Assembly (NCBI GenBank): GCA_026770705.1
Contig: JANJGN010000006.1
Location: 44,020,001-44,084,000, forward strand
Source: Isurus oxyrinchus
Taxonomy: Eukaryota
DNA: 64,000 nt
Direction of reading: 5' to 3'
This document shows positions 1 to 64,000 of the stretch, piece after piece; positions within the stretch are counted from its first letter, which is position 1; each line of letters begins with the position of its first letter. The notes under the pieces are model-generated. The model ran no database searches. It worked only from the letters and a program-made list of their open reading frames with translations, and was not told where the DNA came from. The translations under genes were made by a program, and so were the position numbers.

Positions 1-199
1 AGATTAAACATGTATCAATAAGAGAAATGATTTTAAGCACATATATATGTCTACAATTTACCACTATAATAACTCCTAAATCCCCTAATTAATCTGACTC
101 CCAGTTACACCTCCATTAAGGCAACAGTAAGACACATAGATTTTAAAAGACCCAGCCAAAGAATCATGGATACCCTGAACAATCCAGTTCAAACTGAAC

Positions 200-299
200 C
201 AAAAACAAAAAATGTTGGAAAAACTAAGCAGGTCTGACAGCATCTGTGGAGAGAAAGACAGAGTTAATGTTTCGAGTCCATATGATTCTTCTTCAGAGC
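200..299 (-). mobile_element. Penelope-like terminal fragment inserted in the LTR, with a hammerhead-like core
   Basis: Homologous to 62990-63096. The minus strand reads CTGAAGA-agaatcatatggactc-GAAAC. Confidence 0.7.
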
Positions 300-743
300 G
301 ATTCAAAGTGACTTTTCTTAACTTCTGTTCGTTGTAGACAATAGCTTGAGGCCTAGATGCTGAAGGCTTTTCACACTTGTTAGGTCTTAAAAATGCCTGC
401 CTTTACACACAGCCTTCTCTTCTTCGTACCTTGAATGCAAATTCCCATTGTTTCACTATGTCTTTAGACTTTACCTCACTGATCATAAAAATCTATCACA
501 GTACCAATTTTACCAGTAATCTTTGGGAAAAATAAACACACTGTTTCTTAACTATAGCTGGTTAGATGTAATATTTCGCTCCCTTTTTTGAATTCAAGTT
601 AATCTAGTTTATTTAAAAATGCAAATGTCCTTTTACACTTTACATTCTAAACTTCTCCCACATTTACCTACCTAACATTTCAAATCTAGTTTATCTTCTA
701 ATACATCAAAGCCTTCAGACCAGCTGTCTTTAAACCAATTAAG

Positions 744-744
<1 letters not shown>

Positions 745-782
<38 letters not shown>
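745..782. repeat. (CA)n microsatellite inside the LTR
   Basis: Directly visible. Confidence 0.95.
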
Positions 783-786
<4 letters not shown>

Positions 787-897
787 GACACAGATACCAC
801 TATTTTACAATAAATTCCAACATTATATCTGCCTGACAATACTGCTAACACTGTTTTACAGAAAGGACATGAGGTTTTACAAGTTCATGACTGAAAA

Positions 898-1165
898 ATG
901 CAACAGAACATTTGGAAGAGCTCTTTTTAATCTAAAGTTTATATTGTCAGCATCTGTGATCTTCTGTGGGCGATGCAGTGGTGACCTGGAATAAAACACA
1001 ATTATAATGAGAAAATATAATTATGTAATTTGACTGTTTCTGAAATCTATCACATTTATTTTTATGAATAAATATTATGAGCCTGCTTTCCAATGGCATT
1101 GAAAATGAGATTAGAGGGTTGTGTGAATAGTTTCAGGATAATTGTCAGACTGTTAGGCATTCTGC
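898..1165 (+). pseudogene. PKHD1: PKHD1 relic, human aa ~500-650
   Basis: MQQN/LEELFLI resembles IQTTIEELLAV; IFCGRCS resembles PFCGRFS; KYNYV resembles QYTHL; D*..DC resembles DW..DC. There is an internal deletion of about 100 nt. Confidence 0.6.
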
Positions 1166-1719
1166 ACCTTGTTCCTTGAGTCCTTAGATGTTCTGATCTG
1201 AGATGGTCCCAGAACCAGATACAAAGCCTATCCACTAATGACTTGGGATGTTACTGGAAATTTCATTGCTTGGATGAAACCTGGAGACATTGAGGCTGGA
1301 ATGTTGGGAAAACTGCCACCCCCAATTTACTTCTGTGGATACTACAGATTTGTGCAAGTGTAGGCTCGGGTCTTCTCCCTTATGGAAGATCCAGAAATAC
1401 TGAGTCAAGACAAAAGGGTAGAGACCCCCACATAATAGGTCCCTTTTCTTGCTAATGCCGAGGGAATGACTATCAAGGCCCATAATGGCTTATCTATTTT
1501 TGTTCACTGGAATCCAGGCAGTTGACCATGCCTGATCTTTCCTTTACTGCTGGCAGGGAATGAAAAATTCAGCACAGTTTCTGACAATGGCCCCAGTCGA
1601 GAAGTTCCTCACACTATATCACCCGGTTCCTTGCTACTGAGTTTCTTTTGGATGTTTCCAGTCAAGATTACAGCTAATTGCAAAGCTGCACTAAAGGCTG
1701 AGGAAGCTAGTCATTTGGA

Positions 1720-1860
1720 ATTTTAGAAGGGAAGGCAGGAACAGGAGGAGGCAATTCAGAACCTTGAGCCTGTTCTACCATTCAATTAGATCACAGCTGA
1801 TCTGTATTGCAACTTATTTACTCACCTTGTTTCTTTGACCTTTAAATCACTTCTTAACAA
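1720..1860 (-). mobile_element. CR1-type LINE 3' end fragment
   Basis: gcaggaacaggaggaggcaattcag...cattcaattagatcacagctga, similar to 3210-3300 and 15670-15740. Confidence 0.6.
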
Positions 1861-2029
1861 GAGGAAAGAGTAGCATGGAAAGCTGAAGATGCTGGGTGAA
1901 ATGTGGCTGCAGCCTACAATGACCACATCAAGGAGTTCATATTAGAATGGAATGGGTTAGAGTGATCTAGTGATTGAGATCAATAACTGGTGACCTTCTG
2001 GCTGTACATACTAGTGTGTTATTCATGGA

Positions 2030-3000
2030 AAGTACACAGTTTAGATATCTGCATTTGGTAGTTGTGGAGAGGATAGTAATGCACAACTTTACATTGAACT
2101 GGTGCGAGAATACAGCTGTGTTAAATTTAGTTTTTTTTTAATACTATTCAGGGCTCAGCTCAGTGCTGCAGATATTACAGCATCTGTATAGTTTGGTACT
2201 ATGCAACAAGCCTAAAGAATTCACTTCAGTTTTTAAAGTATTGATGGGGCTCTACATCTCTGTCATCTTCAGCACTGCTTTCTTAAAATTCTGTGATAAC
2301 ATGTGGCATGCTGAACTTTCTGTTCCAGCATTTCTGCCAGAAAAGTGTTGCAGAAGGATGAAATAACTGTATCTATGTTTTGATTAAATTCCAAATACAA
2401 TCCCCATCACTTACTCTGGCCATGCTTATCACGGCAGTCACCTATATCAGGCAAATAGTGCTAATTTGCAGGTATCATAGGAGTTGATTATAAAGGTGCA
2501 GTTGAGAAGACAGTAAGCATGCCTCTTATGCCAGGCAGACATTTTCATATCGATTTCTTTTCTTGCCCTGCCAATTCAGTCCACTCCCATTGGATTTGAT
2601 AAAAAGACATTTCCACAAGCTTCCATGCAGAGAAATAGCTCTCTTAGAGTAGAACTTTAATGATACTCTTAGTCTTACAGTTGCACAATTGAAATCAAGA
2701 GCAGAAGAATCCCACACATACACCTGGGTGTCTATTCCTGCAAGTGGCCACTCCACAAATGCTTGGTTGGGATAATGGTTCTCGATTAGAATAGAAAGTT
2801 AGAAGTTGGAATTGCAGTTTGGAATTTCACACTCAAACTTCTCTCATTATTTTCCCAGCTGTTACAGATGGAGGACAGTTACAGCTAGCCTCCTGCATTC
2901 CCTCCACTTGTGAAAACATGCATCACCTATAACGGGCAAATCACTTAAACACAAATGTACCTGCTCAAAGCAGTGTGGACTGTATTCATGCATCAGTGCT
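2030..3000 (+). pseudogene. PKHD1: PKHD1 relic, human aa ~740-1070 (first IPT/TIG region)
   Basis: QILQHLYSLVLCNKPKEFTS vs [33 protein letters not shown]..PISG vs NPAAATRVVYDGG..PIFG; PG...SVHSHWI**KDI vs PG...CVHSVWYSIDGDI; D-GG vs DIGG. Confidence 0.7.
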
Positions 3001-3209
3001 AACATTTGCATTGAGTTATTGTGCAAGGTAGATTGTTATGTTTTCCTAATGACTTAATGGGGAAATGCACCGTGAGGTGTGGCACTGAACTGTACAGACC
3101 AGTGAGATCCCTGTTCTGTGCAGAATTAGCTGGCTTCTGTGGTAAGCCCTTAGTATCTCAGGGAAGAGGACTAATGTTTCCAACATAAGAAGAGAAAACG
3201 TTGGAAATA

Positions 3210-3494
3210 ATAACATAAGAATTAGGAGCAGGAATAGGCCATTTGGCCCTCAAACCTGATCACCATTCAACAAGATCATGGCTGATCATCTCCCTCAACC
3301 CCAATTGTCTGCACTGTCGACATATGTCTTAATTCTCTTAGTACTCAAAAATCTATCAACTTCTGCCTTGAATGTACTCAACATATGAACATCCACAGCT
3401 CTCTGGAGTAGAGTTCCAAAGATTCACAACACTTTGAGTGAAGGAGTTTCTCCTCACCTTAGTTCTAATGGATGGACGTCTCACTCTGAGATTG
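3210..3494 (-). mobile_element. CR1-type LINE 3' end fragment
   Basis: aacataagaa tail plus ctctggagtagagttccaaagattcacaac (reverse complement of the VVNLWNSL motif). Confidence 0.75.
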
Positions 3495-6345
3495 CGGGCG
3501 GAATCGTTCATGCCCGCTGGTATTGGGTGTGCTTGGTGGTGTGAGCGGACAATATGGAGAGAAGGCCAAAAATCAGTTTCATGTTGTCATGAAACCAGTT
3601 TGCAATCATCTGATCAGCCCATTGATGGCAGGCCTTGTTTCCTGCCGTTGGATGTCAGAAACCTCATTGTAATACATCTGCATATCATTATAAACCCAGC
3701 GTGCCAGAATCATCCCCCACGCTGGATCGTCCGCCCACGTCAGTGTGATTGCGTGCTGCTGCAGAACATGCCTTGACAAGTGTGATGTGCAGAAGTTGGG
3801 ATTACCCACCAGGGCCTTGCTCAAATCGCGGACATCCGAGGAGCAGAAGATGCAGGAGCCCGACACCAATGGCACACTGGAGGAACATCCATGGCAAGTG
3901 GGTGGATTCTTATGGACATGGCTCCACTGCGAAGTAGCCTGTGAAGGTTAGAAAGTCACCGTTGAAGCTCTACTCACAATGGATGATCATCGAGGATGTG
4001 CAGAGGATGGTCCAGCTGTGTTTGGCAGAGGAATATGCACCAGGGGGCAGGAGAGGATGGTCTAGGATCGATTGGGAAAGGTAGGTGTGTCAGGATGGGG
4101 TGTGGTTGGGAGGGGGGAAATGAAGGTGTCAGGATGGGGTGAGGTTGGGAGGGAGGAATGAAAGTGTCAGGATGTGGTGAGGTTGGGAGGGGGAATGAAG
4201 GTGTCGGGGTGGGGGGAGGTTGGGAGTGGGAGTCTGTGGGGAGGAAGGAGTGCAGAGAGGAGAGGGAGTAAGGCTGGAGGAAGAAGTAAGGCTAGAGGAA
4301 AGAGTTGGGAGAGGGGAAGGACTAAAGATGGTGGAAGAAGTAAAGATGTCTGAAGGAGTCAGGAAGGGGGAAGGACTAAAAAGGGAGCAGGGTGGAGTCC
4401 GGGGGCTTGAGGCCCAGGTTGGGGGGGGAAGGTGTTCCGACAGGAAGGTGGGGGGGAAGGGGCCCAGAGGGGGGGAATATCCAGATGAATGAACAAGGGA
4501 GGGATCTGGTGGGTTGATGACTGCCTCTTGGGGAGTGAACTGAGGGTGGGTCTGGACTGAGGGAATAGTGAGAATGACCAAGGGTGGAGTGAGGTGGTAG
4601 GGTGAGAGAGTGAGCGTTTGACGGTAGCGGAATAAAGGACAAGCGAGGATGGCTGGTGGGGACTCGGTGGCAAACACAGATCCTGAGATTGGGAAGGAGG
4701 TGGTCAGGAAATTAAATTGGATGGGTGTGGGATTTTCAGGAAGGAAGGAAATTGCACATTCACCTGGACATCCCTGAAGGAAATGGGTTGTGGATGTAGG
4801 TTATGGAAGGGAGGTGGAATGTGATGCCGGGGAATCAACAGTGATTGAGGAAAGGAACTGGGTGTCTGGGGGAGGGGAAATGACAAGGAGAGCTTACGAA
4901 AAAGTGAATCAAGGCTGTCTCGTCTAAATCGAAAGTGAAACAACAGTCTGGGTGGGCGAGATCAGATGCTGCATGGGAGTGTGATCAGTGGGTGGGTGGA
5001 GATGCAGGTCAGCTCAGATAGGCAACTGAAAGAGAACCCCAGTCGGCAGCATTCAAAATGCTCAGGACATTGAGGTGTGTATGATATGTGAAGGATCCAC
5101 ATGCGTGGGAGAGTGCTTGCACGAGGTTCTGAAAAGCCCTGCCACACACGCACTCTTCTCCCTCCAGAATCACTTGTTGGCCAGCTGATTCGGACCTTAC
5201 AGATGCCTTATCCCCAGCAGTCCTCCAAGTGCCAGGGAGCTCGGCTGAATCTGTGTCATGTGGTGATCACCAGATTGTGAACCTAAGCCTTCTCTAAATG
5301 TAGATCCCACTGAGGTGTGTGTCTCTGTACTGGTGGAGGGCGTGGGTAAGCACTGTGACGAGTCTTCCAGGCTGCTTATTTCCTATGGAGGTGAGGACAT
5401 AGTTGGAGCTGAGGGACTGGCTGGCTGAGGGTGTCAGTTGTTTGGCAAAGCTCCCTGTGAACCGAAGTAGAGATAATTAGTGCAGGGCAGCAGAGTCAAA
5501 CGTAAGAGAGAGAGAGAGCACGCACAGTTGCGTTGCGAGAGGGATGATGTGGTGCAGGATCCTCATGTGGGTGTTCAATGCTGACCTCATCATTGCCACA
5601 GGCACAGTCCACGTCCTGACCAGTCACACGATGGTTCATTCCTCAAAGTGATTGAGGAGTCTGGGACTTCTCCCTGCTGTTGTAAGCCAGCTTCTCCTGC
5701 ATGAAAACAGATGGAAAGAGTGTGAGCAGGACACATGGCACAGCGTGGAATGTTTGTTTGGTGAGCAGAGCCATGAACAGGATAAGGACGTGAGCTCAAG
5801 AAGATATGAGCCTGATGGAGATGTGAGGGTGTGTGTGAGAGTTAATGGTGTTGCCCCTTGAGGTTTAAGATCCCTGTGGATGTGTGATGGATTTGTGAGT
5901 GTGTGAGCTGAGAGTGAGAAGAGTGAGTTACCCTGGCAGAAAGGATATGAGACCATTAATCCTGTAGCAGCACTGGGTGGCTGTCCTCTTTTGCAGGGCA
6001 CTAGCGCTGACCACTGCTGCCACTGCTTCCCATGCTGGATTGGTGATGCAGCTGCCCATCCTGCAGCCAGAGCAGGGGTAGAGAACATCATGACAGGCCT
6101 CCATGGCGTTCAAAAGGCGCTCAAGGGACACATTACTGAAGCGGGTGGCTGTGGGGCCATGTCCTCCACGCAGCAGTCATGGGCTGGAAGCACTGAGAGG
6201 TGTGTGCACGGCTGCACTTTACATGCGCTGCCCGGTATGAAGAAAAGGCGAGGAGATGGCATGGCCGACAAATGAGAACCCGCCGCCATGGAAACGGCGT
6301 TTCCCAGGAATGCATAATTAATTTGGTGGGTTTGGGATGATATGG
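3495..6345. mobile_element. Degenerate PIF/Harbinger element: transposase-side remnants (+) and Myb/SANT-like gene remnant (-)
   Basis: Begins gggcggaatc. 3505-3790 is the reverse complement of 56080-56400. The minus strand at 5931-6180 encodes VLYPCSG..NPAWEAVAAVVSASALQKRTATQC, homologous to 63472-63712. Confidence 0.7.
4085..4900. repeat. Purine/G-rich low-complexity tract with short tandem units (gtgtcaggatggggtgaggttgggaggg)
   Basis: About 3-4 imperfect ~42-nt units at 4085-4230, then G/A-rich sequence. Confidence 0.8.
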
Positions 6346-6659
6346 CAATAAAAGATGAACCATTACCATCCAGTGTAACAGAACTCAAGTCCTTCCTTGG
6401 TATGATCAACTACCAAAGCACTTCTTACCTAGCCTGTCAACTGTTTTGACACCATTACTCTCACTGCTAAAAAAAGAACCACTGTTGGCCATGGGGTTCA
6501 CAACAGAAATAAGCTTTTGTGAAAGCGAAGAAACTGCTGCATTCGTCGTGTTTATTAGTACACTATAACCCATCAAAAGAGCTAGTGTGAATATGTGATG
6601 CCTTTCCTTATGGTGTAGGATCACATAAAATGGAAAATGGATCAGAAAGGTCCAATGGC

Positions 6660-6825
6660 TTTTTTTTAATATTCATTCGTGGGACATGGGCTTCGCTGGC
6701 TGGGCCAGCATTTATTGCCCATCCCTAGTTGCCTTTGAGAAGGTGGTGGTGAGCTGTCTTCTTGAACTGCTGCAGTCCATGTGGTGTAGGTGCATCCACA
6801 GTGGTGTTAGGAAGGGAGTTCAAAA
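6660..6825 (-). mobile_element. HER1-type LINE 3' tail (or tail-sharing SINE) nested in the Gypsy element
   Basis: Near-identical to 29490-29650, 17045-17160 and 19790-19917; reverse complement of 60390-60535. Confidence 0.8.
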
Positions 6826-7816
6826 GGTTCTATGTCTCGAGAAACCTTTCCCGAGCAGAGACGGGCTATTTCCAGTTAGAAAAAGAAGGATTATCAGTAG
6901 TATTCTGTGTAAAAAGTTTCTCTAGCATTTCGCCATTGTGTCAGACCATGAACCATTAACACGATTATTCAGTGAGGATAAGGTTATTCCGCCAACAGCA
7001 TCAGCAAGAATACAAGGCTGGGCACTGACATTAACTGCATATGAGTATACTTTCATGTACTGCCCTGGCCTACACATTGTAAATGCAGATGCACTCACTC
7101 ATCTCCCGTTACCAGATAGTATTGAAAATACTCTCATTCCACAAGAATTAGTGCTATTACTGAATTTCTTAGATTCTTCATCTGTGTGCACGAAATAAAT
7201 TAGAAATTGGATAAATAGAGATCCAATAGTGTTGAAAGTCAGAGACTTTGTTTTGCAAGTGTGGCCAAACTCGCCTGTATCTGAAGAATTGAGAGGATTC
7301 CATGTCAGAAATGTGGAATTAAGCTTCAAGATGAAATTGTGATGTGGGGATGTCATCCCTTCACAAGGTAGAGAGCCACTCTTGACAGAGCTCCACAGTG
7401 TGCATTTGGGCATATCAAAGGTGAAAATGCTTGCATGAAGCTATGTCTGGTGGCCAGGCATTGAGAGTGACATTGAAAGCATTGTCAAGCACTGTCTCCT
7501 CTGACAGCATCAACAGAAGTTGCCTGTTTCATATCCCCTGCATCCATGGGAGTCGCCTTGTTGACCCTTTGTTCATCTGCATATTCATTATGTAGGTCCA
7601 CGCTTAAGAACCATGTTTTTGTTAATTGTAGATGCACATTCAAGATTGATGGATGCTTATGAATTCAAATTGCCAATGTCTGAACATAACTATTGAGAAA
7701 CAATGTCACTGTTTCAGCATTAATGGCCTACCTGAAATTGTAGTTTCTGATAATGGTACAGCCTTTACCAGCACCGAGTTTCAGGAATTTATGGACCTGA
7801 ATGGAGTCTGACATGT

Positions 7817-7877
7817 TAAAATACATATTATATTATAAAACATATATTATATTATAAAACACATATTATATAAAAAA
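7817..7877. repeat. AT-rich ~20-nt tandem repeat (three copies) inside the integrase
   Basis: aaaatacatattatattat-type units. Confidence 0.85.
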
Positions 7878-9009
7878 CAGTCCCTTGGCACCCCTCATTG
7901 AATGATCTAGTCAAGAGGGCAGTACAAACTTTGAAGCCTGGTATGAAAAGATTATGGGAAGGCACTTTGGAATCTCAACTTATCCGGTTTCATACAACGC
8001 TACATTCAACTATGGGTTCAACACCATCAGAGTTATTAATGAAACGCCATCTACCTACACTTTTACACTTGGTGTTTTCGAATTTAGGGGGGAAGGTAGC
8101 ACAGAACCAGAGTAATCAGAAATTTAACCATGACCTACACCATAAAGCTCACACATTCAGTGTAGGTGACACGGTATTAGTGCAAAGTTTTGGCAGTGGA
8201 CCCTGCTGGGCTTCGGCAGCCATTGTTTTAGAGATTGGTCCACTATCTTTCCAAGTACAAGTGGGAGATAGGATTGTCCGTAAGCACATAGATCACATTC
8301 GTGCCAGAGAGACATTCCAACAATTAACTGATCCACTTGTGATTAACATTGAACTGTCATCTTTTGAGGTGTGTATTCGACCTAGAACAGACATTCTGGA
8401 TGTTTCAGAAGAGTTGCCAAACCCTGAACTGCCGAGTTCCAATGATGTCTCATAGTGCAGCTCCAGATCCTGTCGATCCTGTTCAGGAACCTGCAGTGGT
8501 AGAGCTACACTTGCCGTATAAGAAGAGCACCTCAGAGACTTGATTTATAATCACCTGAAATTGTACATATGTTTGTTGGATTATTAAAATGTATTTCTGT
8601 AAAGAGTAATTGTAAAAATCTAAAGGGGGAGGAAATGTGGCAACTGGATGTAGCCATTCCGTCCTGTCAATCACAGGTCATGTGATGTACTTTGGGGGCT
8701 CCGACCAGTGAACTCTTAGCATGGGCAATCTGTGGGGTGGGGCTTTTTCAATGAAAAATCTAATCAAGCGCTAAAAAATATCACTGTAATAAAGTTTAAC
8801 TGATTCTTGACGGAACCTGTCTGCTCCATTGAGTCATCACAATGTATAATTTATCCAATGTAGCATCAATTTATGATGGAAAACTTAGCTCAGGGTTGAA
8901 TAGAACACTGAGATTGCACTTTAGTTCAGCTTGAGACAGCGAATGGGGAGTGAGATGGAATGCTGCTGTTTTAACCCTAACTGGAGGATATCACAGCTAT
9001 TTAAGACTA

Positions 9010-9600
9010 GATCTCAGATGAGGAGTCTGCCAGTACAGAGGTGGTGGATGTGTAGTGCGAGTTGGTAGAGAGGGTAGACCTGGATGAGCTCAACATACTT
9101 GTGAAAGCTGGCATGTAGAGGGGTGGGAAGAGAACCCATTGTTGGAGAAACTCTGGCTATGATCATAGAGGTAAGACTGGAACCAATCTCACTGAGCTGG
9201 ATGGCAGCGAGAAAAATTAGAGAAAGGATGGACATCAAAAGCCGCAGGGCGATCTAGGTCACAATTACAGAGGATGTCATTGCAACTTGGTTTGGAGCTG
9301 TTTCAGTGCAGTGACAGTGACCGTGGCAGAATTGGAGAAATTCAGAAACGGACTTGCAGGAAGATGGGCACTGGGGACAATAACATTTTCAGAGGAAAGG
9401 GACTTTGGAGAAAAAGTGGTAGTTTGCAAGTACAGAGGTATTGAGAGTTGTTTTCCTTAGGAGGGGAATTTTGAATGTGGAAGGGGCAGTGCCTGAGGAT
9501 AGTGAACTTTATAAACTACTTGAACTGGCATGGGGATCAGGAAAGGAAGTTGGGTGGTCAGTGGGTTTAGGTTTAGTGGGAATGGGGTGAATAGGGTGCA
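9010..9600 (-). mobile_element. Old L2-like LINE RT fragment
   Basis: The minus strand resembles the PLPLPHSKFP..LLSKVP..ENVIV..NSEFLQF..HCTETA region typical of L2 RT. Confidence 0.55.
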
Positions 9601-9604
9601 AAAG

Positions 9605-10135
9605 TCAGGAATTTATTCTAAGTCTGTATAAAACACCAGTTCGGCCCGCTTGGAGCATTGTGTTCAAATCTGGGCACCACACTTCAGGAAGGATGTGAAG
9701 ATTTTGGAGAGGCCATGGTAGAGATTTACTGGAATGGTTCCAGGGATGAGGGGTTACCGCTCTAGAGGCTGGGGTTGTTCTCCTTAAAGCAGAAAAGGCT
9801 AATAAATGTATTTAAAATCATGAGAGTTTATATAGAGAAAATAAAGACAAATTGTTACCAATGGCTGAAGGGCTGAGAGCGAGAGGACACAAATTTAAGG
9901 TGATTGACAAATGATCAGAGGCTTTTTTGCAATGAATGGTTGGATCATTTGGTCTGACAAGTCGGTGGAAGCAAGGTCAATCCTAGCTTTCAAAAGAGAA
10001 TTGGATATGTATTTGGAAGGAGAAAAATGTTACAGGGATTTGGGGAAAGAACGGATTGCTGCTCAAAAGAGCCTGCCCAAGCTTGATGGGTCAAATGGCC
10101 TCCTTCTATGTTGTACTATTCTATCCACTTTTTAG
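9605..10135 (+). mobile_element. CR1 LINE 3' part
   Basis: LYKTPVRP/LEHCVQIWAPHFRKDVKILE and a tattctat tail. Confidence 0.8.
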
Positions 10136-10199
10136 ATTCCATTGTGTGTGGCTCTCCTTATGTGGAAGGATGGTTCTTGATTTCAAATTATAAAGGTTA

Positions 10200-10290
10200 A
10201 ACCTTACAAACAGTAGAGGGATGGCCATTCACTGTCCCCTGAGTTGGAAGAGATGAAGTGAAAGATTTAGCTGTTCAGAAGACTTCCGCA
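10200..10290 (+). pseudogene. PKHD1: Weak PKHD1 relic, human aa ~1120-1145
   Basis: TNSRG..VGRDEVKDLAVQ vs SNIAGG..VARLMNYTDLDVE. Supported mainly by collinear position. Confidence 0.35.
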
Positions 10291-10989
10291 AAGTCTTTTG
10301 GACAGAGAATGAAAATGAATATGGTGCAGGGTGTTTTGATGAACTGATTGTTCAATCATTGTCATATTTTATATATTATACACACAGACTTTAAAATAAT
10401 ATACTCAATTGTAATACATTAGTATTGTGTGCCAAAAAATTGAAATTCCAGAACAAACAGAATTGTCGAACTTATTTAAATTCAGTAATTAAAAATTGTT
10501 ACATAATGTGACCAATGGGCCCGGAAACAGGAAAAACACAAGGGCCCATGATTTCTCTCCCTCACTCTACTGTAGGGCAAGTCTTAAGTAAGGAGACCAA
10601 AACTGCACGCAGTACGTCATGTGTGGCCTCAACAATATCCTGTATAATTGTTGTAAGTCTTCTTTATTCTTATACTCCACTCCCTTTGTCACAAAAGCTC
10701 ACATATTATTTGCCTTCCTGATTGTTTGCTTTGCCTGAATGTTAACTTTCTGTGGCTCATGCACATTACACCCAAGTTCTTTTAACCTGTTGGCATTTCC
10801 AGCATTTTTGGTTTTTATTTCAGACTTCCAGCATCCAAAGTATTTTGCTTTTGTATTAACTAATGTTTCCACTTCTGTGAAAATATTTGGTTTTCCCCAT
10901 TAGAAAGTTTGCATCAGATTGAGACAACATCCAGTTTGATTGTTGGCCCATGGTGGAAAATAAATCACTGAAACTCATATGCCTGTAAT

Positions 10990-13948
10990 TGTTATGTTCT
11001 ATTATGGCATCACTTTGCTTGCGAACCGGTTGCACGCTTATCTGACAGCAGGTGAGTCGATTACAATATACTGCAAATGCAGAGACCAATATGAAATGAA
11101 GCACATGCTATTTATTTACACAAACAATAGAACACTATCATGATTTGTGCTTCCCCAACCAGACCTTGCTCCAGACTAATATTAACATGGAAGCCCACGC
11201 TACACAGCTATTGGGTCTCGCAGTCACATGGTCAATCTACTCATGGTCTCTTAAAGGTGTATTACACCTCAGATTACCACATCCCTCCCCCTTCACTGAA
11301 AGTGCATTTTACAATATGTTAATTATTTACACAAATGAACTATTTACAAAGCCAGTCTCTCAGGATGCTTTTTCAAATGTGTCGACTGTCGTAGTTCTAC
11401 GACTTTGGATGGTTTATCTGAGGCCTCCCTCTCAGGAGTTATCTGTCCATTAGGCTCCCCAGTAGGAACCTGTAGGTTTGCCTCTTTGACTCTCTCAGGC
11501 TCAATGGGTCCTTCAGGTACTTCCAAAGTAAGAGGAGTTCCTTCTACCTGTGGTGTAGACTCCAACGGGAATGTTTTTATGCTCTTTTGGGCCCCCTTGC
11601 ATGCACTCCTGCTGCCCTTCCCCTCCAAGTTCAACAATATGAAGGGCAACGGTCAGGCAGGTTCTGAAAAATCAGGATGTTGGGCAAGGCTAAATTTAAC
11701 ACAAAATGTTCAGCTTCCTGTTGTGTAAAAAAAAATTCGGGGCCTTGTTAGTAATTTTGCTTTCTCTTCCAACGTGTCTTCTTCTGATGGGTTTTCTTCT
11801 TGGCAGTGCTGACTTTAATCTTGGCTTCCTCTTCAACTTCCCTATTGGCTAGACTAGGCTCAGGTATGAGCTTGACTTGGTTGAGTCGACTCAGTGGTTG
11901 AGTCTTCCATCACTTCCTCATCTATCAACTACTTTGAAAACTCAGGGATCTCTATTTTTAAGGCTTCTTGGCTTCCACATAGCTGGTTCTTCAGTTCTTC
12001 CATTTATTTTTATATTTGTTAGTTGTTTCCTGGAGAATTAAGTATTGTTATGTTTCCTTGAATAATCGATTCTTCATCTCAGCCAGAGATATGTGGAATT
12101 CTTTCTGTTCTTCCTCATACCTTTTTAGTGGTACAAATTGGGATCTGATGGAATCTTCAATATGCAAAAGTCTACCAGCTAGTTTTCTTCTTTTTGGAGG
12201 TTACTGACTTCAACCCAAACTCTGTCCTTAAGCGTCAGCTCTATGAGTTCCTTTTGTTGAATCTTTACATGCTCCTTTTTTCGAACAGCAACATTTCCTG
12301 CTTCTGATTGAGATCTCAGTAATCTCTCAAGATTGAGCTCTCTTAATCAGTTTCTTCCAAGGAGACTCAGTCCTCTGCCTGCTATCACTATGAGGGACAG
12401 ATTAGCAGACTAGCTTCTATATTGTACTGGAACTTTGCACATACCCTTTACTCATATGTCTTCGTCAGTATATAGTCTGGCATCTGAGTTTTCCAGCTTT
12501 CATCAGTGGCCTCCTCCATTCAGATACTTAAACATCTGTTCCCTGTGACTGTTGTGGATGCGCCCGTACCACCTCCATTTGAATGGGTTTTCTATTGACT
12601 TCTACTGTCACATAGATTGGCTCTGTTTTACCCATTTTTAAGTTGTGTAGTGAGTACATATCTCACACTGTTTCTTCTGGTTCCTCCATTATATGATTTC
12701 ACGACTTCTGTCTTTTTGTTTGAGATTTTGCCTCAATCTTTCTTTACAATATCACATAATGTGCCCATTGCAATGACAGCAGAAACCCTCGAGTCTTTTA
12801 AATTGTCATTCATTTGTTGGCTGTCTGGTTCCAATTCTGCTACTATTAATGTGGTTTTTTATCCATTAAACCATTGATTTTTGCTGGTCTGTTAATGGCG
12901 GCTGTTTCCTGTCGTTCCGCAGAGCCCCGCGCTTCTGCGCCATTTCTAGCCAGTGCCTCCCTCCCGACGTGAAGAACGGCACCATTTTGTGCTCCCTTGA
13001 TTTCTTCTGAGTCCCTCACCGCAATCTCCATTGCAAATGTCAACTCCAGTGCCTTGCTGAAGTCTAAATTTGTTTCTGGTAACAACCTTTTTTGAATGGC
13101 TTCTTCATTAACCCCACACGTTAACTGGTCTCTTAACACGTCATTAATCGATGGCCCGAACTCACAGTGCTCTGTCAGTTGTTGTAAGGCTGCTACATAG
13201 CAAGCAACTATCTCTCCAGGGGCGTAACGCCTCGAATTGAATTTAAAACGCTACGTTGTTACTGAGGGTTTTGGCTAAAAGCGGCTTTTCACAATATTCA
13301 CCAACTCATCAAAGCTCTTGGAATCTCAGGTGCTGGATGCCGTTAGACTATGAATTAAGCCGTAGGTTTTACTGCCACATGTCAATAAGAGGATTGCCCG
13401 CCTCTTCTGCTCCCCCAATATGCCATTGGCCTAAAAGAAAAAGGGGAGGCGTTCAACATAATGTGACCAGTCACCGGTGATCTGATCAAATGGCTCAATG
13501 CGGCCAAATTGTGGCATGCTGGACGGAGATAACTTTGACAACTATAGTGAGGGCTTACAACTGTTTTTGTACTGCAGGGCACGGCTTATTCATTACAGTT
13601 GAGTTTTCGCAGTTCTCCTTGGTGTCATTGACTGGTCGCGTTTTGCCTTGTCGCCAGTTGTTATGTTCTACTATGGGGTCACTTTGCTTGCGAACCGGTT
13701 GCACGCTTATCTGTTGGCAGGTGAGTCGATTACAATATACTGCAGGTGCAGAGGCCAATACAAAATGAAGCACATGCTACTTATTTACACAAACAACAGA
13801 ACACTAACATGATGTGTGCTTCCCCAACCAGGCTCTACTCCAGACTAACACTAACATGGTAGCCTGCACTACACAGCTTGGGTCTTACAGTCACGTGGCC
13901 AATCAGCTCAGATTCTCTTAAAGGTGTATTACACCTCAGATTACCACA
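10990..13948 (-). mobile_element. Non-autonomous Gypsy element with two LTRs; gag and protease present, no RT/RNase H
   Basis: LTRs at 13659-13948 and 10990-11281 (TG...CA); PBS TGGCGAC at 13650-13656; PPT at 11282-11294; TSD gtaat/gtatt; gag LRDQLTCGVNEEAIQKRLL; protease end GLSLLGRN. Confidence 0.9.
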
Positions 13949-14321
13949 GTATTGATGAGTCAGGACCATTTCCTACAGAGACGTGCTGACATGGAGGAAT
14001 CTTTCAGAGGGAAGTCAATTAAGAGGTTGCCTCTGTGTTCACCATCCAATTAAGGATGGCAAGAAGGCTCCCAATGTGGGTGGCCCAATAGAAGAGCCCA
14101 CCGCACTGAGTGGACGGCAGATCCATCAGGAGAGTTAGGAGCCCCTGAGGCACAAAGAGAAGTGCAATGGTGTCTCAAAATGGAGGTACTCTTTACCATC
14201 TGCTTAAATGTTAAAAATAAGGAAGGCCCACAGTCCTTAGGGCCATCAGTGTGGAGAGGTTATGACCAAGCCTAAGGCATTTTTATTCTCATGGCTCACT
14301 CATTGGACAATTGAGAGGAAG

Positions 14322-14512
14322 AAAACAAAGAAAACTGCGGATGCTGGAAATCCAAAAACAAAAACAGAATTACCTGGAAAAACTCAGCAGGTCTGGCAGC
14401 ATCGGCGGAGAAGAAGAGTTGACGTTTCGAGTCCTCATGACCCTTCGACAAGTTCACACAAGTTCTGTCGAAGGGTCATGAGGACTCGAAACGTCAACTC
14501 TTCTTCTCCGCC
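14322..14512. mobile_element. Young Penelope-like terminal insertion with an internal inversion
   Basis: TSD aattgagaggaag (14309-14321 and 14513-14525); perfect 47-bp inverted repeat at 14404-14450 and 14466-14512. Confidence 0.85.
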
Positions 14513-14914
14513 AATTGAGAGGAAGTACTGATGACCCTCTGACTTACCACTGGGAGGCTGCCTCCAAAGGTGATGCTAGCCTTTCGAGGGGCCTCTCCAA
14601 TGCCAGAAAGATACAGTCTGAAATTTGTCCCTTAATTGGCCTAACTGGCTTTTTACTGCAGCCAGGCAGGTGGTTGCTGGTGCTGTAAACCTGCCTGTGG
14701 CACGAGACCAAGGAAGCAGGAATGGCTCAGGGAGCCGACCCAACACTCATCTTTCCAACTTACCCCTCCCCTACCACCTCCGCAGGGCTGAAAAGAGTCC
14801 ATCCACTGGCTCACTTACTGGCGGTAACGTTGCTGAGATAGTGGAGGGCTTCTGACACCTCTCAAACTGCACTTTAGTGAGCCATCTCCTTCAAGAAGGG
14901 ATTAATTTGTTTGT

Positions 14915-15385
14915 AGCACAATATTTGAAGGTAAACTTGGCAGATCAGCCAACAGCCTTGTAGCTCTATTTGTAAAGAAATATAAATCACCTTTTCTCTT
15001 ACGAGCGTAATGCAAAGTGAGTATTAGTAAAATGAAGCTCTCCTGGTGTGCAGAAAACCGCAGGGGGAAAGATAATTTGATCTGCTGATAGCAAGTGAAG
15101 CCTTTAGCTCATCTGACAATCCTCTTTCCAGCATGTTTCTGTATTATGCGGAAAAGCTTTTTGAAATTAATGTTGAAACGTTAATAGTCCAAATTTATCT
15201 TCCCCTGGAACTATTTCAGTGTCTATTATGTTCTATCCTGGCACCTGAAACTTCTCTTTACCCAGCCTCTGCTGTCTTCAGACTAAATTAACCTTAAAAT
15301 TTATTAGTACCAATTTTTTGTTCTTTGCTTTATAGGATTAATGATGTCTTTTTACAATAACTAGCCAATAGCTCACTTTTCATCA
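14915..15385 (+). pseudogene. PKHD1: PKHD1 relic, start of the large TIG-repeat exon
   Basis: LVALFV vs LVWVLV; CKVSIS-NEAL-WC vs CDIVNLTEASIWC; LANSSL vs ITNSSL. Confidence 0.5.
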
Positions 15386-15667
15386 TTTATAATTTAAATT
15401 TTAAACATTTTTTAAGGCATTATCCCCAATTTTAATCCTGCCTGCCCTGGTGGGAACTATGAGCTGAAATGATGGTCGGACACTAGTCCCGGGCACCAGC
15501 CACCATGTCATCCCCACGGGCATGAGGTTGGAGACAGCATCGGGGCATTTAAATGAAGCCCAGAAGTGAAAATTGCCCAGGCTTCACATTGCCCCTGTCA
15601 TGGGAATTTATTTTACTGCTTAGGCCTCTGCCCCTTGGCCCCAGGTTAAAATCAGGTGGCCGAATTA

Positions 15668-16170
15668 CAAAGGAACATAATAGGATCAGGCATAGGCCAT
15701 TTGGCTCCACAAGCCTGCTCTGCCATTCAACTAGATCATGGCTGGTTTTACACTTCCATGCCACTTTTCTGCACGATCCCCATATCTCTTGATATCCTTA
15801 ATATCTAGAAATATATCGATCTCTGTCTTGAATATATCTTCAATGACTGAGCCTCCACAGAGGATAAAGAATTCCAAAGATTCACTACCCTGTGAGAGAA
15901 GAAATCCCTCCTTATCTCAGTCCTAAATGGCCTACTAGTTATTCTGAATCTGTGTCTCCGGACTCTAGATCTTCCCCCCCCCCGCCGCCACGCACTCCCT
16001 GCCCCCACGCCCCACAACCATCCCCACCAGCCAGCGGAAACATTGTTTCTGCATCACCCTGTCGAGCCCTGTATGAATTTTGTATGCTTCAATGAGATCA
16101 CCTCTCATTCTTCCAAAATCTAGAGAATACAGGCCTAGCCTTGTCAATCTCTCCTCATAGGACAATTCCA
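15668..16170 (-). mobile_element. CR1 LINE 3' part
   Basis: ELSYEERLTRLGLYSL..RMRGDLIEAYKI; RRDFFSHRVVNLWNSL. Confidence 0.9.
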
Positions 16171-16914
16171 CCTGTGAGGAAAGATTGAGGACGTTGGGTC
16201 TACCTTCTCTAGAGTTTACATATTATTATGTATTTTTGTCTTAAATTACATGTTATTATTTAGAATCTTCTTATTGTTATTATTTAGAATCTTCAGCACA
16301 GAAACAGCCCATTTAGTTCAGTTGGTCTATGCCAGAGCATGTTTATACCCCACACAAACCTCCTCCCAGTCTAATTACATCTTCCCAATCTGTCTCCCTG
16401 TCCCTCTATTGCCTAGTCCCTCATGCAGACTGGGATATGTTTTAAGAAATGTAATTTTCCGCTATGCCATTCACTGGGAAGTCACTGGGCAGAAGCCAGA
16501 CATTTCAAAAGTTGGGTCAAAATTTGATGCATTTCTGAGCTGCTCCTATATCTTGCTTCTAGTTGGGCAGCGGCAAAGTAGATTAGAGCACAGAAGGAGG
16601 TCATTTAGCCCACCTTGACTGTCCCATGTTATGGCTAGACTGGCTTATCCCAGTCCTTCTGCTCAAATGTTTTTCTGTTCTTTTAAAAGGTTCAATCGAG
16701 GCATTCAAAAGGGAATTTGGACTGTTATTTGAGAAGAATGAGCAGGGTTGTGAGGAGAAGGCAGGGGAATGGCACCAGGTGAATTTCTCACTTGGAGAGC
16801 TGGTGCAGACATGATGGGCCGAATGGCCTCCTTCTGCACTGTAACAATTCTGCAATTCCATAAAATTGTACTGGATTTTAAAGGCTTCTATAGATTTGTC
16901 TCTCAGCCTTCTGT

Positions 16915-17402
16915 ACCTGTGAAAATAGCCATCAAGGTAGAATCTTCCCGCTGTAATGTCATTGGAAGATCAGCTAAAACCATGGAAAACCTGTCTAAAT
17001 GGATGACAGATGTTTCTCTAGCATTTCCTAAATTTGTCCACAAGGTGTGAGCATTGCTGGCAAGGCCAGCATTTATTGCCCTCAAGAAGGTGATGGTGAG
17101 CTGCCTTCTTGAACCGCTGCAGTCCATGTGGTGTAGGACCTGTTAGGAAAGAAGTTCCAGGATCTTAACCTAGAGATAGTGAAGGAACAATGATGTATTT
17201 CCAAGTCAGGATGGTGTGTGACTCAGAGACAAAATTGCAGATGGTGTGTTCTCAAGTGCCTGCTGCCCTTGTTCTCCTGGGTGGTGGAGGATCATGGGTT
17301 TGGGAGGTCCTGTTGAAGGTAACAAGGATGGGATAGCCGTCATGAAATTCTACCTCGTGCATCACTCAGCAACCGAGAGGTGCCATTCTTAGGAATGAAG
17401 GG
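16915..17402 (+). pseudogene. PKHD1: PKHD1 relic (TIG repeats), interrupted by a LINE tail at 17045-17320
   Basis: CNVIGRSAKTMENLSKW vs CDVETQSFQGNVSLSGC (ungapped); VMKFYLVHHSAT/RGAILRNEG vs [21 protein letters not shown]. Confidence 0.6.
17045..17320 (-). mobile_element. HER1-type LINE 3' tail
   Basis: Matches 29510-29800. Confidence 0.8.
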
Positions 17403-17674
17403 ACTCAGGTATACTTCCGCAATTTCCCTGCTCCTGAATAGATAGCTTCTCATCCTTAGCATTGTCCTGGTGGATTTAGTATGTTAGCTTTTTGTGGCTT
17501 TGATATGTTTTTGATCATGGGATCTCCAAAACTGTCCACAGTGCTCTAACTGTGGTCTGGTGCAAATTTATCATCTTGCTGTTCCCACATTTGCCAGTTG
17601 TTAGTCTCGGCTCAATGAAAGCAATCTCCCCTCAGAATCAGAAGGGAAGGAGCTCAACTTCACAGAATTGGATA

Positions 17675-18500
17675 CATGGAGTTGGATTTTAGTTGCGGAA
17701 GTTGGAGAAATCCTCAGCTCTGTCCACTTGACTCAGGAGAAAATGCCAGGTAAGGTGGGATTTTCATTGTGGGGTGAGGGGGGTGGCAGGGGCAAGGCAG
17801 GTCCGGGCTGCAGCCAGGACAGCCGACCCGGGAAAGAGTTCAGAGGCAGTCACAGGGCTGCTGGGTGCGGAGGCGGTGATGTAGGACTTCATCCCAATTA
17901 TATTGGAAAAAGAAAGGCCCTCAGCCCTCAGCCCTCATACCCTCACCCCTTCTCATACACTCTCCAGGTCCCATCCGTGCCACCTCATGCTCCCCTACTA
18001 CCCTTATGGCCCATTATGCCCCCCATGCCAAGGTATGCCCTCACCTCTATGGCCCTTCATGCCATCATGCAAAGGTATCTCCCCCCCCTATTCACTCCCT
18101 ATGGCCTCTCATGCCTAGCTACGGTATTTCTATGCCCATTCAACCACTATACACTATACAGAACCAATGAATCCTATAATGACAGTAGGGTGTGTTAAAA
18201 AAAGCTTTAAAAAAGTAATTCATTGATAACCTTCCACTTTCTTAAGATTAAACTTCCTTTTATTACAGGCCGATAAAAGTATCAATCATCCAGATGCTTT
18301 AAAGTATCAATAGCTAAAACTAAAAGCACTTGAAACCTCTTTGACTTGTGTAAATCAACATTGTGCAATTGACAGAAGCGATCAGAGAACCAGGGCTGTC
18401 AATCAAGCAATGTTTTCCCTGGGGCTCAAGTGTTTTAGTACTCTAATGGATGCCTGGGCTCTCAGCCAAAAATACATAATGAGGCTTATCTACTGGAAAT
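17675..18500. mobile_element. Non-autonomous DNA-transposon-like (Harbinger MITE-type) fragment
   Basis: 17930-18480 is clearly homologous to 28520-29120 (cc-rich tract, taaaagt.caatca.ccaga..ctttaaagtatca). Confidence 0.6.
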
Positions 18501-18919
18501 CATACTTTCAAAGAGTTATGGATTTGAGCCCTGTCCATCCACACTTTTCAGTTCCATTCCTTAAATTTTTCCTTCAAAATCATGACTGCACACTTTCCTA
18601 CATTAATTTACATTTGCCACCAATCTATCGATGCTGGTCACCTATCTTTTCCTGAAGTTTTTTACAGTCCTTGCTGTTTGCCAAATTAGCATCATTTGAA
18701 AATCCTTAGCAAATGTTGATATTGTGTTTCCTATACCAGATCAATTTGTTTTTAAAGGTTTCTAATATATATGCATATGTATGAGAGGAAGAGAAGTACA
18801 AAAGAAAAACAGAAAGGAATCGAGCATTACTGACTGAGGTGCTATCAATCCATCTCCAATCTGATAATGCCCATGACACACAAACAGTTTTCACTGTCTA
18901 TTGTCATGTCAATAAGACA

Positions 18920-19619
18920 TGTAAAGAAATCAACACTGTGTGCATTCAAACTTTATTCTTTTTTTTGCTATTTTAAATTGAACTTTTGCTGAACCACAAA
19001 ATGTCACAAAAGGTCACATAACTCACAAGATTGGCCATCTGTTCTGGGAGCTACCAACAGAAATTACAAGAACAAAAGAGTTCTACTCTCAACCTTGTGG
19101 AATCTCGCACCCCATTGTAAGGCCACATTATAATCATAAAACTAGATGACTAACAGATGAACTGACTCTCCCCAGCCAGGACAATAACAAAGACAGAGAC
19201 ATCGAAACTCATTATACCCGCAGAAGTGTTAACAGCCACCATTTCACTCTTAAGGGAAATAATGGATTTTGGCCAGAAGCACAGAAACTGCTGCGAGGCT
19301 GTACTTAAACTCATCAATGGGCCATATCACATGACCGCCATGCTTCCCGCCTTTTGGATCATTTTCGCCTCACAGCTCAGACTGCTGATTTAACACCAAC
19401 CGGAAAGAACTCCAGCAGCTCCCGGCTGAGCAAGCAGCAACTACTTGGAACCTGTTTGATTTGAAAAGCCTGAAAGTGGTCTGAGCACTGAAAGCCCATT
19501 CAGCTGTAGCATCATTCATTTCAAGGATTTTCATGTTGCTGTCTCCAATCAGAAATGCATCTGGGCTGAACTCCGCCATGAAGGAAACACCCTCTGGGCT
19601 TTGACTTCTTTCTGGAACA
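18920..19619. mobile_element. Probable solo LTR (~700 bp)
   Basis: TG...CA ends, near-TSD gaca/aaca, and the PKHD1 homology resumes directly across it. Confidence 0.6.
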
Positions 19620-20032
19620 AACACTGTAGAATGAAAGCACCCAGACGTGTGATGTGAACAACTTTATGGACACAGTTGGCACAATAGGGGGCAAATGTAA
19701 CATTGTGTTTTATCGTGCACTCCTATTTTACATAATGGCATCATCTGCTGTTGACTTATTTCACTCCTTCAACATTTGTGTCCACAATTTTTTTCATTCA
19801 TTCACGGGATGTGGCCAGCATTTATTGCCCATCCCTAACTGCCCTTGGGAAGGTGGTGGTGAGCTGCCTCCTTGAACCGCTGCAGTCCCTGTGCCATAGA
19901 TACACCCACAGCGTTGTTATAGCAAGTTTATTTGTTAACTTATGAATGGTTACCTTCAGCCAACACAAATTAACATAGCGAATTAGCATAGTGATAAAAC
20001 AGGACTGGCCAATAAAACTTATGTTGGTCTAG

Positions 20033-20402
20033 TGGCAGAATGTTGGACTCGTCAGGCAGATGCACAGCCATCCCAAGCGAGCATAAAATGACGCGCAATG
20101 ATATTGGGCAAGCATCACGACATCATTGTGCACTTACGTAATATTTTGGTTGGTGCAGCTCTGTGCCTCAGGAAGCTATTACTTTACGCACCCACACGTA
20201 TGCGGGAAGTTCCGCACTGGCAACCCCCTCCCCAACATAGAGGCAGTGCTGAGTGCTGCAGCGTGCAATTCATGCTGGCTGGCTGTTAATTGGCCAGCCA
20301 GTGTGAAATGGCGTTCACGGCCCAATCGCAAGCGGCGATCCAAGTTGTGGCCGCTTCTGCTTGCCCCCACCGAGTCCACTCGGTGACCAGAAAATCCTGG
20401 CC
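20033..20402. mobile_element. Harbinger-type MITE
   Basis: Termini tggcagaatg and aatcctggcc; internal gctggctgttaattggcc shared with the neighbouring MITE. Confidence 0.7.
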
Positions 20403-20784
20403 TATGTATTTGTTACATGATTTCATGCAAATGATGGCCAGTGCTGTTTGAAGCTTCAAAGCATAATAACATCAATTTTTTCTGTTCTCTGCTGAATTAA
20501 CTGCCGTGCTTCATTTGACACTTGACATTGCAAAATTAAGCAAGGAGCTGATGTCTGTAACCAAAATAAATGATCAGATAATGTGTTATTTGACAGACTA
20601 GTCAATACATATTAACCCTTACAGTACCTAAGAAGCTGTTACTTGACCAAGTTTGTTGAGTCCCAGGTGCTACCAGTCAGAATATGGCTTCATCAGCCTT
20701 TATCTGTTTTGATCCAAAGAACTGACCGTTGGTGTCACTACAGTGATTTCCAGTTTCTGGGATTTCAATTGACTGGAAAATATG

Positions 20785-21445
20785 GAGCAGAATTTTTCCC
20801 TTGTTGGGCGGGTGCATACCCGACCCGAGCGAGAGCAAAATAGTGTGCGATGATGTCAGGCGCGCGTCCAGACTTCATTGCATACTCTCGCAATATTTCG
20901 CTCAGTGGGAACGTGCAAGAGGCGGCGGTGCACCCGCTGACAATTAAGAGCCCTACTAAGGCCCTTAATCAATTGATTAACTTGAATTTTCCGCTGCCTG
21001 TCCAACCTTTCGGTTGGCGGGCCAGTGAATTGGCCAAGTGGCCTTTGCATTTTTTCGTGAAACCACATCCACAGGTGGGATGAGGTTTTGACCAGTGATT
21101 TTAAAAAATAAATAAAAGCTTTTAAAACTCACTTTTAATATGTCCCTGCTCAAGTGAGAGTTTTCCTTATTTTTTTAATTCTTTATTTTAAATGTTAAAA
21201 ATTTCAGGGCGCTGACACTGTGCATTCCCTCGCGCATGCGCACACCAGCGCTCGCGCTCCTCCCGCTCACCACTCCGACAGCGCTGAGGCTCCCAGCGCG
21301 CGTTTCACGCTGGCTGGCTGTTAATTGGCCGGCCGGTGGGCCGGCATGAAATCGCGGCTGGGGCCCGATCGCAGGTGGCAGTTGGTTTCGCAGCCGCTCC
21401 CGGGCCCACCTGACGAGCCCGCCCGACGAGGTAAAAATCCTGCCC
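20785..21445. mobile_element. Harbinger-type MITE
   Basis: TIRs gagcagaattttt and aaaaatcctgccc; 3-bp TSD ATG; CpG-rich; homologous to 26529-27170 and 46067-46751. Confidence 0.85.
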
Positions 21446-21639
21446 ATGGTGATATCGGAAAACAAGAATTGATTATTTAAAAATGTGTTTTAAGAGTAGG
21501 AAGGTTTGGAAAATATGGCGCAGTGCAGGGTAATATGCTAATTAGTCAAAACTTCTACTATTGCGAATACATTCACTCTGATGGATAAGCAAAATAGCTT
21601 TTACATGCCTTAATTTGCAAAAGGATTACTAAAGTTCAG

Positions 21640-21910
21640 CATTTATGGACCAGAAGACAGCACTGAATTGTAAATTCGCAAATAGCTTCTTCACGCAGAG
21701 ATTGGCTAGAATTTGGAATTCGCTACCACAAGGACCGGTTGAGGTGAATAGCACAGAAGCTTTTATGGAGAAGTTAGATAAGTAAATGAGGAATACAAGG
21801 TGATGCTGATAAAGTTGGATGAAGTATAGCAGGGGGAGGCTCATGTGAAACACAAACGCTGACATTGACCCGCTGGGCTGAAAGACCTGCTGCTGGGCTG
21901 TGATATTTTT
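21640..21910 (+). mobile_element. Old CR1 3' end
   Basis: ttcttcacgcagagattggctagaatttggaattcgctacc motif. Confidence 0.65.
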
Positions 21911-22371
21911 CGTAAATTCGAGGAAGAAAAAATTGAACCATAATCTCACCAAAAATAAATAGAAATGTCACTGTTCTGGGTGTGTTATGAGTTGATTTAT
22001 TCCCTAAATGTTACCAATGCCCAAACCAACTTTGTTTTCTTGCTTTTTGCAGGATTTCCAGCAAATTGAAAATATTGGTATCGATGATTTTTCCCAACAG
22101 GTGTGGTTTTAAAAATACTAGCAAGCAGAAATGTTGAAAATGCGATTTGGGGAGAAAGAAGGCACTCTTTGTTTTAATATATATCACCGAGTTTTGAAAA
22201 CCTTTCAGCATATTAATCACACAAGGCACTTAACAGTAGTTGCTGGAAGGTCTATTAAATTCCTCCATACATATACAGACAAAAATCTGAAAACAGCTTT
22301 GCAAAGCTCTGACTTTTTGAAACTTTAAAGTACAAACATCTGTTCCTATTCAGATGAAATTACATTGTTTC

Positions 22372-22441
22372 CCATTGTGAGATTTGAACTCTTAATCTTA
22401 GGGTTACAAACCCAGTACCATAACCACTTGGCTATTTAGGC
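22372..22441 (-). mobile_element. tRNA-derived (Thr-TGT-like) SINE head or tRNA relic
   Basis: The minus strand has A-box tagccaagtgg, anticodon arm ctggg-tttgtaa-ccc and B-box gagttcaaatctc. The acceptor stem does not pair. Confidence 0.6.
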
Positions 22442-23473
22442 CAAGCCTGACTTCTTGTAGTTGCATCTTCAGTTTATGTCAACACAGAGCTGGTTCGGAA
22501 AAACGCAAAGGCTTTTTGTTTTCATCAGGTTCCCATGTTTTTGGAACCTGTTCTGTCTGATAGAGAAGTGGAAGGAAAAATAATTTGCAAACTATTGTGT
22601 TGGTAAATTAACCAATTTCAGTGTCTTGTCCTATTTCTAATCGCAAACCTAAAGGAAGAGATTAGCTGCACTGAAATTGTGTTACTCATACCCTCCTTGG
22701 ATAGTCTGCAAATGGGATAGTGGCTTTGGAATAAAGACACTCTCAGGTACAGTAGATTTTGGGAAAGTTGGGTGTTTTATCAATTGATAGTACTGTATTT
22801 CTCATCAACACACTTCTTCACTGGTAAAGAAAGTGTCTTCCTTTAGTAACCACAGGCATTTTAGTTAGATGGATGGGTGACCTCGGCCTGTGTCAAACTT
22901 CGATTGATGCCACTATCAACCCCAGCACTTTCCAATGATTTGTAAATCTCTGATAGAGTGTGTTATCTATTTACTTGCATCAGGGCACTGCCCTGCAGTC
23001 ATTTAGAAGGTCAAGCTATGAGGACAATCTTTGTTGCACTAAATGAGGAAAAGACCCCACAAAAAATAAAAGCAGCTGTCGGGGCTGTAGAATAGGATAA
23101 GCTAAATTACTTCCCTTCAGCAGGATAGTCCTCAGGCTATGTTCTGAATGCAGAGAGGAAGCTACAAAATGGCACACATTAACTTTTATAACAAGGAATA
23201 TAGTTTAACTCCTGTGCTGCTGAATTTCTCATTGCATGGGGAAAAGGACCATAATGTATATAAAACAGGCAGCTTAGAATATTAAGGAAAAGTGTCAGAA
23301 AATGATGATTCCGAATGTTGAAAAACGCAACATGTGCGAAACGTAGCATTGATGCTGCATTAATACTCTTACACCACCGGCTGCCCCTTGGGTTCCAGCA
23401 AGGCAACATTTCATTCACTCAGCTTGACAGGAATCCTGATACTTCTGCCCAAGAGAGAGCTCCATGCATGGGT

Positions 23474-23476
<3 letters not shown>

Positions 23477-23515
<39 letters not shown>

Positions 23516-23531
23516 ATTCATACACACACAC
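23477..23531. repeat. (CA)n microsatellite
   Basis: Directly visible. Confidence 0.95.
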
Positions 23532-25369
23532 TTTAATATGGAGAGCTGTTCTCCCAGCAGTTAATATTTAAATGTTTACAAGGTAAGGACAGCAGTGGCT
23601 GTACAGTCTAAACATTTTAATTAACTTCAGATGAATTTAAAACGAGCCCAGGAAGCGTAAGGGACGTCCCTGTTATATGTAAATTGATGCTGGAGTTGCA
23701 TACCACACAGTGTCAAAACCAAACAGCTTTAGATTGGCTCCTTCAGGGAATCAATTCCTTGGAGTCAGGCTGTATCTTGACTGGATTTATATTGCAACTT
23801 TAGTGTCTGTGTAAAACTAATATTGTAGGATAAATTCCCCCTAAAATACCAGGACAACCTATCTAGGAGGTTACAAGAATATAACATTTTCACTGTGCTA
23901 TAAGATTTTTTAAAGCTTGTGCTGTAGCCCTATGATATATCTTAAGTGCCAGCTTTGCCTTAAACTTTATGCTTTCCATTACTGGTAAAAAAAAACTTTA
24001 CATAGCATTCTTATTTTTACATCTTTGCTGTTGCTACCACAATTTTCCCTTAGTTAACGTTACTCCCATTCAATACTGAAGGCTTAATGGATGCCTTCAG
24101 TGTGCAATAAATGTTATTCATCCATCAGATGTTAATCTGGTTTGTGCTTTGAAAGGCAAACAATACATATATATAAAGTTTAATTTTAAAATGTTTGTTA
24201 ATAAGTGAGAAACAGTTGACTTTATTCAGTCTTCTGAACTCCAGTCAATTTTATAGTCATGTAAACTATGAATGAAAGCTATCAATTAAGTAGAGAAAGG
24301 GCAACATCATGCAGGCTGGCAGGATTTATGTAGTATGATATGAAACATGAGGTAGATAAGTTGAGACATGACAGGTACAAAGATATTACAAGGTATTTTG
24401 CAATTATTTTTCTGTGTGTTCATTTCTAGATAATGTACTTATATATGTGAGAATGTAGGGGGTATGTTCTGTCTGCCATATACTAATATATTCTTGTACT
24501 CTATTACTCAACTATCCTTGGTATCAGCGGTCATGTAATGCTGTGGTCCAACCTCTTTCCTGTCTCTTTTTTACCTACAACATCTAGAATGACTTTCACT
24601 TTTACTGAAAATAGCGAAAACCAGTAACTCAAGTAGAAAAAAAAACAACTAGGACAATTGTTTTGAATGACCATCAGGTCCATGACATCAATTCAAATTG
24701 GGATGACATAAAATACTTGAGTTTTATCCTTGCAGTTTGACTTCTCCAGAACAGGGAGATTCAGTAACTTCCTTGTAGCTAACTGCCAACCATCTATTAT
24801 TCTGTATCCATACTCCACTGATGGCAATCTATCTGAATAACCATTTACCCACCTCTGGTGCTAATCTCCCCTTTACAATCTATATCTTTCATTGTGTTAA
24901 GGACCAATTTGAAGAAGAGCAGGAAATACATTGGATTATTGGTGACAATTCTTTTCCCAACAATAAGAAGCAGTGGGATTTATACGGCAACTTTAAAATC
25001 ATAAATGTCTGTAGGTAGGTTTACATAGTGGATGGAATTTTATGCCGGCAAGATTTTACTGTCCTGTCAAAGTCAATGGACTTTTGAACAGCTCGTCACA
25101 TTTTACAGCCCTGCCCCTGTGGCAGTGAGTGTGTGCGTGGGTGGGTAGAGAGAGAAAAGAGAGAAAGGGAAAGAAAAAGTCAAAGACAAAAATAAATTGG
25201 TAATATCCTAAGGTAGGAGATTTAGAATAGGTACCTGGAAGCTTGATCAAAAAGATGGAGTTGAGAATGTTTCTGACATGTATGAGGTATAATTCAAGAC
25301 AATATAACTTGGGTGAATTTGTTGAAGAGTTCCATAATGAGGCAAATTGAGGGCAAGATGTGTAAAAGG

Positions 25370-28257
25370 CACTTCCCCTACCTCCACCTCAGCCAGGACC
25401 AGTGCCTGAGGCAGCTATGATTCACTAAAGAGGATGTCACTGAACTGTGCCAGGAACATGTCCAGTCCTAGCTTTTTAAAATAATGCTTCCACTACCTGG
25501 ACTGTTCAGCGAGGGGCCGCATTCACTGAAAGGCTCTCCAAACTCACAGTGGTCTACTACATTCTGCACAACTTAGCTGTCATGCAGGCAAGCCTTTGCC
25601 ACAAGGCCTTTGGTGAGCACCTTGGGAGGAGGAGAAGGAAGGTTGGAGGCATCCATGTTACCATCAGTCCAGATGAAATGTATGTGAGCAGCTCATCATA
25701 CTCGGAATTCCCTGACAACATTCCCACATCACTGTTGCTCCACAGTTTCCCATCTTTCTGTCCCTCTGTTATGGAACATCACAATATCTCTCGGCCAGAA
25801 TCCTGAATCGAAAGACAGAACAAAAAAATATTCCAAAACAACTTTATCCAATAATACATACAAAACTGAATATAAATCCTTTTACTTTCTTGTAGTGTCT
25901 GGCTTGCAGATGTCTTTACCTGTCCTGGTTCTCTACACAGTGCTACCCCAATGATTACAGCATGGTGGGTAGAAGGTTGTTGACTTTCAGTGGGCAAGAC
26001 TGTAGATGGCCTTGCAGGATGACCTTGAGCAACTCTGGAGCTTGAGGACCTATATTCAAATGGCAGTGTCTTAGCATGTGTATTCTGGGCTGGCTGGCTA
26101 AGAGGCATCAGAAGGGATACTGGTAGAATGGCAGTGGTGGGAGCATGAATGTTGTCTTCCTGACAGGCAAGCTCTTGAACCAGGGAGCCACTGTCATCCC
26201 TCCAGGGCAGTGCCTCAGTCATTCAAGTAATCTGTTGGTGAGGGTCTTCAAGCCCCTTTTAGTGCTTTCAGCAGTCTGAGCCTGCATAGCAACAAATAAG
26301 CATGGACCACAGTCTAAGCCTCCACTGCAGCTCTTAGACATTGGGTGGCTTCAGTTCATGCTGCAATGGAAGCTGAGAATTCAGTCACCAGATGCTGCAT
26401 CACGGTTGGATCTGCAAGTGCTGGCATGGAATAAGCCACTACTTTCACACTGGAAGGGATGGGCTCCAAGCTCTGCGGATAGTCCTGTGCTATGTTGGAA
26501 CTTGTCATTGATGCTTGACAGACTCTATGGGGAGAATTATCCCCCCCGTCTGGGGAGTTGTGCTGGGGCGGGCGCGAACCCGATCAGCGCCCACAATCAG
26601 GTGCTTGCCGCCATTTTATGTGGGCTGGCCAATTAAAGCCTGCCCAGCGTGACACACGCCTGGAAGCGCTGAACCCTCCCTGTGCGGGCGGGGGGGGGAG
26701 GAATTCCCTGAGTCGGGGCCTGTGCTCTTTCACGCATGCGTGCGAAGCGCAGAAATCTCTCTGCAGCACAGAGGTACTTCAGGGAGATTAGTTTAAGTTT
26801 TGAAAAGCTAAATAAAGAAAAGAAAAATATTTAAGGCATGTCCCCCCATGTGACAGTGTCCATGAGCTGGGATATGTCATTGAATTTTTATAAAAACTTA
26901 TTCAATTTATAAACATTTTATGAAACATTATCCCGCCCGTGGATGAGGTTCCATGAAAAATGCAAAGGCCGCCTGGGCTCTTCACCTGCCCGCCAACCTT
27001 AAGGTTGGACGGGCAGTTCAGTTTATTGATTTAATTAGTTTTTAAATGGCCTTAATAGGCCTTTGACAGTTCGGCGGGTGCGCAGCCGAGTTGGCCCGAA
27101 ATCACCCCACGTCATTTTATGTCTCGGCGAGCGGGCCCTGCCCCCGTTAGCCGAGCCCAAAATTCTGGCCTATGACACGTCTTGGTGGACCAAACATCCC
27201 TGTCTGCATACCCATCAGCATTCTCCTGTAAGCCACTCCATCAATGTTCGCACCTGAGTCCGTTGCAGCGGAACTCATCTGTGACCTTGCCCTCTGGAAA
27301 GCTGGAATATGTGCTATCCTTTCCCCCTGGATTAGCTGCAGCCCAGTCCTGCTCATGTGCAGATCCTGACTCTATACCATCCTCCAAAGTACACACAGTA
27401 CCAGTATCTGAACAGGTGACTGCAAGTGTCAGATAAAGTGATGATTCTACTTCATTAGATGTCTGCTTTGTTCATGGCCTTCACCATGAGACTGCACTAG
27501 CTGGCTAGGTGGCAGGTGTTGAGTATCTAAAAGCACAAACGCAGAAGGGAGGGTTGAGGGTGAGGGAAGGGGATGGGATTGGATGGAAAGAAAGAACTCC
27601 ATGGTCACAAGATCTGCAGCTAATACTTTATGCCAGATTGCAGGATGAGGATGAAGTGCGATTTAAGAAAGTGCATAAAGCAGGAATATACCATTATCCT
27701 GAATATTCTCTGTGATGTTCATTGTAATGGCCTCAGTCACTATGGCACCGATAATTTGCATTACCATCTGCTCCAAGGGACTCAGGAGTTGTAGGCTTAC
27801 CTGTCTACAGTAGGTTCCCACTAGCTCCTTCCTGTGATGGGCCACTTTGACCTGCAAGAGAGAGGGGTGGTGTCAGTGAGTGTATTGCAATGTGTTTGTG
27901 TGATGTGTCTGTCATAGCTGAATAACCAGAAGTCTGTGAAAGCTGCAAGATGTGGGTGTGAAGCTGTAGTGTGTGAGGGTGAAATGGGGTATCTGAATAT
28001 GAGGCAGCAGTCCTGTTTGCTAGAGATTACTGATGAGTGAGTGATGGGTGTGTGATACATTGGGCATTGTGCGATTGGTGGTGTGATGGTGTAAGAGATT
28101 TAAAGATGCATCCTCTGATCTTGACCACACATGTAAGGTTATTGAGCTTTTTATGGCACTGCAGCTGGTCTTTAGGACAGGACTCCTTGAATTGTGGTCC
28201 CCATTGCCTTCACAGTATATATCTGGAGGAATTCCTGGCCCTCCTTGAAAACATGAT
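25370..28257. mobile_element. Old degenerate Harbinger element: transposase C-terminus (+) and Myb/SANT partner remnants (-)
   Basis: FKIMLPLPGLF/cttccactacctggactgttc..VVYYILHNLA resembles 39090-39190. 28120-28180 on the minus strand resembles the T.CH K KLN.L SANT helix. Confidence 0.55.
26529..27170. mobile_element. Harbinger-type MITE nested in the older Harbinger
   Basis: TIRs ggggagaatt and aattctggcc; TSD TAT. Confidence 0.85.
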
Positions 28258-29486
28258 GGGCTGGATTTTCATCCTATTGCCAGGTAGCAGGAGTGGGGAA
28301 ATTTCCTGCTTGGTGTACTTGCCTCAGATGAAAGTACTGCAAAGTACCAGTGGAATTTTCGTTCTGGGGGAGCAGGAGTTAACTGGAGACAGGTCTGTTC
28401 CTCTTGAAAGAGTTTGAGGCAACCACCAGGGGTGTAAGGTGCTGAGGCGGGCTGTTTAAAAGGCCGGCCTCAGTGCTCAGTTGTAATAAAATCAATAAAA
28501 TAAAAAGCAGACTTCTGCCCCTATCCCTTACATCCCCTCACCCCACACACGTTCCCCATGACCCATTCATGCCAACTTATGTCACCTCATTCCCCCACTC
28601 TTCCCGCATGGTCTCTTATACCCTTCATGCAAATCTATGTCCCTCCACCTATCCCAATGGCCCCTCATACCCCCCATAACAAGCTAGGCCCTCCCAATGG
28701 CCACATACCCTCTATGCCAATCCATGCCCCTCTACCCAACCCCAAACCTACTCATACCCTCCAAGCCAACCTATGGCACTTCCTTGCCCATTCACCAGGT
28801 ATACACTCTGTATAGAACCACTGAGCCATAGAGTAGCAACAACATGTGAAAAACATTTTTAAAATGTCATTCATTCATAAATTTCCAATTTCTTAAAAAA
28901 GTGCTTTTACTACAACTCTATAAAAGTGCCAATCAGCCAGACCCTTTAAAGTATCAGTAGTTGAAACTTTAAGCACTTGACACCTTTTTATCTTGGATAA
29001 ATAAAAATTCTGCAATGGGCAGAATAGATGACAGAGGAAGAGCAGTCAATCCAACAATGTTTCCCCTTTGGCGAATCTTTTTCAACACTCTAATGGATAT
29101 CTGAGCTCTCAGCCAATCCCCATTATGCATTCTTTGCTGAGAGCCCAGACATCCATTAAACTGTTGAATCATCAGCACCCAAGGAAAAGCATTGTTTGAT
29201 CAACAGCTTTTTCTTTGTGCTCTATTCTATCCATTATATAACATTAATTCACACCTGATAAAGAGGTGTGAAGCATTTGCAGTTTCAGCTACTGATACTT
29301 TAAAGGGTCTGGATGTTTGGCACTTTTATGGGCCAGCAGTAAAAACATTTTTGTAAAGAAATTACAAAATTATGAAGAAATGTTTTTTTAAATTTCCTTT
29401 CATGCATCTTTCGTTATTATAGGGTTCATTGGTCCTGTATGGGGTGTACATTGGGTGAATAGGCATGGAAGTGCCATAGGTTGGCA
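28258..29486. mobile_element. Fold-back MITE-like element with long internal inverted arms
   Basis: Starts ggctggattttc. About 28770-28970 is the reverse complement of 29280-29486. Confidence 0.6.
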
Positions 29487-30835
29487 TTTTTAAAATTCAC
29501 TCTTCGAATGTGGGCTTCGCTCGCTGGGCCAGCATTTATTGCCCATTCCTAGTTGCCCTTGAGAAGGCAGTGATGAGCTGCCTTCTTGAACCACTGCAGT
29601 CCATGTGGTGTAGGTACACCCACAGTGCTGTTAGGAAGGGAGTTCCAGGATTTTGACCCAGCGACATTGAAGGAACGGTGATATATTTCCAAGTCAGGAT
29701 GGTGAGTGACTTGGAGGGGAAGTTCCAGGTGGTGGTGTTCCCATGTATCTACTGCCTTTGTCCTTCTAGATGATAGTGGTCATGGATTTGGAAGGTGCTG
29801 TCAAAGGAGCCTTTGTGAATTCATGCAATGTATCTTGTAGACGGTACACACTGCTGCTACTGTGCGTTGGTGATGGAGGGCGTGAATGTTTGTGGACGTG
29901 GTGCCAATCAAGTGGGCTACTTTGTCCTGGACAGCTTCAAGCTTCTTGAGTGTTGTGGGAGCTGCATTTATCCAGGCAAGTGGGGAGTATTCCATCACAC
30001 TTCTGACTTGTGCCTTGTAGATGGTGGACTTTGGGAGTCAAGAGGTGAATTACTTGTTGCACGATTCCTAGCCTCTGACCTGCTCTTGGAGCCGCAGTAT
30101 TTATATGGCTCGTCTAGTTAAGGTTCTGGTCAATGGTAGCCCCCAGGATGTTGATAGTGAGGGTTATTCAGTGGTGGTAATGCCATCAAACATCAAGGGG
30201 CGATGGTTGGGTTCTCTCTTGTTGGCGATGGTCATTGTCTGACACTAATGTGGCATGAATATTACTTGGATATTGTCCAGGTCTTGCTGCATTTGGACAT
30301 GAACTGCTTCAGCACCTGAGGAGTCACAAATGGTGCTGAACATTGTGCAATGATCAGCAAATATCCTCACTTCTGACCTTAGAATAGAAGGAAGGTCATT
30401 GATGAAGCATCTGAAGACGGTTGGTCTGAGGACACTACTCTGAGGAACTCCTGCAGTGATGTCCTGGAGCTGAGATGACCAACCTCCAACGACCACAACT
30501 ATCTTCCTTTGTGCTAGTTATGACTCCAACCAGTGGAGAGTTTTCCCCCTGGTGCCCATTGATTCCAGTTTTGCCATATTCAGTGAAATGCTGCCTTGAT
30601 GTCAAGGGCAGTCACTCTCACCTCACCTCGGGAGTTCAGCTCTTCTATCCATGTTTGAGCCAAGGATGTAATGAGGTCAGGAGCTGAGTGGTCCTGGCGG
30701 AACCAAAACTGAGTGTCAGTGAGCAGATTATTGCTAAGCAATTTCCGCTTGATAGCACTGTTGATGACCCCTTCCATTACTTTACTGATGATCAAGAGTA
30801 GACTGATGAGGCGGTAATTGGCCGGGTTGGATTTG
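29487..30835 (-). mobile_element. HER1-type (CR1 clade) LINE, RT through 3' tail
   Basis: ALDIKAAF; AGVPQSSVLRPTVFRCFINDLP; IFADHC; MEYSPLAW. Confidence 0.9.
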
Positions 30836-31982
30836 TTTATGAAAATTGTGAGAGACTACGACATGCCACTGGTAGTTTTATTCCTCGGGGAGAATAGTTT
30901 TGATACAGCTCCAACATGTGCTGCAGCCAGAAGGCACTTTCCCTTTAAGAGGTGTGGGCTAGCTTTAACTCATGTGAACTTCACACCTGGGCCCCCTGCT
31001 GGGAATATAGCCAGTCAGCAGCACATTTAACTTTGTGCTGCATGTTACAGTCATGGTGATCAGCAATCAGCATGAAATTTATGTGAGCTTGTGTCACCTT
31101 GGACAGACGTCGTGTAATTGCTCATCGTGATTCATGTGCCCACAATCTGACTCTTTCCGATTTTTTAGCCTTTGAAAAAAACCCTTTTCTTCATTCTCTG
31201 TTTCAGAGAAATAAAATTCAGTCTTGGGTTGCTTTTACATGTCTATAAGCTGTGATCATTCTACTGAGTCTTCATGTACCTTGTCCATGCCCTTAACATT
31301 CTTCTTAAAACAAAGTGGCCAGGCCAAATGCCTAATAGGACTGAATCCTTAATGAGTAGTTTTCACATTCCCGTGCTTCCAGCAGGGAGCTGGATTTGCA
31401 TGACTATGCTCCCAAAAGGTGCAGCATTTGATAGGATGCGTTGCAGGAAATTGTAGGCACACTGCCCGTGGCTTTCAACAGTTTAAATGAATGGATGGAA
31501 AATCATGGGCTCTGCCATTGTGGTTTACCATGATGCAATCCCTATAAGTGCCACTCTTCCAGGTCAGTAGGAGTGTAGAATCAGCTCTGACACTCCAACT
31601 GTGATCATACCAATATCTTGAGTAAATTCAACATCACTTAGTTGCTTTATAATTAGTGCCTCTTGCATATACAGAAATTCACACCAGATTTATATTTAAA
31701 CGCCTATACATTTCAGATAACCAATTTCGGAGCTATTTCATATTATTTAGTGTCTATTGAGCATTTGGATAGTTGCTGATCTCCATCAAGCTGCAACAGT
31801 ATGGAATCGAATTTTTTGAAAAGTGCATTGGGGATATCAAAGCACACACAGTTTCTACCAAATTTTAGTCTTTTAGAATGGCCTAGACCAAACTGATTAA
31901 GCTGTCAGACTAAAGATATAGATGGAAAAATTTGTTTGTGTAGCACCTCTTCAAGTGGTGCTAATCAGACTTATGTCCATTC

Positions 31983-32138
31983 CCTGGTGGCAGACAAATC
32001 CACAGGTCACTATCTGTGTGTCCTGCACGGGTTTCCTCATTGATTGAAGAAACCCACATGATTTGTGCAGGTCTGCGGAGCTGTCTGCCTCTAAGGCAAT
32101 GGGTGTCGACTGTGTAGCGCTGCTTGAAACGATGATAC
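31983..32138 (+). pseudogene. PKHD1: PKHD1 relic, human aa ~1746-1793
   Basis: GGRQIH..VSCTGF..VCGAVC vs GGRLVHVFGAGF..VCGAPC. Followed by a donor-like gtgagc at 32139. Confidence 0.55.
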
Positions 32139-32234
32139 GTGAGCAAGTATTTCTCCCATACAGATTAAATTGAAATAGATAAAAGAAGCTTATGATAAAT
32201 GTCAGGCTTATATTCCAGTAAAGCAAAAGGCTGA

Positions 32235-34070
32235 ACAAAAAGTACAGAGGAGAATTGAAAAAGGAAATAAGAGGGGCATGAGAGAGTATGAGAATAGATT
32301 AATGGGTAACATAGAAGAAAACCTTAAAGTTTCCTGTTAACATTTAAAAAGTGAAAGAATCATCAAAGGAAAGGTAGGATGAAGCATCGAAATGGAGATG
32401 GGGCAGAGGGCTGAGATACTAAATGAGTTCTTTCATTATCTTCTTCACCAAAGAAGAGGATGCTGCCAATGTCACAAGAACAAAAGAAGATGGTAGAGAA
32501 ATTGGATAGGACAAAAATAGAAAAAGTAGAGGCACTTAAAAGATTGGCAGTCCTCAAAGTAGAAAAGTCAACCAGACTGAATAGGCTGCAGCCTAGTGAA
32601 GTAAAGCTGAAAACTGTGGAGACTCTGGCCACAGTTTTTCAATTCTCTTTAGATATGGAAGTGAAGGCTCAGAACTGGAGGACTGCAAATATTACACCAT
32701 TGTTTAAAAATGGGGAACGGGTTAAACCTGGCAACTATAAGCCAGTAGGTCTAATGGTAGTGGTGGGTAAACTATTCGAAACATTAACCTGGAACAGAAT
32801 GAATTAACATTTGGAAAACTATGGATCACTAAATGAAAATGGGCATGGTTTTGTTCAAGGCAAATCATGTTGGATCAACTTGATTGAATTCTTGAAGTAA
32901 CAGAGAGGGTACTCAATGTGGTGGGGTTAGTGTTGTGTATATGAACTTTTAAAAGGTATTTGGTAAATTACCACATATCAGACTTGTTGGCAAATAATAG
33001 ATTTGCTGGCAAAATTGAAGCCATGGAATTAAATGGGCAATGGCAATGTGAATGTAAACTGGCTAAGGGACAGAAAGTAGGGTAGTGGTGATGAATGGCT
33101 GTTTTTCAGACTGGTGGGAATTGTACAGTGTTGTTCCTCAGGGGTCAATGTTCAGACTTCTGTTCTTTTTATTATAAATAAATGGCCAGGACTGGGATCT
33201 AATTGCAAAGTTTTCACTGACACAAAACTCAGAAATGTATCAAATAATGGGGAGGACAGGAACAGATCTCATGAGGCCATAGACTGGTGAAATGCACAGG
33301 CACATGGCAGATGAAGTGTAGACAAAGTGTGAAGTAATTAATCTTGTTAGGAAGAAAGAGGAGAGACATTATACGCTAAATGGTACAATTATAAAGTGGG
33401 GTCTGGGAATAGAGAGACCTGGGGATCTAAATACACAAGTCTTTGAAGATGGTAGGACAAGTTGGATACTGGATCTTTGGCTCAGAGTACAAAAACAAGG
33501 AACTGATGTAAAACCTTTATAAAACACTGGTTAGGCCCCAGTTGGGTTAATGTATCCAATTCTGGGCACTGCATTTGAGGGAGGATGTTAAGGCCTTAGA
33601 GGGAGTGCAAAGGAGGTCTGCTAGTTTCCAGGGATGAAAGACTTCAGTTACATGGAGAGACTAGTGAAATGGCAGTTAGGACAAAGAAAGATGAGAGGAG
33701 AATTTATACAGTTGTGCAAAATCTTGAAGGATATTGAGAAAGTATCTTTAGGAGAAAGTGTTAAGAGTGGCAGAAGGATTGGTAACCAGAGACCACAGAT
33801 TTAAAATAATTGGCGTAAGAGTCATCGTGAGGAAAACAATTTTTACACAATAAAAGTTGTTAAGGTCTAGAGTGCACTGTTTCAAAGGGTGGTGGTAGCA
33901 GACTCAATAGGGACATAATCCAATAGAGAATTGGATAATTACTTGAAAAATAAGAAAATGCTAGGTTATAGGGAAAGAGCAGGGAAGTGGGAATATTTGG
34001 ATAGTTTTTCCAAAGAGCCAACACAGGATTGGCCTCTTTTTGTGCTGTATCATTCTATGATTCTATGATT
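32235..34070 (+). mobile_element. CR1 LINE ORF2 remnant with 3' tail
   Basis: NWRTANITPLFKNGERVKPGNYKPVGL and an (attctatg)n tail. Confidence 0.9.
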
Positions 34071-34868
34071 TAGAATTGGAAACCGTGTTGTTTCAGTGAA
34101 TATGCTAATAAACTGCAATTCCAGGTTAAAAAAATGCTCTCATCAATGAAGGTTTTAGGTCAAACAGAGCCTCTTGTCGTCTCTAATCTTCTGGGGCAGG
34201 CGGTCCTCATTCAGACCATGCTGATATGGAGCTGTTATAGCTACTGTTACTTCAGACCAACTAACCTAGTTATGATGATTTCTTTGGACGAGTGACCAGT
34301 AGTTAGTATCTGATGGGGGAAAGATGGGGAAGGATGGAAAAAGAACAAAAAGGAAAGTTTGTGATAGGGCGGAAGATGGGAAATATTAAAGACTTTTGTG
34401 TTAGCACCTGACAGATTTATTTCTCTTTTCTATGTCAGTCTTATTCTCTCTCTCATCCTCAAATAGGTGGTCTTGAAAAGCAGCCGCATCAGAAATCGAA
34501 CCTTCAGCTCCTCAGAGGGATACTTGTATTTTTACCCTCATTTCTTAATTCACTATTCACTGAGATTTCAAAGCAGTGAAATTAATCATAGCAGCTGCAA
34601 GAAATGATTCTGATAAATTTTGAATGATGTTATAAAAAACAATTGCAGAAAAGTATAACTATGAGAACAGTTTATTATCTGAATAAAGAAATACATCATG
34701 ATCTTGTGCTTTGATGTAGAAATGACTAAATTACCTTTGCCAAGGGTCAAAGGCCATGGGAAAACTGAGTCTTTGGTTCATTTGTAATTACCTACTTGAA
34801 AGTGAGCAATGATGGGAAGGAGCAAACCGCGCAAACAAATTTCCAACTTCTTTTTGTTCCATTTTTGG

Positions 34869-35520
34869 AGTAATTTCTCTGTTTGCTTTTGTGGGTCCTG
34901 CAGAGTTCCAGCTGGTTTGTGGGATATCGACCACAAGATGGCGACAATGTAACAGTGGGGAATGGCCAGACACGAGATACTAACACCAGTGCTGTACTTC
35001 CTGCATGTCAAAGGTCAGGTTCTTTCCATAAGTTTAATACACTGTTTATGTCAACCTCTGAACTTGTATTGAGAGCACTCAATTTAGCTTGAGAGCTGCA
35101 ACCTGAACAGCTGCCTGTCCTTCCTAAAAGGATTTAAGTTTTTATTTATTTTTAGCTGAGAGATTAAAGATAACAGTTTCGTTATTCCAATTTTTTTTAA
35201 GTTAACTTTTGAGGCTTTAATTGTTACAATGGCAGCAGCGCTCTCGAGAATGGATGAACCTAAGTTTGGTTCTAATTTAACCATTAAGTGTTTAACTAGT
35301 CCTTGCCAAAGTTTTGTCTCAAAATGAAAATACTCTATTTGACAGAGCATTTTTGCAGCATGATGCTGCCTTAATACTTCTGTCTGAATTCATTTTAAAG
35401 GGACTTTAATAACCTTCACACAAAACAGGCCTTACTTTAAGAAGTCCCTAGGGCCATAAAATGGCTGTCTCATCTTGTCAACACATGCGATAACTACTTG
35501 TACTACTGCTTCCATCCACC
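34869..35520 (+). pseudogene. PKHD1: PKHD1 relic, first G8 domain and downstream region (human aa ~1918-2140)
   Basis: [45 protein letters not shown] vs [47 protein letters not shown], with two frameshifts. Then PLNL..HSI, NSFVIPIF, LIV/NGSSAL, IKCL, GLTLRSP and VSSCQHMR*LLVLLL all match in order. Confidence 0.9.
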
Positions 35521-36944
35521 TGGTGTCAGTAGTGGTTCAGTGGTAGCAATCTTGCTTCTCAGCTAAATTTTGTTAATATTAAAGAAGTCCCGCCACTGGG
35601 ACCGAAATCAAGAATCAATCCCGCAGAGCTGGTGATGGGACCTTGGGTGGCATTTTGCTGGTGGACCAATTAACGGGCTGCTGTCAGAACCTCCATCCAA
35701 TTGGGGATGGTGGCCTGCTTGACTGGTAGCTTGGCAGTGCCACTATTACATTTGGCCTCTGTTGAGGCTGCAAGATGGAAAGGCTGCCTCAATGCCAAAG
35801 ACCCCTTGAAGACAGGTAGGTTTGTTTTCAGGAGGTTGGACCAGGCAGGCAGGCACAGGTGATTATGGGAAAGGGCATTATCCTCAAGTGGGTACGTTGT
35901 TGCACCTGGGATGGCTAAAGTCCCTGGGCTGACCCTTCTATGGGCCATGGAGCAACTATTAAGCAGGGATCCCATGGGAACCTGGTGGTCACCCATATGT
36001 CGGCAGGCCCTCATACATGGGCAAAATCCTAGTGGCGGTAGGAACTGGCCCATAATTAGGCCCTTATGTGGTTCAATTGGCTACCCAGCAGGCAGCCATG
36101 TCACTGAGGTTCGTGCAATATGCCATGGTGGCAGAAAGACATCAAACTCCCTTCCCAATGTCCTCGTCAGCCAAGTAAGCAGCCCTCCCACCTCCCAGTT
36201 CATCAGTATAGGGCTCGGAAGATTCAGCCTTCTGAGTCAGAAAGTTATGAGCTTCAAGTCCCATTACAAAGACTTGGGTCTTTATTTTTAATCCAGCGTC
36301 AGGATTGCAAAGCCTGGATAAATTCCGGATCCTGATCCCTTGCCTCATCTGTGTCACCAGCAGATGCCCTAATTGGGCTGGTGGCGAGTTTGGCATCCAG
36401 TTAGTGGCTCCCAGTGCTGCCTGGAAACAGGAGCTGACTGCTAAGCACAACCGTCAAAGGCAGGCAGAAGCCATGATGAGGCCTGCCTTGCAGAGTAGGC
36501 ATCTGAGGGCCAGTAGCCCTATACCACAGACGTGGTCAAATGGCCAACATAAATTTACTACACTTGATCTGAGATAATAACCCTTATCGGCAAAAATGAA
36601 TCCTCAGAAAAAAACATTACTTGATTGCTCCCCAAATCAAACCTGACAGCTATGCACTAATGTGCACCAGATTGTTCAAGTTTGGCGATTTGAGATTTGA
36701 ACATCGCCTTCTGGTTCTCACCAGCCCACTAACAAAGTCCTCAAAGAGCTTAACAGGGAGTTAAGCAGGCAAGTGGGTTCCCAGGTTTTCAGTTTACCTA
36801 CCCCTCCCACCGCCCCCACTGCCCTTGCTTTGAAAGTAGCAATGCATCCTGGAGGGGTTGGGTACTGACATGCCATCCGGGAGGACTATTTTCAAAGTTT
36901 GCCCGCCCCTGTTCATGCCTCCACAGGCAATTGAAAATCATGGC

Positions 36945-37255
36945 TTTGATTACTCCTGAGCAGTACAAAAGGGGTGCTGTACTGTCGGAGGTACTGTCTC
37001 TCAGATGAGAGATCAATAACCTCTCAGATGGACACAAAAGAGCTCATGGCACTGTCTTCCTGGTCTCTTGGTCAATCAACAAACATCACTAAAAACAGAT
37101 TAGCTGGTCATTATCTCATTCGTATTCACGTGACCTTGCTGTGTGCAAATTGGTTTCCATGTTTCATAATTACAACAGTGACTACACTTCAAAAATATTT
37201 CATTGATTGTAAGGTGTTTTGGACCATTCTGAGGGTGTGAAAGACAGTGTACTTG
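36945..37255 (+). mobile_element. Deu-domain SINE body; tRNA-like head pieces at ~35525-35560 and ~36232-36285
   Basis: gtgctgtactgtcggaggtactgtctctcagatgag..ctctcagatggacacaaaagagctcatggcact resembles the DeuSINE core as recalled. Confidence 0.6.
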
Positions 37256-37265
37256 TCTTTCTTTT

Positions 37266-37470
37266 CTCACCTACTAACCTAATATGCATTTGTGTTTTTA
37301 ATTTAAATGTTAAAAATTGCAGACTTTCCCTTATGTAAGGTATCTATTTTAAACTTTCTAGCCATGTGGACTGAGTGACTCAATAGATTGCTAAATTTTG
37401 CTTCTGAATTTTCAGTTTAATAGATATTTCATCTACCTGCTGGCTGCTTGTCCAAAGAAATGAGTTTGCA
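37266..37470 (+). pseudogene. PKHD1: PKHD1 relic, PbH1 region
   Basis: SPTNLI vs SPTNVI; GIYFKLSSH vs GYFFHLMTN. Confidence 0.55.
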
Positions 37471-38147
37471 GACTAGGAGGGGCGGCTGAGGAGGCAGCTC
37501 AGAAATTACAGAGTGATTTAAATAAAATAGATAACTGGATAAAGCAATGGCATGAAATTTAATGCAGACTATCATGAAATTTTACATATAGGGAGAAAAT
37601 ATAAGTAGTATTGAAATAGATTATGATGCAACTGAAAGAAGCCCAGGGCCAGAATTTTACATTCGGCATGCGGGCACAGGCCTGACACGCCGGAATGTAA
37701 AATGATGTCAGGCGTGTGTCCCGACGTCACCATGCACCATCTCGATATATCAGTAGGCGGGCATATTAATGTCGGGCACTATGAGGACGGAGGCGTGCCC
37801 GCCATTAATTAACGGGTGCCAGTTAAGGCCCTTGAGGCACCAATTGTATTTGATTTTATGCAGCCCGTGCGATTTTCAGGGCGTCGCATGGGCGCAGCGG
37901 GCAGGCGGGTAGGCCACATCTTCAAAAACCTTATCCACGGGTGGGATAAGAGGGGTGAGTGGGCTCGCTGATGCGAGTTGTTAGTACTTTAGATTATAAC
38001 TTGCTGCTGCTTGCTTGTGTGAACAGGACAACTTAATTTCTCTTCAGAGCTTCTTTGACAGAAATAACAGGCTTCAATTCAGGACTCTGGAGGAGTCATA
38101 ACACTTGGGGCCTTCCAGGTATCAGACAACCTTCCCTTGCCCTGGGA

Positions 38148-39378
38148 ATGGGGATTGTGCTCTTGGCTGGAGGCACCTCCTCTGAGGGGGAAGAGAGGGC
38201 CAGAAGGTGGAGGATGCCAGGTTTCTCTATTCCTCCAGGGGAGCTACCTTTGGGAGGACAGACGCAGGCACAAGGGGCGGAGGGCGAACAGGAAGCACGA
38301 GACGTAAGGGGCCGTAGAAGATGCCACTATCCTGCTGCCAGGGTTTAAAGGTAGTGATGCAGCTACTTCAGTATGTCTGAGGTGCAGTACCGAAGGAGTA
38401 TCCATCTCTCAAGGTAGCAAGTGCCCTCCATCTGTCGGATGATCGGCCCTGAGATCAGCTCTGACTGTGTGGGTGGACACTCCATACCAGTGGCGTTGAA
38501 GGTCACAGTGGCCCTCAACTTATATGCCTCTGGCTGTTTCCAGGGGTCAGTGGGTGATCTTTGTGGAGTCTCCCAATCAGCTGTCCATAATTGTGTCAAG
38601 CTGGTGACAGATGCTCTGTTCAGGCATGCACTAACTTTCATTCACTACTGCACAGACAAGGCCATCCAGGTAGAGTGAGCCAGAGGCTTTGCCGCGATTG
38701 CTGGCTTCCCCTGCGTCCAGGGTGCAATCGACTGCACACATGTGACAGTCAAGGTGCCAGCGGGTCAGCATGGTGCCTTTGTCAACAGGAAGGGATTCCA
38801 CTCCATGAACGTGCAGATAAGTATGTGACCATAGGATGCAGATTCTGCAAGTCTGTGCAAGGTGCCCAGGCAGCTCCCATGGCGCTTACATCCTGAGACA
38901 CTCCCAGGGGTTAAGGCTCTTCAGTGCTCCAGCCCGGCTGGATGGATGGCTGCTGGGTAACAAGGGTTATCCCCTCAAAAAGTGGTTCACGACGCCTCTC
39001 CGCCATCCAAGAACAGAGGCCGAGCGGCAGTACAATAGGAGCCATGCCTCCACATGGGCTGTGGTAGAGAGAACCACTGGTCTTCTCAAGATGTGCTTCC
39101 GATGCCTGGACCGTTCAGGGGGCGCACTCCAGTATCCCGCAGATCGTGTGTCACTGATAGTGGTTCCATGCTGTGCTGTCCACAATTTGGCACTGGAAAG
39201 GGGGGACACAGTAGGAGAAGATGTTGACGCAGCTGCTCTGGCAGCAGATGATGAGTCCAGTAGTGAGTCCGAGGATGAACACGGTCAGGAGAACACTGAG
39301 GGGATAGACGCCAACCTGGGCAACCTCCAGGGAGGCAAGGACACCCAGGAGGTTTTAATCCAACGATCCTTCAGCTAG
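38148..39378 (+). pseudogene. Harbinger (HARBI1-like DDE) transposase, disrupted
   Basis: VTVALNLYASGCFQ; GFPCVQGAIDCTHV; NRKGFHSMNVQ; PGSSHGAYIL; LLGNKGY; VERTTGLLK. Contains stops and frameshifts. Confidence 0.9.
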
Positions 39379-39699
39379 CATACCAAAGGTGAACCACCAC
39401 TGCATGCCAGGGCTGCAGTCTCCACACTTGATACCTGACAGGAACATTTGCTTGGTGAACAACGTGCACTATGTGCCATTCAAATAAAGTTCAATGACAA
39501 GCAAGTCACTGATAACATCATGGGTTACCCTTCACCTGCAGAACTAATGAAGCACCCAGAGGCTTGTTGAACACAAACATTTAATGGTGTGGTGCCTGGC
39601 ATTCATAAAACAAATTAAATGGAATGGTGTTCTCCATCACACCTACTAATAAATAACTTAAAAGTGGGGCAAAAAATATCACCAATGATAAGCCTGTGT

Positions 39700-40540
39700 T
39701 GTGCTTAAGGTGCTTTAAGTTTGCATTTGCGGGCGCTACGTCTAGGTGCTCCCTCCTCGCTGGCACTGGCATTGGAGACAGGCTACTCACTCTGCTTTCC
39801 TGTTGGCCTTGATGACCTCATCGGATCCCATGGTCTTTGGCAGAGGGATGGAGGAGCTGCTGCCCTCATCCAGAGCGCCCTGAGAGGAGCCCGCAGAGAC
39901 GACTGGCAGTTTGTGCGCCAACGTCAAGTCACTTTGGAACTCCCTGCTCACCATTGATGGATGGGCACTTAGCTGGGATACTGGGTGCCCAATCCACTTC
40001 CCTGAGGTCATTGCAGGTGTGAGGGCTTGCAGGTCCGAGTGCATCCCCAGGAAGCCCTTATTGAGCTCCTGGAGAAGCCTCTCCATGAAAGTCGCCACTC
40101 TGTCCATGGAGGAAGCATCACACTTGGCTTTGAGGGTCATTGCATTGCTCATGCTCCGCATGGATTCCACAACGGAGCCCAAGTCACGCATTCCTTCATG
40201 TATCTCCGCCAGATCCTTTCGCACACCCTGCTGGACCTCCAGCATCTGCTGCCTCAGGGACAACTCCAGAGACCCATCATCAGCCACTGACTGAGCATGT
40301 TCCTGGTCCCCAACAGTCCTCCGACTGCCAGCTCCTGGGCATTCTTTGCCTCTGCCTGCACCTCAAGCGAATGTGAAGTGCCCTCAATGCTGTGCACCGA
40401 GATACTTTCCGCCAATCTAATGCCCACCGAGGTGCTGGTATCTGCACTGGTGCCTGCCTGGCTGAGAGGGTGTGGCGCTGGTGCATTTCTCTCGTCTGTG
40501 TCCTCTAGGGTGAGTGGTGGACCTTTAGGCTCCTGACCCT
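39700..40540 (-). pseudogene. C-terminal part of the Harbinger partner (Myb/SANT-type ORF2); SANT exon not seen
   Basis: Convergent ORF LELSLRQQMLEVQQGVRKDLAEIHEG (coiled-coil-like) in the position typical of Harbinger ORF2. Confidence 0.6.
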
Positions 40541-41744
40541 GATGGGCTTCTGATGACAGCCTGTATGCGTTTTTCTCGTCTGTGTCCTCTGGGGTGAGTT
40601 GTTTTTGAATTGGTTACCAGGTCGCCACTGGACCCGGCAGACATTGAGCTCCCGCCCCCGCACGCTGATGCCAGAGTCGTGTCTTGCACTGGATGGGCCT
40701 TAATTGGCTGGCCCGCGTAAAATAGCGCTGTGGAGCCGACCGTCCTCACCCGCTCCTGCTGAGCACGCACGACCAATGTCAAATTCTGGTCCAGGAAGTC
40801 CTAATAAACCTGATTCTCAACAAATCTGATCAATATAGATCTGCAGCCAACAAAATCAATTGAAAAATCGTGACCAAGCTATTTAATTGCTCTGGTCAGT
40901 CCACGCATTGCATACTGAACCCAATTCGGTTTGCCTAGGCACAAGGAAGAGAATGAAGCAGTAGAATTAGTGCAGAGAAGAATCTTGAGGCTGATCCTTC
41001 ATGTCAAAGGTTGAGCTGTGAGGGAAGACCAGAGAATATCAGGCTTTACATTGCAGAAAGGGATTATCGACCAGGAGATCTTCTAGAGATAAATAGGGTA
41101 CTTAATAGAATGAGGAGGGTTGATCCAGAATATCATTTTAAATTGCAACAGTAGGATGAGGGGACACAGGTTCAAACTAGTAAAGAGTAAATTTGGGACT
41201 TATTAAGAAATTCTACTTCAGACAAGGAGTGATCAACACATGGAATGGGCTCCCAGGAACACTGGAGGAGCTGAAAACACTGGAATAGTTTCAAAAATAA
41301 ATTCAGGTGGGATTTTCCAGCCCCGCCTGCAGCCAGGATTGTTCGATGCCACTGAAAGTCAATGGATATTTGGCTGGGCTGCTGCAATCCCTGTCACGGC
41401 AGGGCCGGAAAATCTGGCCAAAATGTGGGCACTTAGGATCTCTGGATGGGTGAATAAAAACTAGGTTTTCCTTGTATGTAATTTATCTTGTGATCATGTA
41501 AATATGGATAACTTAAAGGAACAAATCCACCTATAGCTTTGCACAACTAAGTAGTTTAAAGATGCCTATAGTGAGAAATTGAAGTGTCACATTGAAACAG
41601 TGATGGATAGTTTTCTGATGTTGGGGTTAAGGCTTGAATTGTGTGGATGGAGCTTTATTCTTCCCCTTGCCATGGTGTGTCTAAACCATGACCCATAGCC
41701 CATAAACCCTGATAATTTGGTCAACAAATACAGTCATACCTAGC

Positions 41745-42212
41745 AAAAGGAATGGTTGTGGTTGTTGGGGGTCAAAGATCTCAGCTCCAGGGACATCACT
41801 GCAGGAGTTCCTCAGTGTCCTCGGCCTAACCATCTTCAGCTGCTTCATCAATGACCTTCCTTCTATAATAATGTCAGAAGTGGAGTTGTTTGCTGAAGAT
41901 TGCATGATGTTCAGCACATTCGCGACTCCTCAGATACTGAAGCAGTCCATGTCCAAATGCAGCAAGACCTGGACAATATCCAGGCTTGGGCTGACAAGTG
42001 GCAAGTAACATTCACTTCACTCAAGTGCCAGGCAATGATTAACTCTTAACAAGAGAGAATTAATCATTGCCTTTTTCATTCAATGGCATTACCATTGCTG
42101 AATCCTCCTCTATCAACGCCCTGGAGGTTCCATTGACCAGAAACTGAACTGGATTAGCCATATAAATACTGTGGCTCCAAGAGCAGGTCAGGAGCTAGAA
42201 ATCGTGCAGCAA
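41745..42212 (+). mobile_element. HER1-type LINE RT fragment
   Basis: Matches 59230-59670. Confidence 0.85.
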
Positions 42213-43380
42213 TCTTCAGTACTTTCCAAGCTCCTACCATACATATTGTAATCCCTTGCCTTGTTAGTCCTCCCCAAGTCCATTAGCTCACACTTTTCTG
42301 GGTTGGATTCCATTTGCCACTGCTCTGCCCACCTGACCAGTCCATTGATATCCTCGTGCAGTTTACAGCTATCCTCCTCACTGTTTACCATCCTACCAAT
42401 TTTTGTATCATCAGCAAACTTCTTGATCATAGCCCCTACATATAAGTCCAAATCATTTATGTACACCACAAACAGCAAGGTCCCCAGCACTGAGCCCTGT
42501 GGAACCCCACTGGAAACAGACTGCCAGTCACAGAAACATCCCTCTACCATCACCCTCTGTTTCCTGCATCTCAGCTAATTTTGGATCCAACGTGCCACTT
42601 TACCTTGGATCCCATGGGCTTTTACTTTCTTGACCAGTCTGTCATGAGGGACCTTATCAAAAGTCTTGCTAAAGTCCATGTAGACCATATCAAGTGCATT
42701 ATCGTCATTAACACACCTAGTTACCTCTTCAAAAAATTCAATCAAATTTATCAAACACAACCTTCCCTTAACAAATCCATGCTGACTATTCCTGATTAAT
42801 CCAAGTGCAGATATATTTTGTCCCTCAGAATTATTTCTAGTAATTTCCCCAACACCGAGGTTAGACTGACTGGCCTGTCATTTCCTGGTCTCCTCCCTCC
42901 TTTTTTTAAATAATGGGACAATGTTAGCAGTCTTTCAATCCTTTGGCACCTAACCTGTGGCCAGAGAGGATTTTAAAATCATTGCCAGGGTCCCTGATAT
43001 CTCTTCCCTTGCCTCCCTCAATGGCCTGGGATACATCTCATCTGGGCCTGTGGATTTATCCACTTTTAATGCCACTAAACTCGCTTGTATCTCCCCTTTC
43101 TCTAAGTTAATTTCCTCTAGTATTTCAGGTTCCGCCACCCTGATGTCTATTCCTGTGTTGTACTTTTCCATTGTGAAGACTGATGCAAAGTATTCATTGA
43201 GGACTGTACCCATGCCTTCCAGGTCCACACACACATTACCTCTGTGGTTCCTAATTGGCCCTACTCTTTCTCTAGCTATTCTCTTGTTCTTTATATATTT
43301 TAAAAGCCTTTTGCATTTTCTTTTATTCTACCACCAATGCTTTGGGAATCTACCATATTGAGCCCTCGGTATCTGCAGCC
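42213..43380 (-). mobile_element. CR1 LINE RT fragment
   Basis: SGVPQGSVLGTLLFVVYINDLD..KFADDTK; YMDFSKTFDKVPH. Confidence 0.92.
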
Positions 43381-46300
43381 TGTAGTCTGTAGAAGTGTTT
43401 TCAACAGAAGTGTTGCAGAGAGAGCATCCTGGATTATTTCCAGGCTGTGAGATAACAAGATCACAGGCTCATACGTTAAAAGAAAAAGAACAGTAAGTTT
43501 GAAGACAGAGAGAAGGTGTGGAAGTCCATTAACCAGCACTATGTTTGAAAACCTTGTTCAGGAAGAAAGACTGGAAGACAATGCAACTAAATTGTTTAAC
43601 TCAAGGCAGTTTGTGGAGTTACAGAAAAAGGATTCTGAAATAAAACAGTCGTATCAAAGAGCTTACTCAGAAACAGAGGAAGAATGTATTCCAGTATGTT
43701 ATTACCTTAAGGATAATGTTTTAATGAGAAAATGGAGGCCTTATCATGTTTCAGCAAATGAAAGCTGGAGGAAGGTGCGTCTGATTGAAAAACCATTTGT
43801 ATATAAAAATGAGATTCTGAGGATTGCTCATGAAATTCAATGAGGGCACATTTAGCGATTAGGAAGACACAAGCAGAAATAAAACAACATTTTTATTGGC
43901 CTGGATTATATAGGGATGTTGTCAAATTCTGTAGAACATGTTACACATGTCAGGTGATAGGGAAACCACAAACAGTGATTAAGCCGGCACCTTTAATTAC
44001 AATTCCAGCATTTGAAGAATTTTTACTAGGGTCATGATTGTGTAGGTCCCCTCCCTAATATGAAAAGCGGAAATCAGTACTTACTGATAATTATGGATGC
44101 ATCTACCAGTTTCCTGAAACAATACTTTTGAGAAATATTACAACAAAGAAAATTGTTGAAGAGTTAGTTAAATTTTTTACAAGATATGGTTAATCTAAAG
44201 AAATACAATCAGATCAGGGCTCAAATTTCATGTCACAGCTGTTTAAGGAAGTAATGCACAGTTTGGGGATAAAACAATTTAAATCAACAGCTTAGCATCC
44301 TGAGTCACAAGAGGCTTTGGAAAGATAGCATCAAACTTTAAAAACTAGGATGATGGCATATAGTCAGGATTATGCACAGAATTGGGATGGGGAATTCCAT
44401 TCCTGTTATTTGCTATTAAGGATGCACCTAATGCATTGACTGGTTTTAGTATTTTTGAACTAGTTTATGGTCATGAGGTAAGGGGATCAATGAAATTGAT
44501 GCATGAGAAATTGGGGTCAAAATTCAGAAATGACTCTCCTGGATTATGTATCAAGTTTCAGAGAGAGATAGGCCAGAGCATGTGAGTTAACTAGGGAACA
44601 TTTAAAGATATCACATCAAGTGATGAAAGTGAAGGCAGACAGGAAAGCTGCAGCTCATAGTTTTGTTGATCAGAATAAAGTTCTAGTTCTGCTACCAGTA
44701 CTGGATGACTCGTTAAAGGCAAGGTTTAGTGGGCCTTAGAGGATTGAAAAGAAATTCAGTGAAGTAGGTTATTTAATAAATACTCCAGATAGAAGAAAGA
44801 AGCAGAGGGTTCGTCATGTAAATATGCTTTAAAAGTACTTTGACAGGGAAGAAGGCCAAAAGGAGGCATTCATGGTGGTAGATAATGAGAAAGAGGTAAG
44901 AATGCAGGATTCTGTAATTGATTTTCCTCTAATCAAATTGGATAATGAAGGGGCACTTGAAAATGTAATATTGTGATTTGGAGAAGTTTTTGTGGTCACA
45001 CAAGCCTATTTGTGGCAATAAGCTGGGCAGGACGAATTTAGCTATACATGATGTATGTGTAGAGATTTCATCTTCAATAAGGCAACATCCTTATAGATTA
45101 AATGTGGCAAAGTTATCACAAGTACAGAAAGAAATTGATTTCACGTTTCAAAATGATATCATTGAATCTAGTTGCAGTAACTGGAGTTCACCTATTGTGC
45201 TAGTACCAAAACCAGATGGAACACAAAGACTGTGTGTGCACTATTGAAAGGTGAATGTGGTGACAAAAGCAGATTCATATCCTATACCACATTTGGAAGG
45301 TTGCATTGAGAAAGTGAGACAATCAAAATTTATCACAAAGGTTGACTTGCTAAGAGGATATTTGCATGTATAGGAGAGAGCAAAGGAGATATTGGCTTTT
45401 GTGACACCGGATGGACTATATCAGTTTAAAGTCATGCCATGTGGTGTGAAAAATGCACCTACAACATTTCAAAGACTGACAAAGTAATTGCAGGTCTGAG
45501 CAATTGTGCTGTTTATATTGATTACTTGATAGTTTTCAGTCAGATGTGGGAGGAGCATTTACAACATCTGGAATTATTTACTTGGTTACAAGAAGCTAAT
45601 TTGGTGGTGAACTTGGCTAAAAGTGCATTTGCAAAAGCGCAAGTTACATATCTAGGTCATACCATTATACATGGTAAGGTGGCTCTGAGGCTTGTGAAAG
45701 TCAAGGCTTTTGAGGATTTCTCCATGCTGACAGCAAAACAAGAAGTTTTGGGATTTCTGGGCATAAGTGCGTTTTATTGGAAATTTGTATTTAATTTTAG
45801 CCAAGTGTTTGCTCCATTGACTGAACTATTAAAAAAGAACAAGAAGTTTCAATGAACACAGTAGTGTCAGAAGGCATTTGACAGTTTGAAAACTGTATTA
45901 ATTACGACACCAATTTTGGCTGTTCCAAATTACACCAAGCAATTTAAGTTGGCAATTGACACAATTGGAGCCCTACTGTTACAACACTGGAATTGAAAAA
46001 CTGATAGGGTATTTTTCACAGAATTTGAATGTAGAGAAAATATTCAGTAATCGAAACGTAAACCAAGGGCAGAATATTTCCATCGGCGGTGGGTGGGGAC
46101 CTGCACACCGATACATAAAGTTGGGTTGGGACCCGCAAGCTAATGCATAAAGTGAGGTGGGTTACGTCGGGTGGAACTCCTGATGTCGCCCCACAGCATT
46201 TACATTTTCAGGTCGGCGGGCGCAGAGCCGAGTTGGCTGCGCACCCACCGACCTGTCAACAGCCTATTAAGGCCATTAAGAAACCAATTCAGCTTATTAA

Positions 46301-48153
46301 TGAACCTGTCTGCCCAACCTTAAGGTTGGTGGGCAGGCCGGGAGCCCAGGTGGGCTTGTGAAAAAACATGAAACCTCATCTGCTGGCAGGATGAGGCTTC
46401 ATGAGGGTTTTTAAATTTTAATGAAAGGTTGCAATAAAAGTTATGGACATGTCCCAACTCATGTGACAATGTCACATGACGGGGCATGGCAGAGAAAATT
46501 TTTAAACTCCTTCATCAAAAGTTTCAAAATGGAGCCGATCTCCCTGAGGCAGCACTGTGTCCCGGCTGAGGGAATCCCCCCCCAGCCCACACAGGGAGCG
46601 CATAGCGCTTTCTGGCGGACGTCACGCTGGGCGGGCCTTAATTGGCCCGCCCATGTAAAATGGTGGCACGCCCCCGACTGGGGCCGCTGATCGGGACCTC
46701 ACTCCCGCTCTCTCCCCCCCCCCCCCCCCCCGATGGGGGAATGTTTTTCCCTTGGGTTTAGTGTTCGCGTTGCAGCATTTTGAGATTTATGTGGCAAGCA
46801 ATTCATCAGAAACAATTGTGTATACAGATCACAATCCTTTAAAGTTTCTGGACAAATTTCGATTCAGAAGTGCAAGGCTGTTCAAATGGAGTATATTACT
46901 GCAATCGTTTAATCTACAGACTGTACATGTGGCGGGACAAGAAAATCTGATTGCAGGTGCGTTGTGAAGGATTTGAAGCTTAAAGGGAAATTGGACATTT
47001 AAAACCTGCACACTGCACTGGAAAGATTTCTGTTGATACCAAGGATTTATACATATATTGTTATGTTAACGCATGCATCTGGTAATGTAATAATATAAGT
47101 ATAGGAGGTAATGTAAGATGGGTTCAAAAAATGAAGTTCAGTAAATGGAACAACCACACTACTAAAATTTGGTACAAATTTCCAATAAGAGGCACTTCTG
47201 CCTAGAAATCCCAAAACTTCTTGCTATGCTGTAGGCTTTTAAATTATGATGGTTCTTTTTTTAATAAGGAGGAGGATGTCAGGAAGATATAATAATTTTC
47301 ATAATGTTTTTGGAATTTATTGTAGAGTAATAGTGGGGTCTGTGCCTATGGGTCGCTGTGTGTGTTTGTGTGTGTGGGACTTAATTGAATTAAGGCTTGA
47401 AGGCTTTGATATATCAGAATATAAGCTAGGTTTGAGATGTTAAATAGGTAAACATGGATGAAGTTTTAGAGTGTAAGGTGTAAAGGGAACATTTACATTT
47501 TTAAATAAACCAGTCTAGCTTGAATTCAAAAGAGTGGGTGAAATGTTTCATTTTCCCAGGAGAAGTTAAGAAACTATGTGTTCTGGTAAAATTGGCACTA
47601 TGATAGATTTTATTGTTAGAGAAGTAAAGTCCAAAGACATAATGAAACAATGAGAATTTGCATTCAAAGGGGAAAATACGCCTAAAGGAGAGAAGGCTGT
47701 GTATAAAGGAAGGCATTCTAAGATCTAACAAGTGTGAAAAACCTTTAGTCTCTAAGCCTCAAACTGCTGTCTGCAAACACAGAAATTAAGAAAACTCACT
47801 TTGAATTCAACTGTTCAGGGTATCATGTTACTTTGCCTGGGCCTTTTAACATCTATGTATTTTACTGTTGCCTTAATGGAGGTGAAACTGGGAGTTAGAT
47901 TAACTGGGGAAGCAAGGAGTTATAGTAGTAATTTATAAACCTATGTATGTGCTTGAAATCATTTTCTCCTCCAATTAATAAAGGGTTAATTTAGTTTTGT
48001 AAGAAACCTGTAAGACTCAGTGGTCTTATTACTACTGAGTTCAAAGCATGCATCTTGAAATATATACAAATTGCAAAACAGTTGTGGTAATAGTTTAAAG
48101 TTTCCCTTTGGGATTTGAGCAGCTCAGCATTTATCATCAGCTGTGCCATTCCA
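43381..48153 (+). mobile_element. Gmr1-like Gypsy retrotransposon (integrase upstream of RT), 5'-truncated, with 3' LTR
   Basis: Integrase HHCC at 43810-43955 (AHEI..HLAIRKT..CRTCYTCQ), integrase core SDQGSNF at ~44210, RT (WSSPIVLVPKPDG at ~45182, VYIDY at ~45510), RNase H (VYTDHNPL at ~46820), PPT aaggaggagga, then the LTR at 47277-48153. Confidence 0.9.
46067..46751. mobile_element. Harbinger-type MITE inserted in the Gypsy RNase H
   Basis: Begins gggcagaata; reverse-complement homologue of 26529-27170; splits KYSVIE.../LGLVFALQHF. Confidence 0.85.
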
Positions 48154-48171
48154 AGTGTGCCTGAGAAAACA

Positions 48172-48280
48172 AACAACAAACACAGCTGGATAATTATTTT
48201 TTAAGCTGTTGAAATTTATTCTATGCCTTTACAAGAGCAGAGAAGTATCATATTGGAATCAGCACTGCCAATATTGTAAT
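48172..48280 (+). pseudogene. PKHD1: PKHD1 relic, human aa ~2600-2630
   Basis: NKHSWIIIF*AVEIYSM vs NPRGWMALLLDQETYSL (ungapped). Confidence 0.55.
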
Positions 48281-48529
48281 CCTCTTCAACAGAAGCTTGA
48301 AGCATAATGATATGGAAAGCTGGTCACAGTAAACTGGCATGGAGCAAAGGAATCCCTTTGCAATACACTTCAGTCCAGTTTATAGCTTTCTATTTTGCCT
48401 TTCTTCAATGCACCACCAGGCATACATCAGTACTGATCCAGAGGTCCACACATGTGTGATGCTCCTTATATTTAGGGGCCTATTTTATCCCTTTTGTTTT
48501 CAATGTCTGGTGCCCCTGTTACAAGAAAT

Positions 48530-50130
48530 TCTGAGGAGGTGTTAGCGGTTTTGGCAGGCTTAAAAGTGGATAAATCCCTGGTCCCAGATGAGATGTATCC
48601 CAGGCTGCTATGTGAGGCAAGGGAGGAGATTGCACAGGCTCTGACACTAGTTTTCAAATCCTCTCTGGCCACAGGGAAGGTGCCAGAGGACTAGAGGACA
48701 GCGAATGTGGTATCACTATTCAAGAAGGCTAGTAGGGATAAACCAGGTACTTACAGGCCAGTGGGTTGAACATCAATGGTAGGGAAACTATTGGAAAAAA
48801 TTCTGAGGGACAGGATTAATATCCACTTGGAGAGGCAGGGATTAATCAGGGATGGTCAGCATGGCTTTGTTAGGGAGAGATCATGTCTAACAAATTTGAT
48901 TGAATTTTTTGAGCAGGTGACTAGTTGTGTAGATAAGGGTAGTGCAGTTGATGTAGTCTACATGGTCTTCAGTAAGGCTTTTGACAAGGTTCCACTTGGG
49001 AGAATGTTCAAGAAGGTAAGAGCCCATGGGAACCAGGGAATTTGGCAAATTGGATCCAAAATTGGCTTAGTGGCAGGAGGCAGGGGGCGATGGTCGAAGG
49101 TTGTTTTTGCGATTGGAAGATTGTGACGAGTGGTGTACCGCAGGGATCGGTGCTGGGACCCTTGCTGTTTGTAGTGTACATTAATGATTTAGATATGAAT
49201 ATAGGAGGTATGATCAGTAAGTTCGCAGATGTCATGAAAATTGGTGGTGTCGTAAATAGTAAGGAGGAAAGCCTTAGATTACTGCATGATATAGATGGGC
49301 TGGTAAGATGGGCAGAGCAGCTGCAAATGGAATTTAATCCTGAGAAGTGTGCGGTGGTGCATTTTGGGAGGACTAACATGGCTAGGGAATACACAATGAA
49401 TGGTAGGACCCTAGGAAGTACAGAGGATCAGAGGGACCTTGGTGTACATGTCCATAGATCCCTGAAGGCAGCAGCACAGGTAGATAAGGTTTTTAAGAAG
49501 ACATATGAGATACTTTCCTTTATTAGCTGAGGCATAGAATTTAAGAGCAGGGAGATTATGTTGGAGCTGTATAAAATGCTGGTTAGGCCACATTTAGAGT
49601 ACTGTGTGCAGTTCTGGTTGCCACACTATAAGAAGGATGTGACTGCACTGGAGAGGGTGCAGAGGAGATTCACCAGGATGTTGCCCGGGCTGGAGCATTT
49701 CATCTATGAAAAGAGACTGGACAGGCTAGGGTTGTTTTCCTCAGGGCAGAGAAAGCTGAGGGGGAACCTGATAGAGGTATGCAAAATTATGGGGGGCATA
49801 GATAAGAAGAAACTTTTTCCCTTAGTGGAGGTGTCAGTAACCAGGGGGCATAGATTTAAGGCAAGGGGCAGGAGGTTTAGAGGGGATTTGAGGAAAAGTT
49901 GTTTTCACCCAGATGGTGGTTGGAATCTAGAACACACTGCCTGAAGGGGTGGTAGAGGCAGGAATCCTCACAACATTTAAGAAGTATTTAGATAAGCATT
50001 CAAATTGCCATGGACTAAAGGGCTACGGGCCAAGTGCTGGAAAATGGGATTAGAATAGATATGAGTTTGATGGCCGGCAAGGACACGATGGGCCAAAGGG
50101 CCTGTTTCTGTGCTATATAACTCTATAACT
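48530..50130 (+). mobile_element. CR1 LINE RT through 3' tail
   Basis: QHGFVRERSCLTNLIEFF; SGVPQGSVLGPLLF; HLEYCVQFW; (aactctat)n tail. Confidence 0.95.
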
Positions 50131-50189
50131 CTTCTCTCTTGCTGACCTGAAGATTGGTACAAGATGATTTTTAAGATTTTAAAAATATC

Positions 50190-50435
50190 TAAAGTATTTT
50201 CTGTCCCATTCTCAACACATACCCGAGACTCTGAGCCTTTTGGTGGCCAGCTTTCCTTTTCCAAAAGTTTTACATACAAGGGAAATCCTAGTCCAACACT
50301 TGCCCATCCCCACCTCATCCTCCTGCCCACCACCATCCCCTGATCATGGGCAGCTCAATGTTTATTGGAAGAAAACACATATCTTAAAGGTAAATGGGAT
50401 TAACGCAAGAGAGAGGGAAGTAAAAATTACTATAA
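50190..50435 (+). pseudogene. PKHD1: PKHD1 relic, human aa ~2650-2715
   Basis: YFLSH/LNTYP vs YLLLVHTDLPPYP; PSPDHGQLNVYW vs PSPGQNQGCDW; EREVKITI vs EGQVQVIL. Confidence 0.55.
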
Positions 50436-51499
50436 CCTCTCAGTGCCAAAAAGTATCAGCAAGTAGGGTTAATAAAAAATCTCAGTGGAGAAACAAAAAA
50501 AACTTTATGGTGAATTCAGACAACAACAAAAAAAAACAATGGTCAGAAAAAATATGGAGGAGAGAGAAAAATAAAATTGGATAGAAAGACTTCAGTACTA
50601 ACATCAGCCTTCAGGACCCTACTTCAGTGCCACCTTAATATTACTGTATCACAGCATTTCCCTTCTGTGCCATTAAACACATCATTCATTACTATGCTGC
50701 CAAACTCTGAGATATGCTGCAATGCTGCTAATCTTCATAACCCTTTCTCTGTGGCTTCTAAACCTCAAGACTCCTTACCCCTCCCCACCATGCTATCAAA
50801 TCCAAAACCTGCTTCTACAGCTGTAAACCATAGCACCTCACCACAGTAGGTATGATAGCACAATGTTTATGACCCTGGATTAATAGAGGCTTGAATTAAT
50901 GATTTGGAGACATGAGTTTATGTCCCATCATGGCAATGGAAAGTTAAATTTATTTAATTAAATAATATCTGGAATTAAAAGCTGGCCTAAAGTGGGCTGG
51001 TTAAAAGGACCTCCTCAGTGCACTGGGACTTCATTCTAACCGTGCGGTTGAATATTAGACCCTGGGCCCCTCACTCCCCCTTATTCCCCCATCAACTCCT
51101 CATGTCCCATTCATACCAATTCTTGCCCCCACCCACTTCCAATAGCTGTCCGTACCTTCCATGCCTACCTATGCCACTCTTCCTTATGGATGATATGAAA
51201 CTTGGAAACATTGTAAACTGTGAGGACAGTCCAGAATTTCAAAAAGACATAGACCAGTTGGTGGAGTGGGCAGATAGGTGGCAGATGAAGTTCAATGCAG
51301 AGAAATGTGAGATGATGCATTTTAGGAGGATGAACATGGAGAATCATTATTAAATAAGGGAAATAATTCTTAAGGGGGGAGCAAGCTGTATTTTCCCCCA
51401 AAATTTAAAGGCCAGGGGATTTAATGGACTAGACCTTTTATGAGCATTCACGACTATCCTTAAGTCACACACTGCAGAAACGGACCTCGCTGCAGTGAA

Positions 51500-52235
51500 A
51501 ATGGGGTCTGTTTGAACGCAGCAACACCCTCTCCTAAGCCTGTGGGTGAACTTGCTGAATGTTGTGCTTGCTTTTGCTAGGCAATGGATGATTTCATCGT
51601 CCAATGTGATGTTGTTGGAGAGGTTACTCCCGAGATAACAGAACCTCTGAACTTCTGAGTTGTGGGAGTATTCATTGTGACTGTAGGGTCTTGAGGTTTG
51701 TGGCCAGGGGCAGGTAGTACAAGATCTCTGCCTTTTTCAGACTTATTGTAAAGCTAAGGCATTTTGAAGCTTGGGCAGTATGGTCAACAAGCAGCTGGAT
51801 ATCTTCTGGAGTGTGTGCTCTGAGAGCATAGTGGTTGGAGTATATATACTTAGTGGTTGTTCTGTGATTTTTGTGTGAGCCTTGAGCCTTTGCAGATTGA
51901 AGAGGTTGCCATCTGTCCTGAACAGAATGTGTATATGTATCTGGAGATCTTTGCTTGCACACAAGAGCAATCATATCCTAAACGTAGATGGTAAACAAAT
52001 GGTTGGAGCCATTACATAAATTTGATTGCTGCCATTGGTGACAGGAAAGGCATCTGATAAGGTGCCATTCTGAATTGCACTGGCCATCATGAAATGGGCC
52101 AATGACCCTGAACATTTTTTCAGGACAGCCACATTTGTCCACAGTTAACTGTGTCAAAGGCCTTGGTTAAGCCTTTACCATGTGGAGGCCTTTGTTCTGT
52201 TTGTGAGACCTTTCTTGAATTTGACGACTGCAAAG
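51500..52235 (-). mobile_element. RTE-clade LINE RT fragment
   Basis: FRTDGNLFNLQRLKAHTK and DDEIIHCLAKASTTFSK are RTE/BovB-type motifs. Confidence 0.8.
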
Positions 52236-52509
52236 ATCAAGTTGACCATTCCTCAGCCAGCACAAAAGCCATACTGTGAAGCTAGGTACACCAAGTCTGC
52301 AAGATGAATGACATTCCTGTTTAAAGAAATGAAATGCCACAATAATTTTCACAGGTGAACTTGTAGGCTGCCAGCCAGGACTAATGATGATGGACCCCAC
52401 TTGCCCAGAGCTATCTGGCTTTGAGGTGCTAGTCACTCACATTCACACCTCTGTCCACAGTTCTAAACAGGGATTGCCACATGAAGCCGAGCAGTAGGAA
52501 TTTGATTAG

Positions 52510-53330
52510 GAGAGGTTACTTGAGATGTTGACCATAGGGGACTTTTATGGATGAAGAGCAAGTCAACTCTCTTCACCATCTTAGTCCTTCCTAACCTTTT
52601 GACCCACTGTGTCTTTATTTATTTAACCTATTTTAACATGATTTGTTTGTTCTCACCAGAAACTGAAGTTTATTCCTATTATGATATTTTATGTCAACGA
52701 GTAGAAAAATGCAGGCCATACTTCACCAGTAACAAAATGATTCCTCTCATAATCTGCTATGTTACTTAGTCCTATCCTTATAACCTTTTAAAATTACACA
52801 CACTTTCTGACTACCCCTGACCAATGCCACAGGAGATCTTCCTATGTATTATTAGAATAAATTCAATTAGATTAACAGTAAATTGATTTTTACTCCTGCT
52901 TTAGAATAAGGTAAGGATGAACAAGCTGTGCGTATGTTTTTCTCCCTTACCCCAACCTCCCTCCACATGCTGCCCTCCTCCCACTCCCACCATCCATCCG
53001 TCTCCCCTGCAGCTAGTTTGATTGAAATCTTGATTCTAGTATGAAGCAATGAAATGTAAGCATGGTAACACCCACATAATATGCATCAAACAGTTCACTT
53101 CAGCGAGTGGTGTGATAATGTTAGTCAATTCTGCTTCATCCAAACCATTTTAAGAAGCTATATGAATTCTTCCATGGAGGCTTTCTGAACAGCCACCATA
53201 TGCATTAGATATTAATAGCTTAAGGATTTGAGTAATTATTTTTAGGGAGTAATTATAATTTCCATGCCTCCTACTGCAATGCTAAAAATCACAAAGCTAC
53301 TTTTAAAAATATGGTTGGTGTTACATCTTG
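52510..53330 (+). pseudogene. PKHD1: PKHD1 relic, second G8 domain and downstream region
   Basis: ILVLPN..VFIYLTYF vs VLILPN..VDTDLPFF; GNTHII vs GNERII; NSASSKPF*EA vs SSSSYEPHEA; SHHMH vs GHHVR. Confidence 0.65.
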
Positions 53331-53574
53331 AGTAAGACGTAGAGTTCTGGTCATCATCGCAAAATGGGCATCATTATTGCCATTGAGAGGACAAAGAGGT
53401 GAGTCACCAAGGTGGATTCAAGGTCTAAATTTTTGCGGAGTAATGGAGAGTCTGGGGACCTTTAAAAATGGTGGCTGGAACTTGGATCTGGAATTCCTGC
53501 CCCCATTTTGAACAGATCCTATTTTTGCCAGCAGGGGAAAGGGGGTTTGACATGACTAAGATATGGGGGAAGTT

Positions 53575-55305
53575 AAACTGACGGACCTGTAATTTCTTGG
53601 TCCCTTCCTTTTTTAATAATGGGACAACATTAGCAGTCTGACAGTCCTCTGGCACCTCACCTGCAGCCAGAGAGGATTTGAAAATTACTGCCAGGTCCCC
53701 TGATGGCTCTTCCCTTGCCTCCCTCAACAGCCTGGGATACATCTCATCTGGGCCTGCAGATTTATCCAATTTTAAAGCTGCTAAACCCACTACAATCTCT
53801 TCTGATTCTATGATAACTTACTCTAATATTTCACAGTCCTCCACCCTGATGTCTATACCTGCGTCGTTCTTCTTCATTGTGAAGACTGACACAAAGTATT
53901 CATTGAGGACTGTACCCGCATCTTCTAGCTCCACACACACATTACCTCTATAGTCCCTAATTGGCCCTACTCTTTCCCTAGTTATTCTCTATCGCTTTAT
54001 ATATTTAAAAAACCTCTTCGGGTTTTCCTTCATTCTACTCACCAATACTTTCTCATGCACTCTCTTAACTTTCCTAATTTCTTTTTTAAGTTCCGCCCTG
54101 CACTTTTTATACTCCTCTAAGGACTCTGCCATACTGAGCCCTCGGTATCTGCCAGGAACTGCTCTTTTTTCCTTAATCCTAACCTTTATGTTACTTGACA
54201 TCCAGGGTTTTCCGGACTTGGTCCCCACCTTTGTCTTTATGGGAGCATATTTGCCCTGTACTCTCGCTGTTTCCTCCTTGAATGCCTCTCATTGCTCTGA
54301 CACAGTTTTATCTTCAAGTAGCTACTCCCAGTCCAGTGGGCCAAATCATATCTCATTTTAGTAAAATTAGCCTTTCCCCAGTTTAGAATTTTTATTCCCG
54401 CCCCAACCCTATCTTTTCCATAACTATTCTAAATCTAACTGAGCTACGGTCACTGTCTCCAAAATGTTCCCTTACTGATACACCTTTCACCTGCCTGGGC
54501 TCATTTTCGAATATTAAGTCCAGAATTGCCCCCTCCCTTGTTGGGCTTTCTATGTACTGGCTAAAAAAGTTTTCCTGGATGCAACTTAAGAATTTTGCTC
54601 CCTCCTTACCATTCACACTAAAACTATCCCAGTGAATATTTGGGTAGTTAAAATCCCCTACCATTACTGCCTTATTATCTTATCCTTCTCTGAAATTTGC
54701 TTACATATTTGATCCTCTATCTCTCCCTGACTGTTTGGGGGCCTGTAGTACACACCCAACAGCATATTTACCTCTTTTTACGTTTTTTACTTTACCCCTT
54801 AGGCCTCATTTATTGATCCCTCCAAGATATCATCCCTCCTCACTGCTATAATATTGATTCCTTGATCAATATTGCTTCACCCCGCTCCTCTTCTATCCCT
54901 CTCTATCTCGTCTGAATACCCTATAACCAGGAATGTTGAGCTGCCAATCCTGCCCTTCCTTTAACCAAGTTTTGGTCGTGGCTATGGTATCATATTCCCA
55001 CCTACCTGTCTGTGCCCTCAGCTCATCTATCCTGTTCCTCAGGCTCCTCGCATTAAAATATTTTCCATTTAGCCTTGCTAAACTCACTTAATTCTTATCT
55101 AGCCTATGTTTCCTCTGCCTTCCAGACTCACTTACTAGCGTTTTAACTTCTAATTCCATCTCAGCTTCTCTCCTGTCTGAACTACTTTTCAGGATCTCAT
55201 GCCCCTGCCAATTTAGTTTAAATCCACCCCAACAGAATAACAAACCTCCCCATAAGGATGTTGGCCCCGTTCCTGTTCAGATGCAACCTGTTCAACTTGT
55301 ACCCT
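53575..55305 (-). mobile_element. CR1 LINE endonuclease and linker region
   Basis: YFNARSLRN..TKTWLK..IPGYRVFRRDR; VGDFNYPNIHW..PTREGAILDL. Confidence 0.92.
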
Positions 55306-55369
55306 TATTTTACCTTGACTCCTACTTGAGTATAGACTAGATGCTAGATCCTCTAGATGGACTAGATCC

Positions 55370-56411
55370 TCTAGGTGCTGCTGACTACCTGTCTGTCCCA
55401 GGGTCCTCCTCTCGCACTCTCCTTTAGATGCTGCTGGCTGCCAAGGAGGCCCGCCTCGTTGTCCTCTACCCCCGCTCTGGCTGTAGGAGGCCCATCAGTC
55501 TCGCCACTCTGGCTTGGGAGGCAGTCGCAGAGGTGGTCAATGCCAATGCTGCACACAAGAGATTGGCCATCCAGTGCAGAAAGCGGATGAATGATCTCGT
55601 CTGTGCTGTCAGGGTAAGGTAACTATCTTATCACTCTAAACTCTCACACTCACAAGGCCGTTACGCATTCACTGGCATCTCATTCACTGCCAGCTCAAGG
55701 GCCATCACCATCCATTCTCACAAACGTGCTCTCACATGTCCATCTGGTCTCAGCATCCTCCTCCTCAGCCCTTGCCATCTTAAGGCTGCTTGCACAGATC
55801 AACATGTGCCCCCATACGCACATTGGTATATGCCCGTTCTCCTGTACAGCTCTCGTCCTGCAAACTCTTCCCTTGTCTGAGGCTACTTCTCCCCCAACAC
55901 AGTAAGCCCTAGCCCTGCAGCCATTGAAAAGCCTTACGGCTGGTCTGGTAGGTTGAGTCCTGCCCGTGAGCCCCACTAAAAGTGATGTGGTGCTGCCTGC
56001 GAAGCCTGGCATGGATAACTGGAGTGCTGCCCGAAGCAAGGTAGGCAAACAAATTTTGAAGTCCCGAGCGAAGTGCAGCTTGCCAAGTGCATGTCATTTA
56101 TGTACCGTTGTGAAACACGTCGGCGTGCCCAGATGATCCAGTTTGGAGGGTTTATTCCAGCAAGCAAGGCTTATAATGAGTTGCTAAAGTATTAAAATTA
56201 GATTTCCAATGTGCAGTGGCAGGAAACACGACTGGCCATTGACAGGTGGAGCGGACGTTCACAGGCTGGTTTCATGATGGTGTAAAACTGATTTTTGATC
56301 TTCTCACCATATTGTACCTCCAGCCCTACTGCTACCTCCCCCCCGCACCCCCATCCCCTGCGCCCAGCCCGCCACGATGCCTGACGTCAATGAGGCCAGA
56401 AAATTCTGACC
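55370..56411 (+). mobile_element. Harbinger derivative carrying a Myb/SANT-like exon and one TIR
   Basis: LAWEAVAEVVNANAAHKRLAIQCRKRMNDL followed by the donor gtaagg at 55614; terminus aaattctgacc. Confidence 0.75.
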
Positions 56412-57159
56412 TATGAATACAAATGTTTGTTTTTGTAAAGGGTTAAATACTTAAGGGAATTTAAATGAATTCATTGGGCTTTCATGAGTGGGAATTTGTT
56501 TAATATATAGTGAAGCCTGTAATGGATGCTTAGAACTTTTATTTTATTTCATCTTAGCATGGCCCCTGAGGTCTGCCCATGGTGGATCCTGGGTGATTTG
56601 GCATAGAAGGTGTAAGGACAAAGGATGAAGCTGAGGGGACACGAACTGGCACTAAATTGGCATAGGGTTATAAGGGGCCATGGGGATGAGTACAGGGAAT
56701 GGATTGGCATGAGTTGGTACAAAGTTGGCATTGAGGTATAAATGGCCATGGGGGTAGGTGTGGGGTACAGGCAGTGGTTGAAAGGTGAGGGGGCGTGAAG
56801 TGTGAGGCCTAGAGGGCTAATGTTTAATAAAACAACTGGGACGATATCCCAGAGAACTGAGGCGGGCCTTTCAACCAGCCCACCTCGGCAGTCAGCTGTG
56901 TGCTGGGGTGGTGGGCCTGGCTCCATCCCACAGCTGCAACCCCCGCTCTCCCCCCGCCCGCACCCCCCCACCCCCCCGGCAAGAATGAAGATCCCCCTTT
57001 TGGGACACTTACTTTGAAGGAAGATACAGCAGCCTGGGAGATTTCTTGATCCTGCGCAATCACCTCGGGAGTGAAAATCTAGGTCCAAGTAACAGGAATT
57101 TAGGTCTTGAGGAAGTGTTAAGGAAAATGAGTTTGATCTTTTTGGGAAAGCGAAGACTT

Positions 57160-57510
57160 GACATCAACATCTGTGGAGAGAAACAATGTTAATGTTTCAG
57201 GTTGATGATCCTTTATTAGAGCTGAGGAAAGATGAAACGGCAATGGGTTTTGAGGAAGTGAAAGGAGGAGTGGGGAGGAAGAACAAAAGGGAAGGTCTTT
57301 GAAGGTTGGAGGGCTGGAGAGATTAAATGACAATAAGTTTCATGGTACAAAAACTATAAGGTATAGTAGTGAAATTAAAAAAAAACAAAAGATGAGGTGT
57401 GAATGGCTGGACAGCAGACATCCAAAACTAAAGGAATAAAGAAAGCAATGAGAAACTAAAAACAACCCACCAAAAAATACCATGAAACAAAATGGAGTCA
57501 GAAGATCATA
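57160..57510 (-). mobile_element. Penelope-like 3' region fragment
   Basis: catctgtggagagaaacaatgttaatgtttcagg, homologous to 240-275 and the reverse complement of 62590-63060. Confidence 0.65.
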
Positions 57511-57539
57511 ACCCCTAACATCTAAATTGGAACAGCACC

Positions 57540-60135
57540 TGGAATTAAAAGCCTAACGATGACCATGTAACCATTGTTGATTGTTGTAAAAACCCATCTG
57601 GTTCACTAATGTCCTTCAGGGAAGAAAATCTGTCGTCCTTACCAGGTCTGGCCCACATGTGACTACAGCCCCACAGCAATGTGGTTGACCCTTAACTGTC
57701 CTCTGAAATGGCCTAATAAGCCATTCAATTGTATCAAGCCACCACAAAGTCACAGAAAAGGAATTAAATAGACCACCCGGCAGCAACCTGGCACCGAAAA
57801 CAACGAAGACAATGAATCAGTGCTCCTCATATCAAACAAGGGTGCAGAATGTACACTGGGTGGGGAACTTCAATGTTCATCGGTAGCACCACTACTGACC
57901 AGCTGGCTGAGTTCTAAATGACATAGCTGCTGGACTGGGTCTGCGGCAGGTGGTGAGGGAACCAACAAGAGGGAAAAGCACACTTGACTTCATCCTCATC
58001 AACCTGCCTGCCGCAGATGTATCTGTCCATCTCAGTATCAGTAGGAGTGACAACCAGACAGTCTTTGTGGAGACCAAGTCCTGCCTTCACATTGAGGATA
58101 CCCTCCATCGTGTTGTATTGCCCTTGACTGTGCTAAATGGGATAGATTTCGAACAGTCAAGAACGGGCATCCATGAGGCGGTGTGGGCCATCAGCAGTAG
58201 CAGAATTGTACTCAAACACAATCTGTAACCTCATGGCTCGGTATATCCCACACTCTGCCATTACCAACAAGCCAGGGGTCAAACCTGGTTCAATAAAGAA
58301 TGCAAGAGGTTATGCTAGGAGCAGCACCAGGCATATCTAGAAATGAGGTGTCAATCTGGTAAAGCTACAACGCAATACTACTGGCATGCCAAACAGCATA
58401 AGGAGCAAGTGATAGACAGAGTTAAGTGATCCCACAACCAACGGATCAGATCTAAGCTCTGCAGTCCTGCCACATCCAGTTGTGAATGGTGGTGGACAAT
58501 TAAACAACTCACTGGAGGAGGAGGCTCAACAAATATCCCCATCCTCAATGATGGAGGAGCAAAGCACATCAGCGCAAAAGATAAGACTGAAACATTTGCT
58601 CCAATCTTCAGCCAGAAGTGCCGAGTGGATGATCCATCTTGGCCTCTCTGCAGATTCGCAGCATCAGAGATGCCAGTCTTCAGCAAATTCAGTTCACTCC
58701 ACATGATATCAAGAAATGACTGAAGGCACTGGATACCCCAAAAGCCATGGGCCCTGACAATATTCCGGCAATAGCACTGAGGACTTGTGCTCCAGAACTT
58801 GCTGTGCCCCTAGCCAAGCTGCTCCAGTACAGCTACAACATTGGCATCTACTCGGCTATGTGGAAAATACCCCAGGTATGTCCTATACACAAAAAGCAGG
58901 GGAAATCCAACCCAGCCAATTACTTCCCCAAAAGTCTATTCTTGATTGGAGGGTTAATTGACGGTGCTATCAAAAGGCATTTGCTTAATAATAACCTGCT
59001 CACCGATGCTCAGTTTGGGATCCACCAGGGCCACTCAGCTCCTAACCTCATTACAGCCTTTGTTCAAACATGGACGAAAATGCTGAACTCCCAAGGTGAG
59101 GTGAGAGTAACTGCCCTTGTCTCAAGGCTGCATTTGACTGAGTGTAGCATCAAGGAGCCCTAGTAAAACTGGAGTCATTGGGAATCAAGGGGAAAACTCG
59201 ACGCTGGTGGGAGTCATACCTAGCACTAAGGAAGATAGTTGTGGTTGTTGGAGGTCAGTCATCTCAGCTCTAGGATATCAGTCCAGGAGTTCCTCAGGGT
59301 AGTGTCCTTGGCCCAACCATCTTCAGCTGCTTCACCATGACCTTCCTTCCATCATAAGGTCAGAAGTGGGGGTGTCCGCTGATGATTGCACAATGTCAGC
59401 ACCATTTATAACTCCTCAGATGCAGTCCATGTCCAAATGCAGCAAGACTTGCACAATATCCAGGCTTGGGCTGACAAGTGGCAAGCCACACAAGTGCCGG
59501 GTAACGACCATCTCCAACAAGAGAGAATCCAACCATCACCCTTGACATTCAAACGCATTACCATCACTAAATCCCCCACTATTAACATCCTGAGGGGTTA
59601 CCATTGACCAGAAATTGAGCTGGGCTAGCCATATAAATACTATGGCTACTAGAGCAGGTCAGAGGCTGGGGCTTGTGTGACAAGTAACTCACTTCCTGAC
59701 TCCCAAAGCCTGTCCACCATCTACAAGGCACAAGTCAGGAGTGTGATGAAATACTTCCCACTTGCCAGGATGAGTGCAGCTTGCACAACAGTTAAGAAGC
59801 TTGACGCCGTCCAGGGCAAAGTAGCCCACTTGATTGACACCTATCCACAAACGTTCACTCCCTCCAGCATCGACGCACAGTAGCAGCAGTGTGTACCATC
59901 TACTAGATACACTGCAGGAATTCACGAAGGCTCCTCAGACAGCACCTTCGAAATCCACGACCACTTTCATCTAGAAGGACAAGGGCAGTAGATACATGGG
60001 AACACCACCACCTGGACGTTCCCCTCCACGTAACTCACCATCCTGACTTGGAAATATATTGCCGTTCCTTCACTGTCGCTGGGTCAAAATCCTGGAACTC
60101 CTTTCCTAACAGCATTGTGGGTGCCAGCGAAACCC
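57540..60135 (+). mobile_element. HER1-type LINE, long ORF2 remnant (EN and RT) with 3' region
   Basis: VREPTRGKSTLDFIL; MGPDNIPAIALRTCAPELAVPLAKL; GVPQGSVLGPTIF. Confidence 0.9.
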
Positions 60136-60149
60136 ACACCCCGTGAATG

Positions 60150-61653
60150 AATATCAAAAATAAAACTAATTTCAATGGAATGAAGTGGAATGTAGCCAGG
60201 GTAAAATTGAACCAAAGACTGACAGGAAAAAATGTAATTGAGCAATGGGTGACCTTTAAAGAGGAGATTTTTCAGGTACAGACTGGATACCACCACCTGG
60301 AAGTTCCCCTCCAAATCACTCAGCATCCTGACTTGGGAATATATTGTCATTTCTTCACTGTCGCTGGGTCAAAATCCTGGAACTCCCTCCCTAACAGCAC
60401 TGTGGATCTACCCACACCACATGGACTGCAGAAGTTCAAGAAGGCAGCGCACCACTACCATCTCAATAACAATTAGAGATGGGCAATAAATGTTGGCCTA
60501 GCCAATGATGCCCACATTCCATGATGAGTTTAAAAAATACACCCCAAAAAAGGGCAAAAGGTAGGGGAACCAAAACCAGGGCTGCAATTGGGTGAAAAGG
60601 AAGCTAGAGAATATGTTGAAATAACAAAAGAGAGGTGTAAGATGCATGTCAGGTGAATTCTTCAAGCAAGAGCCAGGTCAAGTACAATAAGCTGAGGAGG
60701 GAAAGTGAAGAGAAATATAAGATTGACAAAAAGAGAATATGAGAAGAAAATGGCAGCCAAAATAAAAGGGAACCCAAAAAACTCTGACAGGCAGGTAAAT
60801 ATTAAGCAGATCGTAGGAGATGGACTGAGTCCTATTAGGGACAAAGAGAGTGATATATGTTTAGCGGAGCAGGGCTAGGCTAGAATATTCAATGGGTGGG
60901 ATTTTCTGGTCCCATCCGCTGCAGGGCCAAAAATTCCAGCTTGAAGTTTACAGACCTTTTGCTCAAATTTTCTGCCTGCCCACGACGATTCCTGTGGCGG
61001 GTGGGACTGTAAAATCGCATCCAATGAGTACTTTGTATCAGTGTTTGCAAAGGAAGAGGAATTTGGCAAAAAAGTTAGTATATGGTAGAGGTAATTGATG
61101 GGGTGAAAATTGAGAGGCAGGAGGTACTGAAAAGGCTGGCTATGTTTAGAGTGGATAAGTTGCCTGGTTCAATTGGCTTGCTCCCCAGGCTGGTAGATGA
61201 TTTAGGGGTGCAGATAACAGAAGGGCTTGCCGTAATCTCGCAATCATTCATTGCAGAGCAGCAATTTTGACACCTTTGTTCAAGGAAGATTGGAAGAATA
61301 GTTCTAGCAAATGCTGGACATTTAATTTAACATCTGTGGTGGGCAAGACTTTAGAAACAAAAACCGGGAAAAAAAACTCTACAGGCGTAGAGATGTTTCA
61401 GTTAATTAAGGAGAGCCAGCATGAATTTGTAAAAGGCAGATTGTGTTTGATGAATCTAATTGAATTCTTTGATGAAGGAGCAGAGAAAATTGGTGAAGAG
61501 AATGCAATGGATGTTGTCTAGATGGATTTTAAGAAAGCATTTGACAAAGTTTCACATACAAAACTGGTTAACAAAATTGTGGCATATGCAATAGGAGACT
61601 CAGTGCAACCAAAAAATTGGCTTAAGGACTGATAACAGTGAATCATGGTACAT
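60150..61653 (+). mobile_element. Old CR1 ORF2 remnant with a nested LINE tail (60288-60540) and a short MITE (60895-61022)
   Basis: QHEFVKGRLCLMNLIEFF; MDFKKAFDKVSH. It continues after 63097. Confidence 0.8.
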
Positions 61654-63096
61654 TGGGCCAAGTCACTGACACTTCCCTTCCCTTCCTTGACCTCTCAGTC
61701 TCAATTTCTGGTGATAAACTGTCCATCAATGTTCATTACAAGCCTACCAACTCCCATAGCTACATTGACTACAGCTCCTCACACCCTGCTTCCTGTAAGG
61801 ACTCCATCCCATTCTTTCAGTTCCATCGCCTCCGTCGCATCTGTTCTGATGATGCCAATTTCCAAAACAGTTCCTCTGACATGTCTTCCTTCTTCCTTAA
61901 CCGAGGTTTTCCACGCACGGTGGTTGACAGGGCCCTCAACCCTGTCCAGGCCATCTCCCGTGCATCCGCCCTCACACCTTCCTCTCCCTCCCAGAACCAT
62001 GATAGGGTCCCCCTTGCCTTACTTATCACCCCACCAGGCTCTGCATTCAAAGGATCATCCTCCGCCATTTCCACCAACTCCAGCATGATGCCACTACCAA
62101 ACACATCTTCCCTTCACCCCACCTGGTGGCTTTCTGCAGGGATCGTTCCCTCCGGGACACCCTGGTCCACTCCTCCATAACACCCTACACCTCAACCCCC
62201 TCTCACGGCACCTTCCCATGCAACCACAGAATGTGCGACACCTGCCCCTTTACTTCCCCCCTCCTCACCATCCAAGGCCCAAACATTCCTTTCAAGTGAA
62301 GCAGCACTTCACTTGTATTTCCCTCAATTTAGTTCACTGCATTCGTTGCTCCCAATGCGGTCTCCTTTACTTTGGAGAGACCAAACGCAGACTGGGTGAC
62401 CGTTTTGCGGAACACCTTCGGTCTGTCCACAAGCATTACCCAGAGCTCCCTGTCGCTTGCCATTTCAACACACCACCCTGCTCTCATGCCCACGTGGCCG
62501 TCCTTGGCCTGCTGCAATGTTCCAGCGAAGCTCAACAGCACCTCATCTTCCGACTAGGCACTTTACAGTCCTCCGGACTTAATATTGAGCTCAACAATTT
62601 CAGATCATGAACTCTCTCCTCCATCCCCACCCCCTTTCTGATCCACCTTTTTCCAATAATTTATAATTTTTTTTACAACTATATTTTTTTCTTTTCCCTC
62701 CTATTTTTAAATTTATTTCGATCTTTTGTTTCATGTCCACCTTTTAGCCCATTTCGATCCCTTCCCCCCACCCCACCCACACTTGGGCCATCTGCCACTA
62801 GCTTGCTTCCCTTAGTGTCCTCATTAGCACATCCTTTAGATAATATCACCACCGTCAACACCCCTTTGTACTTTTGTCTATTTGACATCTTTGGCAGTCT
62901 CTTCTTGGCCTCCACATATCACTGGCCCCTTATCGAGCTCTACTTGTCCCACCCCCCCCACCAGCTTATATTTCATCTCGTTTCTATATGTCTTAGTTCT
63001 GTTGAAGGGTCATACGGACTCAAAGCATCGACTGTATCCCTCTCCGCAGATGCTGTCAGACTTGCTGAGTTTTTCCAGGTATTTTTGTTTTTGTTC
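61654..63096 (+). mobile_element. Penelope-like element (RT C-terminus, GIY-YIG endonuclease, 3' region), 5'-truncated
   Basis: LPFLDLSVSI..VHYKPTNSHSY; NLVHCIRCSQCGLLYFGETKRRLGDRFAEH; 15-bp TSD tgaatcatggtacat (61639-61653 and 63097-63111). Confidence 0.92.
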
Positions 63097-63192
63097 TGAA
63101 TCATGGTACATGGTTGTTTTTCACACTGGAAGGTGGTAGACAGCAATGTTCCCCAAATGTCCATGCTAGGACCACAGCTTTTTTTTGATTAT

Positions 63193-63973
63193 GGGTGGAA
63201 TGGGTCCACATTTGCACTAATTACAGTAGCGGGTGGGGAAAATGACGTTTTACCCGTTGGCTGCAATGGCGGCTTCTAACACTGTATCTTCGCAAACGCG
63301 TCACGTTAATTATGTATTCCTGGGAAACATGACGTTTCCATGGCGGGCAGCTTTGCTTCACCTGCCACGCCGTCACCTCGCCGCTTCATCAGGCTGGGCA
63401 CCATATTTAAAGTGCAGCCGCATACACACCGCTTAGTGCTTACAGCCCAGGACTGTTGCATGGAGGACAGGATGGCCCCAAAAGACAAAAATACTGCAGC
63501 CACCGGTTTATTGATATGTCCCTCGACTGCCTTTTGAACACAGTGGAGGTCTGCTTTAATGTCCTCTACTCCCACTCTGGCTGCAGTGGAGACAGCAGCA
63601 TCACCAATCCAGCATGGGAGGCAGTGGCAGAGGTGGTCAGCACCAATGCCCTGCAAAGAGGAGAGCCACCCAGTGCCACAAGATGATGAATCGTCTCCAT
63701 TGTTCCTCAAGGGTAAGTCACTAATCTCATCACTCTCAACTCACACACTCACAAACCCATCATACATCCACAGGGCCCTCACTGACTGCCAGTGCAAGGG
63801 GCATCACCATTCACTCTTTCACACACACCGTCATTGTCCTCATCCCGTCCACGGGACCACCCACCACCCACACATGCTGGGCATACTTATCATCTGGCCC
63901 GGCAGGAGTTCCACTTACACTCTCTCCATCTCTATTCATGCAGGACAAGCTAGCACACAACAACAGGGAGAGG
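63193..63973 (+). mobile_element. Harbinger end with a spliced Myb/SANT-like gene remnant
   Basis: TATA-like tatttaaa at ~63403; ATG at 63472 (MAPKDK..NPAWEAVAEVVSTNAL); donor gtaagt at 63713; acceptor cag at 63943, then DKLAHNNRER. Confidence 0.75.
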
Positions 63974-64000
63974 TAAAGGCAAAATATTGCAGATGCTGGA

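Follow-up and report, generated by a model that had tools for sequence, protein, structure and literature searches.

Two papers place PKHD1, the fibrocystin gene, in coelacanth and land vertebrates only (PMC10731465, PMC13424714). The 2023 paper gives the coelacanth as the only fish with fibrocystin and suggests that the cytoplasmic tail may be a novelty of the water-to-land transition (PMC10731465), and the 2026 review states that fibrocystin probably evolved with the vertebrate shift to semi-terrestrial life (PMC13424714). The 64,000-nt stretch of DNA analysed here (the window) raises the question of whether sharks had this gene and what became of it. A preliminary description had proposed a PKHD1 fossil running through the whole window, compact and collinear through 52 kb from residue ~560 to ~2850. 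One dead exon of that fossil, at the start of the first G8 domain (G8-1), stands; the rest of the series does not.

A PKHD1 exon of shark origin

The G8-1 motifs PQDGDNVTV and DTNTS lie on the + strand at 34931-34990, both within a single exon (Table 1) that probably corresponds to human PKHD1 exon 36. A frameshift-aware alignment of this exon to horn-shark (Heterodontus) fibrocystin scores 173, while the maximum in 554 control stretches is 41. The exon scores 197 in a scan of the whole window (+ strand), tblastn of the region gives E 4e-9, and its bin is matched by 95 of 120 named PKHD1 proteins at E<=0.05. Its score against the second shark protein, from Heptranchias, is 167, and over all 120 named PKHD1 proteins the median is 86.5 and the lowest value 67. 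Against 12 distant family members, all unnamed and over 4300 aa long, the scores are 33-61. Thus, the exon is nearer to PKHD1 (120/120 named) than to fibrocystin-L-type proteins as represented by these 12 unnamed sequences, confirming the PKHD1-type assignment made earlier; named vertebrate PKHD1L1 is absent from the best 120 of 462 protein matches.

The exon is identical to Heterodontus fibrocystin at 39 of 46 residues (85%) and to Heptranchias fibrocystin at 38 of 46 (83%), and its identity to 17 bony vertebrates is 48-64%. In an exon tree it groups with Heterodontus (96/86) within the shark clade (99/98), in agreement with the shark origin suspected before. The Heterodontus grouping comes from 46 columns and mostly from one shared derived glycine at residue 1935, which is E in the other 18/19 rows; the source shark is probably nearer to the horn shark than to the sevengill shark. 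Judged by its sequence, the exon derives from a shark PKHD1. Six residue changes are found only in the window copy, each one base away, compared with one found only in Heterodontus and two only in Heptranchias; these small numbers are compatible with relaxed selection. Identity to horn-shark fibrocystin has remained at 85%, and the earlier statement that the copy died long ago is therefore too strong.

Searched alone, the 43-residue exon peptide matched no Pfam family, gave only chance matches in the PDB, yielded 0 of 18 candidates among proteins of up to 2000 residues, and met unnamed or Pol_BBD clusters in the ESM Atlas. The closest fibrocystin relatives in the PDB are the TMEM2 G8 domain, MET and plexin, and none is closer.

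Lesions in the coding and splice sequence

The exon is 145 nt long (48 codons), compared with 157 nt expected, and carries inactivating lesions in both coding and splice sequence, so that the earlier description of this piece as broken is correct. Deletions of 4, 6 and 2 nt total 12 nt, a multiple of three. The acceptor boundary was set from the start of the alignment and from orthologue length variation at the same point. In horn-shark fibrocystin the G8 domain begins at residue 1920.

Table 1. Features of the window
Feature	Positions	Strand	Observation
Upstream flank	1..34838	.	TE-rich; PKHD1 signal not above controls; interpreted as intronic or as an eroded locus
Acceptor region	34839..34868	+	Pyrimidine-rich tract; final GG replaces expected AG, acceptor lost
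Dead PKHD1 exon	34869..35013	+	Start of G8-1; corresponds to horn-shark fibrocystin residues 1904-1956
First frameshift	34896..34900	+	Three codons expected, 5 nt found (net -4 nt)
TAA stop	34950..34952	+	Codon 28 in ancestral frame
In-frame deletion of two codons	34972..34973	+	Three-leucine run, nearly invariant in 19 orthologues
Second frameshift	34991..34991	+	One codon expected, 1 nt found (net -2 nt)
Splice donor GT retained	35014..35019	+	Phase 1; fibrocystin similarity stops exactly there
Downstream flank	35020..64000	.	LINE, LTR and DDE transposon remnants; PKHD1 signal not above controls

With the acceptor gone and the ancestral frame stopped, an in-frame product from this exon is impossible. 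Could the locus still yield an altered product, such as a secreted N-terminal form that stops short of G8-1 or a protein made through a cryptic acceptor? The donor is intact, and the AG at 34902-34903, preceded by a tract that is 68% pyrimidine, opens the conserved frame, with the G8 motif retained. However, the resulting exon of 110 nt is out of phase with the following exon. Of the five AGs tested between 34820 and 34935, none yields an open exon in the right phase, and no upstream exon is seen within the window. We regard this reading as highly improbable. Skipping the 157-nt exon would shift the frame too, which would leave the copy making no fibrocystin.

A second reading, in which assembly or consensus errors mimic lesions in an intact gene, draws on the high identity to the horn-shark protein and on deletions that together preserve the frame. 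We consider it very unlikely, given four independent lesions within 150 nt, deletions of several bases instead of homopolymer single bases, and the six private residue changes besides.

The exon has an intron-type pyrimidine tract before it and a GT donor where the similarity ends, and overlaps none of the repeats detected within the window, indicating that it is no retrocopy. Intronless junctions between adjacent exons, the sign of a retrocopy, were not found, the neighbouring exons being absent from the window; a processed pseudogene is ruled out on these grounds. The same features speak against a decayed duplicated fragment, carried here by segmental duplication or by a TE, with a second, intact PKHD1 at another locus of this genome. 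Such a fragment would fit the finding of one exon only and the intact copies annotated in two sharks, but the exon has its six residues of its own relative to both known shark proteins, and a third full-length cartilaginous-fish protein is absent from the best 120 of 462 matches. We judge a duplicated fragment to be unlikely.

The remainder of the window

The other members of the proposed series are at chance level. The FCGR motif at 962 scores 25, which is equalled by 20% of 846 control stretches, and the score of the 850-1700 zone, at the upstream end of the series, is reached by 17% of 150 controls. Likewise, controls reach the scores of the SPTN zone at 37000-37600 (20% of 212), the G8-2 zone at 52500-53500 (71% of 126) and the next exon in 35016-35600 (22% of 218). 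Whole-window scores on the + strand are 37 for the previous exon, 41 for the next exon, 39 for G8-2 and 43 for the TIG block, compared with 35-45 on the minus strand and reversed controls. Without the exon, the best collinear chain scores 214, within the range of four controls (179-238), and position is uncorrelated with residue number (rho -0.06, p 0.48). Collinear chains of about 100 exact 4-residue matches (99-111) arise on either strand and in every control, which explains how a collinear series could be read by eye. The preliminary description had itself named, as evidence against its series, a lack of significant collinear alignment outside the one G8 hit; with a single exon present, this is what we found.

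In a power simulation, exons of 30-45 residues with the same degree of decay were recovered in 92-100% of cases, and exons three times further decayed in 3-77%. Other PKHD1 exons of similar preservation are absent from the ~35 kb upstream and the 29 kb downstream. A compact fossil could still appeal to the short motif matches at 962 and 37267 and to the frequent misses among exons decayed three times as far. Against it, every claimed site is at chance, the chains are null, the large TIG block gives nothing, and dozens of exons would need to have decayed far faster than the 85%-conserved one. It is almost certainly wrong. The SPTN at 37267 comes, we presume, after a shark SINE tail; a second copy of that SINE-like tail was not found in the window.

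Several weaker matches were rejected. The sole borderline collinear peak, 36725-36849 against residues 2487-2525 (profile score 56, control maximum 53), requires gaps and a frameshift, and presumably spans a human exon junction. The match at 19548-19682 has E 0.009 for 2 of 120 proteins, is out of order, and scores 37 against the shark protein. The match at 29873-29962 scores 66 against rabbit (control maximum 54) and falls within one copy of a repeat, 29617-30834; the sister copy of this repeat scores 36. A further six tblastn bins owe their matches to a single newt model, which carries retroelement domains.

The flanks are intron-like as well as TE-rich, and the downstream flank, like the upstream one, is read as intron or eroded locus. 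They may represent long introns on either side of the exon, or a region from which neighbouring exons were deleted. Of the 77 long ORFs, 65 were scanned, and none of these matched a non-TE family at its curated cut-off; Rfam and tRNA scans of the window gave no matches. Conserved synteny partners of PKHD1 are TFAP2B/D, MIR206/133B, IL17 and MCM3; no neighbouring gene was matched in the window.

Full-length fibrocystins annotated in two sharks

The protein search covered lengths of 2224-7079 residues. Of its 462 matches, the best 120 include two cartilaginous fishes only: 'fibrocystin-like isoform X3' of Heterodontus francisci (4045 aa) and 'fibrocystin-like' of Heptranchias perlo (4149 aa; NCBI/UniRef names). 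Both are annotated as full-length, without X residues. This pair among the best 120 of 462 is compatible with loss in other sharks and rays. The shark proteins were already present in automatic public annotation.

A shark protein shares 44-54% identity with bony-vertebrate PKHD1; a second tier of relatives lies at ~28-36%. By hydropathy, the shark proteins have one membrane helix and cytoplasmic tails of ~172 and 250 residues, compared with ~190 aa in PKHD1 and 6-9 in PKHD1L1. Long tails (45-310) occur in many unnamed distant relatives too. In a tree, the shark proteins cluster with coelacanth and tetrapod PKHD1 (SH-aLRT 100), and the branching follows species order: sharks, coelacanth, caecilians, amniotes. 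This tree comes from a quick search of 621 columns, with a tool warning that long branches meet at the outgroup.

These data support the earlier proposal that PKHD1 predates the split between sharks and bony vertebrates. Since two sharks have annotated full-length copies, this ancestry is independent of the fossil in the window.

Discussion

We think that the window quite probably lies in a decaying shark PKHD1 locus and includes one exon of it, that this is the sole copy in its genome (a unitary pseudogene), and that the gene was lost once the lineage had separated from that of the horn shark. The exon would have no present function and would be a record of gene loss. More broadly, it seems fairly likely that PKHD1 was present, with helix and tail, in the jawed-vertebrate ancestor and has disappeared several times since, from ray-finned fishes as well as from most of the remaining sharks and rays, the exon recording one such loss. 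As part of this multiple-loss reading, PKHD1 would survive in horn and sevengill sharks and, as we are inclined to believe, is not a land-vertebrate innovation.

The long-tailed shark orthologues contradict the water-to-land account of PKHD1 origin given in both papers (PMC10731465, PMC13424714). The dead exon suggests that at least one shark lineage probably lost the gene. If so, closely related sharks that differ in whether they retain the ARPKD gene would offer natural knock-outs, which could inform the role of fibrocystin in renal tubules and bile ducts. Decaying exons are commonplace; the finding corrects the history of a gene and offers no new mechanism.

Unlike the full-length Heterodontus and Heptranchias models, the copy in the window lacks its acceptor, is frameshifted twice, has lost two codons in frame and contains a stop. 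Coelacanth and tetrapod PKHD1 have the same G8-1 start as the window exon, and share with the shark proteins the TIG-PA14-G8-beta-helix-G8 layout, the membrane helix and the long tail. PKHD1L1 (fibrocystin-L) and invertebrate-type relatives belong to the same family, yet the exon scores low against the 12 unnamed ones. For the human FPC and FPC-L pair, one source gives 25.0% identity and 41.5% similarity (PMC13424714), whereas the other quotes 41.5% as identity (PMC10731465); the 25.0% compares with the 44-54% between a shark protein and bony-vertebrate PKHD1. Among elasmobranchs, aqp8 is described as lost in some cartilaginous fishes and kept in Heptranchias. Both this loss and that of noggin1, a lineage-specific loss reportedly seen in elasmobranchs, likewise concern genes that only part of the cartilaginous fishes have retained. 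In contrast to these, the PKHD1 case, in a copy that was presumably single, leaves behind a recognisable dead exon.

A PKHD1 exon in the window

The preliminary description had a collinear fossil of PKHD1 (fibrocystin) running across 52 kb of the window; one real exon stands, and the headline series around it does not. A tblastn search of the window with shark fibrocystin gives a single significant match (E 4e-9), and frameshift-aware alignment gives a single peak, with a score of 173 against control maxima of 51-59. The aligned span, 34869-35015, corresponds to residues 1904-1956 of the Heterodontus francisci (horn shark) protein P0001, "fibrocystin-like isoform X3", and contains two frameshifts and a two-codon deletion. 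The peptide from 34886-35014 matched one long protein, P0001 itself (4045 aa; E 6e-5, 74% identity). The exon is probably the equivalent of human exon 36, whose introns on either side would be tens of kilobases long.

A GT donor directly follows the exon, and on its 5' side a pyrimidine tract ends in GG, not AG. The position of the inferred 5' boundary is supported by the orthologues, since their lengths vary right there. A TAA codon lies at 34950-34952 in the ancestral frame, and none of the five alternative AGs tested yields an open exon in the correct phase. The exon cannot be spliced into frame.

With breaks coded as unknown, 46 residues of the exon were compared. It is identical to Heterodontus at 39 of the 46, to P0002, the "fibrocystin-like" protein of the sevengill shark Heptranchias perlo, at 38, and to 17 bony vertebrates at 48-64%. 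In a tree, the exon joins Heterodontus (96/86) within a shark clade (99/98), and one derived glycine is common to these two only among 19 rows. Private residue changes number 6 in the window exon versus 1 and 2 in Heterodontus and Heptranchias, respectively. Its scores lie at 67-173 for every one of the 120 named PKHD1 proteins (the best 120 of 462) and at 33-61 for 12 unnamed, more distant members of the family.

Tests of a collinear fossil

Each further site claimed for the fossil scores inside its control distribution. With a profile built from 19 orthologues, no score exceeds 56 once the exon and its tail of scores are set aside (control maximum 53). For the neighbouring exons, the TIG block and G8-2, scores are 37-43 on the + strand versus 35-45 in controls. 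Two lemur, rabbit and coelacanth references give the same null outcome save for one score of 66, which falls within a repeat. The best collinear chain scores 214 (179-238 in controls), and when the exon is excluded, collinear chaining of exact 4-mers gives counts of 99-102 on the + strand (99-107 in controls). The 52-kb fossil is absent from the window.

Detection power was estimated by simulation with exons of 30 and 45 residues (60 trials per cell). At the decay seen in the window exon, recovery was 92% and 100%, respectively; doubling the decay lowered it to 72% and 87%, and tripling it to 22% and 47%. Exons that are very short or have decayed very far could therefore escape detection; dozens could not have been missed beside one that is 85% conserved.

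Age of PKHD1

P0001 and P0002 share the domain layout TIG, PA14, G8, beta-helix, G8, contain no X residues, and have a membrane helix and tails of ~172 and ~250 residues. In a 621-column tree (a quick search with an unnamed outgroup and a long-branch warning), they join coelacanth and tetrapods with an SH-aLRT of 100, the sharks branching first, in species-tree order. The overall identity of P0001 to bony-vertebrate PKHD1 is 44-54%. Layout, tails, tree placement and identity together argue that PKHD1 existed before the shark/bony-vertebrate split, the shark evidence being automatic gene models; if its reported absence from ray-finned fishes is real, that absence would therefore be secondary. 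The earlier proposal that PKHD1 is older than tetrapods thus holds, chiefly because of database proteins that its author did not have.

Among unnamed fibrocystin-L-type relatives of more than 4300 aa, several show a strong membrane helix and, after it, a tail that reaches up to 265 residues; long tails may thus predate PKHD1. In the alignment, no clear membrane helix is seen in the Latimeria (coelacanth) model P0017 (3893 aa), where hydropathy peaks at 1.09, and its 3' end may therefore be mis-annotated. The Lissotriton (newt) model P0091 (5743 aa) contains domains of retroelements, which probably reflect faulty annotation, and is the source of all tblastn matches in transposon regions.

Relatives were collected with residues 1880-2480 of P0001 as the query, a search that covered proteins of 2224-7079 residues, with at least Heterodontus and Heptranchias among its sharks, and gave 462 proteins. 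The best 120 of these, which were examined, comprise Heterodontus, Heptranchias perlo (91%), Latimeria (52%) and tetrapods (50-59%), with no further cartilaginous fish and no ray-finned fish. Representatives at 50% identity, among which closer sharks would hide within clusters and short fragments would rank below the best 150, show the same two tiers, with nothing above 54% among those 150. Since both full-length shark orthologues are labelled "fibrocystin-like", a search by the gene name PKHD1 could miss them.

Composition of the window

GC content per 2 kb is 36-53%. Repeats detected from the window alone occupy at least 22,636 of its 64,000 bases, and none overlaps the exon. ORFs of 100 aa or longer number 77; in a Pfam scan of 65, nine matched, eight to transposon families (reverse transcriptase, RNase H, DDE transposase) and the ninth to COG6_N, under its cut-off. 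Rfam and ARAGORN found no match in the window.

Features of the window
Feature	Position	Strand	Details
Tandem repeats, G-rich	4087-4380		periods 38, 54, 18
Repeats resembling DDE_Tnp_4 region	5666-6342, 55440-55752, 63285-63974
LTR-retroelement pieces, decayed	6700-8455, 12846-13250, 43451-46967
PKHD1 exon	34869-35013	+	145 nt (expected 157)
DDE_Tnp_4 transposase ORF	38821-39378	+	Pfam E 1e-22
RT + RNase H match	45430-46964		Pfam
Two overlapping ORFs	61626-62610	+

The DDE_Tnp_4 ORF faces a second ORF (39787-40362, - strand), a layout that we take to recall a Harbinger-type DNA transposon. The two overlapping ORFs, which have no Pfam match, resemble a Penelope-type retroelement, with the end of an RT and a GIY-YIG domain. 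CpG observed/expected is 0.66-0.85 at 20001-22000 versus 0.29 window-wide; this zone, probably a younger transposon copy, surrounds the inverted-repeat partner of 26923-27088.

Discussion

The window probably lies inside the PKHD1 locus, where either long introns or deletion of the adjacent exons would account for the two flanks of the exon, and inactivation, judged from this window, would postdate the split from the horn-shark line. Good preservation of the exon need not mean recent loss, because galeomorph orders split in the Early to Middle Jurassic, according to a preprint (bioRxiv 10.64898/2026.02.13.705779), and mutation in sharks is slow (PMC10587355). Heptranchias, the source of P0002, also retains aqp8, which PMC13109646 describes as lost in many cartilaginous fishes; any connection between the two retentions is speculation.

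We found no published report of PKHD1 in sharks, which is weak evidence of absence, as the search covered little of the subscription literature. Table S4 of PMC10731465 gives its orthologues and may bear on the species examined there; a term search of bioRxiv 10.64898/2026.09.21.753134 gave nothing on evolution. The exon and the shark orthologues bear on the published account of how this disease gene arose (PMC13424714, PMC10731465), which ties it to the water-to-land transition and is mistaken. The dead PKHD1 exon itself is a fresh instance of an already known sort of object.
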